This document shows positions 1 to 48,422 of a stretch of DNA of 48,422 bases, one piece after another. The DNA comes from Escherichia phage ETEP102. The notes under the pieces are model-generated. The model was given only the letters and a program-made list of their open reading frames with translations, ran no database searches and was not told where the DNA came from. Positions within the stretch are counted from its first letter, which is position 1. Each line of letters opens with the position of its first letter. The stretch lies in sequence record OR979723.1. One strand, given 5' to 3'. Made by a program: the position numbers and the translations under genes.

Positions 1-169
1 ACTCCGCTTCGTAGTATTCATAGTTGTTGAAACCATCGCGCATGTTCATCTTCTCGCAAACCTGCTTAGCCATCTGTTCACTGAGGCATACGCAGTGAAC
101 GGTCGTATCGTAATTCGGATCACACGGCTCAGATATCACGATGTAGCAATACATTTTTACAGTGCTCAT
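1..169 (-). CDS. hypothetical protein, partial (3' end runs off window start)
   Basis: ATG at 169-167 on minus strand with GGAG about 8 nt upstream; open frame to window edge, reads MSTVKMYCYIVISEPCDPNYDTTVHCV... Confidence 0.4.
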   Translation of the reverse strand, partial: MSTVKMYCYIVISEPCDPNYDTTVHCVCLSEQMAKQVCEKMNMRDGFNNYEYYEAE

Positions 170-236
170 TTATTTTCTCCAGTTCTCTTCACTCGTTTCG
201 ATGGAGTAATAATAGCGAATCACACCTGATCGGTCA

Positions 237-254
237 TTAGCAAAAAAGTGCTAT
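237..254 (-). promoter_or_regulatory. ATAGCAC-N5-TGCTAA motif copy (minus orientation) upstream of gene at 169
   Basis: Minus strand reads AATAGCACTTTTTTGCTAATG, then about 23 nt to TATTAT, then leader CCATCGAAACGA, GGAG and ATG. Confidence 0.45.
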
Positions 255-267
255 TCGTTGGATTTAT

Positions 268-374
268 GGATTGTTGCAGATATTGCAATGATTCACTTCA
301 CTATTGCACATATAGCAATATTGCATCGTTTGCAATGATGTTTTAGATTGTTGCGAATTGAGCAATGATTCATT
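268..374. repeat. array of ATTGCA/TGCAAT palindromes and a 27-bp direct repeat (operator/iteron-like)
   Basis: GATTGTTGC(A/G)...CAATGATTCA at 268-296 and 346-374; inverted repeats TATTGC-N7-GCAATA (302-320) and ATTGCA-N5-TGCAAT (321-337). Confidence 0.5.
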
Positions 375-532
375 GATGGGGGGAATGATGGGGTGAAGTC
401 TGATCCCCTGATCGCCTGGTTGGAACTTTCCGCCACACGTTTTCCATCGCATACGCGTAATTGTGCGTAACGCATGTATAGGCCTTGTATGCTGTGTAAC
501 GATTTGGCCTAAGCATACGCGGCATACGCAGT

Positions 533-622
533 TTTACGCATTAGTTACAATAAAATATCTATATATAACAACCATTTATCTATATTATTATTATTATATA
601 TATCTATGTATACTGTGTAACG
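533..622 (+). repeat. AT-rich ~88-bp element, copy A (second copy at 28967-29056)
   Basis: TTTACGCATTAGTTACAATAAAATATCTATATATAACAACC...ATTATTATTATTATATATAT...CTGTGTAAC; about 85 percent identical to copy B, same orientation. Confidence 0.6.
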
Positions 623-890
623 GTTGTCTAAGTGTGGCATCTGTCAAATTTGATAATATCCCCCACTAATATATAAGAGAGCCATTCCGCCAGGATAATA
701 GGGCCATATGCAGACAATCACCTTTCAGTATGCGTTACACGATATACCGCCTACTTACACCAGTCGTAGCGAGGCCTCCAAGGCGGAAATGTTTCCCGAC
801 CTGTTTTTTACATGCGATTACGGTTGACTTACGCGTTAACTCCCATCATAATTGCCTCACTTAAACGCAACAATCAAATGAGGTAACGAG

Positions 891-1427
891 ATGGATAAGG
901 TAACATTGGGTGATGTGATTCGCGAGATGGTACGCCAGGCAATTAAGTCCGACAAGAAGCTGTGCGTAGTTCCGGTTCGCAAGATATTCAACCTGGTAAA
1001 TGGTCATGATTATCCAGATGAAATACTGGACGAGGTGACGGGGGAGTACATGACTCCCGGGCGTGAGATCGTAGGTCTTAAAAGTTCATACATCTATAAC
1101 ACCGCAGCAAGAATGCAGGAGCTTCGGGATATTGATATGCACGTCAAGCATCGCTTTATCTGGCTGGCGTCAGGAGAGGAAACTGTAGCACGCAAGGCGG
1201 ATGGCGACGGCGCTGATAAGAACCTGTTAATCCAGCTTGAACCCGGGGCACTTAAGCCAACCAAACGAAAGACTGCAGATGTTGAGAGAGAAGTGGCAGC
1301 TATTGAAAGGTTCAAGGCTCGTCTGCTCAAGATCACACCAAACGTCATCGACCTGAAAGGCGAGCAGAAAGAAGGCGCTCTCATTGCCCTGGCACGTTAC
1401 CATGAAATGATTAAGGATACTAACTAA
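891..1427 (+). CDS. hypothetical protein (178 aa)
   Basis: ORF with GAGG about 9 nt upstream of ATG; no recognisable motif. Confidence 0.5.
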   Translation: MDKVTLGDVIREMVRQAIKSDKKLCVVPVRKIFNLVNGHDYPDEILDEVTGEYMTPGREIVGLKSSYIYNTAARMQELRDIDMHVKHRFIWLASGEETVARKADGDGADKNLLIQLEPGALKPTKRKTADVEREVAAIERFKARLLKITPNVIDLKGEQKEGALIALARYHEMIKDTN

Positions 1428-1987
1428 TGTTTAATTTCGACGAAGATAAATTGACCGATGAAAAGGTGATGGAAGTCGCCAGGCAAGATAACCTGCCTCC
1501 ACTTCGTGTGGCAATCAATGCTAATGGATACCGTCAATAATTCAAGTTCTGGCCCAGCGCCGAAGAGATGCTGTGCGTCAAGTTGAGCTACAAATACGGC
1601 GTCGTAGTGAGCAGGATTCGCCGCCAGTGCTGCAACGGGAAGGGAGTGTCTGGCATTCGATCTCTATACGAGGCAATCCGAAAGGTCCAGCCATTCGTCG
1701 GGCGCGAAGGGATTATGCATGACCTGACAAATAACATCATCCCAGCACTACAGGAGGCGGGAATTGTTTGCCTCATTGGCGATAAGATTTATGTGCATCC
1801 GGCCCTGGTGGGAATGTATGAGCGAGACGTGTACAACTGGTGCAGTCAGTACCGATCTGATGCGCCACGCTCTCACTACGTTGAGCCGATTAAGCCGACA
1901 ACCATCCATGGCTATGATGCCGATGAGGTGGAGAAGGCCATCCAGTTCTACCGGAAAGCGAAATCTCTCCTGAATGGTGAATATTAA
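1427..1987 (+). pseudogene. internally deleted remnant paralog of the P-loop ATPase at 44067-45650, with in-frame TAA at 1538-1540
   Basis: 1427-1537 encodes MFNFDEDKLTDEKVMEVARQDNLPPLRVAINANGYRQ (matches N-terminus MFDFNEDKLSIDQVMAVAAADNLPPLRVAINANGYRQ); same frame continues after TAA into ORF 1568-1987 whose GKGVSGIRSLYEAIRKVQPF...IGDKIYVHP matches the ATPase C-terminus; central P-loop region absent. Confidence 0.5.
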
Positions 1988-2199
1988 TGATTATAAAATG
2001 TGTGTATGTAAGGCAAGCCAATCACCACAACCTTTCAGTTGTAAATGGTGGGATATACTCGGCAAAGCCAATCCCTCGCTTTAATGGCTCATACTACATC
2101 AAGGTTGATGGCAATGAGTACATAGTGAAGACGATAGGTGAAGCTCTTATGATAAAGAGCCTTGGTGTGATAATGGCTAAATTCGAAATCGTTCGTTAA
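1987..2199 (+). CDS. hypothetical protein (70 aa)
   Basis: ORF; start overlaps upstream stop (TAATG). Confidence 0.4.
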   Translation: MIIKCVYVRQANHHNLSVVNGGIYSAKPIPRFNGSYYIKVDGNEYIVKTIGEALMIKSLGVIMAKFEIVR

Positions 2200-2217
2200 T
2201 AGCACGAATTGCTAAAC
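2199..2217 (+). promoter_or_regulatory. ATAGCACGAATTGCTAAAC motif copy
   Basis: Palindromic core TAGCA-N5-TGCTA directly after stop codon; 22 nt from TTGCTA to TATGAT (2237-2242); gene ATG at 2273. Confidence 0.5.
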
Positions 2218-2272
2218 AACAAATCGGGTAGTCAGCTATGATTACCCTATCAAAAACGAAGAGGAAATGATT

Positions 2273-2479
2273 ATGGAAACTGTACGCATTGACGATGTTC
2301 ACTTTGACCAAGCAGAGGTCAGCGTTCTGCTCAATCGGACTGGAGTAGTCAAGGCCGTAGTCTCCATTGACTTCGATACTGACGATCAGGGCGTTACCAT
2401 GATGCACTACACACCAGAACAAGCACGCAAGCTGGCGGCAGCGCTTATCCTGGCAGCAGAAGAGGCAGAAAATCAATGA
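2273..2479 (+). CDS. small protein, tandem paralog A (68 aa)
   Basis: ATG 2273 with AGAGGA 7 nt upstream (track start 2267); C-terminal YTPEQARKLAAALILAAEEAE shared with next gene. Confidence 0.5.
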   Translation: METVRIDDVHFDQAEVSVLLNRTGVVKAVVSIDFDTDDQGVTMMHYTPEQARKLAAALILAAEEAENQ

Positions 2480-2694
2480 GAGACATTCGAGTTAACTCAT
2501 CATGGAATCAGGAAACAGAAATCTCAGTAATCAAGGTTCCGTTCGGAAAGATGCGTAAGCGCGTGCACCTGGACCTTTCGCCGGATTCGCAAGTGGATGT
2601 CGCTGGCATGACATACACCGCAGAGCAGGCGCGCGAACTTGCTGCGGCGCTAATTAAGGCAGCTGAGGAAGTGGAGGCGGAAGTCGATGAGTAA
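2476..2694 (+). CDS. small protein, tandem paralog B (72 aa)
   Basis: ATGA start/stop overlap with paralog A; C-terminal YTAEQARELAAALIKAAEEVE. Confidence 0.5.
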   Translation: MRDIRVNSSWNQETEISVIKVPFGKMRKRVHLDLSPDSQVDVAGMTYTAEQARELAAALIKAAEEVEAEVDE

Positions 2695-2887
2695 ATTCAG
2701 GATCGCATTGATTGACACAACAACCGCCTTCGGTCATCCGGTCAAGTGGTATGACGTCCAAAAACGGGTGGCTTTGTTCTGGTGGGTTACAGTGGCCCAT
2801 GCAAGCCAGCTTTCCCAGGCTCGCTACTGGCTGCATAAGTCCGGCGCACCGCATCGCAAAGAGAAAGTAGTGAGGATTATCGAATGA
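2687..2887 (+). CDS. hypothetical protein (66 aa)
   Basis: ORF overlapping neighbours by a few nt (translational coupling). Confidence 0.35.
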   Translation: MSKFRIALIDTTTAFGHPVKWYDVQKRVALFWWVTVAHASQLSQARYWLHKSGAPHRKEKVVRIIE

Positions 2888-3174
2888 AGAAACTAATTTT
2901 ACTGGCAGCACTTGCTCTGGCTGGATGTGATTTCGGAAGCACCCGTGTAGATTCAGAGGCTCGGCAGAAGATGCCAGTGAATGTCAACGATCGCGTCCAG
3001 GTTGTGAAGATTCAGGAGTTCAGTGATGAACTGGCATACGAGAACGTCAGAGCTATATACGTCATCACCGATAAGGACACTGGTCAGGAATATATCGGCT
3101 TAAGCGGTGTCGGGATCGTGGAAGTTGGTCGCCATGGTTGCGGCAAGGGATGCTCCAGAGAAGATGAACGATAG
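2884..3174 (+). CDS. putative lipoprotein (96 aa)
   Basis: N-terminus MKKLILLAALALAGC: signal peptide plus lipobox LAGC. Confidence 0.55.
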   Translation: MKKLILLAALALAGCDFGSTRVDSEARQKMPVNVNDRVQVVKIQEFSDELAYENVRAIYVITDKDTGQEYIGLSGVGIVEVGRHGCGKGCSREDER

Positions 3175-3189
3175 CACTTTTGTTAAAAC
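3171..3189 (+). promoter_or_regulatory. ATAGCACTTTTGTTAAAAC motif copy
   Basis: Overlaps TAG stop of upstream gene; 22 nt to TATAGT (3208-3213) inside hairpin GGAGAC/GTCTCC; ATG at 3255. Confidence 0.5.
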
Positions 3190-3254
3190 TTGCTCGGAGA
3201 CATTAGCTATAGTGTCTCCTGTCAAGTGAACACAAACCAACTGAGGAATCACAT

Positions 3255-3413
3255 ATGAACAGCATCAACCGTTATATCCCTGTGTCAGTGCCAACCAGCG
3301 TCAATATTCACGGCGTCGGAATGCAAGCCTGCGACGATGGAGCATGGGTATCCTACGCAATGCATAAAAAAGAAATCGAGTCCTTACAGGCGCGTTTAAA
3401 GGCCTTAGAATAG
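3255..3413 (+). CDS. small hypothetical protein (52 aa)
   Basis: ATG with GAGGA 8 nt upstream, downstream of motif/hexamer module; below the 60-aa cutoff of the ORF track. Confidence 0.4.
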   Translation: MNSINRYIPVSVPTSVNIHGVGMQACDDGAWVSYAMHKKEIESLQARLKALE

Positions 3414-3494
3414 ACTCAAAAACATCAAATTTCTGCACCGTCGATTATCGCTGACCATGTTGAGCAGGCAATCAAAGAAGCTGTAGGTAAGCTG

Positions 3495-4061
3495 GTGCAC
3501 GAAGCATGTGAGCAATTACTCAAGGATTTGCCTAAGTACAATGGCGATCCGTGTCACAGCACTGTCGATGCATTCGTTAGTGAAATGGCAAAAGCTCCGG
3601 ATGATGGCGTGAAGTGTTATTACCTTGTCGCAGATGAATTGACGAAGAACGGCAAGTTCACTTTCGGTAGCAATTTCGGTGAAGGCAAGGCGCTCACCAT
3701 GTCAACCGCGAAAATGGAACCACGCATCGGCGGTTACGGGTATGGCAATCGTCACGTATGGGCGGTTGGTGAATGTGAATCAGCACGCGATCGCAAGGTG
3801 GCAGTTTGCTACCATGTTAATAACGGCAGTGCGTTTATCAATGGTTGCGAGTACGCGTATGAAATTGATGAATGCGAACCAGGTTGCGAGCCTCGCCTTA
3901 TCCATATCGCACAAGATGCATTCATCTCTGATTTAAAAGGCGATTACCGATGGAAAGCAAAGAGAATTGGTAAGGTTATGAATGCCAAGGCAACGCTAGG
4001 TGACGCATACGCAATAGTAAATCCTGATTGCGGCGTAGTGGCTAAGTTCTATATCAAATAG
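3495..4061 (+). CDS. Cys-rich hypothetical protein (188 aa)
   Basis: ORF in track; first codon is GTG (in-frame TAG three codons upstream), an internal ATG start is possible; many Cys/Gly residues. Confidence 0.45.
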   Translation: MHEACEQLLKDLPKYNGDPCHSTVDAFVSEMAKAPDDGVKCYYLVADELTKNGKFTFGSNFGEGKALTMSTAKMEPRIGGYGYGNRHVWAVGECESARDRKVAVCYHVNNGSAFINGCEYAYEIDECEPGCEPRLIHIAQDAFISDLKGDYRWKAKRIGKVMNAKATLGDAYAIVNPDCGVVAKFYIK

Positions 4062-4076
4062 CACCTTTTGTTAAAA
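4058..4076 (+). promoter_or_regulatory. ATAGCACCTTTTGTTAAAA motif copy with extended -10
   Basis: Overlaps TAG stop; about 24 nt to TGGTATAAT (4095-4103); ATG at 4135. Confidence 0.5.
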
Positions 4077-4134
4077 GGGGTGGTTCATCCTGACTGGTAT
4101 AATCCCCACATCAACCACACGAAAGGATAGCAAC

Positions 4135-4278
4135 ATGCCGCATCAGCAGAGTAACAACAAGTCATGGACCAAGGCCGCAAGGGCTAAGCGTCGCGGTGAA
4201 CTTAAAGATTTCTTTATCAGTGCAGGCCACACACGTAAAGTGGCATTACAATTAGCCAAACAGAGCGAGAAACAATAA
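4135..4278 (+). CDS. small basic protein (47 aa)
   Basis: ATG with GAAAGGA upstream; MPHQQSNNKSWTKAARAKRRGELKDFF...; stop overlaps next start (TAATG). Confidence 0.4.
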   Translation: MPHQQSNNKSWTKAARAKRRGELKDFFISAGHTRKVALQLAKQSEKQ

Positions 4279-4895
4279 TGAATCAGCTTTACACCATGAT
4301 TAAGCATCACCTTCAAACGGTAGCGGTAAACAAGAAAGTTTACATCTTTGATTACGATGGTACTCTGTCGGACAGAACGCACCGCCTGCACAAGCTACCG
4401 ACAAAGGATTTGCGCCTCACTGAGTCATGGCTTGAATTTAACTCATTGAGCAAGTTCGATCGGCCATTCCAGGAAACGATTGACGTAATGAATAGCCTGT
4501 TCGCTTCCGGAGCTTTCATCATCGTGCTCACTGGTCGATCTGATGCGGTTGTTGAGGAATCAACGCAATGGCTGCATGATGCTGGCGCTAAATATAACGT
4601 TCTGGTCATGCGCCGGGCTGATGACAACCGAAAGGATACCATCATCAAGGAAGAGTTTTTACGATACATTGGCTTGCACCGCATCACCGCAGCGTGGGAT
4701 GATAGCGTTAACGTTATTAAGCACTTCCGAAGCCTCGGAATCACTACCTATCATGTGTGCGACTATGGCGATAACGTGCACTCCGCCCTTAAGTCTCACG
4801 GCGTAGAAAAAGTTTGCGAGCACGAATTTAGCGAGCCGCTACCTCCGCATGGTGTTCGCCAGTGCAAAAAATGCAATCTCGTAAGCGGTAAATAA
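4278..4895 (+). CDS. HAD-family polynucleotide 3'-phosphatase (T4 Pnk phosphatase-like)
   Basis: DxDGT motif (IFDYDGTL), LTGRSD, RRADDNRKDTIIKEEF, AWDDSV: pattern of the T4 Pnk C-terminal phosphatase domain as recalled from memory. Confidence 0.65.
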   Translation: MNQLYTMIKHHLQTVAVNKKVYIFDYDGTLSDRTHRLHKLPTKDLRLTESWLEFNSLSKFDRPFQETIDVMNSLFASGAFIIVLTGRSDAVVEESTQWLHDAGAKYNVLVMRRADDNRKDTIIKEEFLRYIGLHRITAAWDDSVNVIKHFRSLGITTYHVCDYGDNVHSALKSHGVEKVCEHEFSEPLPPHGVRQCKKCNLVSGK

Positions 4896-4944
4896 AACTA
4901 ACCTTAACGGGCGCACATCGCGCCCACTACTCAGGAATATAAAA

Positions 4945-5562
4945 ATGTCAAAGATTATCATTCTAAACGGTCCTGCTGGCGTAGGTAAAGACACGATCGG
5001 CAATGCACTGGCAGCAGATTACAACTGCATCCCTACCAGCTTCAAACGTCCGATGTTTGAAATTGCAGCATCCATCCTTGGGGCCAGGGATTTTTCAAAG
5101 TTCATCACAGCATACGACGACCGCGATCAGAAAGAGCAGCCTCAGGGCTTTCTCGGTGGCAAGACCTGCCGTGAGTTCATGATCTGGATTAGCGAAACAG
5201 TGGTCAAGCCGCTTTTTGGCAATCAGCAGTTCGGCAAATTGATGAGCGAACATATCCGTCTGTGTGATGAAGGATTCTGTTTTGTTTGCACTGATGGCGG
5301 GTTCCCTGACGAAGTGATCCAACTCCTTGAAGATGGTCACGATGTCACCCTGGTTCGCCTATTCATGGATGGCAAGACTTTCGATGGCGATAGACGTGAT
5401 TACATTCGTCTTAAGGAATTGTACTACCCTTATTACAAGAAATATAACGAGCATGATGTGCATCTGGTTAATGGTGATATTGAAGGCGGTGTGCTGTCGG
5501 TTGTTAGAGCTTGCGGTATCCGTCCTGCAATCGACGAGTGGGCCGACGATATTCCCTGGTAA
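4945..5562 (+). CDS. P-loop kinase (candidate polynucleotide 5'-kinase partner)
   Basis: Walker A GPAGVGKDT near N-terminus; adjacent to phosphatase gene. Confidence 0.55.
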   Translation: MSKIIILNGPAGVGKDTIGNALAADYNCIPTSFKRPMFEIAASILGARDFSKFITAYDDRDQKEQPQGFLGGKTCREFMIWISETVVKPLFGNQQFGKLMSEHIRLCDEGFCFVCTDGGFPDEVIQLLEDGHDVTLVRLFMDGKTFDGDRRDYIRLKELYYPYYKKYNEHDVHLVNGDIEGGVLSVVRACGIRPAIDEWADDIPW

Positions 5563-5580
5563 ATAGCACGAATTGCTAAG
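5563..5580 (+). promoter_or_regulatory. ATAGCACGAATTGCTAAG motif copy
   Basis: Immediately after TAA stop; 22 nt to TATAGT (5601-5606); ATG at 5636. Confidence 0.5.
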
Positions 5581-5600
5581 CCCGCTCCGGCGGGTTTTGT
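5581..5600 (+). terminator. hairpin plus T-run (terminator-like, embedded in promoter spacer)
   Basis: CCCGC-TCCG-GCGGG followed by TTTTGTT. Confidence 0.45.
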
Positions 5601-5635
5601 TATAGTTAGTTCACACCAAACGAGAGGAAACAAAG

Positions 5636-5794
5636 ATGATTACTATCAACCTGTCAGACAAGCAAGCCGCCACACTGAAATATTTACTCGCAAGCCAGCC
5701 TATGCATTTCTCGGCCGATGAGTACTACGAGATGGTCAAAGAGGTTCACACTCAGATCAACAATCAACAATTCGACGAAAACGAAGGTGAATAG
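5636..5794 (+). CDS. small hypothetical protein (52 aa)
   Basis: ATG with GAGAGGA 7 nt upstream; MITINLSDKQAATLKYLLASQ... Confidence 0.4.
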   Translation: MITINLSDKQAATLKYLLASQPMHFSADEYYEMVKEVHTQINNQQFDENEGE

Positions 5795-5958
5795 CCATGA
5801 AGTTCAATAAGACCGAGAAGAAAAGTTGATCGCATCAATGATAAGCGCCGCCACCGCCGACTCTGCCGACAGTACGGTAAACTTCGATTCAATGAGCCTG
5901 GTATGTTCTGCTTTATCGCTTGGCGAGCAATGAAAGATATTGCGCGAAACCATAAGCG

Positions 5959-5979
5959 ATAGCACTTTTTGTTAAAAAC
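5959..5979 (+). promoter_or_regulatory. ATAGCACTTTTTGTTAAAAAC motif copy
   Basis: 22 nt to TATAGT (5997-6002) inside hairpin GGGGTA/TACCCC; leader CCATCGAAAC; ATG at 6033. Confidence 0.5.
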
Positions 5980-6032
5980 AATTCACGGGGTAGCGGTATA
6001 GTTACCCCATCGAAACTAACGAGGAAGCAGAA

Positions 6033-6254
6033 ATGAAAATTGAAATTATCGACGTTGACTACCAGGTAGATCAGATCGATCAGGGGGTTCTCACACTGCG
6101 TGAATGTGGTTTTCAGGTTGGCGATGTAGTAGAGGTATCCGGTCACTACGTTAATGGAGACTTGTCGATTCAGGCAATCCGTGAAACGGAGCTGGTTAAG
6201 GTCGGCAATGAAATCAGTATCAGTGATCATGAATACAAGGTGGTTGAGGAATGA
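6033..6254 (+). CDS. hypothetical protein (73 aa)
   Basis: ORF with GAGGAAG upstream. Confidence 0.45.
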   Translation: MKIEIIDVDYQVDQIDQGVLTLRECGFQVGDVVEVSGHYVNGDLSIQAIRETELVKVGNEISISDHEYKVVEE

Positions 6255-6589
6255 TTTACATACACACATACGGCGTCGGCAAGTTCGGTAAAGAAATACA
6301 CCGAACCGTCCACGACACGAAGGAATCAGCAGAATCGGCACAAAAAGTTCTCGGCGGTGAGTTCAAGGCTTACCGCGACGCAGAAGACTCTGTTGAATGC
6401 TGGCAGATTGAGCACGTGCGCAATATGCTGGAAAGTGAAGTGTCAGAGCTTATCGATAACATGACGAGTCACAGCCCTGGAGGACCATGGGAAGAACCAG
6501 GCTCACCGGAATGGTATTGTGCAAAGGTTGACACAATGAACAAGATCAGCAAAATCATTGATGAGGTGTACAAATCATGTTTGGATTAA
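6251..6589 (+). CDS. hypothetical protein (112 aa)
   Basis: ORF, ATGA overlap with upstream gene. Confidence 0.45.
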   Translation: MIYIHTYGVGKFGKEIHRTVHDTKESAESAQKVLGGEFKAYRDAEDSVECWQIEHVRNMLESEVSELIDNMTSHSPGGPWEEPGSPEWYCAKVDTMNKISKIIDEVYKSCLD

Positions 6590-6816
6590 CTGACCAGCAG
6601 ATGAACGCAGTAAAGGCCAAGGCCAAGCAATTAAACGCAGAATACAGCGCCCTTGATAAGAAGACCCGCAAGGATGATAAGCTGGTTGCGTCAATTATTA
6701 ACAAGCACCACGAGCCAGTATCAGTACTCATATCTCGCGATAAATTCGTGTGGATCGCAGGTTATCTCAATGGACTGGTTGGCAAGCGTGAAAATGGAGA
6801 TAGTATTTATGAGTAA
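6577..6816 (+). CDS. hypothetical protein (79 aa)
   Basis: ORF overlapping upstream gene end. Confidence 0.4.
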   Translation: MFGLTDQQMNAVKAKAKQLNAEYSALDKKTRKDDKLVASIINKHHEPVSVLISRDKFVWIAGYLNGLVGKRENGDSIYE

Positions 6817-6978
6817 ACTCAAAAAGCTCATTGACAGCCATCTCACTGACTGGTATCTTTAATCACGTACACAAGAGGCTACCAAGTAGCAACGAGCGGT
6901 TCGTAAGCCGCATGTGCAGTGAAGCAAATCGAGGCATTGTGAAAGCCTTACGGATTCCGTAACCGTAACTCATTCAAA

Positions 6979-7053
6979 GCTCCGCTAGCTCAATTGGATA
7001 GCAGCAACGACCTTCTAAGTCGTATGTTACTGGTTCGAATCCAGTGCAGAGCG
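6979..7053 (+). tRNA. tRNA-Arg (anticodon TCT), encoded CCA follows at 7054-7056
   Basis: Hand-folded cloverleaf: acceptor 6979-6985/7046-7052 (one C-A mismatch), D-loop with GG, anticodon stem 7007-7011/7019-7023, loop CTTCTAA, T-loop TTCGAAT. Confidence 0.75.
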
Positions 7054-7060
7054 CCAATTT

Positions 7061-7159
7061 CTCGGCGTTGCTAATATTGGCCTTAGGGTGGAGCTTATAC
7101 CTCCATAAAGCAATCGACAGATAATCGATGTAATGCAGGTTCGATTCCTGCCGCCGAGA
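7061..7159 (+). tRNA. atypical 99-nt tRNA-like gene, anticodon TAT (Ile, AUA) if folded canonically
   Basis: Perfect 7-bp acceptor 7061-7067/7152-7158, T-arm GCAGG-TTCGATT-CCTGC, encoded CCA 7160-7162, anticodon stem-loop TGGAG-CTTATAC-CTCCA; 29-nt region between anticodon and T arms with its own hairpin. Confidence 0.4.
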
Positions 7160-7177
7160 CCAATAACGAGGTTTGAT

Positions 7178-7357
7178 ATGTTCAAAGTCAAGCTGACGAT
7201 ATTGCTGATGGGCCGCACGTGCGCATCATGTAAACAGAACTTTGAGACAACCGTTCAGGCATTAAATGCCGAGGAAGCAGTTTCAAAGGCAAAGAAAATG
7301 AGCGGAGTCGATACGACGACTCACAAATTTTTAGTTAATTATGTAAGTGGTATATAA
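7178..7357 (+). CDS. hypothetical protein (59 aa)
   Basis: ATG 7178 with ACGAGG upstream; MFKVKLTILLMGRTCASCKQNF... Confidence 0.4.
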   Translation: MFKVKLTILLMGRTCASCKQNFETTVQALNAEEAVSKAKKMSGVDTTTHKFLVNYVSGI

Positions 7358-7578
7358 TGCTGACGTTTGTTTATGGTTTCTTGTTCGCTTCCGTCCTTAT
7401 CGTTTCGATGTCGTGCGCTTGGGATTCTCGGATTGTTAAGCGCGGGTTTCTTGCTCAGGCGCGATACGATGAGAAGAAAAAAGAGTGGCGCGTAGCCTGC
7501 AAGTTCATCTCAGTATTCAAAGAGATCGACGACATCCGATCGGGGCGGAAGCCTGGGGCCATAAAATACGTTGACTGA
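7357..7578 (+). CDS. putative membrane protein (73 aa)
   Basis: Hydrophobic N-terminus FVYGFLFASVLIVSMS; TAATG overlap. Confidence 0.4.
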   Translation: MLTFVYGFLFASVLIVSMSCAWDSRIVKRGFLAQARYDEKKKEWRVACKFISVFKEIDDIRSGRKPGAIKYVD

Positions 7579-7584
7579 TTTATT

Positions 7585-7609
7585 AAGCATCCTTCGGGTT
7601 GCTTTTTTT
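7585..7609 (+). terminator. rho-independent terminator
   Basis: AAGCATCC-TTCG-GGTTGCTT then TTTTTTT. Confidence 0.6.
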
Positions 7610-7621
7610 ATGCCTGCAATC

Positions 7622-7630
7622 TGGTATAAT
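7622..7630 (+). promoter_or_regulatory. extended -10 promoter element TGGTATAAT
   Basis: TGnTATAAT about 30 nt upstream of ATG 7660 with AGAGGA RBS. Confidence 0.45.
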
Positions 7631-7659
7631 TCCTTCCTATTCAACAAGAGGATGAAACC

Positions 7660-8178
7660 ATGAAAGATGAAAACTTCACCAGCGCCGCTCAAGAGAAGGT
7701 GCGTATTGGCAACTTCAAGGAGCTGTACAATAAAAAGTATGGCGACATCGCCAACCTGAGCCATCGTCACCCAATGACGCCTGAAACTGTATTCAATCTT
7801 GCGGTTAAATATTTCTCATGGGCTGAGAGTCAGGCCATTAAGGCGATTGAAACAGCAAGTTTTCAAGGCGTAGTTACTGAGAACCTCGTGCATAAGCATC
7901 GCATTTTCACTTTAAACGGATTCTGCCTGTACTGCGGAGTTACAGCAAGCTCAATCCAGAGCTGGCGCGCATCACCTGGATTTGCTGAGGTCGTTGAGTT
8001 CATTGACGCTGTAATACATGAGCAAAAATATCAGCTCGCCGCTTCCAACCTCATCAACGCCGGATTCGTAGGTAAAGAGATCGGAATCGACAAGGCCGCT
8101 GAGGTCAACGTAAGCAATGTAGTGAATGACACTCAAACGATTGAGGATGCCGTGAAAAGCGTACTTGATAAGATTTGA
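7660..8178 (+). CDS. putative terminase small subunit
   Basis: 172-aa ORF at head of packaging module, upstream of large terminase; call by position only. Confidence 0.45.
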   Translation: MKDENFTSAAQEKVRIGNFKELYNKKYGDIANLSHRHPMTPETVFNLAVKYFSWAESQAIKAIETASFQGVVTENLVHKHRIFTLNGFCLYCGVTASSIQSWRASPGFAEVVEFIDAVIHEQKYQLAASNLINAGFVGKEIGIDKAAEVNVSNVVNDTQTIEDAVKSVLDKI

Positions 8179-8205
8179 TAAACTTAGGATATGTTGATAA
8201 TATAA

Positions 8206-8235
8206 CCCCTGACAATTAATGTTTAGGGGTTTTTT
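8206..8235 (+). terminator. hairpin plus T-run, terminator-like
   Basis: CCCCT-(14-nt loop)-AGGGG then TTTTTT directly before ATG 8236. Confidence 0.4.
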
Positions 8236-8748
8236 ATGATTAATGCAAAGCAGTTGCCAGACCTATCAATTCTAAACCATATATTTGATTATGATCCTGA
8301 GAGCGGCGTGCTTTACTGGAAGAACCCAACCAGTAAGAGGGTGAGGCCTGGCCGTGAGGCTGGAACGCTGCATAAACCAAGTGGAAGGTTACAGGTTCAA
8401 ATATCAGGTAGCATCTACAAAGTATCAAGAGTTGTGTTTTACATGCACTACGGAAGGCAACCAGAAGGAGTTGTTGACCATGTTGATCACAACACTCTGA
8501 ACAACAGGCCTGATAATTTAAGGGATGCCACGATGAGTCAGAACGGAATGAATAAATCAATGCAGTCAAATAATACATCTGGATATAAAGGCGTTAGCTT
8601 CCATAAAGGCAGGGGTGAGTTTATAGCTTACGCAAAAGTTGACGGAAAGATGGTGTTTGGTGGGTGGCATAAATCAGCGATAGACGCCGCTTACTCAGCA
8701 GCAAATCTAAGAGAAAAATTGCACGGAGAATTTGTACATCATGGCTAA
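8236..8748 (+). CDS. HNH homing endonuclease
   Basis: VVDHVDHNTLNNRPDNLR HNH core; YKGVSF...FIAYAKVDGK AP2-like tail; inserted between terminase genes. Confidence 0.8.
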   Translation: MINAKQLPDLSILNHIFDYDPESGVLYWKNPTSKRVRPGREAGTLHKPSGRLQVQISGSIYKVSRVVFYMHYGRQPEGVVDHVDHNTLNNRPDNLRDATMSQNGMNKSMQSNNTSGYKGVSFHKGRGEFIAYAKVDGKMVFGGWHKSAIDAAYSAANLREKLHGEFVHHG

Positions 8749-10321
8749 CAAAATATTGATTTGGGAAGAATTGACGCAAAGGGAAAAGTCGGTAGTGAAG
8801 GTGATGAGCGAAAGGTCTTTTAGTGATTTTATGCGCATATGGTTCGCTTTGATACAGGCTCAAAAGTTTAGGTCTAATTGGCACTTCAACTACCTTTGCT
8901 GGAAGGTTGAGCAGATAATCAACGGTGAGATACAAAACATCATATTCAACATTACCCCAGGCTCTGGCAAGACTGAGATCTTCTCCATTCACATGCCAGT
9001 GTATTGCATGTTCAGGAGCGAGAAGATAAGGAATCTTAACCTCTCATTCTCTGATAGTCTCGTTAAGGATAACGGGATCAGGACGCGTGAGATTATCGGG
9101 TCTGATGAGTTCCAGGAGCTTTGGCCATGCAAACTAGCAAAGGCTTCAGGTGGTGACATTACCGCTCTAAACTCAAAGGAAAAGGCATGGTTAACTCTAA
9201 CTTCACGTGCGATCGGTGGTCAGGTAACTGGTAAGCGTGGCGGTTATATGGATGATGGCTTCACCGGAATGCTGACGCTTGATGACCCTGAGAAGCCGAA
9301 AGACCTATACTCAGCAGTAAAGAGAAAGGCTGGTCACACGCTGCTAAAGAACACCGTTCGATCGCGAAGAATGAATGACAAGACACCATGCGTTGTTGTT
9401 CAGCAGCGACTACACGTAAACGATGCGACGTGGTTCCTGATGAATGGCGGCATGGGTGGGATGGAGTTTGAGCAGGTAATCATTCCGGCTCTGGTAACTG
9501 AGGAATACAGAGACACGCTTCCTGACTGGTTGAAAGAAGAGTTTGACCGCGACGTTTTATCGTCAGAGCCTGTTGAGATTGATGGTGTTAAGCATTATTC
9601 ATTCTGGCCTGCAAAAGAAAGCGCGCAAAGTTTACTGGCGTTACGCGAAGCTGACCTGTACACCTTCGAGTCTCAGTATCAGCAAAAGCCTATCGCGCTC
9701 GGTGGTAACGCATTCAAATCGGAATGGTTCCAGTATTACGGCGATGGTGAGAAAGCCAGCATGCCAAAACCTGAACGATTCGAGTACCTTTTCACCACTG
9801 CGGATACAGCTCAAAAGGCTGAGGAGATACACGACTACAGCGTATTTGTTTTGTGGGGTAAGTATAAGGATCGCATTTATTTCATTGATGGCATACGCGG
9901 AAAGTGGGAAGCTCCAGAGCTTGAGAAGATGGCATTGAACTTTTACGGTAATTGTTTCAAGTGGGCCAAGGAGAATCGGGTGTCACTTCGCAGGGTTTAC
10001 ATTGAAGACAAGGCAAGCGGAACGGGCCTGATCCAGTCAATCAATAAGAAGCTGCCTATTGACATTACGCCAGTTCAGCGAGATACAGATAAGGTTACTC
10101 GCGCAATGGATGCGGCACCAATCATGAAGGCAGGGCGGATCGTGTTTCCAGAATCACATCCAATGCTTACCGACATGGAGGCGGAACTCATTGGGTTCAC
10201 ATTTGACGATAGCCATCCTCACGATGACATCGTGGATAACGTGGTTGACGCTGGCAACTTCGAAATGAACTTGCTTGACGATCCTGTAGCGAGAATGAAG
10301 CGACTGGCGGGACTTAAATAA
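8741..10321 (+). CDS. terminase large subunit
   Basis: Walker A-like ITPGSGKTEIFS; 527 aa; ATG 8741 (track start TTG 8732). Confidence 0.8.
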   Translation: MANKILIWEELTQREKSVVKVMSERSFSDFMRIWFALIQAQKFRSNWHFNYLCWKVEQIINGEIQNIIFNITPGSGKTEIFSIHMPVYCMFRSEKIRNLNLSFSDSLVKDNGIRTREIIGSDEFQELWPCKLAKASGGDITALNSKEKAWLTLTSRAIGGQVTGKRGGYMDDGFTGMLTLDDPEKPKDLYSAVKRKAGHTLLKNTVRSRRMNDKTPCVVVQQRLHVNDATWFLMNGGMGGMEFEQVIIPALVTEEYRDTLPDWLKEEFDRDVLSSEPVEIDGVKHYSFWPAKESAQSLLALREADLYTFESQYQQKPIALGGNAFKSEWFQYYGDGEKASMPKPERFEYLFTTADTAQKAEEIHDYSVFVLWGKYKDRIYFIDGIRGKWEAPELEKMALNFYGNCFKWAKENRVSLRRVYIEDKASGTGLIQSINKKLPIDITPVQRDTDKVTRAMDAAPIMKAGRIVFPESHPMLTDMEAELIGFTFDDSHPHDDIVDNVVDAGNFEMNLLDDPVARMKRLAGLK

Positions 10322-10333
10322 GAGTGATAAACT

Positions 10334-10356
10334 AGCCCCTTAAATGGGGCTTTTTA
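10334..10356 (+). terminator. rho-independent terminator
   Basis: AGCCCC-TTAAAT-GGGGCT then TTTTT; followed by GGAG and ATG. Confidence 0.6.
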
Positions 10357-10370
10357 TTGGAGTAAACAAA

Positions 10371-11645
10371 ATGGTAAAAGCAGATTCATACGCAAGCCAA
10401 TTCCTCTCGGGGGATGATGGTAGCGAGATTTACGGCCACTTCGGTAGCGCATACCTTGAGCCGCAATACGCTGATTCACTGTACGTGGCCAACTCACTGG
10501 TTCGTAGAATTGTTGATACTGTGCCAGAGACTGCGATCGCGGCAGGCTTTCATATCGACGGCGTTAATGATGAGGGTGAGTTCTGGTCTCGCTGGGATTA
10601 TCTTAAGGTTAACGAGTCAATCTCTGATGCATGGTCATGGGCGCGTCTATTTGGTGGGTCCGCAATCGTGGCTATCGTCAAGGACAATCGCGCTCTAACA
10701 AGTCCTGTTCGTGAAGGGGCAGAACTTGAATCACTTCGAGTGTATGACCGTAGCCAGATTAAGGTTTGGACTAAGGAGGAGAATCCTCGCAACGTTAGAT
10801 TTGGTAAGCCACTAACATACCGAATAAATCCAACTGGAAGTGATACGTTCTACGATATTCACTATTCACGCGTTCACGTAATGGATGGAGATAAGGTTCC
10901 AAACTCACTTCGTAGAGGTAATGACGGATGGGGTGCAAGCGTCTTAGTCCCTGACCTCATGGCGGCAATCAATGACTACGACGTCTGTGAGAAACTGGCA
11001 ACTCAGTTACTGCGCCGTAAGCAACAGGCGGTATGGAAAGCCAAGGGATTGGCTGAATTGTGCGATGACAATGAAGGATTCGGTGCTGCAAGGTTAAGGT
11101 TGGCGCAGGTTGATGATAACTCAGGAGTGGGGCGAGCGATTGGCATCGATGCAGAGGCTGAGGAATACGACGTCCTGAACTCTGATATTAGTGGCATCGA
11201 CTCGTTTCTGGAGAGTAAATTCAACAGGATTGTTGCTCTGAGCGGCATTCATGAAATCATTCTTAAAGGTCAGAACACTGGCGGCGTATCATCAAGTCAG
11301 AACACAGCATTGGAGACTTTCCATAAGATGGTTGATCGCAAGCGCAACGAGGAGCTGCTTCCAGTGCTTGGTTTCTTAATTCCGTTCATCGCAACGGAGA
11401 AAGAGTGGTCAGTTGAATTTAACCCACTGGCTCAGGAGTCCAATCTGGACCGCGCCAAGGTACTGAAGGATAACGTTGACTCAATTACTGCACTCATCAC
11501 TAATGGAATAATGGATGCTGATGAGGCGAGAGATACCTTGCGTGCAATTGCTCCAGAAGTTAAGATTGGTGAAGGTTCAATTGAGACAGAGGTAACGATT
11601 AATGAAACAAGTAACGACCCGCTGGACGTATCCGCAGGCGATTGA
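10371..11645 (+). CDS. portal protein
   Basis: 424-aa ORF directly after large terminase; ATG 10371 with GGAG upstream. Confidence 0.7.
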   Translation: MVKADSYASQFLSGDDGSEIYGHFGSAYLEPQYADSLYVANSLVRRIVDTVPETAIAAGFHIDGVNDEGEFWSRWDYLKVNESISDAWSWARLFGGSAIVAIVKDNRALTSPVREGAELESLRVYDRSQIKVWTKEENPRNVRFGKPLTYRINPTGSDTFYDIHYSRVHVMDGDKVPNSLRRGNDGWGASVLVPDLMAAINDYDVCEKLATQLLRRKQQAVWKAKGLAELCDDNEGFGAARLRLAQVDDNSGVGRAIGIDAEAEEYDVLNSDISGIDSFLESKFNRIVALSGIHEIILKGQNTGGVSSSQNTALETFHKMVDRKRNEELLPVLGFLIPFIATEKEWSVEFNPLAQESNLDRAKVLKDNVDSITALITNGIMDADEARDTLRAIAPEVKIGEGSIETEVTINETSNDPLDVSAGD

Positions 11646-12339
11646 GAATCAGATTAACCGCAACCTTAGCGTTGCGGTAACTGAACTTGTATCTGCGATG
11701 AAGGACTCAGCGACAAGACTTAAGATTGACTCAGCGGAAGAGTTGGAGCAAGAGGATGGCTATCTTGATACCATTATAGCAGCGCTTCTTGCTTCTGTTG
11801 TCTCTACTCTGCCAGCCATTGGTGCCGCTATATACAGACAAAATTCAGCCAGGTTCCTGGTGCTGGCAATCAAGACTGGTGGCAAGTCATCTCCATCAGT
11901 TCTTGATCTGAAAGTTAACGGAATTAACGGAAACGAGTCATGGTATCGAGATGAGATGAGTCAGTGGATTTTCACCACGCGCAAATCAGCCAGCAAACTA
12001 CTTAACAATATCAAAGATGACTTTATTCAGACGGCCAGCCAGATTCAGACAGGAGATCACGTTAATTTGGCTGATAAGTACAAGATTTACCGCAAGAGAA
12101 CTGCTAATATAGCATCTGGAATTACGGCAAGCTTGAACTCCACTCTCATGCGCAGGCGGCTTGAGGATGCAGGCGTTAGCGAATACATATGGCATGGAAT
12201 GCTTGATGATCGAGAGAGATTATCTCACATCGCGCGAGAGGGTAAGAGCTTCAGCTTAAATAGCACTGATATTTTTCCCGGTCAGGAATACGGATGTCGC
12301 TGTTGGGCTGTGCCAGATTGGGAATCAGCAAAGGAGTAA
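11602..12339 (+). CDS. head morphogenesis protein (Mu F / SPP1 gp7-like)
   Basis: C-terminal GKSFSLNSTDIFPGQEYGCRCW typical of the family; follows portal. Confidence 0.6.
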   Translation: MKQVTTRWTYPQAIENQINRNLSVAVTELVSAMKDSATRLKIDSAEELEQEDGYLDTIIAALLASVVSTLPAIGAAIYRQNSARFLVLAIKTGGKSSPSVLDLKVNGINGNESWYRDEMSQWIFTTRKSASKLLNNIKDDFIQTASQIQTGDHVNLADKYKIYRKRTANIASGITASLNSTLMRRRLEDAGVSEYIWHGMLDDRERLSHIAREGKSFSLNSTDIFPGQEYGCRCWAVPDWESAKE

Positions 12340-12341
12340 AA

Positions 12342-13451
12342 ATGAAAGCAAAAGTTCGTTATGACTCGGCGAGTGTAAAGGCTCGCTTCGATGAAAATGG
12401 TTTTCTGGTGGACACGCCTGTCGTTGCGCGTGTCGGGGTGCAATCATACTTCCTGCCAGATGGATCTGAGCGTCGAGAGTTCAGACCAGCATCGGAGGTA
12501 TTCAAGCCTGATTCACTGGCAAGCTACCAGGGCAAGCCGATTACCTTGGGTCACGTGTTTGTTAACGTGGACAACGCGAAACAGGTTGTTGTGGGATCTG
12601 TGTCTGGATCAGCTGTGCGTCAGGACTCTAACGTTGTCGTTCCACTAACCGTCTACGACAAGGAATCCATTGAGAAAGCAAAGTCAGGTGTTGCTGGTGA
12701 GCTATCTGTGGGCTATTCTACTGTTGATGTTGAGACTCCTGGTTGGGGTAGCAATGAGACTGGAGAGTATAAGTTGGATGGAGATTACGATTCGCAAGAT
12801 GACATTCCTTCTGACTGGGTTCGCTTTGACGCGCTGCAAACTAACATCGTTGTCAACCACGTTGCCATGGTCTATAAAGGTCGAGCTGGTGTGGCGAAAT
12901 TGAATATGGACTCCCAGCAAGAAAACCCGTATACTGATGACGTTAAATCAAACATTGAGGAAAAAGACATGACAGTAAGATTGACTCAGCGGAAGGCGGA
13001 AGTTGAGGTAAGCAAGGATGTTGCAGACCACATTGCCAAACTTGATTCCGCCATTGAAGCGCAGAAGGCTAAAGTAGACACCATTGAAGCCGAACGCGAC
13101 GCACTGAAGGCGAAAGTTGACGGCATTCCCGCAGAGATTGAAAAGGCTGTTAAAGCTGCTAAAGCTGACGCTGAAGCGCTGGCCGCTCTGGTTACTGTAG
13201 CTACCGAGGCTGGTGTTAAGGCGGATGGTCTTGATGCTAAAGGTATCAAAGTTGCCTACGTTAAAGAAGTGTCTGGCCTTGACGTTTCTGAGAAATCTGA
13301 CGCATATATCGACGCGGCGTTCGACATTGCCAAGGATTCTGATAAAATGGCTGAAGTTCGTAAAGCTACTGTAGCTTCCGAAAAATCTGACGCAGATGAC
13401 GCACCTAAAAAATTAGACCCGCGCGCTCGTCTGGCTAAAATCAAAAAGTAA
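12342..13451 (+). CDS. putative scaffold (possibly protease-scaffold) protein
   Basis: ATG 12342 with AAGGAG upstream; Ala/Lys/Glu-rich coiled-coil-like C-terminus KAKVDTIEAERDALKAKVDGIPAEIEKAVKAAKADAEALAAL. Confidence 0.45.
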   Translation: MKAKVRYDSASVKARFDENGFLVDTPVVARVGVQSYFLPDGSERREFRPASEVFKPDSLASYQGKPITLGHVFVNVDNAKQVVVGSVSGSAVRQDSNVVVPLTVYDKESIEKAKSGVAGELSVGYSTVDVETPGWGSNETGEYKLDGDYDSQDDIPSDWVRFDALQTNIVVNHVAMVYKGRAGVAKLNMDSQQENPYTDDVKSNIEEKDMTVRLTQRKAEVEVSKDVADHIAKLDSAIEAQKAKVDTIEAERDALKAKVDGIPAEIEKAVKAAKADAEALAALVTVATEAGVKADGLDAKGIKVAYVKEVSGLDVSEKSDAYIDAAFDIAKDSDKMAEVRKATVASEKSDADDAPKKLDPRARLAKIKK

Positions 13452-13462
13452 GGAGATTCATT

Positions 13463-13942
13463 ATGGCAATTCGTTCCGTAGCACTGGCAGGCATGGTATC
13501 TGATACTTCCCTGTATAATATCGACGGCGCTTGTGTAGTTGGCGGTGCAGCATCAATTCCGGTTGGCACTGTTGTTAAGTTTACAACCGCTCAGCCTGTG
13601 GATGGGCACAAGATTATTGAAGCAAGTGACCTCACTACAGGTAATTCTCTCGGTGTGGTTGTTCGCTCTCATTATGAGACACCTGATGGCACCGCTCGCG
13701 TAAATGAAGCGGTTAACGTAATGACTCACGGTCGTATCTGGGTTCGAACTGATATTTCGTTAGCTTCCGACGTAGTCTTCGGCGCTCCCGTTAAAGTATC
13801 TGCAACTGGTATCGTCCAGAAGGAAGGCACTGTTGAAACTGGCTGGACTTTTGCTGGTGGTTACATCGCAAACACTGGCAAAGACCCGCAAAACCTGAGC
13901 CCCGATGGCGCGCTGGTTGAAGTTCAGGTTAAGCAAAAGTAA
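13463..13942 (+). CDS. putative head decoration/minor capsid protein
   Basis: 159-aa ORF between scaffold and major capsid genes; AGGAG RBS; call by position. Confidence 0.4.
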   Translation: MAIRSVALAGMVSDTSLYNIDGACVVGGAASIPVGTVVKFTTAQPVDGHKIIEASDLTTGNSLGVVVRSHYETPDGTARVNEAVNVMTHGRIWVRTDISLASDVVFGAPVKVSATGIVQKEGTVETGWTFAGGYIANTGKDPQNLSPDGALVEVQVKQK

Positions 13943-13960
13943 TTGAGTGAAATGTAAACT

Positions 13961-13983
13961 AACCTCCTTCTGGAGGTTTTTTA
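13961..13983 (+). terminator. rho-independent terminator
   Basis: AACCTCC-TTCT-GGAGGTT then TTTTATT. Confidence 0.65.
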
Positions 13984-13995
13984 TTGTCCAAATCA

Positions 13996-14004
13996 TGTTA
14001 CAAT
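13996..14004 (+). promoter_or_regulatory. extended -10-like element TGTTACAAT
   Basis: Upstream of mini-ORF 14040. Confidence 0.35.
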
Positions 14005-14039
14005 GGCTTTTACCACACTAAACGAAAGGAGAGTACAAA

Positions 14040-14120
14040 ATGGCACTTAATTTTAAGCAAATCACAGCCGATACAACTTACAACCTTGATAATGAAGATG
14101 TGAAATGTGATGATAATTAA
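14040..14120 (+). CDS. mini-ORF (26 aa) with strong RBS upstream of capsid gene
   Basis: AAAGGAGAG 7 nt upstream of ATG; MALNFKQITADTTYNLDNEDVKCDDN. Confidence 0.25.
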   Translation: MALNFKQITADTTYNLDNEDVKCDDN

Positions 14121-14166
14121 GCTAAAAAAATACTTGCCAGATACCATTGTTCACCTGAGAGAATCG

Positions 14167-14174
14167 TGTATAAT
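14167..14174 (+). promoter_or_regulatory. extended -10 promoter TGTATAAT
   Basis: 35 nt upstream of ATG 14210; leader AACGAAAGGA. Confidence 0.45.
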
Positions 14175-14209
14175 TAACCCGTAAACTCATAACGAAAGGA
14201 AATTACAGA

Positions 14210-15160
14210 ATGACTATCAAATTTGATGCTGAAAAGGAAAAAATCATTAACCACCTGCGCGAAATGGGCGTTGAAAAGGCTGATGCGGCTGGCATCTGGA
14301 CCGTCAAGCAGCTTATCGCCACCCTGAATCGCGCTTACGAAAAAGAGTACCCGGACAATTCAGTAGTTAAGATTTTCCCGGTCAGTAACGAGATTCCTTC
14401 TCATGCTAAATACTTCGAGTATCCGGAGTTCGACGGTGTATCTATCGCGCAGATTATCGCAGATTACTCCGATGACCTTCCGCTGGTTGACGCATTCATG
14501 ACTGAGAAGCAGGGCAAGGTTTTCCGCTTTGGTAACGCATTCCTGATTTCTACTGACGAAATCATGGCTGGCGCTGCTACTGGTCAATCGCTGTCAGCTC
14601 GCAAGCAGGCATTGGCATTCGAAGCGCACGATAACCTGCTTGATAAGCTGGTGTGGAAAGGCTCCTCTCCTCACGGTATCAAGTCAGTATTTAACGCTGA
14701 TAACGTAAACCAGGTTGAGGCCAACCCTACAGGATGGGCTAGCGCGGCTGATGCGGTTGCTGATGTCACCAACATGATTGACGCTATTGAGACTGCGACT
14801 CAAGGCCTTCATAGTGCAACTCACATCATTCTTCCGGCATCAGCTCGTCGATTGATGCAGGTATTGGTTCCTATGACCACAATTAGTTACGGTGAGTTGT
14901 TCACTCGTAACAACCCTGGCGTTAGCGTTAGGTATCTGCAGTTCCTGGACAACTACGATGACGCAGGTGGTAAAGCTGCACTGGCTTTCGAGTATGACCC
15001 GCTTAACCTGGCCATCGAGATTCCAGAAGCCACCAACGTACTGCCTGGGCAGCCGAAGGATTTGCACTTTAAGTATCCTGTTACATCAAAGTCTACGGGT
15101 TTGATTATCTTCCGCCCACTGACAGTTTCTGTCCTAAAGGGCATTACCTACCCTGCGTAA
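14210..15160 (+). CDS. major capsid protein
   Basis: 316-aa ORF with own promoter, strong RBS GAAAGGA and terminator after it; position after scaffold and decoration genes. Confidence 0.6.
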   Translation: MTIKFDAEKEKIINHLREMGVEKADAAGIWTVKQLIATLNRAYEKEYPDNSVVKIFPVSNEIPSHAKYFEYPEFDGVSIAQIIADYSDDLPLVDAFMTEKQGKVFRFGNAFLISTDEIMAGAATGQSLSARKQALAFEAHDNLLDKLVWKGSSPHGIKSVFNADNVNQVEANPTGWASAADAVADVTNMIDAIETATQGLHSATHIILPASARRLMQVLVPMTTISYGELFTRNNPGVSVRYLQFLDNYDDAGGKAALAFEYDPLNLAIEIPEATNVLPGQPKDLHFKYPVTSKSTGLIIFRPLTVSVLKGITYPA

Positions 15161-15174
15161 GTTAAAGCCAAATA

Positions 15175-15198
15175 GCCATCCTTCGGGGTGGCTTTTTT
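15175..15198 (+). terminator. rho-independent terminator
   Basis: GCCATCC-TTCG-GGGTGGC then TTTTTT. Confidence 0.65.
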
Positions 15199-15244
15199 GT
15201 CTGTGTGGGTATATAATCAAGCAATCAAAACAAAGGAGGAAAAC

Positions 15245-15490
15245 ATGATTACTTTAGAACATACTGGCGCTTGTCTTATTATGATGCGCGGAAAGCGGTT
15301 ACTGCCTGGCGACACTATCGAGGTCGATGAGCTGAGTGATGGTATTAAGAGTTTCATCGCAGAAGGTAGGTTGACTATTAGCAATGACACCAAGAAGCAA
15401 AAGCAGATTGTTGATGAGGTTGTTGGCGCTAAGAAGAAGAAGGAACCCAAAACCATCTCAGAAGCTGAGAAAGGTTTAGAGTACAAATAA
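15245..15490 (+). CDS. hypothetical protein (81 aa), head module
   Basis: ATG 15245 with AAAGGAGG upstream; Lys-rich C-terminus. Confidence 0.45.
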   Translation: MITLEHTGACLIMMRGKRLLPGDTIEVDELSDGIKSFIAEGRLTISNDTKKQKQIVDEVVGAKKKKEPKTISEAEKGLEYK

Positions 15491-15497
15491 ATCACAT

Positions 15498-15519
15498 GGA
15501 CGCTTCGGCGTCCGTTTTT
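15498..15519 (+). terminator. rho-independent terminator
   Basis: GGACGC-TTCG-GCGTCC then GTTTTT. Confidence 0.6.
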
Positions 15520-15532
15520 GTATGGAGGCAAT

Positions 15533-15640
15533 ATGTTGTTATTTTTAGCAGTTATGTCGCTACTACTATTCATCCCACTTTCTTTAGTTGGTTTGATTCT
15601 TCTTATTGGATTCATTAAAGGCGGTCCATCCTGGAGGTAA
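15533..15640 (+). CDS. small hydrophobic peptide (35 aa, single predicted TM helix)
   Basis: GGAGG 5 nt upstream of ATG; MLLFLAVMSLLLFIPLSLVGLILLIGFIKGGPSWR; stop 2 nt before next ATG. Confidence 0.35.
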   Translation: MLLFLAVMSLLLFIPLSLVGLILLIGFIKGGPSWR

Positions 15641-15641
15641 T

Positions 15642-16040
15642 ATGAACGAAGATATTTTATCTTTCATGCGAGGACTTGCTCCGGCATTGAAATCAGTTTC
15701 AGACGAAACGCTTAACGTGTGGATTGACCTAGCCAGGCTTTTCGTGTGCGAAAGCAAGTTTGGCACTGACGCATATAAGGCAACAGGCCTGTACGCCATG
15801 CACCTGATGTTTCTTGATGGAGCTATGAAGGCAGAGAATGAGAGTATTGAGAACTACTCACGCAGGCTGGCAAGTTACTCCCTGACCGGTGAGTTCTCCA
15901 TGACATACGGCAGTGTTACCACAAATACAGATGGAAGGCAGATTACCCAGACCCCATGGGGTAAGATGTACGACATCCTCAACAAGAAAAAAGGCGGCGG
16001 ATTTGGCCTTCTTTCAGGAATGCGTAGAGGTTGTTGCTAA
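15642..16040 (+). CDS. putative head-tail connector/head completion protein
   Basis: 132-aa ORF, ATG 15642 with GGAGG upstream; call by position between capsid and tail genes. Confidence 0.35.
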   Translation: MNEDILSFMRGLAPALKSVSDETLNVWIDLARLFVCESKFGTDAYKATGLYAMHLMFLDGAMKAENESIENYSRRLASYSLTGEFSMTYGSVTTNTDGRQITQTPWGKMYDILNKKKGGGFGLLSGMRRGCC

Positions 16041-16420
16041 TGGTAAACTATGATGAAGTTCAAAGATTAACCAATCAGGGCATCAACGCTTTCTCTGGCA
16101 ATAATGAGATCGGCTTCGATATCATCATCACTGGCGGAGGTGTTCAGATGGTTGATGGCGAAGAAGTCAAAGTGCCCGAGGTTCGCGGGAAAGTTTTCGG
16201 CGCTGTGCGTGCGATCAGTTACCACATGATTGATGGTGAGTCTATCAAGCTGGGTGATAAGCGAGCTTTCTTTTCTAACGTGACGCCGATTGAAAACGGG
16301 ATGATTATCATCCTTGAGGGCCAACATTGGCGTGTCGTGGATAGCCGACCAGTTAACCCAACTCAATCTCACGTTATCGCTTACCGTCCGATACTTCGCA
16401 AGGTGGCTACTCATGGCTAA
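16040..16420 (+). CDS. putative head-tail joining protein
   Basis: TAATG-coupled 126-aa ORF in neck region. Confidence 0.35.
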   Translation: MVNYDEVQRLTNQGINAFSGNNEIGFDIIITGGGVQMVDGEEVKVPEVRGKVFGAVRAISYHMIDGESIKLGDKRAFFSNVTPIENGMIIILEGQHWRVVDSRPVNPTQSHVIAYRPILRKVATHG

Positions 16421-16856
16421 CTACATCGTCAGGAAGTTCCAGGGCGATATAGATAAGTGGATTAAACAGGTTAAATCAGGCCTTGATGACGTAATTCGTG
16501 AGTTCGTCAAGGCTGTTCATGCTGATTTAGTTAAAGGATCACCAGTTGATACTGGTCGTTTCAGGGCTAACTGGCAGATAACATACAACCACATCCCGAT
16601 GTACGCACTGAATGAGTACGATAAATCAGGTAGTAAAACCATCGCGTCAGGCATAAGGACGGCTAACGCATTGCCTTTAGGTCGTGGCGGTGCGGTGACT
16701 ACCATCCACTTTTCCAACATGCTGATATATGCCAATGCTCTTGAGTACGGTCACTCTAAACAGGCTCCCGCTGGCGTGCTTGGCGTGGTTGCGGTAAGAT
16801 TGAGATCCTATATATCGCAGGCAATCATTGAATCAAGGAGAAAAAATGGTTTATGA
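16413..16856 (+). CDS. putative neck protein (HK97 gp10-like)
   Basis: ATG 16413; motif SPVDTGRFRANW resembles that family as recalled; overlaps neighbours. Confidence 0.4.
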   Translation: MANYIVRKFQGDIDKWIKQVKSGLDDVIREFVKAVHADLVKGSPVDTGRFRANWQITYNHIPMYALNEYDKSGSKTIASGIRTANALPLGRGGAVTTIHFSNMLIYANALEYGHSKQAPAGVLGVVAVRLRSYISQAIIESRRKNGL

Positions 16857-17247
16857 CGATTATGATCTGGCTAAGGCGGCTCGCGTCGCCTTGTTCCAGG
16901 AGTTCGGCAGCAGGTTTAAAATAATGGCTGAGAACGTGGAGTTCAAAGAACCTAATGACGGAGGAACATGGCTAAAGTTTGATTACATGCCCGCTGAGAA
17001 AACCTACAAATCCTTGAGTCGTAAGTGCATCAGGATTCGCGGCCTCGTTCAGATTGGCATCGTATTCTCACCTGACACTGGCACTGACGAAGCCCGTAGG
17101 CTGGCGAAAGAAATTGCTAATTTCTTCGAAGATGGTAAAATCCTCTCTGTAGGTTTTATTTTTGAAGGTGCGAGCCAAAAGCCCGTACAGAAATCACAAA
17201 GAGGCTGGTTAATACCGATCCGCTTCACAGTACAACACGACGAATAA
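16846..17247 (+). CDS. putative tail completion protein
   Basis: ATG 16846 with AAGGAG upstream; position before major tail gene. Confidence 0.35.
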   Translation: MVYDDYDLAKAARVALFQEFGSRFKIMAENVEFKEPNDGGTWLKFDYMPAEKTYKSLSRKCIRIRGLVQIGIVFSPDTGTDEARRLAKEIANFFEDGKILSVGFIFEGASQKPVQKSQRGWLIPIRFTVQHDE

Positions 17248-17260
17248 AGGAGCATTAATT

Positions 17261-17935
17261 ATGGCACTTCCTAACGGTTCCCAAGTTTTTATTGAGCAGA
17301 CCCGATCCGCTACCGAGATTGAAGCTACGGCAGTTAGCAACGCAGAAAACCCTGTAGCGACAGTGGCATCAACTACTGGCATTGTTGCTGGTGATTATGT
17401 TCTGGTTCTTGAAAGCGTGTGGGCTTCGTTCAAAAACCGAGTTATGCGAGTAAAAGAAGTAACCCTGAATACATCTCTGACTCTCGAAGGTGACAAGAAT
17501 ACCTCGACGGCGGACACTAACAAGTTCCCAGCTGGCGGCGCGTCAACTCTGGTTAAGATCGAAAGCTGGATTGAGATCCCATGCGTGAGCGATATTGCAA
17601 AATCTGGTGGCGAGCAGCAGTTCTACACCAAGCAGTGTCTATCTGATGACCGTGAAAAGCAGATCCCGACCTTTAAGTCTGCGACTTCCATCGCGTATAC
17701 TTTCGACTTCGACTACGCGAACCCGATCACTCAGCTACTGATTGGTTACGACGAAGACGGCAAGACCCGCGCTATGCGAATGTTTGTTCCGAAGGCAAGC
17801 TATCCGATCCGCACATTCTCTGGCACGCCATCTTTCGATGACATCCCCAATACGGTCATGAACGAAGATGAAACGACCATCCTGACCATCTCACTTGATG
17901 GTAAATATACTCACATGAAAGAGTTTGTGGTGTAA
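17261..17935 (+). CDS. major tail protein
   Basis: 224-aa ORF with AAAGGAG RBS and strong terminator after it, directly before chaperone and tape measure genes. Confidence 0.6.
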   Translation: MALPNGSQVFIEQTRSATEIEATAVSNAENPVATVASTTGIVAGDYVLVLESVWASFKNRVMRVKEVTLNTSLTLEGDKNTSTADTNKFPAGGASTLVKIESWIEIPCVSDIAKSGGEQQFYTKQCLSDDREKQIPTFKSATSIAYTFDFDYANPITQLLIGYDEDGKTRAMRMFVPKASYPIRTFSGTPSFDDIPNTVMNEDETTILTISLDGKYTHMKEFVV

Positions 17936-17938
17936 CAC

Positions 17939-17965
17939 GAGGGGGCTATTGCCCCCTCTTTTTAT
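17939..17965 (+). terminator. rho-independent terminator
   Basis: GAGGGGGC-TATT-GCCCCCTC then TTTTT. Confidence 0.7.
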
Positions 17966-18007
17966 TTGTGATTTAATAGATACTCAATTAACGAGAGGGC
18001 ATTTCAA

Positions 18008-18322
18008 ATGGCTGCAAAATTTAAAGTAACTCTGGGCGCACTGCCTGATTTCATTCTTCCGGTTTCTTTCGTCATGCCAAACGGTGATGAGGCTGAGATT
18101 AAATTCAAGGTTCGCCACAAGAAAGCAAGCGAAATCAAAGCACTATATGACGGAGAGGCGAAGGATTATACCTTTATCAACGAGGTTTGCACTGGCTGGG
18201 ATCTGGAGGATGAGTTTAATTCCGAAAACGCGCAGGCGATTGTTGATCTCTTCCCATCCATTGCACTGGCGCTGGCTCAAGCCTACATGGGCGCTCTCGT
18301 TGGTCAGCGAGTAAAAAACTAA
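18008..18322 (+). CDS. tail assembly chaperone (lambda G-like)
   Basis: 104-aa ORF before tape measure; ends ...VGQRVKN with slippery heptamer in last codons. Confidence 0.6.
   Translation: MAAKFKVTLGALPDFILPVSFVMPNGDEAEIKFKVRHKKASEIKALYDGEAKDYTFINEVCTGWDLEDEFNSENAQAIVDLFPSIALALAQAYMGALVGQRVKN
18313..18319 (+). other. programmed -1 frameshift slippery site A_AAA_AAC
   Basis: X_XXY_YYZ heptamer in zero frame of chaperone ORF 3 codons before its stop; -1 frame is open into ORF 18337-18633. Confidence 0.55.
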
Positions 18323-18633
18323 AAAGGGCGATCCGGTTGATGTTCCAAAAATCACCGACTGATGCAGAGCTTGAAGCGTACGGATTGACCCGTGAAGATT
18401 ACGAGGATGAAGAGCCTGAGATATTAATCTTTGATGAGTCAATGTATCAGTCATGGGAGATATTCAACGCAATGAATACTCAGTGGAGATCATCCGGAGG
18501 CGTCCCTTACGGTCTTGATTATAATGTGTTGCCGATGTTGTTCAGAATCTATAAAATAGACGATGAGGAAATGGCACTCAATGACGTGCGAGTAATGGAG
18601 GGCTTATCCCTACAGCTCATGCACAAAAAGTAA
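18319..18633 (+). CDS. -1 frame extension giving a GT-like chaperone fusion
   Basis: Frame of ORF 18337-18633 is -1 relative to 18008-18322 and open from the slippery site (LKRAIRLMFQKSPTDAEL...). Confidence 0.45.
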   Translation, partial: LKRAIRLMFQKSPTDAELEAYGLTREDYEDEEPEILIFDESMYQSWEIFNAMNTQWRSSGGVPYGLDYNVLPMLFRIYKIDDEEMALNDVRVMEGLSLQLMHKK

Positions 18634-18635
18634 TA

Positions 18636-18658
18636 AGCGCCTACGGGCGCTTTTTTTG
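18636..18658 (+). terminator. hairpin plus T-run, terminator/attenuator
   Basis: GCGCC-TACG-GGCGC then TTTTTTT, then GGGGG and ATG 18671. Confidence 0.5.
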
Positions 18659-18670
18659 TTTGGGGGTTTT

Positions 18671-21600
18671 ATGACAGATAAACTTGCAGGGCTATCCCTT
18701 GGTGTTGACGTTTCCCAGGTTGATAGGGCGGTGAAATCACTGGAGAACTTCTCCAAGGCTAACAATAAGGCGGCTGGCTCTCTCTCTGATTTTGTCGATA
18801 ATGAACAGGTAGCAAGGGTGAAGGCAAAAGAGCTTGCGGCTGAATTGGCACGACAGCGTGCCGAGTTCCAGAAGCTTGAGGGAGTCATTGACCCGACAGC
18901 TAGCAAAATGGCACGACTTAAAACTGCTAGTGAGCAACTTGATGCGGCGTGGCAAAAGGGAGTTGTACCTGATAAAAAGTTTTTCGAATTAGGTGAAATG
19001 CTTGAGGCGCAGAATAACGCGCTCATCAAGTCACGCTCTATATTGACAGCAGAGGGGCGTGCTGCTGCGGAGAATGCCAAGCAGAAAGCCAGAGCCAAAG
19101 CTGATGCCGATAGCTTCATTCGAAGCCTTGAGCGTCAAGCACAAGCGGCTACGATGACGAAGCAAGAAATGCTTGAGCTTAGGGCAGCTGAGTTGGGCGT
19201 ATCGGACAAAGCGGCTCCTTTGATTTCTAAGTTAAATCAGCAAACGGAAGCATTCAAACTCAGCGGAATCTCAGCGGGTGAATACCGAAACGCAATGAAG
19301 ATGCTACCTGCGCAGATTACTGATGTTGTAACATCAATGGCGACTGGGATGCCGATATGGATGGTTGCCATCCAGCAGGGCGGACAGATCAGCGATTCAT
19401 TCGGCGGAATTGGTAACGCGATGCAGTTAGCTAAGGATGGCGTGATTGATTATATATCATCTATTACAGAGCTTAAATCAGCATTCGCAGATGTAAGAAC
19501 CTTGGGTCAAGATGCGATTGCCAGATTCGGACGTGCGGCAACGATTTTCGGTGGCGGAATTTTCACTGCGGTTGCTGCTATTGGTTATGCGGCTTACTCC
19601 TCATACTCTGAGCTGAGTGAGCTTCAAAGCGCTATCGTTCTGAGCGGTGGATATGCGGTTCAATCAGCGTCCGAAATGGATACATTGACCGATGCGATCA
19701 CCGAAAACAGCAAGGCAAGCGGAGGGGCGGTTAATGACATCGCTGTATCTATGGCTAAGTCTGGCAAGTACACATCCGATCAAATCAAAATCATCACCGC
19801 ATCCACGGCAGATTGGGCGACAGTAACAAGCACAAGCGCAGATAAGATCCTTGCGGAGTTCGATAAGATTGCAAAAGATCCGGTTAGCGGACTGATAGAG
19901 TTAAACAAGACATATAACTTCCTAGAGAAAGGCCAGTTAACATACATCAACAAGCTTAAGAAAACGGAAGGTCAAACTGCGGCGGTTACTGCTGCGACGA
20001 AAATTTTCGCCGATGTAATGGATGATCGAATTGCAAAGCTTGCGGAATCAGCAAACCCACTAGAGAAAATGTGGTGGAATATCAAGAAATGGTCTAGCGA
20101 CGCGTGGGGTTCCGTTTCCGACAGGACGCTAGGGGCGCTAAATCTGATCACCGATGTAGTTGCTGGCACGGTTGAGCAGGTCAAGGTGATCCTCAACTAT
20201 GGAGATCAGTACATTGGTGAGTTCGTCATTTCAGCTACAAAGGCGATGCAAGGGATTCCTGGCATGGGCACTTTCGGTCAATCGGTGATCGACGAGCAGC
20301 AGAAAATTGTTGACGCAGCCAAAAAACAAAACGAGGAGTTGTTAAAATCCATCGCAGAGCGCGATGCTAGGATCAGAAAGGGGGAAGCTGGATACCTTGA
20401 AGCGGGCAAGAATGATAAGGTAGGAGACGGTTATTCATCAAAAACAAAAGAAGCTGTAGACAAAGAGGCCGAGGATCTAAAAAAATTAAACAAGGAAAAG
20501 AAATATTCAGTCGATCAGGGGGTTAAAATCACCGAACAGTACGAAATGGATATTGTCGCCTTGCAGTCTCAGCTAAAAGTATTGCAGGAGCATAAGACCA
20601 TCAACGACAGCATCAGCCAGCAGCGCAAAACGCAATGGAACGAGCAAGCGCGAATCCTGATTCTGGAGGGTATTGCGGCGGATCAGAAAGGGAGAGCGCT
20701 GACTCAGGAAGAGAAATCAATCCTTTTAAACAAGTCCAAGATTCTAGACCTTGCGGAACAGAAAGCGGCGTTGGGGGATCAGATTGTTGTCCAAGAGCGG
20801 TTGAACAAGTTGCAGGACGATTCAGAGAAGTTCGTGAATAAGACGCTGGCGGCAACAAGATCGCTCAATGATACCAAGGCGATGGGCGACAGGGACGCAA
20901 AACGCTACGCTGAACGAGAGGCTATGAAAGCCAATTGGACGAGCAAGGGCGGGAAAGATACTGATCCAGCATTCAAGAGAATGATTGATGAGCAGGATAA
21001 GTACTACGCGGCGGAAGATGCGAAGCGTGCTGACTGGTTGGCTGGGGCTGAAAACGCTTTTGAAAACTACGGCGAAGCGGCAACGGATATGTATACCAAC
21101 GTAGGAGGCATTGCAACTAATGCTCTGACTGGTTTGTCTGATATGATGACTGAGTTTTTAACTACCGGTCAGGCCAACTTCGCTGACTTCGCAAAGAGCA
21201 TTATCAGCCAGATTATTAAGATGATCACGCAGATGGTAATCTTCAACTCAATCTCCGGTATGATGGGAGGCTCGGCTGGTGGTAAGGGATTCTCCTTCGC
21301 TAACTCAGGATGGTTCGCTGCTGGCGGGTACACTGGAGACGGTGGGAAATATGAGCCTGCTGGAACAGTCCATAAAGGTGAGTTTGTCATGACCAAGGAA
21401 GCGACAAAGCGTATCGGCGTTGATAACCTTTACAGAATGATGCGAGGTTATGCGAATGGCGGTATGGTTGGCGGAGCTTCTAGAGGTGGGGGCGGAAGTG
21501 CAATCATGGCTGGCGGAGTGACAATCGGGAGTATCCCTGTTAGCATCAATAACAGAAGCGATCCGAATGGAATGGAGCAGGGCGTGAAAATGATTTTCAA

Positions 21601-21673
21601 GCAAATGATTCAGGAGTCGTGCTCTCAAGGCGGCGAGGTTTACAACTACATCAACGGCAAAGCAGGAGCGTAA
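18671..21673 (+). CDS. tail tape measure protein
   Basis: 1000-aa largely alpha-helical protein after chaperones; Gly-rich C-terminus. Confidence 0.8.
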   Translation: MTDKLAGLSLGVDVSQVDRAVKSLENFSKANNKAAGSLSDFVDNEQVARVKAKELAAELARQRAEFQKLEGVIDPTASKMARLKTASEQLDAAWQKGVVPDKKFFELGEMLEAQNNALIKSRSILTAEGRAAAENAKQKARAKADADSFIRSLERQAQAATMTKQEMLELRAAELGVSDKAAPLISKLNQQTEAFKLSGISAGEYRNAMKMLPAQITDVVTSMATGMPIWMVAIQQGGQISDSFGGIGNAMQLAKDGVIDYISSITELKSAFADVRTLGQDAIARFGRAATIFGGGIFTAVAAIGYAAYSSYSELSELQSAIVLSGGYAVQSASEMDTLTDAITENSKASGGAVNDIAVSMAKSGKYTSDQIKIITASTADWATVTSTSADKILAEFDKIAKDPVSGLIELNKTYNFLEKGQLTYINKLKKTEGQTAAVTAATKIFADVMDDRIAKLAESANPLEKMWWNIKKWSSDAWGSVSDRTLGALNLITDVVAGTVEQVKVILNYGDQYIGEFVISATKAMQGIPGMGTFGQSVIDEQQKIVDAAKKQNEELLKSIAERDARIRKGEAGYLEAGKNDKVGDGYSSKTKEAVDKEAEDLKKLNKEKKYSVDQGVKITEQYEMDIVALQSQLKVLQEHKTINDSISQQRKTQWNEQARILILEGIAADQKGRALTQEEKSILLNKSKILDLAEQKAALGDQIVVQERLNKLQDDSEKFVNKTLAATRSLNDTKAMGDRDAKRYAEREAMKANWTSKGGKDTDPAFKRMIDEQDKYYAAEDAKRADWLAGAENAFENYGEAATDMYTNVGGIATNALTGLSDMMTEFLTTGQANFADFAKSIISQIIKMITQMVIFNSISGMMGGSAGGKGFSFANSGWFAAGGYTGDGGKYEPAGTVHKGEFVMTKEATKRIGVDNLYRMMRGYANGGMVGGASRGGGGSAIMAGGVTIGSIPVSINNRSDPNGMEQGVKMIFKQMIQESCSQGGEVYNYINGKAGA

Positions 21674-21676
21674 TAA

Positions 21677-22024
21677 ATGGCCCTAGACGTGTTTAATTGG
21701 TGCGTACAGGTTCAGGATGGTGGCGGCGTAATGACCGTCACCAACAATGACAGACAGGTGCAATTTGGTAATGGTTTTCGTCAGGTTGCATCGTCTGGAT
21801 ATAACACTGAGCGACGAGAGTATGCGATAAGTTATGTGGGAAAGGACTGGATTGAGGTTAGAGAGTTTTTAAGATCTCACCGACTAAAAGCCTTCGCCTT
21901 CACCCCGCCGGAAGACAGGATCGGCGTTTTCCTACTGAAGCCTGATACGCTGAATACTCAGCCAATAGGTCGAGGTCTTCTTGTTGTAAAATGCACCATT
22001 GTGGAAACATTCACAGCGGTGTAG
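21677..22024 (+). CDS. minor tail protein (lambda M-like)
   Basis: 115-aa ORF immediately after tape measure; size and position. Confidence 0.65.
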   Translation: MALDVFNWCVQVQDGGGVMTVTNNDRQVQFGNGFRQVASSGYNTERREYAISYVGKDWIEVREFLRSHRLKAFAFTPPEDRIGVFLLKPDTLNTQPIGRGLLVVKCTIVETFTAV

Positions 22025-22027
22025 AAT

Positions 22028-22051
22028 AAAGCCTCCTAGCGGGGCTTTTTT
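22028..22051 (+). terminator. hairpin plus T-run, terminator/attenuator
   Basis: AAAGCC-(loop)-GGCTTT then TTTT, followed by GGAGG and ATG 22067. Confidence 0.45.
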
Positions 22052-22066
22052 ATTGGAGGTAATCAC

Positions 22067-22813
22067 ATGACACCTAAGTTTGAAAACGTCTTGCAGGGGC
22101 TTTTCCCTGGCGAGATTATGACACTGATTGACGTTGACGGGACGAAGTTCGGCGCTCAGGTCTACCGATTCCACAACGAGAACATCCAGTTTACGCCGGA
22201 GGAGATTCTCGCAGCCACGCAGCCAGGCGGGAGCCTTCAGCCAAAAACAATCACCTTTCAGGGAAATGAATATGGCGCTCGTCCTTTCGGCATATCAGGC
22301 ATTGACCTAAACGGTAACGGAAAGGCAGGAAAACCACAGTTAACCTTATCCAACCTTGATAGCCGAGTATCGGCCCTTATCCGATCCTACAACGGCATGA
22401 TGCAGGCTAAGGTGACTATCTGGATAACATCACGAGAAATGCTCGGCAGCAACGGCGATGTTTCCCCCGGTGACTTCAGAAAATACGTTTACTACGTTGA
22501 GAGACCGAACTTTGTGGATCAGAACGTTGCGCGATTTGATCTGACTTCACCATACGACATGGACGGAATCATGATTCCACCGCGAGTTACTCAGAGTGTT
22601 TGTTTTTGGGCACAGCGTGGCTGGTACAGAAGCGGCAACGGTTGCGGTTACAACGGAAGCAGGATGTTTGACAAAGACAACAATCCAGTAACAGATCCAT
22701 CCAGGGACGTATGCGCGGGAACTGTAACGGCATGCAAGATAAGGTTCGGCTCTGAAAACGAATTAGATTTCGGCGGCTGTGCGGTAGCATCACTTGACAG
22801 GAAAAACCAATGA
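22067..22813 (+). CDS. minor tail protein (lambda L-like)
   Basis: 248 aa; C-terminal Cys cluster CFWAQ...CGYNG...CAGTVTAC as in gpL-type proteins. Confidence 0.7.
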   Translation: MTPKFENVLQGLFPGEIMTLIDVDGTKFGAQVYRFHNENIQFTPEEILAATQPGGSLQPKTITFQGNEYGARPFGISGIDLNGNGKAGKPQLTLSNLDSRVSALIRSYNGMMQAKVTIWITSREMLGSNGDVSPGDFRKYVYYVERPNFVDQNVARFDLTSPYDMDGIMIPPRVTQSVCFWAQRGWYRSGNGCGYNGSRMFDKDNNPVTDPSRDVCAGTVTACKIRFGSENELDFGGCAVASLDRKNQ

Positions 22814-23535
22814 TTAACGGCAAAATCAAGATGGCAATCTTCGAACATGCGAAATCAGTATACCCCAATGAATGCTGCGGCGTGGTAACTCAAAAAGGCC
22901 GAGTGCAAAAATACTGGCCCATTGACAACGTTCACTCTGAACCGGAAAAAGGATTCCAGCTTGACTCTGTGCAATACGCCTGCGTTGATGATAACGCTGA
23001 CCTAACCACGATCGCCATTGTTCACAGCCACACCGGAGACGGGGCTACGACCTTACCAAGCGCTCACGACTTGTGCGTATTGAATGAGATGGAATTGCCT
23101 TGGGTGATTGTCAGTCTGCCGGAAGGTGACATGAGAATTGTTCATCCTGAAGCCATGCCTCTGATTGGTCGTCCTTGGTCGCTTGGATCTTTCGATTGCT
23201 GGGGACTGGTTATGGCATGGCACAAAGAGCACGGCGTAATCCTGAATGACTTCCGAAAGCCTTACGAGTGGTGGAAGCCTGAATATGGTGAGAATCTCTA
23301 CCAGGACAACTACATTAAAGAGGGTTTTATTGAAACCGGAAAGGATCCTGAACCTGGCGATATGATCATCATGAAATTGCAAGCTGAGGTATGGAACCAC
23401 GCGGGGATTTACCTTGGAAATAATCAACTCCTGCATCATGCATTTGGTAAGCTGTCAAAGACAGATATTTATTCAGGATGGTTCCAGGAGCATACGGTAA
23501 TGGTATGTAGGCATAAGGAGTTAGAGAAATGTTAA
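22810..23535 (+). CDS. tail assembly protein (lambda K-like, JAB/MPN plus NlpC/P60)
   Basis: HSHTGDGATTLPSAHD metalloprotease-like motif and CWGLVMAW...H cysteine peptidase-like motif. Confidence 0.7.
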   Translation: MINGKIKMAIFEHAKSVYPNECCGVVTQKGRVQKYWPIDNVHSEPEKGFQLDSVQYACVDDNADLTTIAIVHSHTGDGATTLPSAHDLCVLNEMELPWVIVSLPEGDMRIVHPEAMPLIGRPWSLGSFDCWGLVMAWHKEHGVILNDFRKPYEWWKPEYGENLYQDNYIKEGFIETGKDPEPGDMIIMKLQAEVWNHAGIYLGNNQLLHHAFGKLSKTDIYSGWFQEHTVMVCRHKELEKC

Positions 23536-24122
23536 AAACAATCAAGCTATCAGGTTCGCTTGGCCGCAGGTTCGGCGTTTTCCACAAATATGACGTTGAC
23601 TCATACCCAGAGGCTATCCGAGCGCTGTCATCTCAGGTTGCAGGATTCAAGGAGTTCATGCAAAGCGAGATCGGCTCTCGTATGCACTTTGCTGTGTTCG
23701 TTGATGGTAAAAACGTTGGGCCGCATGATGAATCAGCATTCAGTTGCGCGAAAGAGGTTCGTATTATACCAATTCCAACAGGCTCAAAAAATGGCGGTAT
23801 GTTCCAGATTGTTGTCGGTGCAGTGATGATGGTAGCGGCATTCTACACTGGCGGCGCCTCACTGGCTCTCATGGGTACATTCGCCACGTCAGCATTCATG
23901 ATGGGCGGCGCCATGGTCCTTGGCGGAGTGATGCAAATGATTTCACCGCAGCAAGGCGGCTCAAAGATGGAGGTTCAGAGCAGCAAGAATAAGCCTTCAT
24001 ATGCTTTCGGTGGCGCAGTTAACACAACGGCAGCTGGAAACCCGATCCCGGTCCCTTATGGTTATCGAACCGTTGGCGGAGCGACATTCTCAGCGTATTC
24101 AGTTGCAGAGGATATGTCATAA
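23529..24122 (+). CDS. tail assembly protein (lambda I-like)
   Basis: 197 aa with hydrophobic Gly/Ala/Met-rich central segment; position before J-like gene. Confidence 0.65.
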   Translation: MLKTIKLSGSLGRRFGVFHKYDVDSYPEAIRALSSQVAGFKEFMQSEIGSRMHFAVFVDGKNVGPHDESAFSCAKEVRIIPIPTGSKNGGMFQIVVGAVMMVAAFYTGGASLALMGTFATSAFMMGGAMVLGGVMQMISPQQGGSKMEVQSSKNKPSYAFGGAVNTTAAGNPIPVPYGYRTVGGATFSAYSVAEDMS

Positions 24123-24129
24123 GAACAAA

Positions 24130-24151
24130 CCCGCCTTGCGCGGGTTTTTTT
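24130..24151 (+). terminator. rho-independent terminator
   Basis: CCCGC-CTTG-CGCGGG then TTTTTTT. Confidence 0.6.
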
Positions 24152-24156
24152 ACGCC

Positions 24157-24164
24157 TGTATAAT
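24157..24164 (+). promoter_or_regulatory. extended -10 promoter TGTATAAT
   Basis: 35 nt upstream of ATG 24200; leader CACGAAAGG. Confidence 0.45.
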
Positions 24165-24199
24165 GAATCTTCTATAAATCGCACGAAAGGCTAAACATC

Positions 24200-27100
24200 A
24201 TGATTAAAAATAATGTAGTGACTGGCCGAAAGGGTGGAAGCAGTAAACCTCATACCCCACAGGAGATGGAAGACAACCTGATCTCAATCAACAAGATTAA
24301 GGTTTTGCTCGCTGTCAGTGATGGTGAGGTTGACGCGAATTTCTCATTAAAGGACTTATATCTTAATGATGTTCCTGTAATTGCACCCTCTGGAGAAGTT
24401 AACTATGAAGGCGTTAAGGCTGAGTTTCGCCCAGGCACACAGACGCAGGACTACATCAAAGGATTTAACGACACGGCGGCTGAGTTCACTGTAGGTCGTG
24501 AATTGAAAACAACTACGCCTTACGTGATCTCGGTAACGAATAAGCAGCTATCAGCCGTTCGCGTAAAAATCCTGATGCCTCGAGGCGTTACAACGAAAGA
24601 AAACGGCGATATGGTCGGGGTTGTCGTGAAGTGGGCCGTAGATATGGCGGTTGATGGAGGGAGCTACCAGGAAGTTTTGCTTGACACTATAGACGGGAAA
24701 ACACTAAGCGGATATGACAAAACTAAGCGTATTGACTTGCCGGCGTTTAATAGTCAAGTCCTGCTGCGGGTTCGGCGGGTTACTCCTGATTCAACTAATT
24801 CGCGCGTCGTTGACACGATAAACATACAGTCTTACGCCGAGGTTATTGATGCAAAGTTCCGTTACCCTCTGACTGGTCTTGTTTACGTTGAGTTTAACAG
24901 CGAGCTATTCCCGCAGATTCCAAGCATTAGCACGAAAAAGAAATGGAAGATCATCAACGTTCCGAGCAACTACGACCCAGTACTGAGAGAATACAGCGGC
25001 ACATGGGATGGCAGTTTTAAAAAAGCGTGGTCAAATAACCCAGCGTGGGTGCTTTATGATTTGATTACCAATCAGAGATATGGACTCGACCAACGAGAGT
25101 TGGGTATCGCCGTTGATAAGTGGTCGCTCTATGATGCTGGTCAATACTGCGATCAGAAAGTTCCTGACGGTCACGGAGGGTTGGAGCCTCGCTACCTTTG
25201 CGACGTGGTAATCCAGTCTCAGGTTGAGGCTTACAATCTGGTTAGAGATATTTGCTCAATATTCCGAGGGATGAGCTTTTGGAACGGCGAGAGCCTTTCA
25301 ATTGTCATAGACCGACCGAGAGAGGCTTCATACATTTTCACTAACGATAACGTCGTTGATGGCTCATTTGCCTATACGTTCGCAAGTGAAAAAAGCATGT
25401 ATACAACTTGTAACGTCACATTTGACGACGAGCAAAACATGTACAGCCAGGATATTGAGGGAGTATTCGACCTTAACGCATCGTTACGGTTCGGGCACAA
25501 CCCTACAAGCATCACGGCGATCGGATGCACTCGACGCAGTGAGGCTAACCGTCGAGGCCGATGGGTTCTTAAAACAAACCTTCGCAGCACGACGGTAAGT
25601 TTTGCAACTGGTCTTGAGGGTATGATCCCGATGATTGGCGACGTAGTGGCGATCGCTGATAACTTCTGGTCAAGCAACCTGACTCTCTCATTGTCAGGTC
25701 GCGTCATGGAAGTTTCTGGTCTGCAAGTGTTCACTCACTTTAAGGTTGATGCTCGCGCTGGTGATTTTATCATCGTCAACAAACCTGATGGAAATCCTGT
25801 GCGCCGCACGATTTCAAAGGTGTCGGCAGATGGCAAGACGATTGAGCTTAATGTTGGTTTTGGCTTTGATGTTCAGCCTAACACTGTTTTCGCAATCGAC
25901 AGAACTGACATAGCTTTGCAGCAATACGTCGTAACTGGAATCACGAAGGGCGACGGTGATGATGAGTTCACATACAGCATCACGGCGGTTGAGTATGACC
26001 AAAACAAATACGACGAGATCGACTACGGCGTAAATATTGATGACCGACCAACCAGTATTGTAGATCCTGACAACATGCAGCCACCTAAAAACATTGTAGT
26101 TTCATCATACTCTCGCATTGTCCAGGGGATGAGCGTAGAAACAATGGTTATTGGATGGGGTAAGGTTCAGTACGCAAGCAAGTACGATGTGCAGTGGCGA
26201 AAGGATAACGGTAACTGGATGAACGTACCGCGCACAGCAAGCTCAGAGGTTGAGGTAGAAGGTATTTATGCTGGTAATTATCACGTACGCGTAAGGAGCA
26301 TCTCAAGCGGCGGAAACACGTCCCCATGGTCTGACGTTGTCAGCGTTGGGTTGACTGGTAAGATTGGGAAGCCAGATAAACCAACGGTCATAACCGCGTC
26401 TGACGACCAGGTATTTGGGATCAGAGTTAAATTGGGCTTCCCGGAAGGTTCTGGCGACACTGCCTACACTGAATTGCAGCAGATACCAGATAATGGTGCC
26501 GGAGGTCACACTGGTGAGGAGAATGCAAGTCTATTAACAATGATTCCTTACCCTCAGTACGAGTACTGGCACTCAACATTACCAGCAGGTTATGTAAACT
26601 GGTACAGGGCGAGATTGGTAGACAGGATTGGGAACGCCTCTGACTGGTCTGATATTGTTCGCGGAATGTCAAGCGATGACGTTGAGTCCATCATTGGAGA
26701 AATAAAGGTTGATATCGAGGGTTCCGAGGGTTTTAAGTACCTACAGCAGAACTCCATTGATTCAAACGTAGCTATTCAGGCGCAAGCGGAATCAATCCTT
26801 GAGAACGCCCTTGCAAACGACACAGACGTACGTCGAATGACCAAGGAGAACGGCAAGAGAAAGGCTGAATACGTTCAGGCGGTGAATCTTATTGCCGATG
26901 AAACTCAGGCTCGCGTAGAGGCTCTCACGCAGCTTAAAGCGCAGATTGATGATGAGGTCGTAGCCTCAATAACTGAAGTTCAGACGGCACTAGCCACCGA
27001 AACGGAAGCAAGGACCACGGCGGATACAGTTCTGAGCGCTCAGCTTGGAGATACTCAGGCAGCACTGAATGAAAAGCTTGATTCCTGGGTGGATGCGGAA

Positions 27101-27580
27101 TCCGCTGGTGCTCAGTACGGTGTTAAGTTAGGTCTAAAATATAATGGGGTTGAGTATAGCGCAGGGATGAGCATGGAACTTGTTGGCAGTGGTGCTGGCG
27201 TTAAGAGTCAGCTCATCTTTGACGCAAGCAGATTCGCTATCAGTAATGGCATTGGATCTGGTTCCGGTCAGTGGGCATTGCCTTTTGTTGTTGAGAGCAA
27301 CCAGGTGTTCATACAGAGCGCCGTGATCAAGGATGGCTCAATCACTAACGCCAAGATTGGTAACAGGATTCAATCAAATAACTACGTGGCAGGTAGCACT
27401 GGCTGGGCGATTGATAAATCAGGAAGTGCTGAATTTAGTAACGCAACCGTAAGGGGCAACCTGTACGCAAACAGCGGAAACTTCGCATTCAACGGCACCA
27501 ATAACACGGTTCAGATTAACGGAAACGGAATCACTGTTAACCTGGCGAATGGTGGGAGGGTTGTTGTAGGAACATTCTAA
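24200..27580 (+). CDS. tail tip / central fiber host-specificity protein (lambda J-like)
   Basis: 1126-aa ORF following the M/L/K/I-like genes. Confidence 0.8.
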   Translation: MIKNNVVTGRKGGSSKPHTPQEMEDNLISINKIKVLLAVSDGEVDANFSLKDLYLNDVPVIAPSGEVNYEGVKAEFRPGTQTQDYIKGFNDTAAEFTVGRELKTTTPYVISVTNKQLSAVRVKILMPRGVTTKENGDMVGVVVKWAVDMAVDGGSYQEVLLDTIDGKTLSGYDKTKRIDLPAFNSQVLLRVRRVTPDSTNSRVVDTINIQSYAEVIDAKFRYPLTGLVYVEFNSELFPQIPSISTKKKWKIINVPSNYDPVLREYSGTWDGSFKKAWSNNPAWVLYDLITNQRYGLDQRELGIAVDKWSLYDAGQYCDQKVPDGHGGLEPRYLCDVVIQSQVEAYNLVRDICSIFRGMSFWNGESLSIVIDRPREASYIFTNDNVVDGSFAYTFASEKSMYTTCNVTFDDEQNMYSQDIEGVFDLNASLRFGHNPTSITAIGCTRRSEANRRGRWVLKTNLRSTTVSFATGLEGMIPMIGDVVAIADNFWSSNLTLSLSGRVMEVSGLQVFTHFKVDARAGDFIIVNKPDGNPVRRTISKVSADGKTIELNVGFGFDVQPNTVFAIDRTDIALQQYVVTGITKGDGDDEFTYSITAVEYDQNKYDEIDYGVNIDDRPTSIVDPDNMQPPKNIVVSSYSRIVQGMSVETMVIGWGKVQYASKYDVQWRKDNGNWMNVPRTASSEVEVEGIYAGNYHVRVRSISSGGNTSPWSDVVSVGLTGKIGKPDKPTVITASDDQVFGIRVKLGFPEGSGDTAYTELQQIPDNGAGGHTGEENASLLTMIPYPQYEYWHSTLPAGYVNWYRARLVDRIGNASDWSDIVRGMSSDDVESIIGEIKVDIEGSEGFKYLQQNSIDSNVAIQAQAESILENALANDTDVRRMTKENGKRKAEYVQAVNLIADETQARVEALTQLKAQIDDEVVASITEVQTALATETEARTTADTVLSAQLGDTQAALNEKLDSWVDAESAGAQYGVKLGLKYNGVEYSAGMSMELVGSGAGVKSQLIFDASRFAISNGIGSGSGQWALPFVVESNQVFIQSAVIKDGSITNAKIGNRIQSNNYVAGSTGWAIDKSGSAEFSNATVRGNLYANSGNFAFNGTNNTVQINGNGITVNLANGGRVVVGTF

Positions 27581-27583
27581 AAT

Positions 27584-27610
27584 AAAAGCCCCGAAAGGGG
27601 CTTTATCTTT
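27584..27610. terminator. bidirectional rho-independent terminator
   Basis: AGCCCC-GAAA-GGGGCT flanked by A-run and T-rich run between convergent genes. Confidence 0.65.
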
Positions 27611-28565
27611 AATACATATTTGGAAGGTATGGAAGTGACATTGAGATGTTTGTGTTGAATGGGAACTGAGCACCAGTCTGAGTCGAGTAGTTACCAATTA
27701 CGCTGCCAAACTCACTCCTAACGGATCCTCCTGACATTACAACTCCCTTGTATCGAAGGTTATTGTACCCGCCAGTTACCCTTGTATATGCGCCAGTCCT
27801 GAGTATTGGGAAGTAACCACCTCCTATTGACTGGAATGAGTTACTCAATTGAAGGAATCCACCAAGCACAAATGGCCTTTTAACGGTTGAGAAAACAACC
27901 TGACCTGAAGGATTCACTATGGTAATCCCCCTGCCTCCAACTGGAGCTGTGTTGTTGAAAATAACCAGATCGACACTGGCACTAGCCGCTACATTGTCAA
28001 TTCCTGTGTATGTATTGCTTCTACAGAGAATTCTTGAACCATCAAACTCAAGCGTCACGTTTGGATTATTCCATCTTCCGAAAGGAACGCCAGTAACTGG
28101 AAGTGTGTAGCTACCATTCACGGTAACTGTTCCAACATACTGAGCCGTTAAAAGCCTTGAGTTGGTAGTGATCGATACAAAATCAGTTGAGTCGGCAACA
28201 AGAATACCCTGACCAGTAGAGGCGCCCATCACCTCAAAGCAATTACCTGAGAAGTTTATCAACCTACCATTAGCGCCGTTAAAGTTACTAACGTTTATCC
28301 GTCCTTGCGTGTTTGATACGCGCTGGAATCCATTCAAATAATAAACCTCTGGTATTACATCGAAATCTATTACATCAACAGCCTTTGTTGGTAGCATGAA
28401 TGCAGTAGATCCGCTTGTGTGAGCAAGTCCAAATGTCAACCCACCATTTGATGAGTCAAATCCAGATGTTGGAACGCTTCCTGTTACGTTTGGCATTCTA
28501 AGTCCTGCCGTAATCTCCATCGCTGGCCTTCCATCATTCAGGTCGATTAGAATACCCTGTGGCAT
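27609..28565 (-). CDS. putative receptor-binding / tail fiber-like protein
   Basis: 318 aa rich in Gly/Ser/Thr/Asn/Val; ATG 28565 with AAGGAG 8 nt upstream (track start GTG 28574); TAATG-coupled to upstream lipoprotein gene. Confidence 0.4.
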   Translation of the reverse strand: MPQGILIDLNDGRPAMEITAGLRMPNVTGSVPTSGFDSSNGGLTFGLAHTSGSTAFMLPTKAVDVIDFDVIPEVYYLNGFQRVSNTQGRINVSNFNGANGRLINFSGNCFEVMGASTGQGILVADSTDFVSITTNSRLLTAQYVGTVTVNGSYTLPVTGVPFGRWNNPNVTLEFDGSRILCRSNTYTGIDNVAASASVDLVIFNNTAPVGGRGITIVNPSGQVVFSTVKRPFVLGGFLQLSNSFQSIGGGYFPILRTGAYTRVTGGYNNLRYKGVVMSGGSVRSEFGSVIGNYSTQTGAQFPFNTNISMSLPYLPNMY

Positions 28566-28807
28566 TATTTCCACTCCTTAGAGCCGTGGTCTTTAACGGA
28601 GCCGCCGTAACCGCCACCATTAGCCTTAATTCCGTCGTAGCGCACGTCAACTTCGCCGGAAGGTACAACCACACCATTTTTCCATTTAGCTACGCACGCG
28701 CCGTTTGCTTGCGTTGCACACCAACCGTCAGGACGATGACCTGATGAACAACCAACCGTCATGATTACTGCCGCTGAGATGATTGCTAATTTGATGAAGT
28801 TAGTCAT
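28565..28807 (-). CDS. small lipoprotein, Cor/Llp-like superinfection-exclusion candidate
   Basis: 80 aa; [22 protein letters not shown] signal peptide plus lipobox; GAGGA RBS; function inferred from size and context. Confidence 0.5.
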
Positions 28808-28873
28808 TTTGTATTCCTCATTAAGTTGTTTCGTTTCGATGGAGTAACTATACACGCAACGAGCGATCGAGTC

Positions 28874-28893
28874 TTTAGCTATTCGTGCTATTG
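28874..28893 (-). promoter_or_regulatory. ATAGCACGAATAGCTAAA motif copy (minus orientation)
   Basis: Minus strand: CAATAGCACGAATAGCTAAAG, about 23 nt, TATAGT, leader CCATCGAAACGA, then lipoprotein ATG 28807. Confidence 0.45.
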
Positions 28894-28966
28894 TATACGC
28901 GTAACCGATGTAACTCGATGTATACAATATCATCCGCGGAAAATGATATACGCGCTGTTACGCCAA

Positions 28967-29056
28967 TTTACGCATTGGTTACATTAAAATATCTATATAT
29001 ATCAACCTTTTACTCTTATTATTATTATATATATATTACTGTGTATATCATGTAAC
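28967..29056 (+). repeat. AT-rich ~88-bp element, copy B
   Basis: TTTACGCATTGGTTACATTAAAATATCTATATATATCAACC...ATTATTATTATATATATATTACTGTGTA...GTAAC. Confidence 0.6.
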
Positions 29057-29322
29057 TACTTCTATAGAGTGTTCCGCTTATAAATTTCTAATATGTACAT
29101 TTATACAGTGTTTAGTCACACGCACACCAATGCACCATCTGTTGAAAATGATATACACGATATACAAGCTATTTACATTGAGCTATGGCTGGTCCTGATA
29201 GCCTTTTTATGTAACTAACACCAATGTATACATCGAATTACAGCTATATACGTGTAACCACTTGACTAATGCGACTAAGCGAGTATAGTTAGCCACATCA
29301 ACAACAAGTGAGGATTAAAGAG

Positions 29323-30363
29323 ATGACCAAGCCACTATTTCAATACTTCACGTCAGAAGAAATGAGCAACGATTTCTATCACAGCAAAGACGAATGGACC
29401 GCTGAGTATGTGTCAGGTTCATCACTAAGCAAGATTCACAGCACTTGCCCTGCGGCGTGGAAGTTTGAAATGAACGCTACGACTAAGGCTCTTGTTTTCG
29501 GCACTCAGTCACACACTAACTTTGAGAGCAAGGCGATGTTTGAACGTCAATATCGCCGCGCACCGAAAGAAAGCGAGATTGAAAACGTGATAACAAGCCA
29601 GGCAGCTTTAGCAACTAAGTTAAAATCATTTGGCCTGACTGGTACAAGCGGCAAGCAATATCCAGAGTTGATTAAAATGATGGTTGATTGTGGTGAAGAC
29701 CTCAACGTCATGTGGCTGATTGATATGATCGCACAGTGTCAGGCGTGGTCCGATGGCGTGGAACTTGTTAAGGCGGAGGACTACGACGCCTGCGTCAGTA
29801 TGCGCCAGGTTCTTGAGATGATTCCTGAACATAACGCCTGCATGAACAGTGAGACTGCATTCCGTGAGTATTCATTGTTTGGCGTGATTTGTGGCGTTAA
29901 AGTTAAGGTGCGACTTGACAATGTTGATATCGTTAAGGATCCAGAGGCAATCCGGCGCATGGGTTACGATCCTGAAGTCCACCCAGAGATTGTCGTTATC
30001 ACAGATTACAAAACGACGATGAGCGCTAACCCGATTGAGTTTCCTCGCCTGGCATTCAACCTTGGTTATTACCTCAAGATGGCATTGCAGCGTGATTTGT
30101 TCGTTAAGTGCTTTGAAGAGACACGCCCAGTAGTAGTCCGATTGTTGGCGCAGGAGAAGAAAGAGCCTTACTTGCCTATGGCTTACCGCATGAGTAGCGA
30201 TCAGCTTAAGATTGGTCGCGCGCAGTATATGAGCGTTATTCATACTTTCTCAATGTGCGAAGCGAATGACGTATGGCCTTCATACAGCAACGGAGAACCA
30301 GAGATTGAGCTTGAGACTCCTGATTGGATTAAAAAGCAGTTCAAGCACATTCTGGAAGCGTAG
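29323..30363 (+). CDS. PD-(D/E)xK recombination exonuclease (YqaJ / lambda Exo-like)
   Basis: KVRLDNVD ... VVITDYKT D-(D/E)xK arrangement; ATG 29323 with GAGGA upstream; upstream of annealing protein and SSB genes. Confidence 0.5.
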   Translation: MTKPLFQYFTSEEMSNDFYHSKDEWTAEYVSGSSLSKIHSTCPAAWKFEMNATTKALVFGTQSHTNFESKAMFERQYRRAPKESEIENVITSQAALATKLKSFGLTGTSGKQYPELIKMMVDCGEDLNVMWLIDMIAQCQAWSDGVELVKAEDYDACVSMRQVLEMIPEHNACMNSETAFREYSLFGVICGVKVKVRLDNVDIVKDPEAIRRMGYDPEVHPEIVVITDYKTTMSANPIEFPRLAFNLGYYLKMALQRDLFVKCFEETRPVVVRLLAQEKKEPYLPMAYRMSSDQLKIGRAQYMSVIHTFSMCEANDVWPSYSNGEPEIELETPDWIKKQFKHILEA

Positions 30364-30378
30364 CACTTTTTGCTAAAC
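30361..30378 (+). promoter_or_regulatory. TAGCACTTTTTGCTAAAC motif copy
   Basis: Overlaps TAG stop; 21 nt to TGATATAAT (30395-30402) in hairpin CGGTGATT/AATCACCG; ATG 30440. Confidence 0.5.
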
Positions 30379-30439
30379 ACGAGCGCGGTGATTTGATATA
30401 ATCACCGTAAATCAAACGAAGTAAACAAAGGTATATATA

Positions 30440-31096
30440 ATGCGTACATCAGAGAAGTTTTCGACTGTTTCATCAGCTCTAATTGCAGCTAAAAAGCAGT
30501 TTGCTATCGCAAAGAAATCAGGATATAACACTCACCTAAAAAGTCACTATTCAAACCTGACTGACGTTTTAGAGGCCATTGAGCCAGCATTGAAAGAGCA
30601 TGACTTGATGGTGATTCAGTCAAATCTTGATACATCAACCGAAAAGGTTATGCATATTGAGACGCTCATACTTCACAGCTCCGGAGAATGGCTTTCCTTC
30701 CAGTACAACATGCCGATCGAGAAGATTAGCGCGCAGGCATACGGATCTACAACTTCATACGGTCGCCGTTACGCATTATGCGCTGCGCTCGGAATCACTC
30801 AGAGCGATGACGACGCAGAAATCGCTAAGCGCACAGCAGCAGATTACAAAAAGCTGATCACCAATTGTGAAAAGCTGGAGGACCTTCAGGTTATTTACAA
30901 GAGCGCGAAGGGTTCACTTGGCGCTGCAGAGTGGAAGATCGCAGAAGACCATTTGCAGAAGCGAAAGGCTGAGCTTAGCATTGGTAACGCTCGCGGATTC
31001 CAGCCAGCCAAAAAGGCTGATCCTCAAAAGGTTGATGATAAGGTTGCAAATGCACCGTCAGAACCTGTACAATCTGAATCCATCGAAAAATTCTAA
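30440..31096 (+). CDS. putative single-strand annealing protein (Erf-like)
   Basis: 218 aa between exonuclease and SSB; call by context and size. Confidence 0.4.
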   Translation: MRTSEKFSTVSSALIAAKKQFAIAKKSGYNTHLKSHYSNLTDVLEAIEPALKEHDLMVIQSNLDTSTEKVMHIETLILHSSGEWLSFQYNMPIEKISAQAYGSTTSYGRRYALCAALGITQSDDDAEIAKRTAADYKKLITNCEKLEDLQVIYKSAKGSLGAAEWKIAEDHLQKRKAELSIGNARGFQPAKKADPQKVDDKVANAPSEPVQSESIEKF

Positions 31097-31134
31097 TTAA
31101 CGTGGCTTCTGCCCCATCAAAAAAGGAAAATATA

Positions 31135-31581
31135 ATGCCACACGTAATTACTGGTCAGATCCGTAAAGCACCATTCACAATGGAAGGTAGCAACAATAAT
31201 GGGCGATGGAAAATGTATGCCGTAGAGCTTTCTGAACGAATGAAGATTCGAAATCAGAATGGCGAGGATGAGACAGTTTATAGCAACTACCGCGCTACAT
31301 TCTTCGCAAAAGAAAACGTTATGCAGTGGTATGATGAATCGTTCCAGGAAGGAAAGGTTGTTTCAATTTATTCCGATACCCTTCATCTATCGTCTAGACA
31401 GGGTAATGACGGGACTGTTTACGTCACCGCTGAAATGATCCGTCCTCAGTTGCAATTCAGTCAGCGCGAGCCAGCGCAACAGCATAGTCAAGGTCAGAAG
31501 CGACAGCAGCCCCAGCAGCAACAACGTCAGCAGCAGCAACCAAATCAGTCAATGCAATTCGACGACGACATTCCATTCTAA
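31135..31581 (+). CDS. ssb: single-stranded DNA-binding protein
   Basis: Gln/Pro-rich linker and C-terminal QFDDDIPF tail identical in type to the bacterial SSB tip; ATG 31135 with AAGGA upstream. Confidence 0.85.
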   Translation: MPHVITGQIRKAPFTMEGSNNNGRWKMYAVELSERMKIRNQNGEDETVYSNYRATFFAKENVMQWYDESFQEGKVVSIYSDTLHLSSRQGNDGTVYVTAEMIRPQLQFSQREPAQQHSQGQKRQQPQQQQRQQQQPNQSMQFDDDIPF

Positions 31582-31587
31582 AGATAA

Positions 31588-31613
31588 AGCCCCTTTCGGG
31601 GCTTTTATTTTTT
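31588..31613. terminator. bidirectional rho-independent terminator
   Basis: AGCCCC-TTTC-GGGGCT then TTTTATTTTTT between convergent ssb and tail fiber genes. Confidence 0.7.
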
Positions 31614-31616
31614 ACA

Positions 31617-33536
31617 TCAACGCCAAGTGCTTTGATTTATTATATAAGTTGATATTTCAGACCAATAAATCGCTGTAATTAAGCAAGTTTTTGTAGTGGA
31701 GGTGTTAGCCCCAGTAACATCAAGGGAAATTCCATTAAATGACAGACTTTGAATGTTTGCCCCCCTTAAAATTAAATTAATACACTCACCATCCCTTGGT
31801 GTTGTTGTCGTAACATCAAGCCCTGAAGTAACGTTAATTCTGTAAGATGAATAACCTTCTCTTGTATTTATTGGCAATGATGATGATGAGTATTGTTTTA
31901 AAGAGTTATTTCCAAGATCAAGGATTAATCCTCCAACAACGCCAATTTTATTAAGGAACCCACCCCAGATCTTAGAGCCATCTGCCCTACAGTTTACTCC
32001 AGAAGCGAAGTTGTACAAGCCAATAGATCTATCTGCTGGATTGAAAGCTCCTATAGTTGCGTGGTTTGCGCCAGAACCTTTGAAACATGACTCACCAACA
32101 TTAAGACTGTGATGTGTGGCGTTGCTTGTAAAATAATAACTTCCACTTGACAAAGCAACATCTGACACTCCATTCCTTTCAAGGTAAGTACCATTAACCA
32201 AAGTGCTAACACCAGAATCTAGTATGCCGTACTTTGATGTATTTTGAGAGTAACCACCGTTGATTACTGTAGCAGCGGTAGGCCAAAGATCGGAGCCTTC
32301 AGGGAAATTAAATGAACCATCACTTCCGTTAAATATTACAATTCCATAATCTGGGAGCGCACCTGAATGATCACCACTATAACCTATGTGATTGTTTATA
32401 AGAACAGAGTTTGGGCCATTCCTTAAAAGCACCCTAATGGAGCCTACCCCGCCATTTAAAATCTCAGAGTCATTAAACCTAAAACCATAGCTAAACTTTT
32501 CAATTATAACCCCATTATTAGAGGAACCAAGACCCAGATCAAGCCACAAACCATCAACCCCAGAGTTATTCCTTGCGTTAAAAGCGTGAAGTCCAATGCA
32601 ATTGTTAAAACCAACGGTAGAAAGTCTAGGATTGTAAACCTTGCAGTTCCTAATGAATGCAGATGATACATCTTCCGATGACATTCTAAGTAAAGTAACG
32701 TTATTTGATGAAGCAGAGAGAAGTGCACCAGCAGACCAATACAATCTAGTGTTTTGAGCGAGCGCCCATGTCTGAGTTGCTGATGCAACATAATACTGAC
32801 CACTATTAACAAAAATATCCCCACCAGATAAAAGGATAGCCCTTATCTCCTGATTAGTCATAGTTGGATATATGTTTTTAAAGTTTAATGTTTCAATCTT
32901 AGAGTATACATTAAGGTTCAACCTTGCTAGTGGCTTATCAGTTAGATCAGACAAAGCCAGGTCTTTTCTTAAAAGTATTGATGTATCGAGAGATGCCGCG
33001 TAATACTCTGCCTCCTGAGCCGAAGTGGCTGCTGAATTCTTGCTGCTTTCGGCTGCTAGTGCGCTGGCCGAAGCCGCATCCTTATCAGCTGATACTTTGG
33101 AGGCGTCAGTAGATACTTGTAATCCAATTGATACAATATCTCCGTGTTGCGTGTTAACCTGCGCAACCTTCGCGCTAAAGTCATTAGCATCAAAGTTATT
33201 AAATGCATCAACTGCATCTGCAACCTCAGTTTCACGTGACTGATAGTAACGAAGCGTCTCAGCAACATCCTGAGCTAAGCCCTGAACGGTAATCCCATCG
33301 TGAGCAAGAATCGCGTAACCAGTTCCGGCAGGAACAGTTTCAGAATTAGGGTTATAAACATTAATCTGCGTATCGCTGATAATTTCTGAGATAGTGTAAA
33401 TCTGTACTGGTTCAGTTTTGAAAACAATGGTAGCACCAACGCGAATCAGTGTAAGCGGTGCTTTCCATGTCGTCCCGACGCCAGTAACCTCGCCATTTGC
33501 GGCTAGCGATGCTGTTCCTAAGTCATAAATTGCCAT
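31617..33536 (-). CDS. tail fiber / tailspike with beta-helix-like central region
   Basis: 639 aa; ATG 33536 with GGAG upstream (track start TTG 33545); N/G/S-rich repeats (NCKVYNPRLSTVGFNNCIGLHAFNARNNSG) suggest a right-handed beta-helix. Confidence 0.6.
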   Translation of the reverse strand: MAIYDLGTASLAANGEVTGVGTTWKAPLTLIRVGATIVFKTEPVQIYTISEIISDTQINVYNPNSETVPAGTGYAILAHDGITVQGLAQDVAETLRYYQSRETEVADAVDAFNNFDANDFSAKVAQVNTQHGDIVSIGLQVSTDASKVSADKDAASASALAAESSKNSAATSAQEAEYYAASLDTSILLRKDLALSDLTDKPLARLNLNVYSKIETLNFKNIYPTMTNQEIRAILLSGGDIFVNSGQYYVASATQTWALAQNTRLYWSAGALLSASSNNVTLLRMSSEDVSSAFIRNCKVYNPRLSTVGFNNCIGLHAFNARNNSGVDGLWLDLGLGSSNNGVIIEKFSYGFRFNDSEILNGGVGSIRVLLRNGPNSVLINNHIGYSGDHSGALPDYGIVIFNGSDGSFNFPEGSDLWPTAATVINGGYSQNTSKYGILDSGVSTLVNGTYLERNGVSDVALSSGSYYFTSNATHHSLNVGESCFKGSGANHATIGAFNPADRSIGLYNFASGVNCRADGSKIWGGFLNKIGVVGGLILDLGNNSLKQYSSSSLPINTREGYSSYRINVTSGLDVTTTTPRDGECINLILRGANIQSLSFNGISLDVTGANTSTTKTCLITAIYWSEISTYIINQSTWR

Positions 33537-33559
33537 AATAATCAACTCCTATATTGTTG

Positions 33560-33579
33560 TTTAGCACGAATTGCTAAAG
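33560..33579. promoter_or_regulatory. TAGCACGAATTGCTAAAG motif copy (orientation ambiguous)
   Basis: Perfect palindromic core between primase gene terminator and tail fiber start. Confidence 0.4.
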
Positions 33580-33603
33580 TGCAGTATAGCATTGCTTTAG
33601 GCA

Positions 33604-33628
33604 TAAAAAAACCTCCCGAAGGAGGTTA
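33604..33628 (-). terminator. rho-independent terminator for primase gene
   Basis: Minus strand: ACCTCC-TTCG-GGAGGT then TTTTTTT; hairpin overlaps stop codon. Confidence 0.6.
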
Positions 33629-34549
33629 GTTTAGCAAGTCGTTTGCTTTGTAAACTTTCTTTCTAATGCCTGTTTTAAATGACTTGCCATCATTTGGGAT
33701 GACTACACCAACAGACCTGTCATCAGCAATAGAGAGTATATCAAAATCATGATCACGACAAGCAATCCTGAAGCTGCGGGACTTGTCTCGGTGAATAACC
33801 ATTTCCATGTTATAACAGGAGAAAGCAACAAACACCTCACGCCCCCCAGTAGCAATATGAACACGCACGCCATCAATAAAATTATCAACAACATAAGTGT
33901 AACCATCAACCTGCCAAGAACCAATGACAGCAACAGAATCACGAGTGTAATCACCAGCAAGGAATTTAACATTTGAATCTCCATCAATAAACATTAAGTT
34001 GCAGAACTCATTACCAATCCCATCCTCGTAAACCATCGAGCAAGGTACGGCATGAATCATTGATCCATCCTTAGCTATACCAACATCGAATCCATCATCA
34101 AGATAAATACCCTCATATGTTGTGAGTGGGCTTGATTCAACTCTTACAGTCCGCTCCATGACTTCAAGAACTTTTTCATGATCTACTTGAGCGCCCATTT
34201 TGTAATGCTGAGTCCTTGATGCTTGCTTGTTTGCCTTATTAACCACTTCTACAGGGATAAGGTTTAACCACTCACCGAGAACATCGATACATTCACTAAA
34301 TGACTCACCTCGCAGCTTCTGGACCCAAATAATACCATCTCCTGAACCGCATTGGTTGCAGATAATTCCACCATCACCATTTTCGCTAACTTTGTTGGTC
34401 CATCTCGCGCGATCGCTTCCTCCGCAATAAATGCATGGCTGGTGTTTTTTGGTCTGGAAAAACTTAGGATCTGCGCCACATATATTGATAAGCGCCTTAT
34501 CCCATAGGCCGCGCATTCTTGGTAAAACCTCTCTCTTATCGTAGTGCAT
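33626..34549 (-). CDS. putative DNA primase (zinc-ribbon plus TOPRIM-like)
   Basis: CIYCGG...CNQCGSGDG zinc-binding pair near N-terminus, Asp/Gly-rich acidic core; next to helicase. Confidence 0.5.
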   Translation of the reverse strand: MHYDKREVLPRMRGLWDKALINICGADPKFFQTKKHQPCIYCGGSDRARWTNKVSENGDGGIICNQCGSGDGIIWVQKLRGESFSECIDVLGEWLNLIPVEVVNKANKQASRTQHYKMGAQVDHEKVLEVMERTVRVESSPLTTYEGIYLDDGFDVGIAKDGSMIHAVPCSMVYEDGIGNEFCNLMFIDGDSNVKFLAGDYTRDSVAVIGSWQVDGYTYVVDNFIDGVRVHIATGGREVFVAFSCYNMEMVIHRDKSRSFRIACRDHDFDILSIADDRSVGVVIPNDGKSFKTGIRKKVYKANDLLN

Positions 34550-34606
34550 ATAAATAATCTCTTAACAAATAAAAAAGGTTGCACCGATTATGGCACAACC
34601 TTAATT

Positions 34607-35080
34607 TTACTCTTTAGCTTTTCGTGCTGCTTCGTTAGCGGCCTTAATCTTGCGCCACGATCGACATTCTGGCTTCGTAGCTAATTCAGCATCAGTAACA
34701 ACGCGCAGCATGTGACGTTTTTTGCACCGGAGTGTCAGCGGCTTTCCGTTGCCATCGAATTGCAGATCCGGTCGGCAAAAAGTCGCGCGAAAACCCTCTC
34801 CAGTTCGCTTGTATCGGTTGTGCGCCAGTTGAGCGCCTCGGGCCGACATCATGCCCCTCTTGAACCATTCCTCAACCGCCTGGCGACTAACCTTCAGTTG
34901 CTTTGCGATATTGGCCTTCGTTCCGTAGAAGTCGAGAACCATCTCCAGTCGCGCCAGAAGCCCGGCCTTTACTTCATCTTTTAAAACGTAGTAACCTGAA
35001 GGTCGTTTTCGTTGCTTTTTGTCTTCAGTTCGGACTGTTCCGTTGTTGCCGTTAATGGTTCGCTTGTCGACTGCATTCAT
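34607..35080 (-). CDS. HTH DNA-binding regulator
   Basis: Helix-turn-helix ANIAKQLKVSRQAVEEWFKRG; basic tails; divergent from helicase gene. Confidence 0.5.
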   Translation of the reverse strand: MNAVDKRTINGNNGTVRTEDKKQRKRPSGYYVLKDEVKAGLLARLEMVLDFYGTKANIAKQLKVSRQAVEEWFKRGMMSARGAQLAHNRYKRTGEGFRATFCRPDLQFDGNGKPLTLRCKKRHMLRVVTDAELATKPECRSWRKIKAANEAARKAKE

Positions 35081-35092
35081 CTCATCACCTCA

Positions 35093-35111
35093 ATAGCACT
35101 TTTTGTTAAAC
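35093..35111 (+). promoter_or_regulatory. ATAGCACTTTTTGTTAAAC motif copy
   Basis: In divergent intergenic region; 21 nt to TATTAT (35130-35135); helicase ATG 35173. Confidence 0.45.
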
Positions 35112-35172
35112 ATTGGTTTCGATGGCTGTTATTATAACGTCAATCGAACGAACATGAAAGGCATTTAATACT

Positions 35173-37275
35173 ATGGCTATGCGCATTAAATCCATCAAAA
35201 AACAGATAGAGGAACTCGGTCCTCAGAAGATAAAAGAAATTCAGGATAAGTTTACCTTTGGTGACATGGTTCCGTATGAGTACCAGTGCGTGATGTATGA
35301 TGAGATCGGCAAGCGCATTGCTCGCTATAAGCATCCATTCATTGTTAAGGCTTCCGTATCTGCTGGTAAAACAATTGGCTTTGCCATGATCGCGTCTCGA
35401 GTTAAAGAGATGGGACTTTCAATGATGATACTTGCGCGCCAGGGCGACATCGTCGCTCAGGATAGCGAGGAGATCTCAAACTTCGGCGTTCCAAACTCTG
35501 TTTACTGTGCTGGCCTGAATACAAAATCCGCATACTTCCCTATAGTTGTAGGATCGGAAGGTTCAGTGGCGAACGGTCTATTCAAGGCTCTGGGTGACTT
35601 TACTCCAATGGTGCTGGGTATTGATGAATGTCACCAGGTAGACTGGGAAGACCTTGCTGCAGCCATCGGCAATGAAGAAACGATTGAGATGATGCTAACT
35701 GAAAAGGATGAGCGAGTATTCATTGATTACCCTAAAAATCGCGATGGTTATGTCAATGGTTATCTTAATGGCGTAGAGGTTGGCGCCCAGGTAATGGATA
35801 AGCAATTGCTAATCAGCCGGAAGACTGGCGAGCCTGTGTTGGGAACAAAGCGAAGCCAATACACGATCATAATCACTGAGCTAATGAGGCGCTGCAAAGA
35901 GAAGAATGGCAAGGAATTAAGGATATTCGGGATGACTGGTTCTGAGTTCAGAGGAACAGCTCCAATCGTAGTTGACAACCCAAAGCTACCTGGATTCTGG
36001 CGTGAGCAGGTGACTAATATTGACACAAATTACCTTATTGAGTTCGGATCTGTGGTTCCGACTGTTTTTGGTAGTGTCGGTGATGCTGGTTATGATCTTG
36101 ATGAGTTCAAGGCATCAAGTCAGGACGGCACGGCTGACTTCAGCCAGAAAGATATGAAGGCGATGGAAAAGAAAATCCATGACAACGCCAGCATGACCAA
36201 GCGAATCATGGAAATGGTTGTTGAGGAGGCAAAGAAGCGAAACGGGGTTCTTATTACATGCTCAGGGCAGCGCCACTGCAAAGAGGCAGCGAGCTATCTG
36301 CCACCTGACGCCACCTATGAGATCATCACCGAGAAGACAAACACCAAAAAGCGACAAGCAATACTGGAAGCGGCTAACCGTGGTGAAATTAAATACATTT
36401 TCCAGGTTATAGCGCTAACTACTGGAGTTAACGTTCCGTTTTGGGATTTCTCAGTCATCCTGCGTAAGATTGGTTCTCTTACACTACTGATCCAGCTTCT
36501 CGGTCGCGGAATGCGATTGCTTAAACCGTGGCAAAAAGCAATGGGTATGGTTAAGGAAGATCACCTTGTGTGGGATTTCGCGGGTTGCATGGACGAGTTA
36601 GGTCAGTTATACTTTGACCCCATCCTTGAGGAATCACAGTATCAGCGCCGCTTTGACGGTAAGAAAGAACCGAAGAAATGTGAGTTGTGCGGAACTGAGA
36701 ACAGTTTTTACGCTCGCCGTTGCATTCACAGAGACGAAAACGGCAATCGTTGTGAGTATTTCTGGAAGTCTCGCGTATGTGAAGACCAGATTGATGATCG
36801 CACTGGCGAAGTGCTCGCTAAGGGTTGCGGAACTGAGAATGACGTAGTTGCTAGAATATGCCGCTGCTGTGACGTGAGCTTGAAAGACCCCAATGACAAT
36901 CTGACTGGTAAGGCTTACACAAAAAACGACTGGTGCACAGTTAATAGCTTTGAAGTGACGCTGACGAGAAATCAGACTGGTATTCTTTATCGTTACGACC
37001 TTACCGACTCGATGGGGGTTAACTTCATTGCTTATGAAAAATTTTTCCCTCAATCAACGGCGCAGGTATGCCACACGATATGGAAACAAAAAGGTGTATT
37101 GCCTCATGTGCATGACAGCAAGATCGCAAAGTTAATGGCAGCTTACAGAAGTGCGAAAATGATTTTAAACAACGCTCACCACATAGCACATCCGGTGCGG
37201 GTAACACACCGAAAAAATGCAAAAGGTGATGATATTATTTCACGTAAAGATTTCGGATTGGATGGTAACTTATGA
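35173..37275 (+). CDS. SF2 DEAD/DEAH-box helicase with C-terminal Cys-rich domain
   Basis: Walker A SAGKT, Walker B GIDECHQ, C-terminal CELCG...CIHRD...CRCC cysteine clusters. Confidence 0.75.
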   Translation: MAMRIKSIKKQIEELGPQKIKEIQDKFTFGDMVPYEYQCVMYDEIGKRIARYKHPFIVKASVSAGKTIGFAMIASRVKEMGLSMMILARQGDIVAQDSEEISNFGVPNSVYCAGLNTKSAYFPIVVGSEGSVANGLFKALGDFTPMVLGIDECHQVDWEDLAAAIGNEETIEMMLTEKDERVFIDYPKNRDGYVNGYLNGVEVGAQVMDKQLLISRKTGEPVLGTKRSQYTIIITELMRRCKEKNGKELRIFGMTGSEFRGTAPIVVDNPKLPGFWREQVTNIDTNYLIEFGSVVPTVFGSVGDAGYDLDEFKASSQDGTADFSQKDMKAMEKKIHDNASMTKRIMEMVVEEAKKRNGVLITCSGQRHCKEAASYLPPDATYEIITEKTNTKKRQAILEAANRGEIKYIFQVIALTTGVNVPFWDFSVILRKIGSLTLLIQLLGRGMRLLKPWQKAMGMVKEDHLVWDFAGCMDELGQLYFDPILEESQYQRRFDGKKEPKKCELCGTENSFYARRCIHRDENGNRCEYFWKSRVCEDQIDDRTGEVLAKGCGTENDVVARICRCCDVSLKDPNDNLTGKAYTKNDWCTVNSFEVTLTRNQTGILYRYDLTDSMGVNFIAYEKFFPQSTAQVCHTIWKQKGVLPHVHDSKIAKLMAAYRSAKMILNNAHHIAHPVRVTHRKNAKGDDIISRKDFGLDGNL

Positions 37276-37769
37276 TTATAAACTTTGTCGAATACAAAGA
37301 TGGTGGGCTCTACTGGACTAAACCGTCAGGGCCAAGGGCTAGAGTTAGCATTGGATCAAGGGTAGGTCACGTAAATCGTGAAGGCTACAGGGTATTCAAG
37401 TTCGAAGGCGCTCACCTAAAGGAGCATAGGGTGATATGGTATATACATAATGGTGAAATACCAGAAGGGATGGAGGTTGATCACATAAATCACGAAAGGG
37501 ATGATAATAGAATTTCAAACTTAAGACTAGTTAGCAGATCCGACAACATGAAAAATACATCAATAAGAAAGTCGAATAGTAGCGGATTTACTGGTGTTAG
37601 TTGGTGCTCAACCAGTAAAAAGTGGAAGGCTCAGATACAAGTAAACGGAAAGAAAATATCGTTAGGTTACTTTAGTGATATTGATTTAGCTATAAGTGCA
37701 AGAACCGAGGCGAATATTAAATATAACTTCCACGACAATCATGGTGGCAAAAATGGCTATAAAAGATAA
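37272..37769 (+). CDS. HNH homing endonuclease
   Basis: EVDHINHERDDNRISNLR core and TGVSW...WKAQIQVNGK tail, paralogous to 8236-8748; ATGA overlap with helicase stop. Confidence 0.8.
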   Translation: MIINFVEYKDGGLYWTKPSGPRARVSIGSRVGHVNREGYRVFKFEGAHLKEHRVIWYIHNGEIPEGMEVDHINHERDDNRISNLRLVSRSDNMKNTSIRKSNSSGFTGVSWCSTSKKWKAQIQVNGKKISLGYFSDIDLAISARTEANIKYNFHDNHGGKNGYKR

Positions 37770-38184
37770 AGGTGACTACCTGGAGTATTACACTCCAGAC
37801 AAAACGGATACGTGGACTGAGAACAAGCACCAGGTCGACTGCGTAACCTGGACAAAGGTTAGGCATGGTGAGTTATTGTTCTGGCACGCTGTTAATGAGA
37901 ATAAAAAACACATTCATACCGCTATAAAGGATGCTCAGAGCGGGTTATTGAAGGGTGTTAGTGACTTTGTATTCCTTCTCGGTCCGTTCGGTAAATACCC
38001 GTTTGGGGCCATAGAATTGAAGAGGGTAAATAAGAGCGGAAAAGGCAAAGCGTCACCAGTCAGCAAGGAGCAGAAAGATTTCCTTCGTCTCGTTCGTGAG
38101 CGTGGCGGTTTCGCGGCGGTGGCGTACGGCCAGGAAGAATATAAGAAAGCGGTTCATGATATGCTGAATAGCACGAATTGCTAA
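37753..38184 (+). CDS. VRR-NUC-type PD-(D/E)xK nuclease
   Basis: GVSDFVFLL ... GAIELKR arrangement; ATG 37753 (track start 37696). Confidence 0.5.
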   Translation: MAIKDKGDYLEYYTPDKTDTWTENKHQVDCVTWTKVRHGELLFWHAVNENKKHIHTAIKDAQSGLLKGVSDFVFLLGPFGKYPFGAIELKRVNKSGKGKASPVSKEQKDFLRLVRERGGFAAVAYGQEEYKKAVHDMLNSTNC

Positions 38185-38186
38185 AG
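38168..38186 (+). promoter_or_regulatory. ATAGCACGAATTGCTAAAG motif copy
   Basis: Encodes last residues NSTNC of upstream gene; 22 nt to TGTATTAT (38204-38211); leader CATCGAAACGAAG; ATG 38251. Confidence 0.5.
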
Positions 38187-38250
38187 ACGAATCGGTGAGG
38201 TGGTGTATTATCACTTCATCGAAACGAAGTGACCAACTAAGGGAATCAAA

Positions 38251-38523
38251 ATGAAAAAGTCAATCATCGCTTTACTGGCAGTTTTGGCAATGGCAGGTTG
38301 TGCTGAAGACACTAAATTCTACGATTGCGGTAGCGAATCTTTCACAGTAACTAAGTCTCAAATTGTGTCAGATAAAGGCGTTATCATTGAACGTGAAGGC
38401 GATCACTACGAACTGCAAACTTTCTTGGGAAAGGCAATTTACAACGTGACTGAAAGTCAGGTAAACGTTAGCGTTGGCGGGTTCGTTGCTGTCAATAACT
38501 GCAAAGTAACTGAGGTTGAATAA
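38251..38523 (+). CDS. putative lipoprotein (90 aa)
   Basis: MKKSIIALLAVLAMAGC signal peptide plus lipobox. Confidence 0.5.
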   Translation: MKKSIIALLAVLAMAGCAEDTKFYDCGSESFTVTKSQIVSDKGVIIEREGDHYELQTFLGKAIYNVTESQVNVSVGGFVAVNNCKVTEVE

Positions 38524-38524
38524 T

Positions 38525-38656
38525 ATGTGGAATGTATATATTGATGAAGATATGTATTACTCATTTGAAAATAAAGATGATGCATATTATTTCGCAAGTG
38601 TTGTTATCAATCAAGGTAAAGAGTGCCTTGTTAAATTTGAGACTGAGGTTGAATAA
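38525..38656 (+). CDS. small hypothetical protein (43 aa)
   Basis: ATG 2 nt after upstream stop; last 15 nt ACTGAGGTTGAATAA identical to the 3' end of the preceding gene. Confidence 0.25.
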   Translation: MWNVYIDEDMYYSFENKDDAYYFASVVINQGKECLVKFETEVE

Positions 38657-38658
38657 AG

Positions 38659-39387
38659 ATGATCGAATCAGACGACAAATATACTCATGACGAATTCGTT
38701 AGCTTTGAACAGATTGAGCGTGAGAACTTCGTGGCAAATGCCCTCGTTCCTGGTTACGGGCACTACCAAGCAGTTAAGCCTGACACATTTTATCATGTAA
38801 CTGGAAAACGATACGCCGGAAGTAAGACACCTGACGCAGTAAGAGATCTTTGGGCCACCGACAGGGAGCTGATCTCATGGATGGAGTCGCGTTATGGAAA
38901 GTATGACATCGACGCCGCCGCCAGCGCTAACAATGCGGTTTGCGAAAAGTTCTATAGCGAGCAATTGAACTGCCTTAAGATCTGGTGGGGCAGAAATAAG
39001 CACATATGGCTTAACCCTCCTTACTCACATCCAGATCCTTTCGTTAAGAAAGCGATTGAGCAGATGGAGCACGGGAACCAGATTGACATGCTCTTGCCTG
39101 GCGATAACTCGACGGCGTGGTTCGCTGAGGCGAGACGCAATGCGGCTGAGATCATCTGGATTGAGGCAGAGATAACAGAAATTGACCAGCAGGAATACTG
39201 CCGAACAGGACGACTAGCTTTCATATCTGGACTGGCCGGAAAGCCTGTGGATGGAAACAATAAAGGATCTGTCATCTTCGTCATGCGAAAGCTGAAAGAA
39301 GGTGAGGAACAGAAAACGACGTATGTTAGCGTCTCTGAGATTTGCCCTGGCGTAAGCCGAAAGAAACCACGTAAGCGGAGTGTTTAA
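38659..39387 (+). CDS. dam: DNA N6-adenine methyltransferase (Dam-like)
   Basis: Catalytic NPPY motif (WLNPPYS) and context typical of phage Dam methylases. Confidence 0.8.
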   Translation: MIESDDKYTHDEFVSFEQIERENFVANALVPGYGHYQAVKPDTFYHVTGKRYAGSKTPDAVRDLWATDRELISWMESRYGKYDIDAAASANNAVCEKFYSEQLNCLKIWWGRNKHIWLNPPYSHPDPFVKKAIEQMEHGNQIDMLLPGDNSTAWFAEARRNAAEIIWIEAEITEIDQQEYCRTGRLAFISGLAGKPVDGNNKGSVIFVMRKLKEGEEQKTTYVSVSEICPGVSRKKPRKRSV

Positions 39388-39388
39388 G

Positions 39389-39619
39389 ATGGAAAAGTTG
39401 CAATTTGATTTAACTGAGCAGGCTCAGTTCCTTTTGTTTCGCGGTCTTGTTTGCACGGCTCTTACAAAGGCTGGGTTCAAGGGTGATGCTTGGGTATTCT
39501 CAAATCTTGACATGTCATTTGAAGAGGTCCAAGGCACTCCATTTGAATCATGGTCAAGATCAATAGCAAAAGATCTCGCAGACTATAAGCGCGATTGCCC
39601 TGAGGATTTTCACGAATAG
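39389..39619 (+). CDS. hypothetical protein (76 aa)
   Basis: ATG 39389 with GGAG upstream. Confidence 0.4.
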   Translation: MEKLQFDLTEQAQFLLFRGLVCTALTKAGFKGDAWVFSNLDMSFEEVQGTPFESWSRSIAKDLADYKRDCPEDFHE

Positions 39620-39634
39620 CACGAATTTCTAAAC
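39616..39634 (+). promoter_or_regulatory. ATAGCACGAATTTCTAAAC motif copy
   Basis: Overlaps TAG stop; 22 nt to TGGTATACT (39651-39659) in hairpin ATACCAGC/GCTGGTAT; ATG 39690. Confidence 0.5.
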
Positions 39635-39689
39635 ATACCAGCCGCTGTGCTGGTATACTTCTTTCACGCCAACGAAACGAGGAATCAAC

Positions 39690-39923
39690 ATGAAAAAGCA
39701 ACCTTTTGTTACTCACAACCACGCAGCATACCGTAACAAGGTTTTATTTCCGCACCTGCTTCGCCTGGCTAACGATAGCGCAAAGGACGCGATCGCACTT
39801 GGTAAGGACGGCGGTCTGGACGAGGTTATTGCGGTGACTTATCTCAAGGGCGCTTATGGTCACTTGCCAGTTGCTGACTATCAGGCTATGTCGGGGAGCT
39901 TTGACATTTATGGTAACTGTTGA
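39690..39923 (+). CDS. hypothetical protein (77 aa)
   Basis: ORF with ACGAGGAA RBS. Confidence 0.4.
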   Translation: MKKQPFVTHNHAAYRNKVLFPHLLRLANDSAKDAIALGKDGGLDEVIAVTYLKGAYGHLPVADYQAMSGSFDIYGNC

Positions 39924-40155
39924 GGTTGGGCGTCAGGCAGTGTGGACGCACTGCAAAGAAGCCGGAATAAGTGAAGACATCGCGCTTATATCCAAGTATT
40001 TTGATATCAAAGACATATGCGTCATATTCAACGGTAAGATGACGTATATACATGAAAGGCCGCGTAAGCTGATCAGAGTTCCTGCAACTCCTGTGAAGAT
40101 TGACTACAAGGCTTGCATTCAGGCGACAAAAGACGCCGCGAGGAGATACAAGTGA
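39910..40155 (+). CDS. hypothetical protein (81 aa)
   Basis: ATG 39910 overlapping upstream gene end (track start 39856). Confidence 0.35.
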   Translation: MVTVEVGRQAVWTHCKEAGISEDIALISKYFDIKDICVIFNGKMTYIHERPRKLIRVPATPVKIDYKACIQATKDAARRYK

Positions 40156-40403
40156 ATTTACCAGGGCTTGATTTTGACGCTGGAATTTATCCTACGTGTA
40201 GCAATAATGATGAGACGTTCGCAATTATCCATTTCTCTGACTGGTTGCCTTCAGACTTCGAAGATGTGCCATGTTCGCGCGGCGGCGGGTATCGACTGAT
40301 GTATTTCAGCCCGTCAACTGGTATGATGGTTCCAAGCGAATCAGAGATAGCAGGCGAGGCGGTTGAGCCAAATACTTTGACAACATGGTTGAAAAAGATT
40401 TGA
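40113..40403 (+). CDS. hypothetical protein; start uncertain (GTG 40152 possible)
   Basis: ORF in track; possible GTGA-coupled start. Confidence 0.3.
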   Translation: MHSGDKRRREEIQVNLPGLDFDAGIYPTCSNNDETFAIIHFSDWLPSDFEDVPCSRGGGYRLMYFSPSTGMMVPSESEIAGEAVEPNTLTTWLKKI

Positions 40404-40474
40404 TGCGCTGCTTAATTGCTGTATTATTGCCGCCGATAATTGGTTTTATTATCATCTACTTAATAACACGATAA
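40403..40474 (+). CDS. very small hydrophobic peptide (23 aa)
   Basis: TGATG-coupled ORF MRCLIAVLLPPIIGFIIIYLITR in the 80-nt gap before the next gene. Confidence 0.25.
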   Translation: MRCLIAVLLPPIIGFIIIYLITR

Positions 40475-40484
40475 GGATTTAAAA

Positions 40485-41627
40485 ATGGCTATTCAGAAAA
40501 TTAGTGACGAACAATTCATTGCCGAGCGCGAAGCTGGTAAAACTCTACGTCAAATAGCTCAAGAATACGGTATGAATATTCGAACTGTAGAGCAGCGTTC
40601 AAGTCGCCTCGCGAAGCGTGGAGAGTTTCACGGAAACAAGCACGTAAGCGTACATGTTCCAGAAGGGTTTCAGGTTAAAGGTACATCGACAATGATTCGA
40701 GCCGATGGCTCAGAGGTTGTGCGGTGGGTAAAGACAGATCAGGACAAGGAGAAGTTAGCCGCCATGATGGATGCCGCGATTGAAGCATTCTGTGAAGAAA
40801 TCCCACGCGCAGATCCTCAGCCTATTCTTGGCGAGCCTAACTATGATGAGAATCTCCTGGCACTGTATCCAGTGTTCGATCTACACATCGGCGCAATGGC
40901 ACACAAGCATGAGTGCGGTGAAAACTACAGCACCGACATCTCTGAGAAAGTCCTCAAGAACTTCTTTGATTACTCGGTTGGCGTAGCTCCTAAAGCAAAG
41001 AAAGCCGTATTGCTAATCGGTGGTGACTTCCTTCACTCTGATGGCCTGGACGCTGTAACGCCCGCAAGCGGTCACGTACTGGATCAGGATAGTCGATACG
41101 CTAAGCTCGTGCATGTTGCAATTCGTTCCGTCCGCCGCGCTGTGGCAAAAATGCTGGATAAACACGAGGATGTCGAAATTCAGATCATTGAGGGCAATCA
41201 TGATCAGGCGGGAATGATTTGGTTGCGTGCTGCCATGGCTGCATACTTCGAAGATGAATCGCGCGTAAAAGTTGACGTATCCCCAATGATTCTCCACCGA
41301 ACCAAGTGGGGTAAGACGCTACTCGGATACACTCATGGTCACACCATGAAGAAGGCTGACACTCGACTGGCGGCGATGGCAACAGATTTCCGTGAGGAGT
41401 TCGGGACCAGTAAATATATCTATACGCATAGCGGCCATTGGCACCATCAGACGATCACGGAAGGAACTTTGGGAATTGATGAGGTTCACGGTCAACTAGG
41501 AGCAAAAGACGCATATGCGGCTCGCGGCGGATGGCGCTCTTATCGACAGGCAGCTGTGATCTTGTATTCAAAAGAGTTCGGTGAGGTTGGTCGATTCGTT
41601 TACCGTCCAGAGATGAGTGATATTTGA
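40485..41627 (+). CDS. calcineurin-like metallophosphoesterase with N-terminal HTH domain
   Basis: Phosphoesterase motifs DLHIG, GGDFLHSD, EGNHDQ, GHTH, GHWHH; N-terminal HTH-like GKTLRQIAQEYGMNIRTVEQ. Confidence 0.6.
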   Translation: MAIQKISDEQFIAEREAGKTLRQIAQEYGMNIRTVEQRSSRLAKRGEFHGNKHVSVHVPEGFQVKGTSTMIRADGSEVVRWVKTDQDKEKLAAMMDAAIEAFCEEIPRADPQPILGEPNYDENLLALYPVFDLHIGAMAHKHECGENYSTDISEKVLKNFFDYSVGVAPKAKKAVLLIGGDFLHSDGLDAVTPASGHVLDQDSRYAKLVHVAIRSVRRAVAKMLDKHEDVEIQIIEGNHDQAGMIWLRAAMAAYFEDESRVKVDVSPMILHRTKWGKTLLGYTHGHTMKKADTRLAAMATDFREEFGTSKYIYTHSGHWHHQTITEGTLGIDEVHGQLGAKDAYAARGGWRSYRQAAVILYSKEFGEVGRFVYRPEMSDI

Positions 41628-41645
41628 TAGCACTTTTTGCCTAAC
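41627..41645 (+). promoter_or_regulatory. ATAGCACTTTTTGCCTAAC motif copy
   Basis: Follows TGA stop; 22 nt to TATATT (41665-41670) in hairpin TAGCGCC/GGCGCTA; ATG 41698. Confidence 0.45.
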
Positions 41646-41697
41646 ATGTAGCGCCGATTGGCGCTATATTTACATCTCACTATCAGAGGATTCAATC

Positions 41698-41871
41698 ATG
41701 GTTAAATTGTTTTGCATTAAGAATACATCTAAGACACTTCCTTTCACTGTAAACAGTCCATACATCGGTGAGTATCAGGGTGACGGATACTACAAGATTT
41801 ATGGTGACGATATGACGTGGATTTTAGCGCCGATTAATGGTTCGCTTGTTGAATTTATTATTGCAGATTAG
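41698..41871 (+). CDS. small hypothetical protein (57 aa)
   Basis: ATG 41698 with AGAGGA upstream (track start 41617). Confidence 0.4.
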   Translation: MVKLFCIKNTSKTLPFTVNSPYIGEYQGDGYYKIYGDDMTWILAPINGSLVEFIIAD

Positions 41872-41897
41872 CGTATCCAAAACATAGCGTTACAAGC

Positions 41898-41923
41898 GGG
41901 GAGCCTTTTGGCTCCCCTTTTTT
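41898..41923 (+). terminator. rho-independent terminator
   Basis: GGGGAGCC-TTTT-GGCTCCCC then TTTTTT. Confidence 0.7.
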
Positions 41924-42002
41924 ATGCTTCTTTTCCGAGCGACGATAATGTATCATGTTTTTACTAACTTAATATTGACAAACAAAATAAAAGGCGGTTC
42001 AC

Positions 42003-42218
42003 ATGAGAGAGGTAATCAACGCTGCTACAGCGTCAACTGGCGGAGCTGCGGTAACTGGCGCAGCAACTGGTCAAATGACTATAGCAATAATCAGCCTTAT
42101 CGCTTTAATAATTTTTGGTGCGTGGGGGGCTTACTGGAAGTTTAAGGATAGCCAGGCGATTCGGCGCGCTCTTGAATCAGGAGACTTAAAAACAGCAATC
42201 AATATAAGGAGTAAGTAA
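42003..42218 (+). CDS. putative holin
   Basis: 71 aa, one hydrophobic helix MTIAIISLIALIIFGAWGAYW and charged C-terminus; immediately upstream of endolysin. Confidence 0.55.
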   Translation: MREVINAATASTGGAAVTGAATGQMTIAIISLIALIIFGAWGAYWKFKDSQAIRRALESGDLKTAINIRSK

Positions 42219-42704
42219 ATGAAGCAGAAGCTGTTAATTAGCGCGGCGACAGCTGCGGCAATATACATCGCAGCACCGCTTATTGAGCTTGTTGAGGGTG
42301 TGGAGAACAGACCTTACATTGACATTGCTGGGGTGAAAACCGTCTGCGCTGGGATCACTGGCCCAGACGTAGTTTGGGGTAAAACTTACAGTAACAGGGA
42401 GTGCCGGAGCCTGCTGGAGAAACACATTCAGATTCATGTTAAGCATGTTCAGAACGCCGTCACCTACCCAATTGCACCAGAGACAATGGCGGCTTTAATC
42501 AGTTTTAGCTACAATGTTGGCGGCTCAGCGATGAGGAAATCTACTGCCGTTAAGTTAATTAACCAGGGTAAGATTGAGCAGGGTTGCAAGGCTCTCGGGA
42601 TGTGGACAAAGGCTACCGTTAATGGCAAGAAGGTTGTCGTTAAGGGGTTAGTGAATCGCAGGAATGAGGAGATTAAGTTATGTTTAAGTGGATTGCAGCG
42701 TTAG
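42219..42704 (+). CDS. SAR endolysin (lysozyme-like)
   Basis: N-terminal signal-anchor-release-like segment LLISAATAAAIYIAAPLI then E-x8-D-x5-T catalytic triad ELVEGVENRPYIDIAGVKT. Confidence 0.8.
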   Translation: MKQKLLISAATAAAIYIAAPLIELVEGVENRPYIDIAGVKTVCAGITGPDVVWGKTYSNRECRSLLEKHIQIHVKHVQNAVTYPIAPETMAALISFSYNVGGSAMRKSTAVKLINQGKIEQGCKALGMWTKATVNGKKVVVKGLVNRRNEEIKLCLSGLQR

Positions 42705-43069
42705 TAATGTGCATGGCTTTATCTGGGTGCTCAGCAACATCTGCGCTGACTGGTTTAATTGGCAGCAAGCCAGAAATTAGCGCGCAGGCTGGGGCCGAGA
42801 ACGTGAAACAAACGGTAGGCGTTACCGGAAAGGTTGATAAGTCAAACGACAACGACACCAATATCAAAGACTCAAAGGTAGGAAAGGTTGATACGTCAAG
42901 CGGGAAGTCTGTCAGCACATCAAGCATCAAGGCTGACACCATCATCGCTGATAAGATTGAGATCAGGAATGAGGAGGTAGGTGGAAGAATTGCATTTGGA
43001 CTTGCTTTAATTCTAATTAGCCTATTGCTTTTCTCGTTCACGATATGGACTACTTTTCGCAAAAAATAA
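42680..43069 (+). CDS. unimolecular spanin (T1 gp11-like)
   Basis: N-terminal lipoprotein signal with lipobox LSGC and C-terminal TM helix IAFGLALILISLLLFSF; overlaps endolysin 3' end. Confidence 0.65.
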   Translation: MFKWIAALVMCMALSGCSATSALTGLIGSKPEISAQAGAENVKQTVGVTGKVDKSNDNDTNIKDSKVGKVDTSSGKSVSTSSIKADTIIADKIEIRNEEVGGRIAFGLALILISLLLFSFTIWTTFRKK

Positions 43070-43071
43070 AA

Positions 43072-43095
43072 GGAGCCGAAAGGCTCCATTTTTTT
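43072..43095. terminator. bidirectional rho-independent terminator
   Basis: GGAGCC-GAAA-GGCTCC flanked by A-run and T-run between convergent operons. Confidence 0.7.
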
Positions 43096-43288
43096 ATCCA
43101 AATATTTGCACAGGCAGCAACAATTCACCTTCATTATTGCATAGAGTATGCTCATCACGTCGTCCGGCGCGCATGGATGAGTTAAGCATTGAAGGAAGGG
43201 CTTGGTTAAGCCAGTCCTCACTGATACCATTCTCAGAACTGCATCTGATTATCGCGTCGATTACGACCTGGCTTTCCGAATAACTCAT
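43094..43288 (-). CDS. possible overlapping small ORF (64 aa)
   Basis: ORF in track overlapping the last 56 nt of upstream gene in another frame; weak RBS. Confidence 0.2.
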   Translation of the reverse strand: MSYSESQVVIDAIIRCSSENGISEDWLNQALPSMLNSSMRAGRRDEHTLCNNEGELLLPVQIFG

Positions 43289-43607
43289 TATCGCTCATCT
43301 TCTCTATGTTCATCATCTCACATGTATAGCGATCACTCTCACCGCCATAGCACCTGAAATGAAATTCAAACGGCCTTTTTTGCGCCCCTTTGGACCAGTA
43401 CCAGTTATTAACGCCGTCTAGGTATCCCTCACCCATACACCTTGCTATGAACTCCTTTGATGATGATGAGGCGAAGTAGCGAGGCGTAACTCCAGCAGAC
43501 TTTGCCAGTCGTTCGCACTCCCTATGCTTGTATATGAATACCGCCAGGTGCTGACGGTTGAATTTTTCATAGCCTTCGCAAAAACGGTACAGATCCAGAA
43601 GAAACAT
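43233..43607 (-). CDS. hypothetical protein (124 aa)
   Basis: ORF starting 2 nt after the HNH stop. Confidence 0.45.
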   Translation of the reverse strand: MFLLDLYRFCEGYEKFNRQHLAVFIYKHRECERLAKSAGVTPRYFASSSSKEFIARCMGEGYLDGVNNWYWSKGAQKRPFEFHFRCYGGESDRYTCEMMNIEKMSDNELFGKPGRNRRDNQMQF

Positions 43608-43609
43608 GA

Positions 43610-44134
43610 TTAGCGCCCGTGGTTATGGTGGAATTTAAGCCTTGCCCTAGCATCAATCACGGCCTGGCAGGCATCATCAAACAGGTAAAAAGTTCCTAGT
43701 GCAATTCTTTTACCGCTCAGGGATATTCTGGCCTTGAACTTCCCGTTCTTTTCAATCGTAACGCCAGGGAATCCGCTGGTGTTATTCTTATATACACTTT
43801 TGTTTTTTGAGTTATCTTGAGCCGATACAAGCCTGAGATTTACTCGTCTATTATCCATTCTATTATGATTTATGTGGTCAATCTGCATCCCCTTCGGTAT
43901 TTCACCCTCTCAAATATTCCATATTACAACGTGATTTGTCAGCCTCTTACCACCATAATCGAAACGCCTATAGCCACCTCTTGACTTATTGCCGCAATAG
44001 TTACCTTCTATCGCGGTTGGGTTTATTGTCCTAAGCCAGACTAAATCAATACCATCATAACCAATGTCAGGATAGCAATCGTGGGTTAACATATACCTTG
44101 TCTCCAATTGTGCAGGTGTAATATTTCTCATCAA
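43610..44134 (-). pseudogene. HNH homing endonuclease interrupted by in-frame TGA (43910-43912)
   Basis: Track ORFs 43910-44134 and 43610-43888 are in the same frame; joined reading ...HVVIWNI-stop-EGEIPKGMQIDHINHNRMDNRRVNLR matches intact paralog ...HRVIWYIHNGEIPEGMEVDHINHERDDNRISNLR. Confidence 0.6.
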
Positions 44135-45650
44135 GCATTGGCAGTAAGTGATCTTTAATCTTTGTCATTATCCCGGCCTGAGATTCGAATGGCTTAACCT
44201 TACGCGCCGCTTCATATAGGGATCGGACACCTACAACGCCTTTCCCGTTCTTGCCTTGCTTGATCAGGATGTCAATCAGCTTGTTCATCTCAGCATGGTC
44301 GCCAGCATGACCAGCAGCGTTTGCAGATGACAGATAAGTCTTACTCAGTTCCTGGAACATAATTACCGCTTCCTGCATTGTGTCAAGCTCAATCTCTCTG
44401 GACTTCTGCGGACTCCCGCCATTGGGATTAAACCAGTTACGCACAGTGTGAAGAACAGCAGCAATCCTGATGGCCTGCTTATCGAACTTACCCAACGCGC
44501 CGCGCAACATTGTGTGTGAATACTTCCCGCCGTCCGCAAGGTGAGGCTCCATATCCTGACGCGCACGGTTGAGATATTTCATCGCCGACGTGCTCACTGT
44601 CAGGTTGACTTCGTGTTCGCTCATGATCTCATGGACCAGACGGAAGTAGTCCGCCTTGAGTCCGCCATCAATCGGCTCGTATGTTGATTCGCCTTTTTCG
44701 TCAACGAATACACGCTCGCCAAGGAATGACTTCTCACGCACAAGCAAGAAACGTTCTGACACACCGATACCACGCGCACCAGCATTCATGATCGCGTTGA
44801 TTGTTTCATCCTGTGCAATTACAGAGATGCAACCCATCGCAATAAAGCTCATGTTATTGTCTGCGTTCGCACGCGCGATAGATACGTTACCAGCATCCCA
44901 TGCTTTCAGCACAAGCTCGCTGTTCGTTTTCTTTGAACCGTCACCATAGGTCATGCCTAAAAGTGAGTTCACGCTCGTCGCTTCATCCGAGATCACAGAG
45001 AAGTTGCCCTGGCGGTTGTTGATTCTCGCAAGACCTTCCGGCGTGGTGTCTGATACGGGGAACACGATGTCACAAAGGCGTTCCAGTTTTTCTTCCAGTT
45101 CTTCTTTTTCCTCAAACAGCGCCGCCATGTCAGATGGTGATTTCTCCTGCTTCATCTCCTTGGATAGAGCGGAAAGCTTAGCCATAATCTTCTTGCGGTC
45201 ACGCCTTCGGATCTCGTTGAGTCGCTCAGTCTCGGCGATCATCGGGGCCAGTGAAAGTGAGTTGATAGCTGATTTACCCGTCGATGGTGGCTGACTGGTT
45301 ACGACGTACAGCGCGGTAGGCTGTTGTGTTCCGTGATACTCAACCGTAAATCGTCCAAGCATCGCAGCAGAGATACATCCCAGGAAGTGCATATAAGCAG
45401 ATGACTCGGGGAACTGGACTGAGCGAGCAGCGTTGCTCGATAGTTTACCAACGACATCATGATCGTTTCCCAGGGAGATGACGGGATATTTGTCACCGCC
45501 TGAGTCAATCTCTGTAGGAGCTTTCCAGAATGACTGGCTCTGCCTGTATCCGTTGGCATTGATGGCGACGCGCAGAGGCGGGAGGTTATCGGCGGCGGCG
45601 ACAGCCATAACCTGATCAATTGACAATTTATCTTCGTTGAAATCAAACAT
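44067..45650 (-). CDS. P-loop ATPase, putative replicative primase-helicase C-terminal-type (DUF3987-like)
   Basis: Walker A-like SQPPSTGKSA; 527 aa; AAGGAG RBS; family name from recollection only. Confidence 0.5.
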   Translation of the reverse strand: MFDFNEDKLSIDQVMAVAAADNLPPLRVAINANGYRQSQSFWKAPTEIDSGGDKYPVISLGNDHDVVGKLSSNAARSVQFPESSAYMHFLGCISAAMLGRFTVEYHGTQQPTALYVVTSQPPSTGKSAINSLSLAPMIAETERLNEIRRRDRKKIMAKLSALSKEMKQEKSPSDMAALFEEKEELEEKLERLCDIVFPVSDTTPEGLARINNRQGNFSVISDEATSVNSLLGMTYGDGSKKTNSELVLKAWDAGNVSIARANADNNMSFIAMGCISVIAQDETINAIMNAGARGIGVSERFLLVREKSFLGERVFVDEKGESTYEPIDGGLKADYFRLVHEIMSEHEVNLTVSTSAMKYLNRARQDMEPHLADGGKYSHTMLRGALGKFDKQAIRIAAVLHTVRNWFNPNGGSPQKSREIELDTMQEAVIMFQELSKTYLSSANAAGHAGDHAEMNKLIDILIKQGKNGKGVVGVRSLYEAARKVKPFESQAGIMTKIKDHLLPMLDEKYYTCTIGDKVYVNPRLLS

Positions 45651-45720
45651 TAATTTTACTCCTTAGTGGTGCGCTAATGTTAACGCACCTATATTAAATC
45701 CGACCACTAATAAATGCTAC

Positions 45721-46074
45721 TTATTTGTACGCCGCTTCAAATTTATAAGTTTCGCAAATGGTATTGAATCCGACCTCATCATCTCGGTAAATCTGCCACG
45801 CAAAGCCTTCTTCGTCAAAGATATACCCAGCGTTACTTCCCAGACCTGCGTGCATATCAACCTGGTATCGCTTGCCGTTCTTGAAACTCTTCTCCACTGG
45901 CGAATTGTGGTTAATTTTTGTAACGTAAAGTGTTTTGGTCTTGATGTATCTGCCTTTGATACTCAGGTTGACCCACTTACCATCGATCTTGACCTGTTCA
46001 AATCCATTCTTGCTGACGCGAGCTTTCAGGAGGCGATTGGCGGAGGTAACGAAGTTTTTAGTGGTTATTGTCAT
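45721..46074 (-). CDS. hypothetical protein (117 aa)
   Basis: ORF downstream of motif/hexamer/leader module on minus strand. Confidence 0.45.
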   Translation of the reverse strand: MTITTKNFVTSANRLLKARVSKNGFEQVKIDGKWVNLSIKGRYIKTKTLYVTKINHNSPVEKSFKNGKRYQVDMHAGLGSNAGYIFDEEGFAWQIYRDDEVGFNTICETYKFEAAYK

Positions 46075-46137
46075 TTTGATTTCCTTTATGTGTTTCGTTT
46101 CGATGAGATGAATATACAGGAAAAGCCCAGAATGGCT

Positions 46138-46158
46138 TTAGCAATTAGTGCTATTTTA
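46138..46158 (-). promoter_or_regulatory. ATAGCACTAATTGCTAAA motif copy (minus orientation)
   Basis: Minus strand: follows TAA of methyltransferase gene; 22 nt to TATATT; leader CATCGAAACGAAAC; ATG 46074. Confidence 0.45.
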
Positions 46159-46830
46159 GCTGTTGGCGAGGTATACGGCACGGGCGAACCCGCGCGGGGT
46201 TAGAGAGCGAAACTGCTTGGTCTTTGCTGACTTACCTCCAAGGAAGCGCCAACCCCAAAAGAAACCAATGTTGATGGGGCCAGGCTTCTTAACTGGCTCA
46301 ATAAATCCGTTACCATGCCAGATGCAGGTCTTTTTTGTATAACCGTCGTATTTCGGCATTTTATCGTGATAAGGCATATCGCCAGCCTTCATGAGTCCGC
46401 CGTACTCGTGAGGGTTAAAGTAAAAATCAGGCTTACGCCATAGCGTTGACAGTTTGCCTACCGGATTCTCAACCATCCATGGAGCGTCAAAGTGATTTCC
46501 AACCTCCTCCACCAGCTTTGCATTAGCCAAGGCGTAAGCAAGCTCATCTTCGCTGCGGTCGTGCTGAGATCCTGACTGAGAAAACAGCGTGCAGTCAGGG
46601 AATCCGATAACCATTTGTGCCGGAGGTATTCCGAACAATTCGCACTTCGTTATGAAATCCTTATCAATCCACATATTGACATAGTGAATGTTCTCATGCT
46701 GCATCTTGACTTGATACTCGCCATGATTACCGGAGTCAGCATTAAAGCAGTAAACGGTGTGCCCGTTCTCAGCCCATGGGAGTCCAGCGATACCGGAACC
46801 GTCAAACATGCAGTAAATTACCTTTTTCAT
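46156..46830 (-). CDS. DNA cytosine-5 methyltransferase-like protein
   Basis: Motif I-like MFDGSGIAG, motif IV-like GFPDCTLFS (PC dipeptide), motif VI-like MVENPVG; short (224 aa). Confidence 0.45.
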   Translation of the reverse strand: MKKVIYCMFDGSGIAGLPWAENGHTVYCFNADSGNHGEYQVKMQHENIHYVNMWIDKDFITKCELFGIPPAQMVIGFPDCTLFSQSGSQHDRSEDELAYALANAKLVEEVGNHFDAPWMVENPVGKLSTLWRKPDFYFNPHEYGGLMKAGDMPYHDKMPKYDGYTKKTCIWHGNGFIEPVKKPGPINIGFFWGWRFLGGKSAKTKQFRSLTPRGFARAVYLANS

Positions 46831-46985
46831 TTCTTCATTGCCTTCTTGATTGCTTTCTGTGTGATTTCGAAACTGCTTTGCAGGTCTTCAACTTGCGCGG
46901 ATGTGATCCATGGATACCATCCTTTACCCGACATCTTCGCTATCGTGTCATTATCGTAATAGTTCAGATCTGAAGGTTTAAGCAT
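46827..46985 (-). CDS. small hypothetical protein (52 aa)
   Basis: ATG with GAGGTG 5 nt upstream; stop overlaps methyltransferase ATG (ATGA). Confidence 0.35.
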   Translation of the reverse strand: MLKPSDLNYYDNDTIAKMSGKGWYPWITSAQVEDLQSSFEITQKAIKKAMKK

Positions 46986-47226
46986 CTTTCACCTCATCAA
47001 AAGTTGCAATTCCAGGAATAAACATTCCAACCTTCCAGCCAGCGATGGCAACCCATCCAGAATCGTGCTTGTGCGGTCGCTCAGCGCCATTAATCAACCA
47101 CTCGTTCGGGATTGTCTTGCCGTTAATGATTAGCGGCTCAGCGTCGTATACAGAGCCTTTTACAAATGGCGTTAAAACCTTTTTGTCGGTGCTGGTGATT
47201 ACGTTCGTGCAGCGAATTTTCATCAT
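46978..47226 (-). CDS. hypothetical protein (82 aa)
   Basis: ORF in minus-strand early operon. Confidence 0.4.
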   Translation of the reverse strand: MMKIRCTNVITSTDKKVLTPFVKGSVYDAEPLIINGKTIPNEWLINGAERPHKHDSGWVAIAGWKVGMFIPGIATFDEVKDA

Positions 47227-47232
47227 GAGTCC

Positions 47233-47448
47233 TTAAAACGGTATGCCGTCATCAAATTTTAATCGATAGTCGAAGTCATCCCCGATTCCATCGACTGACT
47301 GGTTGCTCTCGCTTTCCAGATCCATATCCATAATTCCGAGAGCGTCATCAAGTTCTATACATCCATAAGCTACCTTGAGCGCCCACTCTTCATTAAGTCC
47401 GGCTTCAAGTGCCGCGCGGTGGCGGCTCCAGAAATTATCTTGATTCAC
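47233..47448 (-). CDS. small acidic protein with SSB C-terminal tail mimic (KFDDGIPF)
   Basis: 71 aa, GTG start with GGAG 6 nt upstream; acidic C-terminal half ending FDDGIPF, the same motif that ends the phage SSB (FDDDIPF). Confidence 0.5.
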   Translation of the reverse strand: MNQDNFWSRHRAALEAGLNEEWALKVAYGCIELDDALGIMDMDLESESNQSVDGIGDDFDYRLKFDDGIPF

Positions 47449-47450
47449 CG

Positions 47451-47675
47451 TTAGCTCCAGGAGTTGATATAAAGTGAGTTGTCGTTTAACAGATTGATCA
47501 TCTCGGCACGGGTGAGGCTACGGATTATTTGGCCTGGATGAGTGCCAAAAACGTAGCGATCGAACTCACGGCGCGTAATGGTGATCTGACTAACGCCTGC
47601 TGAGCGGTCAAGTTTGATGATTGCGCGGCCTTTGGCTTCGATGTGTGCTACTACGTTCTGAACTTTAACTGACAT
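47451..47675 (-). CDS. hypothetical protein (74 aa)
   Basis: ORF with GAGGAAG RBS downstream of motif/leader module. Confidence 0.4.
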   Translation of the reverse strand: MSVKVQNVVAHIEAKGRAIIKLDRSAGVSQITITRREFDRYVFGTHPGQIIRSLTRAEMINLLNDNSLYINSWS

Positions 47676-47738
47676 TTTTACTTCCTCTTGTGTACTTCGT
47701 TTCGATGAAATGATTATGCCTCAATCCGTGAGGCTTAG

Positions 47739-47757
47739 TTTAGCAATTCGTGCTATT
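47739..47757 (-). promoter_or_regulatory. ATAGCACGAATTGCTAAAC motif copy (minus orientation)
   Basis: Minus strand: follows TAA stop of gene 47757-48188; hairpin GCCTCA/TGAGGC; about 22 nt to CATAAT; leader TTCATCGAAACGAAG; ATG 47675. Confidence 0.5.
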
Positions 47758-48188
47758 TAACGATTTTTTGGTGGTCGTTTACAGTGAGAATAAAACGGCG
47801 TTGGCGGAAAGCATGGCTGATAACCAGTCAGGCGTTGACGTGCCGCTTTGCCGAAAGCAGCAGCCGCATTTTGTTGTGCCATTGCAATCTCACCTTTGCG
47901 GAACAATCGTCTTTTACTAAACCGATGCCCCATGAACTCAACGGCAAAGTAGTCAATCGGATCGAGCGCTACACGCTTTTCCATGAACACCTTGCGACTT
48001 GATGCCAGGTATATATTGCTAACGCCATTCCCGATACAGGATCGCAAGCTATTGTAGATCGACTCATTGAATTGGTGCTGGAAGCGCCAGGCTCCGTAGG
48101 CCCACATATAAACCCTGCATGATGGCGTAACAAACCTTACCTTTCCGTCAGTTTTTCCATTATAGATAACACCGTGAACAATGCTCAT
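47757..48188 (-). CDS. hypothetical protein (143 aa)
   Basis: ORF with GGAG RBS; basic C-terminus. Confidence 0.45.
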   Translation of the reverse strand: MSIVHGVIYNGKTDGKVRFVTPSCRVYMWAYGAWRFQHQFNESIYNSLRSCIGNGVSNIYLASSRKVFMEKRVALDPIDYFAVEFMGHRFSKRRLFRKGEIAMAQQNAAAAFGKAARQRLTGYQPCFPPTPFYSHCKRPPKNR

Positions 48189-48199
48189 TTGTCAACTCC

Positions 48200-48415
48200 T
48201 TAAATTAGTGAAATATCAACAGTGATTTTGGCCTTGCCAATTACCCGTGCCACACCACCGTAAAGTAGCGCCAACTCAATAGTCTTAGCATTCATAGCGG
48301 TTGCCTGTACTGGCATCTCACCCACCAGGCGGAACACTTCAGGACTTGAGTTGTCGCAACGGATTAGATACTCGTTACCGCTGCCAATCAGTGCACATTC
48401 TTGGCGTAACTCCAT
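48200..48415 (-). CDS. hypothetical protein (71 aa)
   Basis: ORF starting 7 nt from window end. Confidence 0.35.
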   Translation of the reverse strand: MELRQECALIGSGNEYLIRCDNSSPEVFRLVGEMPVQATAMNAKTIELALLYGGVARVIGKAKITVDISLI

Positions 48416-48422
48416 TTCTGCA

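Follow-up and report, generated by a model that had tools for sequence, protein, structure and literature searches.

The genome of Escherichia phage ETEP102 (OR979723.1), a T1-like phage (Drexlerviridae, Nouzillyvirus) whose 48,422 nt are the window analysed here, raises the question of what is specified by a short sequence, CCATCGAAACGA, that recurs in front of many of its genes. A motif search of the whole window at ≤2 mismatches returned 12 matches as compared to 4.35±2.2 expected, a count obtained in 0/100 shuffles, and the repetition is confirmed as genuine. All eight copies listed in a sequence-only reading of this DNA were found, with coordinates off by at most 1-2 nt; all are intergenic and, as had been claimed, 8/8 lie between a TATAAT-like hexamer and the Shine-Dalgarno sequence or ATG. 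The remaining four matches (1257+, 7400-, 12383-, 26994+) are located within coding sequence without a promoter and look like chance occurrences. The core AAACGA is present 37 times in the window, with 10 of these occurrences at +4..+9 of 16 predicted start sites (15 real promoters and one false positive), positions amounting to about 0.5% of the sequence.

The intergenic copies are part of a promoter cassette of about 60 bp, of which about 15 copies precede early and middle gene blocks (Table 1), in the order ATAGCAC-N5-TGCTAAA, a 19-bp gap, TATAGT or TATTAT, 6 nt and ATCGAAACGA. The -10 hexamer follows the upstream box by exactly 19 bp, and its region includes a conserved G at -14. Seven further promoters of the same build with a degenerate motif, absent from the earlier list, were recognised (cassettes 2-5, 8, 9 and 13). 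On balance, CCATCGAAACGA is somewhat better understood as the transcription-start end of this cassette, covering -2 to +10, than as anything else. The canonical motif is missing from approximately half of the cassettes, and promoter function hence does not require it.

Table 1. Promoter cassettes in the window, with box, -10 and motif coordinates given in the direction of transcription; 14/14 denotes a match to all specified consensus positions of the box.
Cassette	Span	Strand	Box	-10	Motif or sequence in its place	Predicted +1	Start codon	Remarks
1	193..254	-	254-236 ATAGCACTTTTTTGCTAAT	214-209 TATTAT	204-193 CCATCGAAACGA, exact	202	169	spacer 1 nt longer
2	2199..2258	+	2199-2217 ATAGCACGAATTGCTAAAC, 14/14	2237-2242 TATGAT	2247-2258 CTATCAAAAACG, degenerate			inverted repeat flanking -10: GGGTA 2226-2230 / TACCC 2243-2247
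3	3171..3229	+	3171-3189	3208-3213 TATAGT	CCTGTCAAGTGA in place of motif			inverted repeat flanking -10: GGAGAC 3196-3201 / GTCTCC 3214-3219
4	4058..4119	+	4058-4076	4098-4103 TATAAT	ACATCAACCACA, degenerate, then CGAAAGG			
5	5563..5622	+	5563-5581	5601-5606 TATAGT	TCACACCAAACG(A), variant			terminator-like hairpin in spacer, 5578-5597
6	5959..6018	+	5959-5977	5997-6002 TATAGT	6007-6018 CCATCGAAACTA			inverted repeat flanking -10: GGGGTA 5987-5992 / TACCCC 6003-6008
7	28831..28891	-	28891-28873	28852-28847 TATAGT	28842-28831 CCATCGAAACGA, exact	28840	28807	
8	30360..30418	+	30360-30378 GTAGCACTTTTTGCTAAAC	30397-30402 TATAAT	GTAAATCAAACG(A), variant			upstream of Erf-like recombinase gene
9	35093..35151	+	35093-35111, 14/14	35130-35135 TATTAT	TCAATCGAACGA, variant			helicase gene promoter
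10	35114..35174	-	35174-35156, degenerate	35136-35131 TATAAT	35125-35114 CCATCGAAACCA			Cro-like regulator gene promoter
11	38168..38227	+	38168-38186	38206-38211 TATTAT	38216-38227 TCATCGAAACGA	38218	38251	
12	39616..39680	+	39616-39634	39654-39659 TATACT	39669-39680 CCAACGAAACGA, shifted 5 nt downstream			hairpin 39635-39656 overlaps -10; motif adjoins Shine-Dalgarno sequence
13	41627..41686	+	41627-41645	41665-41670 TATATT	without motif (TCTCACTATCAG)			
14	46095..46154	-	46154-46136	46116-46111 TATATT	46106-46095 TCATCGAAACGA	46104	46074	
15	47697..47756	-	47756-47738, 14/14	47718-47713 CATAAT	47708-47697 TCATCGAAACGA	47706	47675	spacer hairpin, placed by the scan on the + strand, 47718-47734

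This larger structure, with its marbox-like upstream repeat and its hairpins, goes beyond what the sequence-only reading had described. The hairpins are internal to the promoter, where they occupy the spacer or surround the -10, and at least a third of the cassettes have one that ends exactly at -1. The box contains stop codons belonging to upstream genes, and the divergent cassettes 9 and 10 have overlapping -10 hexamers.

The position of the motif is set by the -10 hexamer and not by the start codon. ATCGA begins 6 nt (34 cases) or 7 nt (6 cases) past the hexamer in 40/40 instances, and in the window the distance is fixed at 4 nt to CC and 6 nt to A, whereas the separation from the ATG varies from 9-33 nt in the window and 21-34 nt family-wide; thus, the proposed location 15-25 nt before the ATG is only approximate. 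The AACGA core, found in 97/149 leaders with about 0.1 expected per leader, has a positional entropy of 2.55 bits relative to the start site versus 3.83 bits relative to the ATG. The motif was never found before promoter-less internal genes, occurring only at promoters, where it straddles the predicted start site and is always accompanied by the conserved upstream box. Of the two interpretations offered by the sequence-only reading, that of a composite promoter with the motif as its distal part is hence supported, while an RNA element tied to the RBS, as stated, is not. The predicted start is the A of CCATCG, a rule-based assignment, since the searchable literature holds no start-site mapping for any T1-like phage.

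The upstream box suggests how such promoters might be activated. It spans 19 bp (ATAGCAC-N5-TGCTAAAY) at -50..-32 in forward orientation and yields 14 matches at ≤1 mismatch, with 0.98 expected, to the marbox consensus for MarA/SoxS/Rob, AYnGCACnnWnnRYYAAAY (PMC3709825). Its GCAC at -47..-44, G at -38 and AAA at -35..-33 are bases that Rob contacts in the micF activation complex (PMC9178005). No -35 hexamer was found in the cassettes, the mean match of 1.7/6 being about chance and resembling that of published class II promoters (1.9), and generic σ70 promoter scans of the sequence gave no enrichment. The box looks exactly like a class II marbox and is a candidate MarA/SoxS/Rob site. MarA/SoxS/Rob-dependent class II promoters of E. 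coli and Salmonella, such as micF, share with the cassettes an asymmetric 19-20-bp marbox that points forward and is followed by a good -10 (19 bp away, the spacing of E. coli micF), the lack of a -35 hexamer and the placement of GCAC and AAA. Unlike host marbox promoters, the cassettes occur about 15 times in the 48 kb of a virulent phage, their boxes come closer to the consensus than the majority of host sites, and they carry the CCATCGAAACGA start-site module and spacer hairpins, which promoters such as micF lack. A phage-encoded MarA-like protein was looked for and not found.

The favoured explanation, with a probability of about 0.55, is that the motif constitutes the start-site and initial-transcribed module of phage promoters dependent on a host activator. 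A MarA/SoxS/Rob-type activator, with the constitutively present Rob as the likeliest candidate, would bind the -50..-32 box and replace the contact of σ70 with the -35, the -10 with its G at -14 standing at micF-like spacing. RNA polymerase would start at the A of CCATCG, as suggested by a 7-nt rule and by T7 A1, whose mapped start sits in an identical CC-A-TCGA context, and the motif would therefore fix the start at C(-1)/A(+1). It would also provide a purine-rich, T-poor initial transcribed sequence without -10-like hexamers, which should favour a precise start, efficient promoter escape and no σ-dependent pausing. The composition of +1..+20 is 70% purine and 10.7% T, and -10-like hexamers are found in 3.7% of these regions versus 21.9% of background 20-mers. 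As a by-product, every such mRNA would share an unstructured 5′ end, AUCGAAACGA, before the ribosome-binding site, as seen in silico.

Comparable start regions exist in other coliphages, and T5 N25 is a strong early promoter with a conserved purine-rich initial transcribed region. T7 A1 (annotated start site) reads GATACT-TACAGCC-ATCGAGAGG and T7 A3 reads TACGAT-GTACCAC-ATGAAACGACAG, having CCATCGA and GAAACGA, respectively, in common with the motif at almost equivalent positions, a likeness limited to two 7-mers that could be coincidence. Both T7 promoters are also like the cassettes in their conserved purine-rich sequence from +1 and a C-A start 7-8 nt past the -10; however, T7/T5 early promoters have -35 hexamers and are activator-independent.

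Conservation in relatives, on which the earlier proposal had been made to depend, is pronounced: the cassette is present in every Drexlerviridae genome tested and the element is kept across the whole family. The motif is visible in the logo of 95 promoters from 6 genomes and also in that of 163 IMG/VR promoters chosen without reference to downstream sequence, with C(-1) in 129/163, A(+1) in 146/163, exact ATCGAAACGA 45 times and ATCGACAACG 14 times. Judged by identity in 44 orthologous promoter pairs (+1..+11 0.87, -10 0.86, spacer 0.70, +12..+22 0.72), +1..+11 is under selection.

With the start predicted within the motif, the final 10 nt of CCATCGAAACGA would form the mRNA 5′ end, and therefore a 5′-terminal RNA role is possible. 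It is rather doubtful that AUCGAAACGA is a tag at phage mRNA 5′ ends, recognised by some factor of the host or the phage, which might guard against 5′-end-dependent decay, distinguish phage from host mRNA or serve as a processing site giving read-through transcripts a primary-like 5′ end. Such a role would suit a motif that is single-stranded, strictly strand-specific and anchored to the start site, with transcription predicted to begin at its third base, and whose exact sequence is more tightly conserved than mere purine richness of an initial transcribed sequence, or general compositional constraints, would require. Where a hairpin ends exactly at -1, read-through RNA would carry a stem-loop and then AUCGAAACGA. 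That a floating AACGA core matters is shown by the variant ATCGACAACGA with its 1-nt insertion and by downstream-shifted copies (e.g. 39669-39680; about 20% of cases have AACGA at +9..+12), which would fit a sequence-specific reader, be it a protein or one acting on RNA, no less well than the favoured explanation. On the other hand, RNase E prefers U-rich sequence, which the motif does not resemble, leaders show neither a conserved RNA structure nor an Rfam family, the motif has no complementarity to 16S rRNA or phage tRNA, no candidate reader protein was found, and half of the cassettes do without the motif.

It is unlikely that a DNA-binding protein on +1..+10 shuts these promoters later in infection. 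The candidates would be the Cro-like 157-aa regulator (34607-35080), conserved in T1, ESCO41 and Webervirus and, as an HTH protein, the only recognisable regulator, or a host repressor with a half-site like GAAACG, e.g. a LacI-family protein such as Cra. A site over +1 is typical of repressors, TCG-AAA-CGA is a small palindrome, and the divergent promoter region of the regulator gene holds two inverted copies (35114-35125 and 35142-35151). However, an operator needs neither the strict orientation nor the strict register relative to the -10, the frequent variant ATCGACAACGA shifts the half-site spacing by 1 bp, and single sites occur without a second half-site.

It is quite improbable that the cassette moves or recombines as a promoter unit and that its motif, lacking a function of its own, is kept uniform by duplication or gene conversion; such a unit would be comparable to the promoter–stem-loop cassettes (PeSL) that Arbiol et al. 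in 2010 reportedly described in T4-type phages. In PeSL, a repeated early promoter and stem-loop lie between small early genes as a plausible recombination joint; the present cassettes are likewise repeated promoter and stem-loop units, but promoter type and sequence differ and their hairpin sits inside the promoter. The entire cassette recurs before unrelated genes with upstream stop codons in its box, and one complete cassette lies on a viral contig of 174 kb, which belongs to another genome size class, the only out-of-family example that, unlike in PeSL, backs mobility. Against this stand 163 distinct box-to--10 spacers, and because orthologous +1..+11 holds at 0.87 while the flanks drift to 0.70-0.72, site-specific purifying selection and not shared ancestry is indicated. 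An enhancer or operator of translation linked to the RBS is largely refuted and very improbable. In its favour, the leaders are A-rich and unstructured, and short ones put the motif against the Shine-Dalgarno sequence (AACGAGG at 39676 and 6019), but the variable ATG distance, the absence before promoter-less internal genes and the lack of 16S complementarity all speak against it. The formerly suggested translational operator, RNase site or stability element is likewise not supported in an RBS-linked form, the leaders being less structured than shuffled controls and without Rfam match.

The preferred reading, a start-site module of host-activator-dependent promoters, connects to a repeat already reported in the family. 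According to the passages of German et al. 2024 (PMC11447400) considered here, phage TLS and other T1-like phages contain 21-nt intergenic direct repeats, aaATAGCACnnnTTGnTAAAA, for which the authors left the function open, suggesting a stoperator, enhancer site or UP element. The cassette box is this repeat, with the same sequence and orientation and likewise about 76 nt upstream of start codons, and ordinary σ70 promoters are scarce in both accounts; the marbox match, the fixed -10 and the downstream CCATCGAAACGA found here are not mentioned in those passages. The marbox-like box offers a testable answer to how T1-like phages are transcribed.

The motif CCATCGAAACGA most likely forms the downstream end of a composite promoter, situated at the predicted start site of transcription. 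All eight copies listed by the sequence-only reading were recovered, displaced by no more than 1-2 nt, and each of them is flanked by a TATAAT-like hexamer on one side and a Shine-Dalgarno/ATG on the other. A mismatch-tolerant search of the window (≤2 mismatches) gave 12 matches as compared to 4.35±2.2 in shuffled sequences, none of which reached 12, and the 8-mer CGAAACGA occurs seven times against 1.8 expected. Alignment of the flanks revealed a cassette composed of the box ATAGCAC-N4/5-(T)TGCTAAA(C/A/G), a variable spacer of ~19 bp, TATAGT, TATTAT or TATAAT, 4 nt and CCATCGAAACGA, followed after 9-33 nt by Shine-Dalgarno and ATG. The window contains 15 such cassettes, eight with the canonical and seven with a degenerate motif, all within the two arms of early/middle genes (193-6018 and 28831-47756) and none in the structural block. 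Several boxes include the stop codon of the upstream ORF, as TAG within ATAGCAC or TAA within GCTAAA, and hence the cassette begins exactly at gene ends.

The register of the motif was examined in a sample of 95 promoters from six genomes, in which ATCGA, where present, always begins at one of two distances downstream of the −10 hexamer, 6 nt (34 cases) or 7 nt (six cases), with a predicted leader of 16-37 nt overall and of 21-34 nt for canonical copies. Scanning IMG/VR with a pattern built from box, fixed gap and TATNNT alone, the downstream sequence being left unspecified, yielded 163 promoters with distinct spacers, whose downstream logo has C at −1 (129/163) and A at +1 (146/163), followed by T C G A A A C G A A, including 45 exact copies of ATCGAAACGA and 14 of ATCGACAACG. 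Of 149 leaders, 97 contain the AACGA core (~0.1 expected per leader), which lies at +6 or +7 in 65 of the 97, and its positional entropy amounts to 2.55 bits relative to the start site versus 3.83 bits relative to the ATG. No copy of the motif precedes promoter-less internal genes across the six genomes. In phage Opt-719, a TATAAT without any marbox upstream is followed after 6 nt by ATCGAAAC-AAAGGAGG, at a gene adjoining the major capsid gene, which ties the motif to the −10 and start site and not to the ribosome-binding site or the box. The motif thus has the properties of an initial-transcribed or downstream-region element, being purine-rich, conserved and in fixed register from the −10 and the predicted start site.

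Given the 6-nt discriminator and the usual 7-nt rule, the predicted +1 is the A of CCATCG and the motif spans −2 to +10. The same start context is present in two host-polymerase promoters of phage T7 with annotated starts, A1 (GATACT-TACAGCC-ATCGAGAGG) and A3 (TACGAT-GTACCAC-ATGAAACGACAG). Over +1 to +20, the 163 promoters are 70% purine with 10.7% T, and −10-like hexamers occur in 3.7% of these regions versus 21.9% of background 20-mers. From the predicted +1, the T7 likeness and this composition, the element is read as a start-site and initial-transcribed module, which would fix a uniform C/A start and would permit efficient, pause-free promoter escape, with an open leader as a side effect. 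Purine-rich initial transcribed sequences reportedly favour promoter escape, according to work on T5 N25/N25anti. The leaders are indeed predicted to be open, since 29 distinct canonical leaders fold with a mean of −1.0 kcal/mol as compared to −2.3 for shuffles and the motif is ~75% unpaired. A structured RNA element was hence rejected because folding is weaker than in shuffles; Rfam recognizes only tRNA-Arg. Duplex energies for pairing of the motif with 16S rRNA or with the phage tRNA-Arg are no better than those of shuffled motifs. Compared with the recognition motifs of IHF, H-NS, Cra and PurR and with σ-dependent pause elements, the element shows half-site resemblance at best.

Against the reading as an initial-transcribed module, the exact sequence of the motif is conserved beyond compositional need, and variants are found with a 1-nt insertion (ATCGACAACGA) or as shifted copies, among them AACGA at +9 to +12 in ~20% of leaders; the insertion variant and the shifted copies suggest a sequence-specific reader. 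The main rival, considered unlikely, is a 5′-terminal RNA tag, since the mRNAs would start with the motif; such a tag could act in stability, in telling phage mRNA from that of the host, or as a site of processing. An operator for the conserved Cro-like regulator, a 157-aa protein encoded at 34607-35080, appears rather improbable, even with two inverted copies of the motif in the regulator's own divergent promoter region. There, the −10 hexamers TATTAT and TATAAT of the helicase and regulator promoters overlap almost fully, and the start module of either promoter falls within the spacer of the other. Passive homogenisation of a mobile cassette is very unlikely in view of 44 orthologous promoter pairs, each between different genomes, in which identity is 0.87 over +1 to +11, 0.86 in the extended −10, 0.81 in the discriminator, 0.70 in the spacer and 0.72 over +12 to +22, showing site-specific purifying selection on the element, beyond mere shared descent. 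Finally, an RBS-linked translational operator or enhancer is essentially refuted by the variable spacing to the Shine-Dalgarno and start codon and by the lack of the motif at internal ribosome-binding sites, so that of the two readings offered from sequence alone the distal part of a composite promoter stands.

The upstream half of this composite promoter matches the marbox, whose consensus for MarA/SoxS/Rob is AYnGCACnnWnnRYYAAAY (PMC3709825). The window contains 14 matches at ≤1 mismatch versus 0.98 expected, four of which match all 14 specified positions, and 16 of 19 positions of the marbox of the E. coli mar operon are common to the phage box. Anchored on the −10, the box lies at −50 to −32 in forward orientation, overlapping the −35 position. 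Class II promoters are described as having a forward site around −41 and a good −10, whereas a −35 is not recognisable (PMC10268841). The phage promoters share this arrangement, as the match to TTGACA averages 1.7/6, which is the chance level, and the −10 is TATAGT or TATTAT with G(−14) in 128/163, A(−11) and T(−7) being present in every promoter by selection. The textbook class II promoter micF of E. coli reads ACAGCACTGAATGTCAAAA-19 nt-TAGAAT, with a 19-bp gap identical to that of the phage cassettes. In the micF activation complex, Rob contacts −47, −45, −38, −37, −35 and −34 (PMC9178005), and the phage GCAC at −47 to −44, G at −38 and AAA at −35 to −33 fall on these contacted positions. 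A canonical σ70 promoter, in which a TTGACA-like hexamer would precede the −10 by 16-18 bp, was rejected on the chance-level −35 score; TTGCTA, at 22±1 bp from the −10, does not fit the spacing of a −35, and no alternative −10 lies at 17 bp. Generic σ70 promoter scans showed no enrichment (17 vs 13.4 expected and 39 vs 34.5). The few good canonical σ70 matches are candidate activator-independent promoters.

Pfam searches with 20 early ORFs revealed no AraC/MarA-like protein, only a weak Cro-like HTH domain together with HNH, VRR-NUC and DUF domains, and tblastn with MarA and SoxS query sequences gave no match in six phage genomes. Hence, a host activator of the MarA/SoxS/Rob type would be the simplest reader of the box. 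No link of T1-like phages to MarA/SoxS/Rob or to the mar/sox/rob regulon was found in the literature searched, nor any start-site or transcriptome data for such phages. Boxes also occur as orphans. One of them, lacking a −10, agrees with the consensus at each of its 14 specified positions and stops 3 nt short of the start codon of the tail-fibre gene (1126 aa), an arrangement also present in T1, CJ19, Opt-719 and BEK1-1. Another, palindromic and adjacent to a terminator, sits between the genes for tail fibre and primase and occupies the same place in T1, CJ19, ESCO41 and BEK1-1. A further marbox-like match picked up by the box/−10 scan proved to be a false positive.

The 2024 re-annotation of phage TLS describes a "21-base direct repeat" aaATAGCACnnnTTGnTAAAA located ~76 nt upstream of start codons, reports it in T1, Rtp and Rogue1 as well, proposes a stoperator, an enhancer site or an UP element, and accounts for only three σ70-like promoters alongside 18 unexplained repeats (PMC11447400). 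The box described here agrees with the repeat as defined there, having the aaATAGCACnnnTTGnTAAAA consensus, an intergenic location and co-direction with the downstream gene (PMC11447400), and it starts ~71-90 nt before the start codon. ETEP102 is a T1-like siphovirus with the gene order of T1; over the helicase–Dam region it shares ~91% identity with Escherichia phage CJ19 (Drexlerviridae, Nouzillyvirus). The expected conservation in relatives was borne out, since the cassette is present in every Drexlerviridae genome examined, with 15-20 cassettes per genome in CJ19 and ESCO41 (Nouzillyvirus), T1 (Tunavirinae), Opt-719 (Rogunavirinae) and Klebsiella phage MUC-5.2 (Webervirus), and 14 boxes, counted at ≤1 mismatch, in BEK1-1 (Braunvirinae). 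Because non-Drexlerviridae phages with related replication genes contain no box (Salmonella phage Segz_1) or one, at chance level (Vibrio phage K219), the cassette is specific to Drexlerviridae. One complete cassette, with box, GGGGTA/TACCCC hairpin, TATAGT and ATCGAAAC, precedes a 90-aa ORF in an IMG/VR contig (L032; 174,436 bp, GC 41.5%), and its presence in a viral contig much larger than the window suggests that the cassette is able to move between phage types.

Another feature of these promoters is an inverted repeat of ≥5 bp enclosing the −10 in 34-40% of them versus 4-6% of mismatched controls, with arms in the spacer (~−24 to −19 or −22 to −17) and the discriminator (−6 to −1). It is seen in the window and in 30-40% of cassettes of related genomes and IMG/VR loci, and 36 different arm pairs, including GGGGTA/TACCCC, GGGGTT/AACCCC, AAGGCC/GGCCTT, GGAGAC/GTCTCC and TGAGTGC/GCACTCA, amount to covariation. 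The repeat could function at the DNA level or in read-through RNA, and G:U versus A:C asymmetry gave no discrimination of sense-strand RNA. Other cassettes carry a terminator-like hairpin between box and −10, with the T-rich −10 as its U-tract, whereby the terminator of the upstream unit overlaps the promoter of the next. Apart from the cassettes, a 640-bp non-coding region separates the two divergent early arms and is a possible site of operators, of an origin or of a pac region.

Features of the window and of related genomes, with coordinates
Feature	Genome	Coordinates	Remark
Chance-like motif matches	window	1257+, 7400-, 12383-, 26994+	in coding sequence, without promoter
Shifted motif copy	window	39669-39680	
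Motif after box-less TATAAT	Opt-719	9664-9700	
Isolated cassette	contig L032	10085(-)	
Upstream-ORF stop codons inside box	window	2199, 3171-3174, 4058-4061, 38182-38184, 39616-39619	
Overlapping −10 hexamers	window	35130-35136	helicase (+), Cro-like regulator (−)
False-positive match GCAGCACGAAAAGCTAAAG	window	34612-34630	coding 3′ end of Cro-like gene
Terminator of Cro-like gene	window	34575-34602 (−)	follows GCAGCACGAAAAGCTAAAG
Orphan marbox ATCGCACGAAAGGCTAAAC	window	24178-24196	
Same arrangement	T1	25021	
Same arrangement	CJ19	15391-	
Same arrangement	Opt-719	18574	
Same arrangement	BEK1-1	8550-	
Palindromic orphan box TTAGCACGAATTGCTAAAG	window	33561-33579	terminator 33610-33627
Canonical σ70 matches	window	6831-6859, 6979-7056; also 824-852, 29262-29289	
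σ70 match TTGACA-17-TATCTT			TG upstream; before tRNA-Arg(UCU)
σ70 match TTGACT-17-CATAAT			before DUF7174 gene
σ70 match TTGACT-16-TATAGT			before exonuclease VIII gene
−10-enclosing inverted repeats	window	2226-2247, 3196-3219, 5987-6008	
Terminator-like spacer hairpins	window	5578-5597, 39635-39656, 47718-47734	
Annotated terminators, like arrangement	T1	39998-40024, 41980-42007	
Non-coding region	window	255-890	also holds ACGCATACGC-type repeats
Three copies of 32-nt repeat	window	264-372	with TTGC…GCAATGATTCA
Tandem TGATGGGGGGAA	window	374-397	
AT-rich stretch	window	540-610	within 255-890

Taken together, these sequence features lead us to propose, with a probability of about 0.5, that Drexlerviridae would express most early/middle units from ~15 class II promoters per genome, read via host Rob/MarA/SoxS rather than via a −35, with CCATCGAAACGA and the −10-enclosing hairpins as phage additions, and that expression would be wired to the bile/antibiotic/oxidative-stress regulon. 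Both marbox promoters of class II and early phage promoters with a conserved initial transcribed region are known kinds; the combination, a phage-family-wide promoter class with marbox, in-promoter hairpins and a conserved start module, is new and was not found in the literature searched. If the narrow finding alone holds, it still provides a clean case of a promoter family whose initial transcribed sequence is under selection. TLS-type repeats and the start module together provide a complete testable promoter model (marbox, 19-bp gap, −10 and conserved start module), by which the question of T1-family transcription becomes directly testable. T1-like phages rank with the most common coliphages and Klebsiella phages, and therapy collections make use of them. 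If the proposal is true, Rob, MarA and SoxS of the host would count as phage dependency factors, the cassette would serve as a compact promoter part dependent on an activator, and bile salts, salicylate, antibiotics and oxidative stress, as inducers of mar/sox/rob, would modulate infection.

Follow-up and report, generated by a model that had tools for sequence, protein, structure and literature searches.

[quoted passage not shown] The reading draws on the identity, orientation and spacing of the box, the absent -35 hexamer, enrichment, family-wide conservation, portability and the absence of a phage MarA homologue. What is new here is the identification of the repeat as a marbox, the repeat itself having been published already (PMC11447400).

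Sequence and abundance of the box

All 15 copies listed in the original prediction are present in the window (the whole 48,422-nt stretch analysed), on the strands given there and at coordinates that are exact or off by 1-3 nt. The strict pattern put forward for them, ATAGCAC-N4/5-TGCTAAAC, is matched exactly by two copies, while the others deviate, with TGTTAAA, TTCTAAA, AGCTAAA or GCCTAAC as second half or with a 1-nt indel (3171, 237); in T1-like phage the motif is written ATAGCAC-nnW-TTGYTAAAY (19-20 bp). A scan with a 25-nt matrix trained on relatives only puts 14 sites in the window at 8 bits or more, where 0.28 would be expected (no more than 2 in any of 50 simulations), so that the copies stand far above chance. 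Across Drexlerviridae the motif recurs in T1, Rtp, CJ19, TLS and Klebsiella phage Shelby.

The motif fits the asymmetric mar/sox/rob box GCAHWWWWTGYYAAA, and the phage form GCAC(GAAT/TTTT/TAAT)TG(C/T)TAAA satisfies all three published definitions, namely GCAHWWWWTGYYAAA (PMC6900184), gcannwwntgnnaaa (PMC12052159) and CACG/T-7N-AAA (PMC8811837). Scored with an independent weight matrix derived from 87 Salmonella MarA/SoxS/Rob/RamA ChIP-seq sites (training median 11.5 bits, maximum 18.5), 11 of the 15 copies reach 13.4-18.6 bits, those at 5566, 3174 and 41630 come to about 10-12, and the copy with the insertion, near 250, to only 2.4; the matrix consensus GCACTAATTGCTAAA is identical, letter for letter, to the module 14 box (46151, minus strand). 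Matches of at least 14 bits number 13 in the window (1.4 expected), 21 in T1, 18 in CJ19 and 16 each in Rtp and Shelby, and lambda has one, within a gene. Complete modules are also found in T4-like Lw1, RB16, RB43 and Miller and in 178-kb Klebsiella/Enterobacter phages, where their persistence speaks for portability, not function. Five Drexlerviridae genomes yielded no MarA/SoxS homologue (best E about 0.3), and the phage ORFs tested no AraC-type domain. Binding and activation by MarA, SoxS or Rob, like the acting paralogue and the timing, are what we infer from these letters.

Host sites vary far more than phage boxes, in which the ATA before GCAC and the TTG are near-invariant, and this counts against the marbox reading; it could reflect a different, stricter reader or homogenisation through recombination. 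T1-like phages also thrive on unstressed laboratory hosts, in which MarA and SoxS are low and Rob, the constitutive, abundant paralogue, is mostly sequestered, and these points likewise weigh against it. We know of no report of rob, marA or soxS mutants affecting T1; single knock-outs would be masked by three redundant paralogues.

Promoter geometry and the individual copies

As originally described, the TTGCTA-like hexamer lies 21-24 nt (mode 22) from a -10-like hexamer. From box start to -10 start the distance is 37-40 (mode 38) in the window, and among unique modules from relatives it is 38 in 214 of 337 and within one of this in 266. In 14 of 15 copies the box, co-directional with its gene, spans about -50 to -31 and leaves 18 ± 1 bp between its end and a good sigma-70 -10 hexamer; it therefore fills the place of the absent -35 hexamer, the match to which reaches only about 2.4-3.3 of 6 at the most favourable of three spacings. 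The -10 hexamers come close to consensus, with TGn in 3/9 to 10/17 modules per genome. A distinct promoter class with non-canonical -35 geometry is supported, as is the reading of the motif as a protein-binding site. The hairpins described around the -10 are confirmed and show enrichment over shuffled sequence (MFE -10.4 kcal/mol, shuffles -4.7). The hexamer-to-ATG distance, predicted as 27-41 nt, holds at its upper bound, the measured range being slightly wider (24-41 nt). In order, the cassette consists of upstream stop codon, box, sense-strand hairpin, -10, CA start, leader CATCGAAACGA, Shine-Dalgarno and ATG; in many copies box and stop codon overlap as described (TAA-TAG, or TAG within ATAGCAC), and between copies the spacer and hairpin sequences vary while box, -10 and start are retained.

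Two boxless promoters in the window are canonical sigma-70 promoters. One (29262-29289, plus strand; TTGACT-16-TATAGT) serves the recE-like gene and has the -10 and start core of the modules (TATAGT-TAGCCA-CATCAACAAC); the other (824-852, plus strand; TTGACT-17-CATAAT) precedes the first rightward genes (891-2199) and sits upstream of the first box. The RB43 orthologue of a boxed Lw1 promoter shares the -10/leader core but has a canonical TTGAC(T/C) -35 at 16-17 bp instead. Since the recE and RB43 promoters join the module core to a canonical -35, the box substitutes for that hexamer.

Module 1 (170-254, minus strand) has its box at 254-235 (ATAGCACTTTTTTGCTAATG), -10 TATTAT at 214-209, a predicted start near 202 (CATCGAAACGAG) and ATG 169; its box contains a 1-nt T insertion, while the CJ19 orthologue is of standard length. 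On the plus strand, module 2 (2199-2266) combines a box at 2199-2218 (17.4 bits), a hairpin, -10 TATGAT at 2237-2242, a predicted start near 2249 and ATG 2267. In module 3 (3171-3254, plus) the box at 3171-3190, ATAGCACTTTTGTTAAAACT, preserves the CACT-7N-AAA spacing and is followed by TATAGT (3208-3213), a predicted start near 3221 and ATG 3255. Module 4 (4058-4134, plus; box 4058-4077, 15.5 bits; TGgTATAAT, 4098-4103; predicted start about 4110) leads to ATG 4135 of a short ORF preceding the polynucleotide kinase gene. A terminator-like hairpin (5578-5597) and then a T run mark module 5 (5563-5635, plus; box 5563-5582; TGtTATAGT, 5601-5606; predicted start about 5613; ATG 5636), and the hairpin GGGGTA/TACCCC encloses the -10 of module 6 (5959-6032, plus; box 5959-5978, 16.3 bits; TATAGT, 5997-6002; predicted start about 6009, CATCGAAAC; ATG 6033).

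Module 7 (28808-28891, minus; box 28891-28872, GCACGAATAGCTAAA, 15.9 bits; TATAGT, 28852-28847; predicted start about 28840) precedes a phage lipoprotein gene in a Cor-like region, and the Pfam Phage_lipoprotein match to residues 43-121 of the longer ORF agrees with its start at ATG 28807. Module 8 (30360-30439, plus; box 30360-30379, 17.7 bits; hairpin; TGaTATAAT, 30397-30402; predicted start about 30409) serves an Erf-like annealing protein gene (ATG 30440). Module 10 (35093-35172, plus; box 35093-35112, 16.3 bits; TGtTATTAT, 35130-35135; predicted start about 35142; helicase ATG 35173) abuts with its box the ribosome-binding site of the divergent Cro-like HTH gene, whose own TATAAT (35136-35131, minus) overlaps the module -10. 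A 14-bp hairpin of -17.5 kcal/mol belongs to module 11 (38168-38250, plus; box 38168-38187, 17.4 bits; TATTAT, 38206-38211; predicted start about 38218, CATCGAAACGAA; ATG 38251), and a hairpin at 39635-39656 to module 12 (39616-39689, plus; box 39616-39635, 13.4 bits; TGgTATACT, 39654-39659; predicted start about 39666; ATG 39690). Boxes also stand ahead of lysis-region genes: module 13 (41627-41697, plus; box 41627-41646, ATAGCACTTTTTGCCTAACA, 9.8 bits; hairpin; TATATT, 41665-41670) leads to ATG 41698 of a gp14-like ORF upstream of holin and endolysin. Module 14 (46075-46154, minus; box 46154-46135, GCACTAATTGCTAAA, 18.6 bits) has a terminator-like hairpin, TATATT at 46116-46111, a predicted start near 46104 and ATG 46074, and module 15 (47676-47756, minus; box 47756-47737, 17.4 bits) a hairpin, CATAAT at 47718-47713, a predicted start near 47706 (CATCGAAACGAA) and ATG 47675.

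The -10 hexamers predicted downstream of every copy are real except at the orphan copy (33561-33580, plus; TTTAGCACGAATTGCTAAAG), a fully palindromic box (17.4 bits on the plus strand, 12.2 on the minus) with neither a -10 hexamer nor a gene downstream on the plus strand. It is flanked by the primase terminator and the tail-fibre ATG (33545, minus) and follows closely downstream of a minus-strand TGcTATACT; its position is also occupied in T1, Rtp and CJ19. A further box-like site (34630-34611, minus; GCAGCACGAAAAGCTAAAGA, 14.8 bits) falls in the last codons of the HTH gene; next come a terminator (34602-34575) and the primase ATG, a geometry that is not class II; TLS DR10 and T57 have the same arrangement. 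The structural block, said to lack copies and to use TGnTATAAT promoters, does use promoters of the terminator plus TGnTATAAT type and is largely free of boxes, the exception being one degenerate copy (24178-24197, plus; AAATCGCACGAAAGGCTAAAC, 15.1 bits) that overlaps the ribosome-binding site of a J-like tail gene (ATG 24200). This copy lacks an in-register -10 hexamer and is probably a relic; the equivalent region in TLS holds DR8. In Rtp, boxes do precede some genes within the structural block.

Alternative readings

The original prediction saw in the palindromic core a dimeric protein site and named the products of 34607-35080 and 40485-41627 as candidate HTH binders. The dimeric reading is probably wrong: the motif keeps a single orientation (14 of 15 co-directional), its two halves differ in how well they are conserved, and it suits an asymmetric box that a monomer contacts through two HTH motifs. 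The product of 40485-41627 is a DNA repair exonuclease (phrog_704, E 8e-153). We think it unlikely that the motif is read by a phage protein, either the Cro-like HTH protein (34607-35080, T1 gp23 family), the only obvious HTH protein of the phage, or an unrecognised early protein, which would switch delayed-early promoters on in class II fashion or silence them as a 'stoperator' repressor, the marbox likeness then being convergence or mimicry. The HTH gene is family-wide (824 homologue records), a box abuts its ribosome-binding site, which suggests autoregulation, and boxes are more invariant in phage than in host; moreover, in TLS the HTH promoter is among only three canonical sigma-70 promoters, fitting a first-expressed regulator, and copy 33561, a perfect palindrome with 7-bp arms, occupies +1 to +20 of the putative tail-fibre promoter as an operator might. 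Yet a single Cro-type HTH protein acts as a dimer on symmetric sites, whereas the motif has unequal halves and one orientation, and a joint match of sequence, orientation and spacing to an asymmetric monomer site is unlikely to be coincidence. Against the HTH protein, too, T4-like phages hold complete modules, and the 30 homologue records listed from across the ranking of 824 are all small and Drexlerviridae-sized (29 of 44-52 kb and one 3-kb partial), with no T4-like genome among them.

It is quite improbable that host RNA polymerase alone suffices, served by a strong -10, a frequent G at -14 and an A/T-rich box region acting as a UP-element-like or displaced -35, with the marbox likeness incidental or stress-only. 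The near-consensus -10 and the TGn frequencies given above would suit this, as would the growth of T1 in unstressed cells, the very strong promoter activity of RB49/phi1 PeSL cassettes in uninfected E. coli and the activator-independent activity of the class II targets lpxC, lpxL and rfaY (PMC12052159). However, the -35 match is poor, TTGCTA at 22 bp from the -10 is beyond the usable sigma-70 range, recognition of A/T tracts by alpha-CTD does not predict the invariant G and C of GCAC, and so constant a distance (38 bp) from a 20-bp sequence-specific element speaks for a bound factor.

That the conservation is mainly a by-product of recombination, with gene conversion holding PeSL-like mobile 'promoter plus stem-loop' junctions similar and the junctions used as crossover points for gene shuffling, not as a specific protein site, is very improbable: such shuffling via PeSLs is documented, one module precedes different genes in Lw1 and a 178-kb Klebsiella phage, modules lie beside HNH endonuclease and moron-like genes in Rtp and T1, and box and -35 hexamer are swapped between Lw1 and RB43, but this accounts for spread and not for a consensus marbox in class II register, the retention of box, -10 and start despite varied spacers and hairpins points to selection on function over plain homogenisation, and recombination is compatible with the marbox reading, not exclusive of it.

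Relation to known systems and proposed mechanism

Host class II promoters (micF, fumC, lpxC P2, lpxL P1, rfaY P1) share with the modules a 15-20 bp asymmetric box (GCAC, 7 nt, YAAA), placed forward, overlapping and replacing the -35 and centred at about -41, with canonical -10 and start; such promoters have no -35 hexamer (PMC10268841). In the geometry comparison, made with micF plus fumC, whose -10 is ambiguous, E. coli micF (soxbox centre -41.5) has 38 bp from box start to -10 start, equal to the phage mode, and fumC has the upstream gene's terminator, a forward box directly after it and AATAAT at 37; nfo, when scanned, showed no box reaching 8 bits. Unlike these promoters, the modules belong to a virulent phage and number 13-21 per 48 kb, and whereas host sites are degenerate, the phage copies are all near consensus, in a cassette with hairpin and shared leader. 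CRP at gal P1 (dimeric class II, about -41.5/-42) likewise has a site overlapping a poor or absent -35, but CRP-type sites are symmetric and dimer-bound, the phage box asymmetric and orientation-dependent.

The PeSL (promoter-early stem-loop) of T4-type RB49 and phi1 (Arbiol et al. 2010, PMC2839356; Comeau et al. 2014, PMC4122927) is a similar intergenic composite of upstream stop in an A/T-rich stretch, promoter, Shine-Dalgarno and ATG, with a stem-loop that either separates the -35 and -10 positions or covers the -10, in many copies amid small non-essential genes and with signs of cassette shuffling. PeSLs differ in having consensus sigma-70 -35 and -10 where the modules have an activator box for the -35; the modules belong to siphoviruses, and the terminator and promoter activities shown for PeSLs are putative in the modules. 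The 21-nt direct repeat aaATAGCACnnnTTGnTAAAA of TLS (Supplementary Table S1 of the 2024 reannotation, PMC11447400), recorded there for T1, Rtp and Rogue1 too, is the same element in sequence, A/T/G middle-triplet subtypes, orientation with transcription and position about 76 nt before start codons. That paper leaves its function open (stoperator, enhancer site or UP element) and, in the passages covered, makes no mention of -10 register, hairpin, conserved leader or marbox.

On the marbox reading, the box would take the -35 place in the class II layout of host micF and fumC, and an activator at about -41 would touch alpha-CTD and sigma region 4 and recruit host RNA polymerase. Transcription would begin at the conserved CA about 7 nt past the hexamer, giving an mRNA with the shared leader AUCGAAACGA, Shine-Dalgarno and gene. 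The hairpin between box and start lies upstream of the start and would therefore be present only in RNA reading through from the preceding gene, whose transcript it most likely attenuates, terminates or stabilises. Each intergenic region may thus be a self-contained cassette that stops, insulates and restarts transcription. If this is true, much of the phage's non-structural transcription may hang on the host stress-response system.

Sequence of the repeated box

The repeated motif of the window probably represents class II mar/sox/rob-box promoters, in which the binding site of the host activators MarA, SoxS, Rob and RamA (the marbox) lies at the -35 position, set within cassettes resembling the promoter-early stem-loops (PeSLs) of the T4-type phages RB49 and phi1. 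The original prediction had listed fifteen copies of the box, and all 15 are present on the strands claimed. The (A)TAGCAC on the left hardly varies between copies; after it come GAAT, TTTT or TAAT and then a somewhat variable TG(C/T)TAAA. In a fixed register 12 of the 15 copies fit the 15-mer of the marbox, copy 3171 retains the CACT-7N-AAA spacing, and copies 237 and 41627 each carry a 1-nt insertion.

Published definitions of the marbox are GCAHWWWWTGYYAAA (PMC6900184), gcannwwntgnnaaa (PMC12052159) and CACG/T-7N-AAA (PMC8811837), and the phage sequence GCAC(GAAT/TTTT/TAAT)TG(C/T)TAAA agrees with all three. To avoid judgement by eye, a matrix was built from 87 MarA/SoxS/Rob/RamA ChIP-seq sites of Salmonella (PMC10268841, Table 1); its consensus, GCACTAATTGCTAAA, matches the copy at 46151(-) base for base. 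Scored with this matrix, 11 of the 15 lie at 13.4-18.6 bits (training sites: median 11.5, maximum 18.5), while the lower-scoring copies at 5566, 3174 and 41630 reach about 10-12 bits and the insertion copy near 250 only 2.4 bits. Across the window 13 matches score at least 14 bits compared with 1.4 expected (maximum of 4 in 40 simulations), and a matrix derived solely from relatives finds 14 sites compared with 0.28 by chance. Scans of T1, CJ19, Rtp and Klebsiella phage Shelby confirmed the motif, with 21, 18, 16 and 16 marbox-matrix matches at the 14-bit threshold, respectively; lambda contains a single match, within cI. A comparison of information content between the phage motif and the marbox matrix gave a rho of 0.5 (p 0.06). 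The phage boxes are far less degenerate than host boxes, which may reflect selection for affinity, recombination among copies or another reader.

Judged by sequence, the motif is a position-for-position fit to the asymmetric marbox. An Lrp site (consensus YAGHAWATTWTDCTR) would account for 11-13 of 15 positions and would leave the invariant C after GCA and the TAAA(A/C) tail unexplained, whereas the marbox fits every position. A palindromic operator for a dimeric HTH protein, as first proposed, is probably wrong: the arms (TAGCA/TGCTA) span just 5 bp and are unequally conserved, with an invariant left half and a variable right half (TGCTA, TGTTA, TTCTA, AGCTA), the flanks are asymmetric (ATA vs AAAC), and strand use is strictly one-way.

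The phage carrying these boxes is a virulent T1-like siphophage of the Drexlerviridae (48.4 kb), the closest records being CJ19 (genus Nouzillyvirus), ESCO41 and TH21, with ~86-91% identity across 50-76% of the sequence. The gene order of T1 and Rtp is kept, with small early genes in both arms, a rightward structural block at ~7.6-27.6 kb, and then a replication, recombination and lysis region. A tRNA-Arg gene (anticodon TCT, 6979-7056) separates the rightward early genes from the structural block. At 37272-37769 lies a gene for an HNH endonuclease that also has an AP2-like domain, and an ORF at 43610-43888(-), possibly truncated, matches the HNH_3 domain in its C-terminal half only; in Rtp and T1 several genes of this kind have a box module of their own upstream.

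The repeat itself has already been described, and its identity as a marbox is the new reading. The 2024 reannotation of phage TLS reports a 21-nt direct repeat, aaATAGCACnnnTTGnTAAAA, in 21 copies (18 intergenic), oriented with transcription ~76 nt upstream of start codons, falling into A, T and G subtypes and found also in T1, Rtp and Rogue1 (PMC11447400). The window motif shares with this Drexlerviridae repeat (TLS DR1-18) its sequence, intergenic place and orientation. The same study gives only three sigma-70-like intergenic promoters for TLS and offers a stoperator, an enhancer site or a UP element as options for the repeat (PMC11447400). No link between the marbox, MarA or SoxS and T1-like phages was found in the literature searched; mention elsewhere is possible.

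Promoter geometry and the associated hairpin

The modules follow a common register, with the box at offsets 0-19, a G at -14, TATAaT at offsets 38-43 and CA at offsets 49-50, followed by TCGAAACGA and completed by a Shine-Dalgarno sequence and the ATG. In 8 of the 14 window modules 38 bp separate the start of the box from that of the -10 (range 37-40), and among 337 unique modules from related phages a -10-like hexamer begins at offset 38 in 214 and at offsets 37-39 in 266. The 22-nt spacing from TTGCTA noted in the original prediction is therefore correct, and tightly constrained. All boxes but one (14/15) are co-directional with a gene beginning 68-85 nt past the box start, the exception being the orphan copy at 33561. 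The -10 consensus is TATAaT, and the predicted start is a conserved CA ~7 nt past the hexamer, which places the box centre at about -40.5. The -35 position reads TAAAAC or TAAACA, and the best -35 match over three spacings is 2.4-3.3 of 6.

These features parallel class II MarA/SoxS/Rob promoters, in which a forward box lies over the -35 position, near -41 (PMC12052159, PMC6900184, PMC10268841), a recognisable -35 hexamer is absent, and the -10 and start are canonical (PMC10268841). For micF the centre of the soxbox is at -41.5 (PMC9638938), and in the E. coli micF promoter the 20-mer ACAGCACTGAATGTCAAAAC begins 38 bp before the -10 TAGAAT, the commonest distance in the phage modules. The fumC promoter has a forward box after the fumA terminator, and AATAAT lies 37 bp from where that box starts; no box scoring 8 bits or more turned up in the nfo promoter. 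Box sequence, forward orientation, distance to the -10 and absence of a -35 are all shared between class II marbox promoters and the window modules.

In sequence terms the box takes the place of the -35 hexamer. The RB43 orthologue of a boxed Lw1 promoter keeps the -10 and leader, with TTGACC at 17 bp replacing the box, and the promoter of the recE-like exonuclease gene (29262-29289, TTGACT-16-TATAGT, without a box) has the discriminator and start style of the modules, TAGCCA-CATCAACAAC, with TTGACT in place of the box. This promoter and that ahead of the first rightward genes (824-852, TTGACT-17-CATAAT) are the only two strong canonical sigma-70 promoters of the window. By position and downstream gene the 824-852 and 29262-29289 promoters appear to match P01 and P51, two of the three promoters reported for TLS, and they are probably activator-independent entry points of transcription. 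Boxed promoters also keep a leader, CATCGAAACGA(A/G), at offsets -1 to +11 (e.g. 38217-38228, 46105-46094), a block that is present in T4-like phages as well and, in the looser form CATCAACAAC, in the canonical recE promoter. Start-site context, promoter escape and an mRNA 5' end signal are candidate roles for the leader. Searches that used just the -10 and leader as anchor were overwhelmed by matches arising by chance within coding sequence.

Other promoter elements account for the motif less well than the marbox. Sigma-54 (-24/-12) promoters, whose spacing is fixed, have the consensus TGGCAC-N5-TTGC and a GG at -24; in the motif, TAGCAC-N3-TTGC, this GG is AG and the spacer is short by 2 nt, and a sigma-70 -10 hexamer downstream in fixed register also opposes this assignment. 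A UP element could be seen in TTTT-N3-AAA, which is found in the T subtype only, lies ~8 bp further downstream than the UP position, and would leave the invariant GCAC unexplained. While TTGCTAAA looks like a T4 MotA box, it lies ~10 bp too far upstream for a MotA-box middle promoter. TAAACA, flagged by a promoter scan as a -35 at 17-18 bp, is without the critical TTG and reads mostly TAAAAC across the family. Lambda CII-type TTGC repeats have the wrong repeat spacing and the wrong position.

The hairpin described in the original prediction is real. Folding of the 37 nt 3' of the box, sequence by sequence, gave a mean of -10.4 kcal/mol compared with -4.7 in shuffled sequences and -2.6 in coding controls, and 81% of modules fold at or below -5 kcal/mol. 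With arms at roughly -30 to -16 and -9 to -1, the hairpin usually has the -10 within or beside its loop, and because it is positioned upstream of the predicted start it would be transcribed solely by read-through of the preceding gene. Folds are more stable in the sense than in the antisense strand (-10.7 vs -8.7 kcal/mol, p 5e-15), with composition-matched shuffles leaning oppositely, and one module presents a compensatory stem series: GGGGTA/TACCCC in Lw1 10294(-), GGGGTA/TATCCC with a G.T pair in RB43 784(-) and Miller, and GGGATA/TATCCC in a Klebsiella phage. Both the strand bias and the compensatory series suggest that a structure in the sense-strand RNA is under selection. Covariation in a fixed register gave weak signals because the stems occupy two or three registers, hence the folding of individual sequences. 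Since a T-rich tail follows only a minority of strong hairpins (26/165), the hairpins may attenuate or stabilise upstream transcripts, unlike classic terminators.

In its order of upstream stop codon, promoter, stem-loop (over the -10 or between it and the -35), Shine-Dalgarno and ATG, the window module resembles the PeSLs, which differ in carrying a consensus -35 where the window modules have a marbox, accompanied by a consensus-like -10. The PeSL stem-loop was shown to terminate transcription, and in uninfected E. coli the cassette proved a very strong promoter (PMC2839356, PMC4122927).

Candidate proteins acting at the box

The phage has one obvious DNA-binding protein, of 157 aa with a single P22-Cro-like HTH (34607-35080), which is not AraC-type. 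To our knowledge T1-type phages encode no RNA polymerase and no sigma factor. Homologues of the HTH protein occur in 824 phage records; the 30 listed, from best to weakest, are all Drexlerviridae-sized (29 records at 44-52 kb, plus a partial record of 3 kb), and no T4-like genome is among these 30 of the 824. Complete modules (box, hairpin, TATAGT, CATCGAAAC, Shine-Dalgarno, ATG) are found in the T4-like phages Lw1, RB16, RB43 and Miller and also in 178-kb Klebsiella and Enterobacter phages. The presence of modules in T4-like phages, with no T4-like genome among the 30 listed records with an HTH homologue, argues that the HTH protein is probably not the reader of the box. The original proposal of a promoter class with a protein site thus holds in outline, while its dimeric palindrome and phage-HTH candidates probably do not.

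Searches with MarA (query checked against PDB 1BL0) and SoxS against five Drexlerviridae genomes, by tblastn and phmmer, returned noise only, and Pfam scans found no AraC-type domain among 20 window ORFs. PDB sequence searches with the HTH protein and two immediate-early proteins gave nothing relevant. The simplest reading is that host MarA, SoxS, Rob or RamA would bind the boxes. T1-like phages grow in unstressed cells, so that if this model is right basal activity or Rob, the constitutively present paralogue, must suffice. Rob has the highest DNA affinity among the paralogues (PMC10268841).

Atypical copies, cassette exchange and implications

Two copies are not covered by the promoter model. 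The orphan at 33561, TTTAGCA-N5-TGCTAAA, is the only fully palindromic copy and lies at about +1 to +20 of a putative tail-fibre promoter, an extended -10 (TGcTATACT, minus strand, 33520-33660 region) upstream of the tail-fibre ATG (33545) and past the primase terminator. Its placement before the tail-fibre gene, conserved in T1, Rtp and CJ19, resembles that of an operator or a 5' stem-loop. The second, the degenerate box ATCGCACGAAAGGCTAAAC (24178-24197), overlaps the J-like tail gene's ribosome-binding site without a -10 in register; in TLS the repeat DR8 is located in the equivalent region. An additional box of 16.6 bits, GCACTTATAGCTAAA (37702-37683, minus), is intragenic and antisense, has no -10 in register and is probably a chance match.

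At 35093-35172 divergent -10s overlap, that of the helicase being TATTAT (+) and that of the Cro-like HTH gene TATAAT (-), with a CATCGAA(A)C start block on both strands, and the box in the HTH-gene leader is a possible point of cross-regulation. [quoted passage not shown] These could be antisense promoters or relics; the window has no clear counterpart of them.

T1-type modules also lie in the early dda-dexA hyperplastic region of Lw1 (10294(-), 10910(-)), RB43 (784(-)), Miller and the Klebsiella and Enterobacter phages. One and the same module is joined to differing downstream genes in T4-like Pseudotevenvirus and in the 178-kb Klebsiella and Enterobacter phages, which suggests exchange of the cassette between phage families.

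How transcription is organised in T1-type phages has been a puzzle since the T1 genome was sequenced, and the class II marbox reading makes the puzzle of the TLS repeat approachable at the bench with existing reagents. Should that reading not be true, a phage-specific site mimicking the marbox near-perfectly would need its own explanation. We tentatively propose, as a possibility held less firmly than the promoter assignment, that in Drexlerviridae most non-structural promoters are wired to MarA/SoxS/Rob/RamA, that phage gene expression would thereby respond to bile salts, oxidants, salicylate or antibiotics met by the host, that multidrug-resistant mar/sox/ram up-mutants would be better rather than worse hosts, that 13-21 consensus boxes per genome could titrate low-abundance activators off host defence genes, and that the box-hairpin-promoter cassette is mobile between siphoviruses and T4-like myoviruses. 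The prediction of better hosts is of note because the TLS receptor, TolC, is a product of the mar regulon. If true, the class II marbox reading would bear on phage-antibiotic combinations and on the choice of Drexlerviridae for therapy of mar/ram-derepressed Enterobacteriaceae, and would offer a source of compact, insulated promoter cassettes responsive to activator. It would also be a clear example of how a virulent phage draws its transcription factors from the stress and antibiotic-resistance regulon of its host.

Follow-up and report, generated by a model that had tools for sequence, protein, structure and literature searches.

The non-coding hub of the Escherichia phage ETEP102 genome (sequence record OR979723.1) was found to carry a compact array of four palindromes, which may best be explained as an operator-type docking array for the phage's own 157-aa Cro-fold helix-turn-helix (HTH) protein, a reading which was derived from sequence comparison and whose probability comes close to, but stays below, an even chance. 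According to this proposal, the four dyad-symmetric 15-bp sites would be read on double-stranded DNA by dimers of the lineage-specific HTH protein, whereby up to four dimers may bind cooperatively, the resulting nucleoprotein complex being placed immediately upstream of P_L, the leftward early promoter. The complex would control how active P_L is, a promoter from which the helicase operon is fed; lying about 40 bp from the position at which headful packaging starts in relatives and some 180 bp away from a segment of iterons and AT-rich DNA, it may in addition gate access to both. The output of the complex may be promoter control, origin firing or the clearing of the packaging site.

T1-like phages are classic yet poorly understood, with their origin, their pac sequence and their early regulation being undefined at the sequence level. 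The analysis reported here defines a conserved and unique putative binding array where the early promoter meets the packaging start, names one candidate binder (the T1 gp23 / Rtp52 family protein) and identifies a natural swap pair (Rtp versus the Guelphvirus SCS31). A description of the array was not found in the literature that could be searched; the array is newly described, but it is an ordinary kind of regulatory element, and it is useful for the engineering and the annotation of Drexlerviridae.

Anatomy of the array and its genomic setting

The stretch of DNA analysed (hereafter the window, 48,422 bp in length) represents an entire genome, closed into a circle, which belongs to a T1-like siphophage of the Drexlerviridae; at the DNA level it is matched best by TH30 (94%), followed by the Nouzillyvirus ESCO41 (87%). 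The array is housed in a 720-bp non-coding hub (170-890) which separates two divergent operons. To the left, a leftward operon of small genes has the DUF3987 helicase gene as its last member; its 67-aa gene starts at 169, crosses the left end of the window and is completed at the right end. To the right, a rightward operon begins with a DUF7174 gene (891-1427) and continues to TerS (7660-8178), an HNH gene and TerL. The divergent layout with a hub of about 700 bp was found in all relatives examined. The promoter P_L serves the 67-aa gene and the operon ending with the helicase, and a gap of approximately 15 nt separates the upstream element of P_L from the array further upstream, which covers about -65 to -170 relative to the inferred start. 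The features considered are compiled in Table 1.

Table 1. Positions in the window of the array, of the elements around it and of the two proteins that separate array-bearing phages
Feature	Position	Strand	Remark
P_L, leftward early promoter	209..254	-	motif kept in all relatives
P_L upstream element, AATAGCAC-N-TTGCTAA	254-238	minus	copy of the 21-nt repeat
P_L -10 box, TATTAT	214-209	minus	
Unit 1, GATTGTTGCAGATATTGCAATGATTCA	269..295	.	holds site 1 (274-288), which can also be read as TTGCA-N5-TGCAA
Site 2, TATTGC-N7-GCAATA	302..320	.	core 304-318
Site 3, ATTGCA-N5-TGCAAT	320..336	.	core 321-335
Unit 4, GATTGTTGCGAATTGAGCAATGATTCA	346..372	.	direct repeat of unit 1 (22/27), holds site 4 (351-365)
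G-rich tract	374-400	+	right of the array
GATC pair	402, 410	+	right of the G-rich tract
G-rich tract, GATC pair and stretch positionally equivalent to the packaging termini of relatives	374..425	+	equivalent in position; no homology shown
Rightward promoter, TTGACT-17-CATAAT	824-852		in the hub
Candidate binder, 157-aa HTH protein (Rtp52 / T1 gp23 family, PHROG 2856)	34607..35080	-	recognition helix SRQAVEEWFKRG; all-alpha Cro-like core
DUF3987 helicase	44067..45650	-	second separator of array-bearing phages, mainly via the N-terminal 60 residues

The first-pass annotation had described a 27-bp direct repeat enclosing two palindromes, and all of these elements are present, with two one-base coordinate slips: the first repeat copy (GATTGTTGCAGATATTGCAATGATTCAC) spans 269-296 instead of 268-296, and ATTGCA-N5-TGCAAT lies at 320-336 instead of 321-337, while the second copy (346-374) and TATTGC-N7-GCAATA are located exactly where they had been placed. 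The two repeat copies agree at 22 of 27 positions (269-295 compared with 346-372) and all five mismatches fall into the N7 spacer of the inner palindrome, so the array resolves into four copies of the 15-bp palindrome TTGC-N7-GCAA. Their centres (281, 311, 328 and 358) follow a 30/17/30 spacing which is symmetric about 319.5. Genome-wide, six exact matches to TTGC-N7-GCAA were counted as compared to 1.74 +/- 1.35 expected, and four of these six locate within 92 nt. As the probability of four out of six random sites lying so close together amounts to about 4e-7, this clustering, together with the excess over expectation, excludes chance. The hexamer ATTGCA, by comparison, is not in excess genome-wide (43 matches in the window against 47.9 expected), with five of its copies lying within 282-336. 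On a larger scale, the array forms a super-palindrome of about 100 bp, in which 29 of 50 base pairs are complementary about 319.5, a value not reached by any other centre genome-wide (mean 12.5, sd 3.1), and whose centre (319/320) is formed by GCAAT|ATTGC (315-324).

The element is considered a feature of duplex DNA, since the single-stranded fold of the array was no better than that of shuffled sequences (z = -0.9) and an Rfam search of the array returned a sub-threshold match only (E 0.94) and thus no family; with the palindrome arms being conserved in sequence without compensatory changes, a reading as RNA or hairpin was discarded. A promoter scan revealed no credible promoter overlapping the four sites, the best candidate inside the array being TTGCAT-17-TAGATT (321-349, found by eye), which matches at 8 of 12 positions and stays under the scan threshold. 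At 866-875, between the -10 box of the rightward promoter and the start codon at 891, the sequence CGCAACAATC is the reverse complement of the site 4 half-unit GATTGTTGCG; this extra half-unit was rejected as a part of the array, being kept in ESCO41 and nowhere beyond.

Conservation and co-variation with a Cro-fold HTH protein

Conservation among relatives, on which the first-pass annotation had made its reading depend, was indeed found, as window positions 233-388 are 80-97% identical in 128 phage records (Rogunavirinae, part of the Braunvirinae and Nouzillyvirus). The matches stop at approximately 233 and 388, and the flanks beyond are not alignable in most records. Among 17 distinct sequences the majority-base frequency is 0.974 for the half-sites, 0.824 for the spacers and 0.744 for the right flank. 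Unit 1 is kept in 17 distinct relatives, and unit 4, which is located about 9 nt ahead of the G-rich tract and may be termed the proximal unit, reappears in T1 as well as in other lineages. TLS, HazelMika and SCS31 lack the array and T1 lacks part of it; at the array position, T1 carries ATTCCA-N7-TGGAAT plus TGGAAT, followed by two TTGC-type palindromes. ATTCC/GGAAT arrays occupy the hub of weberviruses and several other groups, the HazelMika-like hub holds an ATTCC-type array and the TLS hub two copies of TAGACC-GATT-GGTCTA. Within each genome, the lineage-specific palindromes are restricted to the hub.

A co-variation screen, in which all window proteins were compared with those of Rtp, Jk06, SCS31, T1, TLS and HazelMika, initially yielded three candidates, namely the 157-aa HTH protein, the DUF3987 helicase and an 82-aa protein (46978-47226, minus strand). 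The latter accompanies the array in about 123 records, yet it was dropped because it is 91% conserved in the array-less SCS31; the primase does not qualify as a tracker either, as that of Jk06 is 43% identical though Jk06 bears the array. In a separation test covering eight proteins, with six array-bearing genomes being compared to about 38 others, the groups were split by two proteins only, the HTH protein (lowest value within the group 0.86, highest to outsiders 0.75) and the helicase (0.90 versus 0.85). A global pairwise correlation of array and protein identity was too noisy to be used (Spearman rho 0.03-0.40, with a control protein scoring highest); from its sample, the mis-detected hubs of Rtp, L109, L170 and probably L172 were left out or replaced by hand where noticed.

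The natural swap pair documents the same association at closer range. Rtp, which bears the array, and SCS31, in which it is replaced, are about 90-97% identical in most proteins but only 74% in the HTH protein, the differences being concentrated in the two HTH helices (QAVEEW versus AVVSEW). Conversely, most window proteins are 45-75% identical to those of Rtp and Jk06, as compared to 91% and 87% for the HTH protein. At an identity of at least 80%, the HTH protein is found in 128 phage records, which is the same number as that of the array carriers; the array is present in all 10 of the matches listed at this level, and the next match listed below it is that of ACG-M12 (69%).

The Pfam families P22_Cro and YdaS match the HTH protein, both below threshold, and its AlphaFold model (pLDDT 88.6) possesses an all-alpha core. 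This core superposes on Xfaso-1 Cro with a TM score of 0.73 (target-normalised) and an rmsd of 2.4-2.9 A, the corresponding Foldseek E-values being weak (0.018 at best), and it also matches, again with weak Foldseek E-values, N15 Cro bound to its operator. The HTH gene adjoins the primase gene in every case and no TTGC-N7-GCAA site was found in front of it. Among close relatives the reading head thus changes with the sites, whereas across distant lineages helix classes and array types do not correspond one-to-one: ATTCC-type arrays are paired with four different recognition helices, near-identical helices (SQQTVNQW versus SQQVVNQW; THQTIQQW versus THQVIQQW) accompany different arrays, and TTGC-type sites occur without the QAVEEW helix in T1 as well as in the lineages represented by loci L165, L171 and L173.

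In SCS31 (locus L106, at about 95-115 of the record), a single 15-bp palindrome, ATTGA-N5-TCAAT, is kept right before the purine-rich tract. It occupies the position of site 4 and is one symmetric base off TTGC-N7-GCAA, in a phage whose HTH helix reads AVVSEW instead of QAVEEW.

By its anatomy, the array resembles the lambdoid Cro/CI operator clusters and the operator pairs of restriction-modification C-proteins, in which several adjacent dyads of 14-17 bp combine conserved half-sites with free centres, and dyads of this size with conserved half-sites and variable centres are what was found here. As in Cro/CI systems, the proposed reader is a phage-encoded, all-alpha Cro-fold HTH protein, and site and reading head change together between close relatives (Rtp versus SCS31). 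In contrast to these operators, however, the array overlaps no recognisable promoter and comprises four sites spaced 30/17/30 in a 100-bp super-palindrome; moreover, the phage is virulent, and the candidate binder has extra N- and C-terminal parts (157 aa in total) and is encoded 13.5 kb away beside the primase. What speaks against an operator is that the sites reside upstream of P_L and not over it, that the HTH gene is this distant, and that a purely transcriptional role would not predict co-variation of the helicase. A shared ancestry of the replication module among array-bearing lineages may also mimic co-variation. The idea of clustered sites for a dimeric DNA-binding protein, as put forward in the first-pass annotation, was thus strengthened by the dyad symmetry, the conserved half-sites, the variable spacers, the occurrence at this one place and the co-variation with the Cro-fold HTH protein; its wording "operator or iteron" is partly supported as a class.

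Origin, packaging start and host protein as alternatives

As the co-variation of the helicase is left unexplained by a purely transcriptional role, a reading of the array as a lambda-ori-like origin stays alive, although it was considered unlikely. Here, four dyad iterons would be bound by the same HTH protein acting as initiator (its gene lies just upstream of the primase gene), the DUF3987 helicase would be recruited and the AT-rich segment unwound. In lambda ori, four palindromic sites are bound by O, and the four sites of the array would be analogous to this layout; further likenesses are a DNA-binding protein and a helicase which co-vary with the sites, both splitting array-bearing from other phages and the latter differing mainly in its N-terminal 60 residues, as well as a non-coding hub with an AT-rich stretch (80-88% AT, 541-606). 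The constant position of the HTH gene beside the primase and a truncated helicase paralogue encoded at 1427-1987, adjoining the hub, also agree with an origin. Against this, the AT-rich segment is located 176 nt from site 4 (which ends at 365) and the sites are hence not immediately beside an unwinding element, as a different repeat family, [TA]TACGC[AG], intervenes at 451-540 and directly adjoins the AT stretch. With seven copies in 430-860 as compared to 0.36 expected, six of them in 451-540, this family is the more canonical iteron candidate, and it is conserved in SCS31, which lacks the array. Unlike lambda ori, the array would be served by a binder which has a predicted Cro fold, typical of transcription regulators, and is not a recognised initiator; the margin by which the helicase separates the groups is thin (0.90 versus 0.85). 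A broader idea, equally doubtful and drawn by analogy, is that the array, the Cro-fold reading head and the helicase N-terminal domain might constitute one exchangeable specificity module, a dispersed counterpart of origin selection by lambda ori/O/P situated beside the pac cut, which would coordinate replication start, early leftward transcription and the first cut, and of which lineages would swap TTGC, ATTCC and TAGACC cassettes. A host protein, e.g., the LacI-family regulator CytR, was also considered as the reader of the array. CytR half-sites are TGCAA/TTGCA with flexible spacing, and the array half-sites presumably resemble the CytR octamer GTTGCATT; the array is, furthermore, more conserved than any phage packaging protein. 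Since the phages T1, TLS and SCS31 share the host but carry other palindromes or none at this position, since the presence of the array tracks a phage protein and since no complete CRP site was noticed alongside the array on reading the sequence by eye, this explanation was judged highly improbable.

The proximity of the array to the packaging start raised the question of a pac recognition site, meaning that the small terminase would bind the repeats and the first headful cut would take place a few tens of bp rightward. For phage MSK, the forward headful start was placed at 36,862 by PhageTerm (PMC8421802), which falls 39 nt right of site 4 of MSK, and for SU57, whose record was opened at a coverage step selected as the probable end (PMC7718038), the record end falls 56 nt to the right of site 4. 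The T1 record, in which a 2.8-kb terminal repeat is annotated (1-2800), opens 1 nt before a TTGCA-N5-TGCAA palindrome, and the restriction-mapped pac of TLS lies about 85 nt right of that phage's own palindromes. The array site is unique in the genome, and the proximal unit keeps its fixed distance of about 9 nt from the G-rich tract in several lineages. The location at the start of a headful series is, however, given by relative position only (MSK +39 nt, SU57 +56 nt, T1 record start): as the cut-region sequence of the window differs from that of MSK and Rtp, the packaging start of this phage was inferred from its position relative to the array. Unique clusters of short repeats some tens of bp from the packaging start of relatives also liken the array to the terminase arrays lambda cosB (R sites), SPP1 pacL/pacR and P1 pac (hexamers); in contrast to these, no co-variation with the array is seen for TerS or its HTH, and a close relative with nearly the same terminase is devoid of it. 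In detail, TerS of Rtp and SCS31 is 93% identical with an identical HTH segment (TerL, 91%), yet neither the array nor the cut-region sequence is present in SCS31, whereas the window and Rtp share the array but possess TerS proteins of 55% identity with different HTH helices. HazelMika-like TerS is closer to that of the window (60%), but the array there is ATTCC-type, and TerS reaches an identity of at least 80% in only 13 phage records as compared to 128 records with the array. TerS was therefore rejected as the array reader on grounds of co-variation. The array is probably not a terminase recognition site, and the pac reading as a whole was deemed improbable.

Several observations touch upon these alternatives. 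The region 445-606, comprising the [TA]TACGC[AG] repeats and the AT stretch, displays a more canonical origin-like architecture than the array and is conserved in Rtp and SCS31. The same region of the hub holds TTACGC repeats in T1 and TGTTCAC repeats in TLS-like hubs, the latter resembling the iterons of the P4 ori. The 2024 re-annotation of TLS reported no iterons anywhere in the TLS genome, and a search of the literature returned neither transcriptome nor origin studies for Drexlerviridae. Near the hub, the ORFs 1427-1540 and 1568-1987 represent the truncated DUF3987 helicase paralogue, whereby the 37-aa ORF matches the helicase N-terminus and the 139-aa ORF is 52% identical to helicase residues 464-526; in ESCO41, the presumed counterpart has been annotated as one CDS of 174 aa. 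This paralogue may be a regulator which competes for helicase partners. The C-terminal domain of the helicase itself was dismissed as a reader of the array, since the stretch that might serve for recognition stays conserved between lineages whose arrays differ.

Next to the array, two GATC sites 8 nt apart (402-413) reside in the stretch which corresponds by position to the packaging terminus of MSK, and T1, TLS and HazelMika likewise carry GATC clusters between their palindromes and a GAT/G-rich tract. The window encodes a Dam gene (38659-39387), an ORF which shares 88% identity with the adenine methyltransferase annotated in HazelMika. Cleavage at pac is controlled by methylation in phage P1, and the combination of a GATC pair with a phage methyltransferase ORF recalls, by analogy, this type of control. 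An HNH endonuclease gene (8236-8748) is located between TerS and TerL in the window, and likewise in Rtp, while HazelMika and SCS31 have none there and T1 apparently none. Earlier work seeking the pac site of T1 predicted ATATA repeats, as far as it is recounted in a later report (PMC8421802). Several GenBank records are opened in or near the array: Rtp at 313|314, Rogue1 at 319|320, i.e., the centre of the super-palindrome, OzMSK at 312, ESCO41 and XT34 at 274, FP at 245 and T1 1 nt before a palindrome. The openings within the array could be real ends, a copied convention or the result of assemblies breaking at the palindrome.

The 21-nt repeat adjoining the array

The ATAGCAC motif, to which the first-pass annotation had linked the array via a same or related binder, is part of the Drexlerviridae 21-nt intergenic repeat aaATAGCACnnnTTGnTAAAA, which has been described in TLS, T1, Rtp and Rogue1 and whose function was listed as an open question (PMC11447400). 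In the genome, 16 copies of ATAGCAC, given as 15 in the first-pass annotation, were counted against 6 expected, and the 21-nt repeat is positioned 30-33 nt upstream of TATAGT-like -10 boxes and oriented with transcription. The two elements are alike in that the repeat contains a 5-N5-5 palindrome, TAGCA-N5-TGCTA, one symmetric base away from TTGCA-N5-TGCAA, and in that one copy (238-254) abuts the array. They differ in that the repeat comprises 16 dispersed copies, placed some 31 nt ahead of a -10 box, and is shared by the whole family, while the array is a single lineage-specific cluster. None of the four array sites matches aaATAGCACnnnTTGnTAAAA, only the neighbouring copy does, and ATTGCAC, the heptamer on which the proposed link had been based, occurs once in the array (303-309), the remaining half-sites being (A/G)TTGC(A/G). 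As T1, TLS, HazelMika and SCS31 all possess the 21-nt repeat, with other palindromes or none where the array would be, array and repeat vary independently, and a family-wide repeat set against a lineage-specific array leaves the proposed link unsupported.

The palindrome of the 21-nt repeat, TAGCA-N5-TG(C/T)TA, was located at 248-254 and in 15 further copies (e.g., 2199, 3171, 4058, 5563, 35093 and 47750). By positional arithmetic, the centre of the repeat falls at about -42 from the TATAGT-like -10 box, with no -35 hexamer at the usual 17-nt spacing, an arrangement which by analogy is reminiscent of class-II activator sites or of a sigma-appropriation box. A binder of this repeat would be expected throughout the family, in contrast to the recognition helix of the candidate HTH protein, which is lineage-specific. 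Hubs of the T1 group (L012/L013; positions 103-120 of the T1 record) carry an extra leftward 21-nt promoter repeat right of the palindromes, which has no equivalent in the window, and in these phages the array would therefore be transcribed.

Follow-up and report, generated by a model that had tools for sequence, protein, structure and literature searches.

Twin arrays of helically phased sites around AT-rich tracts are candidate replication origins of a T1-like coliphage

In P4, ori and crr are separated cis regions with the same short repeats, and they are bound by the C-terminal domain of the alpha primase-helicase. The P4 repeat is an octamer, TGTTCACC, and the helicase is of the SF3 type and fused to the primase. 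The oriC region carries opposed low-affinity DnaA arrays, two of opposite orientation, and arrays for regulators of the OmpR/PhoB family consist of direct repeats every 10 to 11 bp on one face of the helix. In the origins of Staphylococcus aureus pathogenicity islands (SaPIs), penta- or hexanucleotide iterons lie in opposite orientation on both sides of an AT-rich region and a self-loading helicase binds them through its winged helix (PMC9371898). [quoted passage not shown] One is in a noncoding segment among late genes, and the second copy, next to recombination functions, has been proposed to matter for the switch to concatemer synthesis (PMC6316719). No origin is known for the T1-like phages (PMC11447400, PMC7718038), and the authors of the TLS study reported no iterons anywhere in that genome (PMC11447400).

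The window analyzed here is the 48,422-nt genome of Escherichia phage ETEP102 (OR979723.1), a T1-like (Drexlerviridae) coliphage. An earlier note had described clusters of short TACGC/ACGCA repeats at 440 to 28980. This range is a bracket around two separate loci, at about 430 to 835 and about 28885 to 29262, which lie in divergent noncoding regions that we call hubs A and B. Hub A (170 to 890) extends from a leftward gene (start codon at 169 to 167) to a rightward DUF7174 gene (ATG at 891), and no credible ORF was found within it. Hub B (28808 to 29322) extends from a phage lipoprotein gene on the minus strand (start at 28807) to an exonuclease VIII-like gene (ATG at 29323). Together, the hubs make up 2.5% of the genome sequence. 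Every short-repeat string that had been quoted is present within 1 to 2 nt of its reported place: CATACGCG (450 to 457), TGCGTAACGCATG (464 to 476), CATACGCGGCATACGCAG (514 to 531), TTTACGCATT (533 to 542 and 28967 to 28976), TATACGCGTAACC (28894 to 28906), ATATACGCGCTGTTACGCC (28946 to 28964), CTGTGTAACG (492 to 501 and 613 to 622), and CGTGTAACC (29251 to 29259).

The clusters are real in both hubs and far above chance. The density of TACGC on either strand is 4.6 times higher in the hubs than genome-wide. The 100-nt windows richest in TACGC begin at 436 (6 copies) and 28870 (5 copies), ahead of the next one with 3, and a count of 6 per 100 nt was not reached in any of 200 order-1 or order-3 Markov genomes. 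The recurrent GT(G)TAAC variant was also borne out, with 9 of the 26 genome copies of TGTAAC inside the hubs. The earlier note had named comparison with a composition-matched background as the result that could refute it, and we used 500 dinucleotide-preserving shuffles per module. TACGC was enriched in hub A (7 observed, shuffle mean 2.2, 7 reached in 1 of 500 shuffles) and in hub B (5 observed, shuffle mean 1.6, 5 reached in 7 of 500), and no shuffle of either hub reached the observed count of TGTAAC. ACGCA was enriched in hub A, where 7 of 500 shuffles reached the observed count, but not in hub B, where 187 of 500 did.

TACGC/ACGCA and GT(G)TAAC represent one 5-bp site, WTACR (TTACG, ATACG, TTACA, or ATACA), read on either strand. 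The sites are spaced 9 to 11 bp apart, which is one helical turn, and this phasing is the strongest signal in the hubs. All 11 WTACR triples at 9 to 11 bp in the genome are in the hubs, against an order-2 Markov expectation of 0.03, as are 20 of the 22 phased pairs. The observed counts of such pairs and triples were reached in 0 of 500 dinucleotide shuffles of either hub. In six relatives, every phased WTACR triple was again within the hubs. The phase signal is weaker in the T1 clade (z of 2.3 to 4.0). No single pentamer could be defined in the TLS clade, where RAACA gave one phased triple against 0.28 expected.

The two hubs have one common layout, with five arrays and about 16 sites at equivalent positions in both. 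To the left of a 60- to 70-bp AT tract (about 87% A+T) are a minus-strand array and then a plus-strand array of four sites. An inverted pair of sites marks the right edge of the tract, and two more plus-strand arrays of three run up to the sigma70-like promoter of a rightward operon. In hub A, array A1 (451 to 499, minus strand) has five WTACR sites with 5' ends at 499, 490, 479, 470, and 460 (spacing 9, 11, 9, and 10), an extra plus-strand site at 451, and an internal near-palindrome, ATACGCGTAA. Array A2 (515 to 549, plus strand), the quoted CATACGCGGCATACGCAG...TTTACGCATT, has ATACG at 515 and 524, TTACG at 534, and TTACA at 545 (spacing 9, 10, and 11), and its words are the only invariant ones in diverged A-type modules. 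It adjoins AT core A (550 to 610, 87% A+T), in which AATAAAATATCTATATATAACAACCATTTA is followed by (TTA)n(TA)n. Array A3 (607 to 620, minus strand) is inverted relative to A2 across the core. Its two sites have 5' ends at 620 and 611 and are the quoted CTGTGTAACG at 613 to 622. One of them is the -35 hexamer of a leftward sigma70-like promoter (593 to 621, minus strand; GTTACA-17-TATAAT, 10/12, a consensus match only). Array A4 (735 to 759, plus strand) is a degenerate right-hand copy of the left array, with TTACA at 735, the degenerate ATACC at 744, and TTACA at 755. Array A5 (808 to 833, plus strand; TTACA at 808, TTACG at 818 and 829) overlaps the -35 hexamer of the rightward sigma70-like promoter (824 to 852, plus strand; TTGACT-17-CATAAT, 10/12) ahead of the gene at 891.

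In hub B, array B1 (28895 to 28926, minus strand) has sites with 5' ends at 28923, 28913, and 28904, plus a plus-strand site at 28895 in TATACGCGTAACC. Array B2 (28948 to 28983, plus strand; ATACG at 28948, TTACG at 28958 and 28968, TTACA at 28979; spacing 10, 10, and 11) adjoins AT core B (28984 to 29045, 86% A+T). This core contains TATCAACCTTTTA (29000 to 29012), an exact match to the IHF consensus; the genome has only one other. The two sites of array B3 (29042 to 29055, minus strand; 5' ends at 29055 and 29046) are inverted relative to B2 across the core. A leftward sigma70-like promoter (29024 to 29051, minus strand; ATGATA-16-TATAAT, 10/12, a consensus match only) sits at the right edge of the core. 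Array B4 (29153 to 29177, plus strand; ATACA at 29153 and 29162, TTACA at 29173) is within a 41-nt direct repeat of the left array (28931 to 28971 versus 29136 to 29176, 71% identical). It is followed by a terminator-like hairpin and T run, GGCTGGTCCTGATAGCC TTTTTAT (29187 to 29210, plus strand). Array B5 (29228 to 29257, plus strand; ATACA at 29228, TTACA at 29238, ATACG at 29248, and a minus-strand site at 29257) takes in the quoted CGTGTAACC and lies just upstream of the -35 hexamer of the rightward sigma70-like promoter (29262 to 29289, plus strand; TTGACT-16-TATAGT, 10/12) ahead of the exonuclease VIII-like gene.

Alignment shows that the hubs are ancient paralogues. Identity between them is 72% in site columns, 35% in nonsite (spacer) columns, and 83% in the AT core (Fisher 1e-10), a pattern that points to selection on the sites and to spacers randomized between the paralogues. 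Among 12 modules from relatives, the sole invariant words left of the core are TACG..ACGC..TTACGC..GTTACA, with a 10-bp period. The 121-nt core of hub B (28940 to 29060) is 95 to 99% identical in about 80 phage records. It is 97 to 98% identical in Braunvirinae genomes, for which the rest of the alignment covers about 40% of the length at about 74% identity, and the conservation of the core across genera exceeds that of any flanking promoter or gene. Among the 70-nt duplex windows of the genome, AT core A has the lowest stability (-65.8 kcal/mol; mean -96.1, SD 5.4), followed by AT core B (-67.9 kcal/mol). In 9 of 9 complete genomes checked, the two cores rank as the two least stable 70-nt windows and deviate by more than 5 SD from the mean. 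Of 38 IMG/VR loci, 37 have their least stable window in the hub B core, which in these loci is always 330 to 390 nt upstream of the exonuclease VIII-like gene. In these respects, the AT core looks like an unwinding element. The earlier note had mentioned neither the paralogy, nor the identity of the TACGC and GTAAC sites, nor the phasing of one 5-mer per helical turn, nor the continuation of the arrays to the right of the AT tract as far as the promoters.

The hubs resemble the SaPI origins (PMC9371898) in their short iterons (6 to 12 copies in SaPIs), their AT-rich middle, and the opposite directions of the flanking iterons. Iteron sequence varies between SaPIs as it does between T1-like phages. 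The SaPI Rep protein is an AAA+ hexameric helicase whose C-terminal winged helix reads the origin, and the window encodes a helicase with a comparable, putatively binding domain. However, there are two copies per genome here, neither adjacent to nor immediately downstream of the helicase gene, and each has about 16 to 22 sites in five arrays that extend to promoters. SPP1, with oriL and oriR, is likewise a pac-type siphovirus with two similarly organized origins kilobases apart (PMC6316719). Its second origin adjoins recombination functions, and hub B lies ahead of exoVIII-erf-ssb. Unlike the two intergenic modules here, oriL is inside a gene. SPP1 also relies on gp38, a dedicated origin-binding protein, together with a loader and a DnaB-type helicase, whereas the replication-region proteins that we scanned gave no match to a DnaB-type helicase or loader family; the region encodes an MCM-like helicase, an SF2 helicase, and a P4-alpha-like primase. 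P4 also has two separated cis regions, and the window primase is of the P4-alpha-like group according to the T1 annotation, but the repeat layout differs. Direct repeats at each helical turn and opposed arrays are found in OmpR/PhoB arrays and oriC as well; the hubs contain no DnaA boxes.

Two phage proteins that track hub conservation are candidate binders. The DUF3987 helicase (527 aa; 44067 to 45650, minus strand) is encoded about 3.2 kb into a leftward transcription unit that begins at hub A. Its model (pLDDT 88) has an MCM-like predicted fold, and the top PDB fold matches are all MCM subunits. The predicted C-terminal winged helix (residues 451 to 521) is arranged as helix-strand-helix-helix-hairpin. 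A sequence comparison with PDB chains, among them those of SaPI Rep, gave no match. According to a published description, DUF3987 proteins are SF6 replicative helicases that carry a wHTH at the C terminus (PMC4889955), and this helicase is a plausible origin binder on the basis of its model. A stand-alone paralogue of the winged-helix C terminus (52% identity over 63 aa; 1568 to 1987, plus strand), encoded about 0.7 kb to the right of hub A, may compete with the helicase for WTACR sites. The second candidate is a small HTH protein (157 aa, phrog_2856; 34607 to 35080, minus strand), encoded between the primase and SF2 helicase genes and the counterpart of the T1 ST23 "transcriptional regulator." Compared with the same Braunvirinae genomes, the helicase is 92% identical and the HTH protein 89 to 91%, versus 55 to 57% for the primase, 50% for the SF2 helicase, and 49 to 50% for TerL. 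This co-conservation comes from one clade comparison in which mosaic ancestry is a confounder, and the same pattern is seen in an unrelated 82-aa protein (92%). The helicase C terminus is 39% and 53% identical to those of T1 and TLS (core, 61% and 76%), and these two phages, with the faster-diverging C terminus, have other enriched hub words. Homologous positions carry ACGC/TTACA in the window, TGTAACA in T1, and GTGAACA/AGAACAA in TLS. In three distant phages with a DUF3987 helicase, a hub of 560 to 690 nt with short repeated motifs immediately precedes the helicase operon. In two of the three, the hub also holds the least stable window of the locus, and one or two of the hubs have inverted repeats. 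In one of these phages, the gene between hub and helicase encodes a distant homologue of the HTH protein.

We suggest that the two modules are two copies of the phage lytic replication origin, each with iterons and an unwinding element, that also touch early promoters, and we give this reading a probability of about 0.5. As far as sequence can tell, no better candidates are currently available for the replication origins of T1-like phages. The earlier proposal of origins or binding arrays for a phage factor is supported, and all of the computational evidence points that way: helical phasing, conserved site positions, least-stable-duplex flanks, and co-conserved phage proteins. From these we infer that a phage-encoded protein would coat the DNA along one face, to the left and to the right of the AT tract. 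The best candidate for this role would be the winged-helix C terminus of the MCM-like helicase, possibly with, or replaced by, the small HTH protein, and IHF may bend the AT core. The opposed arrays would place initiator or helicase assemblies head-to-head so that the AT tract opens, and the phage primase and host polymerase would then take over. Through the promoter-proximal arrays, this protein would also be linked to the control of the early rightward promoters. Some points count against an origin: AT-richness is expected anyway in a divergent intergenic region, and palindromes, rather than direct repeats, are the more usual targets of a Cro-like HTH. GC skew was uninformative, as it tracks gene orientation.

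Sequence alone cannot separate an origin from a regulatory array, and the main rival is that the arrays are purely transcriptional, which we regard as possible but doubtful. A phage regulator, such as the HTH protein annotated as a transcriptional regulator in T1 and TLS, would bind them as operator or enhancer sites and switch two early rightward operons (the early genes and exoVIII-erf-ssb) on or off, with the AT tract serving as an UP-element, bend, or promoter cluster. Both modules lie 60 to 350 nt directly upstream of sigma70-like promoters, with A5 and B5 abutting or overlapping the -35 hexamer, just as a purely regulatory region would look. The AT cores have consensus promoter matches on both strands, the HTH protein is co-conserved with the core, and the TLS module is still upstream of recE although the region there is not divergent. 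However, at least 16 sites per module over about 400 bp is far above the needs of known phage operators, and a genome scan found no WTACR pair at the HTH gene's own promoter or any other promoter. The cross-genus conservation of the 121-nt core and the extreme duplex-stability minima in every genome checked also count against a purely transcriptional role, and opposed arrays around an AT tract are an origin signature in SaPIs (PMC9371898). Origin and transcriptional functions can coexist.

It is unlikely that the arrays bind a host protein, for which an OmpR/PhoB-family winged-helix response regulator (RstA, OmpR, or CpxR) would be the best choice and would, with IHF, tie early phage functions to host physiology. 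These regulators bind direct repeats about 10 bp apart, the core holds the exact IHF match, and the only two TACA-N6-TACA matches in the genome, TACATCGAGTTACA and TACATCGAATTACA, are in hub B and close to what we take to be the RstA box, TACATNTNGTTACA. However, CpxR-like and OmpR-like scans, run with consensus sequences rather than a curated matrix, were at chance genome-wide. Because the site words differ among E. coli phages, clades with a common host, a co-evolving phage factor fits better than a fixed host factor. We consider it very unlikely that the modules are packaging (terminase pac) arrays or "boundary" sequences that promote modular exchange between phages. The T1 record and its 2.8-kb terminal repeat start in the region that contains hub A, and the hub B core, which module boundaries adjoin, is near-identical in otherwise mosaic genomes. 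However, TerS is 38 to 40% identical in CJ19 and TH30, whose hub B core is 95 to 99% identical, and therefore the sites show no covariation with the terminase. Packaging gives no reason for a second copy at a distance of 28 kb, and a passive linker leaves site-specific conservation amid randomized spacers unexplained. A small noncoding RNA or leader transcript from the AT core to the hairpin, with incidental repeats, is highly improbable. It would use the promoter-like matches in the core and the hub B hairpin 150 to 200 nt downstream, and similar hairpins were seen by eye in other clades. However, an Rfam search of the window returned only a tRNA, the candidate transcripts fold no better than shuffles (z of +1.14 and -1.38), the paralogues have sites rather than intervening sequence in common, and a 9- to 11-bp periodicity that holds for both orientations belongs to double-stranded DNA rather than to RNA. 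A chance or compositional artifact of AT-rich intergenic DNA has next to no probability. The ACGCA count in hub B alone fits it, and it is refuted by the Markov, shuffle, and phasing statistics and by conservation in relatives.

The Drexlerviridae also carry a 21-nt intergenic repeat, aaATAGCACnnnTTGnTAAAA, that is short, conserved, and without an assigned function (PMC11447400). The hub sites differ from it in sequence, and it is neither phased nor clustered. The window has 13 copies, which precede many genes singly, at a distance of about 76 nt and oriented with transcription, and one of them (28874 to 28891, minus strand) flanks hub B.

The genome is that of a T1-like siphovirus of the family Drexlerviridae, 48.4 kb long; Nouzillyvirus phages, among them CJ19 and TH30, provide its nearest records. 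Its two largest noncoding regions, here called hubs A and B, lie at the ends of the span in which an earlier note had seen clusters of short repeats. Hub A (170-890) has a leftward early gene on one side and a rightward DUF7174 gene on the other; hub B (28808-29322) is flanked by a leftward phage-lipoprotein gene and, in rightward orientation, the genes for the exonuclease VIII-like protein, Erf and SSB. There is no credible ORF in either hub, and the small ORFs found there have neither a ribosome-binding site nor conservation between the paralogues. An Rfam search of the whole window matched only a tRNA-Arg, outside the hubs; this tRNA-Arg(TCT) gene occupies 6979-7056 on the plus strand.

The earlier note had described the repeats as TACGC, ACGCA and GT(G)TAAC and had considered such clusters typical of origins or of arrays for a phage factor. 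The strings it quoted are all present, displaced by at most 1 to 2 nt. In the hubs, the density of TACGC is 4.6 times the genome-wide value, and the two reported clusters are the densest 100-nt TACGC windows of the genome, with 6 and 5 copies (next best, 3). No Markov-simulated genome reached six copies per 100 nt. Against dinucleotide-preserving shuffles of the hubs, the kind of background on which the note had staked its claim, TACGC and TGTAAC were still enriched; ACGCA was not, in hub B only. We found that the three words are overlapping views of a single 5-bp site, WTACR (TTACG, ATACG, TTACA or ATACA), on either strand. GTGTAAC reversed is GTTACAC, and GTTACGC differs from it by one base. 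Origins of the SaPI type have at least six iterons of 5 to 6 nt; hub A has 17 WTACR sites, and hub B has 22.

Spacing is the decisive property of these sites. All 11 WTACR triples in the genome with a spacing of 9 to 11 bp are in the hubs, where 0.03 would be expected, as are 20 of the 22 phased pairs, and no local shuffle matched the observed pair and triple counts. In an unbiased scan for phased triples over all 4-mers, TACG and TACA ranked at the top and were found in the hubs alone, though exact 4-mers proved too strict a criterion in T1 and TLS. A chance origin of the clusters is excluded.

Hubs A and B are paralogues that share one element order. Their alignment spans about 380 nt, 70 of which form a stretch with 84% identity. 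From left to right, each module begins with a minus-strand array (499-460 in hub A; 28923-28904 in hub B), followed by a plus-strand array of four sites (515, 524, 534 and 545; 28948, 28958, 28968 and 28979) that abuts an AT-rich core (550-610; 28984-29045). An inverted pair on the minus strand marks the right edge of the core (620 and 611; 29055 and 29046). Beyond it lie a first plus-strand triplet (735-759; 29153-29177), a second one (808-833; 29228-29252) and a sigma70-like promoter on the plus strand (824-852; 29262-29289). About 205 nt away from the left array, the right-hand triplet repeats it directly in degenerate form. With the arrays numbered from left to right, A2 and B2 (four plus-strand sites) oppose A3 and B3 (two minus-strand sites) across the AT cores, which is the SaPI-type arrangement. 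The offsets of arrays 2 and 3 from the core are equal in both hubs to within 1 nt. Identity between the paralogues is 72% in the site columns, where the aligner favors identical words, 83% in the AT core and 35% everywhere else (Fisher, 1e-10), the last value being essentially random.

In each of nine genomes compared, no other 70-nt window has a less stable duplex than the two AT cores. Their values range from -63 to -70 kcal/mol, followed by windows with -75 to -79 kcal/mol, and the genome mean lies near -96 kcal/mol (SD, about 5.5). The window genome has two exact matches to the IHF consensus. One of them is inside the hub B core, and the aligned position in hub A differs by one base.

Comparison with relatives, a check proposed in the earlier note, revealed two such modules in all nine complete genomes, which represent four lineages: Nouzillyvirus, Braunvirinae, Tunavirinae (T1) and Tempevirinae (TLS). 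Each genome has one module at the genome-end side and a second upstream of its exonuclease VIII-like gene. In a set of 12 modules, taken from Braunvirinae and the window's group, only TACG, ACGC, TTACGC and GTTACA, on a 10-bp ladder, are invariant left of the core, and the spacers vary freely. The phased WTACR triples of these genomes are all within the hubs. A 121-nt core of hub B (28940-29060) is 95 to 99% identical in about 80 records, including Rtp; against Braunvirinae it is 97 to 98% identical, whereas the rest of the genomes is 74% identical over about 40% of the length. A search with the exonuclease VIII-like protein retrieved 38 IMG/VR loci. In these, the AT core of hub B was always 330 to 390 nt upstream of that protein's gene, and it was the least stable 70-nt window in 37. 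A query of a plasmid collection with the hub B module gave no match.

Every clade has an autocorrelation peak at 9 to 10 bp, which is weaker in the T1 clade. The enriched words differ between clades, yet are common to both hubs within each genome. They are TACGCG and TGTAAC in the window; in T1, the word is TGTAACA, with six of six genome copies in the hubs; and in TLS, the 7-mers GTGAACA, AGAACAA and TGGAACA are common to both hubs. A search for a single TLS-clade pentamer did not yield one (one RAACA phased triple; 0.28 expected), and the homology of the TLS module layout rests on inspection.

Most of the phage's proteins are 40 to 70% identical to their Braunvirinae counterparts, with three outliers: a DUF3987 helicase (44067-45650, minus strand; 92%), a 157-aa helix-turn-helix (HTH) protein (34607-35080, minus strand; 89 to 91%) and an 82-aa protein (92%). 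The primase (33626-34549), SF2 helicase and TerL are 49 to 57% identical. The 82-aa protein (phrog_4448; 46978-47226, minus strand) thus equals the helicase and the HTH protein in conservation and far exceeds the norm for the genome. The AF2 model of the helicase (pLDDT, 88) has a C-terminal winged helix, an H-S-H-H-S-S unit at residues 451 to 521. Among the Foldseek matches listed from solved structures were MCM subunit chains and one Cdc6/Orc1 chain, and the top ones were all MCM. The model and these matches agree with the placement of the DUF3987 family among SF6 replicative helicases with a C-terminal wHTH (PMC4889955). In its modeled fold, the protein agrees with the SaPI type, an AAA+ helicase with a C-terminal winged helix; like that type, it would be a hexamer. 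Sequence searches of the PDB gave nothing usable for the helicase or the HTH protein, the helicase having no match at an E value of ≤1 except noise, and NCBIfam gave no result for either.

Compared with T1 and TLS, the helicase C terminus has diverged faster than the motor domain. If the genome ends join, hub A and the helicase gene belong to one leftward unit, with the hub about 3.2 kb upstream; the distance to hub B is about 15 kb. The HTH protein has a Cro-like helix-turn-helix that scores below the Pfam threshold, and its putative recognition helix is different in each of three clades. Just right of hub A, a 139-aa ORF (1568-1987, plus strand; phrog_7327) is a free-standing paralogue of the helicase C terminus (52% identity over 63 aa). 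A 37-aa ORF (1428-1541, plus strand), also right of hub A, matches the helicase N terminus, with a 125-nt inverted repeat (1412-1536 versus 45541-45665). The two ORFs may represent the remnant of a gene or else a free domain that binds the origin.

Three distant phages outside Drexlerviridae that encode a DUF3987 helicase have a hub of 560 to 690 nt directly upstream of the helicase operon, each with short repeated motifs (L050, 9060-9680; L051, 9203-9759; L052, 8513-9199). In two of the three (L050 and L052), the hub includes the 70-nt window that is least stable in its locus. The L050 hub has G5/C5 runs in inverted orientation, and its first downstream gene encodes a protein distantly homologous to the HTH protein of the window. 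The L051 hub has CTTACA words, inverted as judged by eye; it also contains a (CAA)n microsatellite.

We rank first, with a probability of about 0.5, the reading that the modules would be two copies of a lytic origin that are also wired to early promoters. It ranks first because of the SaPI-like layout of iterons, AT region and winged-helix helicase, and because SPP1 has two origins. SaPI origins have short iterons in opposite orientation flanking an AT-rich region and a helicase with a winged-helix tail (PMC9371898). The hubs likewise have opposed 5-nt iterons on both sides of an AT-rich center. However, neither hub is immediately downstream of the helicase (rep) gene, and there is no homology to Rep: the PDB sequence search was blank, and the Foldseek matches listed do not include Rep. 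SPP1, a pac-type siphovirus, has two similar origins in one genome (PMC6316719). Like its oriL and oriR, the hubs are two loci of similar organization, with direct repeats and a putative AT-rich unwinding element. Unlike in SPP1, no gp38/DnaB/loader set was seen among the replication-region proteins scanned; by Pfam and PHROG, these include the MCM-like DUF3987 helicase, the SF2 helicase, the primase and the HTH protein, and none matched DnaB or a loader. Unlike oriC, the hubs have no DnaA-box cluster (a scan of the whole genome for TTWTNCACA gave one match, at 23578, and none in the hubs), and unlike in lambda, the iterons are intergenic rather than within the initiator gene. GC skew tracks gene orientation and is uninformative on origins.

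A broader model is more tentative, and we would sooner bet against it than for it. All Drexlerviridae would have two paralogous origins, on which the MCM-like helicase would load itself by its winged-helix tail at the opposed phased pentamer arrays, with an IHF-bent unwinding element. The pentamer and its reader would co-evolve between clades, and the free winged helix (ORF 1568-1987) would compete with or regulate initiation. If true, this would be a bacterial-virus counterpart of the double-hexamer logic of eukaryotes, archaea and SaPIs.

The main rival to the origin reading is that the arrays are merely regulatory and bind a phage factor. The modules are upstream of early promoters in every case, as this would have it, and we still consider it rather unlikely. 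If it holds instead, the arrays are still the family's main early control regions. Binding by host OmpR-family regulators, whose direct repeats are likewise phased at 10 to 11 bp, is a minor possibility, kept because of two near-RstA boxes. The genome's only two TACA-N6-TACA matches are both in hub B, at 28909-28922 (minus strand; TACATCGAGTTACA) and 29229-29242 (plus strand; TACATCGAATTACA), and nearly match the E. coli RstA box, so that they are suggestive. Scans with CpxR-like and OmpR-like consensus sequences gave matches at chance level. However, the site words change between phages with a common host.

A terminase role for the arrays is unlikely, because TerS has been swapped and the cores are unchanged. 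TerS (8236-8748) is 38 to 40% identical to the proteins of CJ19 and TH30, and the adjacent large subunit (8732-10321) is 92 to 93% identical; it looks as if TerS alone was exchanged, in mosaic fashion. A small RNA from the module is not supported, since RNA and single-stranded DNA folding of hub segments gave no stability signal.

T1 belongs to the classical T phages, seven in number, and Drexlerviridae include common laboratory and fermentation contaminants as well as phage-therapy candidates. The re-annotation of TLS reported that iterons are absent from anywhere in its genome (PMC11447400), and the SU57 paper did not find an origin (PMC7718038). Our literature search found no account of a T1-family origin, of a hub transcription map or of these repeats. 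The arrays and the T1-family origin candidates are new to the literature searched; elements of this kind are well known. Candidates conserved across Drexlerviridae make the T1 origin, long an open question, directly testable at base resolution: two modules with about 16 defined sites each, a defined unwinding element and two named candidate binders, the DUF3987 helicase and the HTH protein. If confirmed, the two origins would provide, from a virulent phage of Gram-negative bacteria, a second example of an origin with a self-loading MCM-like or winged-helix helicase, and a tractable model of the co-evolution of initiator specificity and iterons.

The genome also has other repeats. The 21-nt ATAGCAC element of Drexlerviridae (ATAGCACnnnTTGnTAAA) is the only known family repeat and is unrelated to the WTACR arrays; no function has as yet been assigned to it (PMC11447400). 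It has 13 copies, with 0.39 expected, all along the direction of transcription (2199, 4058, 5563, 5959, 28874 on the minus strand, 30360, 33561, 35093, 38168, 39616, 41627, and 46137 and 47739 on the minus strand), and a conserved TCGTTTCGATGRAGTAA-like leader comes after several of them. The sole copy near a hub (28874-28891) is outside the arrays, and the others are elsewhere. In hub A only, a TTGCA/GCAAT(GAT) cluster at 264-372 has seven GCAAT or ATTGC words per 120 nt (at most three elsewhere) and three of the four genome copies of GCAATGAT. This cluster is 89 to 96% conserved across genera, although TerS is just 38 to 40% identical to its nearest relatives, and base 1 of the T1 record falls within the homologous array. 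The cluster is possibly pac, or else a second array of binding sites. An ORF resembling a homing endonuclease with HNH and AP2 domains (37272-37769, plus strand) comes directly after the SF2 helicase gene. Finally, terminator-like hairpins (AAAATAAAAGCCCCGAAAGGGGCTTTATCTTTA; 27579-27611 and 31579-31611) form a perfect inverted repeat of 33 nt, which brackets a 4-kb cassette of two leftward genes, hub B and exoVIII-erf-ssb, and may mark a module boundary.

Follow-up and report, generated by a model that had tools for sequence, protein, structure and literature searches.

Bacillus phage SPP1, a virulent, pac-type, headful siphophage, has two related origin regions, oriL and oriR, which lie far apart and each contain initiator boxes, bound by G38P, and an AT-rich stretch. 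In the satellite phage P4, ori and crr are cis elements several kilobases apart that share short iterons and are read by one protein, and P4 alpha unites primase, helicase, and origin-binding functions in a single protein. Archaeal oriC has the order ORB, DUE, and inverted ORB, and the staphylococcal SaPI ori consists of short iterons around an AT-rich region.

We analyzed the 48,422-nt sequence OR979723.1 of Escherichia phage ETEP102 (hereafter the window), which is a complete T1-like genome (Drexlerviridae, Nouzillyvirus-like). It carries two copies, A and B, of an AT-rich element in two non-coding regions, here called hubs 1 and 2. Like SPP1 oriL/oriR, these candidate origins are two related and distant regions, each with putative repeated boxes and an AT-rich stretch; the difference from SPP1 is that the MCM-like DUF3987 helicase and P4-alpha-type primase encoded here belong to other families. 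We tentatively propose, giving the idea slightly less than an even chance, that the pair may represent two paralogous replication origins, each made up of an unwinding element with flanking initiator sites. The two copies appear to be the best candidates so far for Drexlerviridae origins. Published genome analyses of TLS (PMC11447400) and SU57 found no replication origin, and our literature search returned no relevant paper on T1 origin mapping, T1-like transcriptomes, or marker-frequency data.

The sequence-only reading had described an AT-rich element present twice in direct orientation with about 85% identity, and this description held. In a global alignment of 533-622 with 28967-29056, 78 of the 92 columns were identical (85%, direct orientation), and a repeat search of the window returned a family of two copies (525-594 and 28959-29028, 84%) and no third copy. 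Local alignment of two 190-nt segments gave a score of 114, compared with 24.8 ± 5.3 for shuffles that preserved local composition (z = 16.8). The copies had also been placed in the largest divergent non-coding regions. The ORF map of the window agrees, showing each copy with minus- and plus-strand ORFs that diverge from it on either side, and so do annotated relatives, in which the hubs are the two largest non-coding gaps (e.g., 1-612 and 30971-31427 in ESCO41). The hubs are homologous over a longer stretch than had been stated, in about 400 bp of collinear blocks that match 449-852 to 28893-29289. The features of the two hubs in these blocks are as follows.

449..460, plus strand: left-boundary motif of hub 1, GCATACGCGTAA (12-mer search, alignment)
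513..549, plus strand: left flank of copy A, with TACGC at 516, 525, and 535 and then GTTACA at 544-549, spaced 9-10 bp (motif map)
550..610, no strand: AT-rich core of copy A, with TATATA, the IHF-like TAACAACCATTTA at 566-578, and then (ATT)n(AT)n (stability and IHF scan)
611..660, plus strand: right flank of copy A, with TGTAAC at 616-621 and a weakly homologous tail, AAATTT..TAATAT (alignment, motif map)
736..765, plus strand: downstream block common to the hubs, in hub 1, TACACGATATAC..CTACTTACA (exact 12-mer shared with 29154-29165)
824..852, plus strand: rightward sigma-70-like promoter of hub 1, TTGACT-17-CATAAT, before the DUF7174 gene at 891-1427 (consensus scan)
28893..28904, plus strand: left-boundary motif of hub 2, GTATACGCGTAA (12-mer search, alignment)
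28943..28983, plus strand: left flank of copy B, with ATGATATAC (left arm of an inverted repeat), TACGC at 28949, 28959, and 28969, and GTTACA at 28978-28983 (motif map)
28984..29042, no strand: AT-rich core of copy B, with the exact IHF consensus TATCAACCTTTTA at 29000-29012 (stability and IHF scan)
29043..29095, plus strand: right flank of copy B, with GTATATCAT (right arm of the inverted repeat), TGTAAC at 29051-29056, and an invariant tail (motif map, conservation)
29154..29178, plus strand: downstream block common to the hubs, in hub 2, TACACGATATAC..TATTTACA (alignment, 12-mer search)
29262..29289, plus strand: rightward sigma-70-like promoter of hub 2, TTGACT-16-TATAGT, before the exonuclease VIII gene at 29323-30363 (consensus scan)

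The cores are 60-90 bp long and consist of about 88% A+T. Position 551-610 in copy A is the least stable 60-mer in the whole window (-55.5 kcal/mol, against a mean of -82.4 with an sd of 4.9), and 28979-29038 in copy B is the second least stable (-56.6 kcal/mol). The AT-rich DNA-unwinding element of an iteron-type origin (lambda ori or plasmid theta type) is thus present, and it recurs in relatives: in the window, T1, ESCO41, Rtp, TLS, and NJS1, the two cores rank first and second genome-wide among the least stable 60-mers, always at the same two loci, with instability z values of 5.0-5.9 across the six genomes and at most 3.8 for the third best site. DNA folding of the cores did not differ from that of shuffled sequences. 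The minimum of the cumulative GC skew fell in hub 1 in all six genomes; the sign of the skew flips with gene orientation in every block, and the skew is therefore uninformative on the replication origin.

In both copies a possible iteron array, three TACGC units and a GTTACA 9-10 bp apart, abuts the core. These flanking motifs are just 5-7 nt long, which counts against an origin, as does the inverted repeat of copy A, where TGTAAC at 616-621 is the inverse of GTTACA at 544-549 and the 6-nt repeat alone is not significant (P = 0.31). The 9-nt inverted repeat of copy B, with arms ATGATATAC and GTATATCAT, reached P of about 0.02 against shuffled flanks. Among 12 copies, eight have inverted repeats of 7-10 nt flanking the core, seven of them at P = 0.003-0.02. 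Two motifs are enriched in the hubs of the window, namely TACGCG (7 vs. 21 elsewhere, p = 2e-6) and TGTAAC (9 vs. 17 elsewhere, p = 2e-9). Hub-restricted motifs vary from lineage to lineage, as illustrated by the hub-to-elsewhere counts of TGTAACA in T1 (6:0), TCCGCGGA in Rtp (6:0), and GTAAGAT in NJS1 (12:5). The IHF consensus WATCAANNNNTTR occurs exactly in the B copies of the window (as TATCAACCTTTTA, 0.02 expected), ESCO41, and Rtp (0.02-0.04 expected over the three), and with one mismatch in their A copies, including TAACAACCATTTA in copy A of the window. It is absent from T1 and NJS1 copy A, and in NJS1 copy B and the two TLS copies only one-mismatch matches were seen, at chance level. 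Judged from these matches, the consensus seems persuasive solely for the B copies of a single lineage, a restriction that counts against an origin.

Conservation of position in relatives was a check set beforehand, and both elements were in place in six genera. One core occupies the hub at which the T1, Rtp, and ESCO41 records begin, and its counterpart sits upstream of the exonuclease VIII-Erf-SSB operon, so that each genome has two related copies at conserved places, as dual paralogous origins would. The distance from the core to the first rightward gene downstream is nearly constant at 236-314 bp, and the polarity of the core is kept; in Klebsiella phage NJS1, copy B is inverted along with the exonuclease module. 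In two more distant exonuclease-bearing phages that we examined, no intergenic hub was present upstream of the exonuclease gene. The element is also more strongly conserved than the genes beside it. Across nine phages, 28978-29095 is 95-100% identical, whereas the neighboring cor and exonuclease genes reach 57-83% identity or have been replaced; copy B and its Rtp counterpart share 98% identity, whereas the exonuclease of the window is only about 51% identical to that of Rtp-like phages (e.g., vB_EcoS-2004V). Scores between copies A and B within a genome (63-141) exceed those between equivalent copies of different lineages (24-59). By these alignment scores, copies A and B evolve in concert, and if one trans-acting factor reads both copies, likeness within a genome is expected.

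The genome encodes its own replication machinery, with the primase and the DUF3987 helicase in separate genes. The primase carries the Zn ribbon of primase-helicases (PF08273), which is typical of the P4-alpha type and is the point of likeness to P4; unlike in P4, no alpha-type fusion of primase and helicase is found, the helicase fold matches MCM, and the motif sequences differ. The DUF3987 helicase model (pLDDT 89.8) matched MCM subunits in Foldseek (E = 3e-5 to 1e-3) and has a C-terminal winged helix; at the sequence level the helicase matched no solved structure, the P4 alpha chain included. An AT-rich unwinding element between two-sided or inverted short repeats, the candidate sites here, together with an AAA+/MCM-fold helicase bearing a winged helix, resembles archaeal oriC and the SaPI ori, although the repeats are shorter and less regular and no homologue of Orc1/Cdc6 or SaPI Rep was identified. 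The third (recognition) helix of the winged helix is conserved rather than lineage-variable, which we count, though not as decisive, against a role of the pair as origins; six lineages are too few to judge covariation of the winged helix with the hub motifs.

From this anatomy we infer a possible course of protein binding, melting, and initiation. The core would be the site in the genome that is easiest to melt, surrounded by short motifs that are spaced by about a helical turn on its left side and frequently inverted between its two sides, and copy B of this lineage may add an IHF-type bending site. A phage initiator, for which the MCM-like DUF3987 helicase with its winged helix or another early protein is a candidate, would bind the flanking motifs. 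Early transcription from the nearby promoters may generate negative supercoiling in the region and so assist opening of the core, at which the helicase and the P4-alpha-type primase would load. For T1-like phages as a group, we suggest with a shade more reserve that there may be two co-evolving paralogous origins, each composed of an AT-rich core and lineage-specific repeats and placed upstream of an immediate-early promoter whose transcription aids opening.

Control of early transcription is the alternative that survives best, although we regard it as rather unlikely. The core would then be an upstream activating or architectural element (UP-like, curved, or IHF- or Fis-bound) or a strong early promoter, in either case serving the pair of rightward immediate-early operons; operators for a phage regulator would be the role of the hub motifs, the copies co-evolving like lambdoid OL/OR. 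A transcriptional role would explain the near-constant distance to the first rightward gene, the polarity, and the co-inversion with the exonuclease operon in NJS1 at least as well as an origin does. The paralogy, moreover, reaches into the promoter region, which counts against an origin. Relatives of the left-boundary motif GCATACGCGTAA occur at 829, 28893, and 29246, those at 829 and 29246 sitting at the rightward promoters; with up to 2 mismatches, the 12-mer has 4 matches in the hubs and 1 elsewhere. Both rightward promoters have equivalents in the list of the TLS authors, P01 for hub 1 and P51 for hub 2 (PMC11447400).

Several observations argue against this alternative. Sigma-70 scans of the two hubs gave 6 and 5 matches, compared with 3.7 ± 1.9 and 3.7 ± 2.0 in shuffles; leaving aside the two rightward promoters, these counts are at the level of shuffles. 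Matches to -35/-10 hexamers 16-18 bp apart within both cores are as numerous as expected from shuffles and lie out of register between A and B. Each flanking gene has its own, closer promoter, and 60-90 bp of such AT-rich DNA plus 120 invariant bp is more than a promoter would require. The promoter-proximal part has been replaced in Rtp and CEB_EC3a while the core block is unchanged. With regard to the regulator, the genome encodes a Cro-fold protein, and two paralogous control regions per genome with short sites that co-evolve with a lineage-specific Cro-type protein would be the likeness to lambdoid OL/OR. However, the window shows no regular 17-bp palindromic operators over -35/-10, the phage is virulent, and an extreme AT-rich core is no part of OL/OR. 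The regulator had no sequence match among solved structures, and its HTH helix varies among lineages, six lineages being too few for covariation with the hub motifs, so that this variation is not decisive. None of the hub motifs occurs in the promoter region of the regulator itself, which also speaks against operators. Of the roles suggested in the sequence-only reading, origin and regulatory element both stay viable, with a somewhat better match of the anatomy to an origin.

It is improbable that the pair is a recombination junction or a functionless conserved linker kept alike by homologous exchange and gene conversion. The invariant block does divide non-homologous gene cassettes in different phages, and in ESCO41 and CEB_EC3a a Rha-like gene or rtp46 stands beside it. 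However, gene conversion cannot be frequent, because in close relatives equivalent copies of different phages score 313 against 114 for the two copies within one genome, and the extreme base composition, both loci, and the arrangement of flanking motifs recur in lineages that have diverged beyond alignment.

A packaging function, also among the roles that had been suggested, is very unlikely. In this case the element would belong to the pac or terminase-binding region, and copy A is indeed about 250 bp from the starts of the T1, Rtp, and ESCO41 records, with the terminal repeat given as 1-2800 in the T1 record. The record ends, however, lie outside the AT-rich core in a different feature, which is found in hub 1 only.

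264..383, no strand: TTGCA/TGCAA repeat array and G6 run (repeat search, record starts)

The records of T1, Rtp, ESCO41, and XT34 begin in this feature, which is located some 250 bp left of copy A; the starts of the T1, Rtp, and ESCO41 records fall in the TTGCA array at 264-372. The array is probably the pac or end region, separate from the repeated element. Copy B is 28 kb away, and its surroundings contain no TTGCA/TGCAA array to mark an end region; a second, internal pac would also upset the packaging of T1 and TLS DNA in a single series, as has been reported for both phages (PMC11447400).

That the pair encodes a small non-coding RNA or a structured leader is even harder to credit. Conservation does extend over about 300 bp of non-coding DNA, and a terminator-like hairpin is present at 29187-29203 on the plus strand, but Rtp and CEB_EC3a have not kept the hairpin, the hubs gave no match at the Rfam gathering score (a scan of the whole window returned just a tRNA), and RNA folding downstream of the cores was no better than that of shuffles (z = +0.14 and -0.86). 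A MITE-like miniature mobile element with terminal inverted repeats, which the two copies and the inverted repeats flanking the core might recall, is the least credible explanation, since six genera have both loci filled at matching positions in the gene order, about 100 relatives showed no presence/absence polymorphism, and BLAST of the conserved block found no match in E. coli genomes or plasmids.

T1 belongs to the seven classical T phages; phage therapy collections commonly contain its relatives, which are also frequent laboratory contaminants. For this group, the pair provides two precise candidates of about 120 bp each, kept in six sampled genera and more constrained than the neighboring genes. 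If they are origins, they would be the first identified in the family of phage T1 and would reveal a dual-origin design with an MCM-like phage helicase; they would constitute the cis half of an uncharacterized replisome of MCM-like helicase and P4-type primase, and would supply parts for engineering phages or phage-dependent plasmids. If they instead control transcription, the pair would define the immediate-early switch of the family. Under either reading, they would be functional non-coding DNA in a place that current annotations leave blank.

A 17-mer, TCGTTTCGATGGAGTAA, had also been taken as a link between the hubs. It is present in both, at 193-209 (one base from the 192-208 given previously) and 28831-28847, but is not confined to them. 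With at most 1 mismatch allowed, its core CATCGAAACGA is found 10 times, where 1.1 would be expected, and belongs to a repeated promoter-associated module that is family-wide and is represented in the hubs by two leftward copies.

193..254, minus strand: leftward ATAGCAC-box module of hub 1, with the box at 237-254, the -10-like TATTAT, and CATCGAAACGA at 193-203; includes the 17-mer (motif search)
28831..28891, minus strand: leftward ATAGCAC-box module of hub 2, with the box at 28874-28891, TATAGT, and CATCGAAACGA at 28831-28841; includes the 17-mer (motif search)

Besides the two hub boxes there are 13 further box matches, and at least 14 copies of the module are distributed genome-wide throughout the non-structural regions. 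The box stands upstream of a gene, co-oriented with it and before the start codon, and the 17-mer lies downstream of each hub box. The upstream 21-nt box of the module is the direct repeat aaATAGCACnnnTTGnTAAAA already published for TLS (PMC11447400). In agreement with membership in this Drexlerviridae repeat module, the 17-mer is found 30-40 nt downstream of the box in both hubs and recurs with the box elsewhere; the module differs from the two-copy AT-rich element in being a separate, genome-wide feature that lies outside it.

The complete genome of a T1-like siphophage (Drexlerviridae) makes up the window. Its gene order is that of T1, and ESCO41, TH30, CJ19, and GaoY1-9D are among the Nouzillyvirus phages most closely related to it. 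An AT-rich element occurs in each of the two large non-coding regions of the genome between diverging transcription units, hub 1 and hub 2. The T1 record begins within the hub 1 equivalent and marks its own positions 1-2800 as the terminal repeat. The features of the two hubs are as follows.

170-890: hub 1, matching the junction of the T1 record ends
28808-29322: hub 2, matching the gap between cor and exonuclease VIII
516, 525, 535, and 544: left motifs of copy A (the hub 1 element), TACGC three times and then GTTACA
28949, 28959, 28969, and 28978: left motifs of copy B (the hub 2 element), in the same order
824-852: rightward sigma-70-like promoter of hub 1, TTGACT-17-CATAAT
29262-29289: rightward sigma-70-like promoter of hub 2, TTGACT-16-TATAGT

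The direct repeat proposed in the sequence-only reading was confirmed, 533-622 and 28967-29056 being identical in 78 of 92 aligned columns (85%), and a repeat search of the window returned the element as a two-copy family. Local alignment of two 190-nt segments scored 114, compared with 24.8 ± 5.3 in shuffles preserving local base composition (z = 16.8), which excludes a chance match arising from AT richness. The paralogy between the hubs spans about 400 bp. Within this stretch they have in common a left-boundary motif of the GTATACGCGTAA type, which recurs at the rightward promoters, as well as the core, a TACACGATATAC block some 100 bp farther right, and the rightward promoters themselves. 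[quoted passage not shown]

The cores (551-610 and 28979-29038) are 88% A+T and are the least stable 60-mers genome-wide, ranking first (−55.5 kcal/mol) and second (−56.6 kcal/mol), respectively, against a genome mean of −82.4 kcal/mol (sd 4.9). The motifs on the left flank of each core are spaced 9-10 bp apart, an inverted TGTAAC sits on the right, and the hubs show strong enrichment of TGTAAC, TACGCG, and GTATACA. The copy B core is bracketed by a 9-nt inverted repeat, ATGATATAC...GTATATCAT (P about 0.02); at the copy A core a 6-mer alone brackets, which is not significant. Furthermore, the IHF core consensus is matched exactly in copy B, by TATCAACCTTTTA (0.02 expected), and with one mismatch in copy A.

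We compared these regions with those of T1 (Tunavirus), Rtp (Rtpvirus), ESCO41 (Nouzillyvirus), TLS (Tlsvirus), and Klebsiella phage NJS1 (Webervirus). Loss of position in relatives would have counted against the sequence-only reading, but the positions are kept: in each of the five, the two least stable 60-mers lie in hub 1 and upstream of exonuclease VIII, with stability z values of 5.0-5.9 (third best, ≤3.8). The first rightward start codon follows the core after 236-314 bp at both loci in every one of the six genomes, apart from hub 2 of Rtp, which carries an additional gene there. The exonuclease-Erf-SSB module of NJS1 lies on the opposite strand, and copy B is inverted along with it, its reverse complement aligning with copy A; thus, the element has polarity and moves together with this module. 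A perfect 33-nt inverted repeat, AAAATAAAAGCCCCGAAAGGGGCTTTATCTTTA, was also observed around this part of the window. Each arm (27579-27611 and 31579-31611) is a terminator hairpin, bidirectional and placed where converging genes meet. The segment between the arms runs from a membrane protein gene through cor and hub 2 to exonuclease VIII, Erf, and SSB; because hub 2 and the exonuclease module are reversed in NJS1, the arms could be substrates for inversion.

Copies A and B of one genome align with scores of 114 (window), 141 (Rtp), 93 (NJS1), 66 (T1), and 63 (TLS), whereas equivalent copies across divergent lineages score lower, 24-59. Among close relatives, equivalent copies are far more alike than the two copies of the same genome (313 vs. 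114). The copies thus evolve slowly in concert, without frequent gene conversion, the pattern expected if one diverging factor reads both sites. The hub-restricted motifs vary by lineage (hubs:elsewhere, TGTAACA 6:0 in T1, TCCGCGGA 6:0 in Rtp, GTAAGAT 12:5 in NJS1, and TGTTCAC 4:4 in TLS), as do the bracketing inverted repeats (AAATCTTACC/GGTAAGATTT in NJS1 and AAAAGAACA/TGTTCTTTT in TLS). When hub 2 was aligned across nine phages, positions 28978-29095 of the window were 95-100% identical, and the neighboring cor and exonuclease genes showed 57-83% identity or were replaced by other genes. The exonuclease of the window is only about 51% identical to that of Rtp-like phages (e.g., vB_EcoS-2004V); copy B is 98% identical to that of Rtp. 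Nine IMG/VR contigs (44-51 kb) contain a 25-nt core pattern, and five of these have it twice. The conserved block had no match in the E. coli genomes and plasmids searched, and in two more distantly related phages that carry the same exonuclease, no hub precedes the gene.

A 17-mer had been offered as a second link between the hubs. Its copy at 28831-28847 was found as reported, and the other lies at 193-209, one base from the position first given. The 17-mer is not a specific link, however, since its core, CATCGAAACGA, occurs 10 times with ≤1 mismatch (1.1 expected). It is the downstream part of a module that begins with the ATAGCAC box, a 21-nt direct repeat published for TLS, T1, Rtp, and Rogue1, without an assigned function (PMC11447400). 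The module consists of ATAGCAC-N3-TTGNTAAA, about 20 nt, a -10-like TATxxT, CATCGAAACGA, and then a ribosome-binding site.

2199, 4058, 5563, 5959, 30360, 33561, 35093, 38168, 39616, and 41627, plus strand: ATAGCAC-box modules
28891, 46154, 47756, and 254, minus strand: ATAGCAC-box modules

Boxes with ≤2 mismatches number 13 (0.39 expected), and one more degenerate box is in hub 1. All are in non-structural regions in the orientation of the genes, with none in the structural region at 8-28 kb. The leftward genes of both hubs are driven by this module, a putative promoter. The box, a TAGCA-N5-TGCTA dyad, precedes the -10-like hexamer by 21-23 nt, too great a distance for a normal -35. Across or ahead of the hexamer there is often a short GC-rich hairpin, with CATCGAAACGA after it; neither the hairpin nor the downstream box appears in the available text of the TLS paper (PMC11447400).

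The best-supported reading, a tentative one to which we give slightly less than an even chance, is that copies A and B are a pair of paralogous replication origins. Each candidate origin would comprise an unwinding element with phased and inverted recognition repeats on its flanks, to which an IHF site would be added at copy B in the lineage of the window, and transcription from the strong early promoter downstream of each element would bring negative supercoiling to the region. Such origins would explain why the instability is so extreme and so conserved, why both copies share lineage-specific motifs, why they evolve in concert, and why they are conserved more strongly than coding DNA. The family encodes its own helicase and primase and has no known origin, and the TLS (PMC11447400) and SU57 papers state that their searches revealed no origin-like repeats.

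The main rival, a region controlling early transcription, is in our judgment somewhat less likely. It accounts at least as well for the way in which the element keeps its distance and polarity with respect to the rightward operons, and for paralogy reaching into the promoters, but less well for the length and composition of the core and for its retention when the promoter-proximal part is swapped (Rtp and CEB_EC3a). A composite region could also combine both roles. We regard each of four other readings as unlikely: packaging, a neutral recombination linker, a non-coding RNA, and a mobile element. Origins or control regions with an AT-rich core and short repeats are familiar, and the literature searched contained no description of this pair. 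The pair makes the long-open question of where T1-type phage replication starts directly testable.

About 250 bp to the left of copy A is a probable end region that hub 2 lacks.

264-383: TTGCA/TGCAA repeat array, with two 32-nt units (264-295 and 341-372) and GGGGGG at 378-383

The T1, Rtp, ESCO41, and XT34 records all begin inside the homologous array, the XT34 match starting at position 1 of its record. The array lies about 7 kb from terS (7660-8178) and probably serves for pac cleavage or terminase recognition.

Candidate trans-acting factors include an SF2 helicase, a primase with the Zn ribbon of primase-helicases, and two further proteins.

44067-45650, minus strand: DUF3987 protein (model pLDDT 89.8)
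34607-35080, minus strand: conserved "transcriptional regulator" (Cro-like)

Eukaryotic and archaeal MCM subunits, MCM2-7 among them, are the best structural matches of the DUF3987 model (Foldseek E 3e-5 to 1e-3), and the modeled protein ends in a winged helix (residues 451-521); the Drexlerviridae DUF3987 "helicase" looks like an MCM-like replicative helicase. In the regulator, residues about 35-93 adopt an all-alpha Cro fold, and the C-terminal part is conserved, with two cysteines that are almost invariant. Because the ATAGCAC box is a dyad, it is a plausible target of a Cro-like dimer. The TLS equivalent of the regulator is driven by one of the only three sigma-70-like promoters listed for that phage (PMC11447400).

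The primase (33626-34549, minus strand) is only 47% identical to that of ESCO41 (36218-37159) and 90% identical to that of Rtp, whereas the helicase and regulator are 97-98% identical to those of ESCO41; the primase gene has therefore been swapped between lineages. Elsewhere, there are two inverted-repeat pairs (74% complementary), I1 (1412-1536/45541-45665) and I2 (37431-37511/43847-43927). HNH endonuclease genes are located at 8236-8748, in the terS/terL interval, and at 37272-37769, after the SF2 helicase. The early region contains a tRNA gene (6979-7053; Rfam 53.7 bits), and the ESCO41 annotation places a tRNA-Arg(tct) in its early region.
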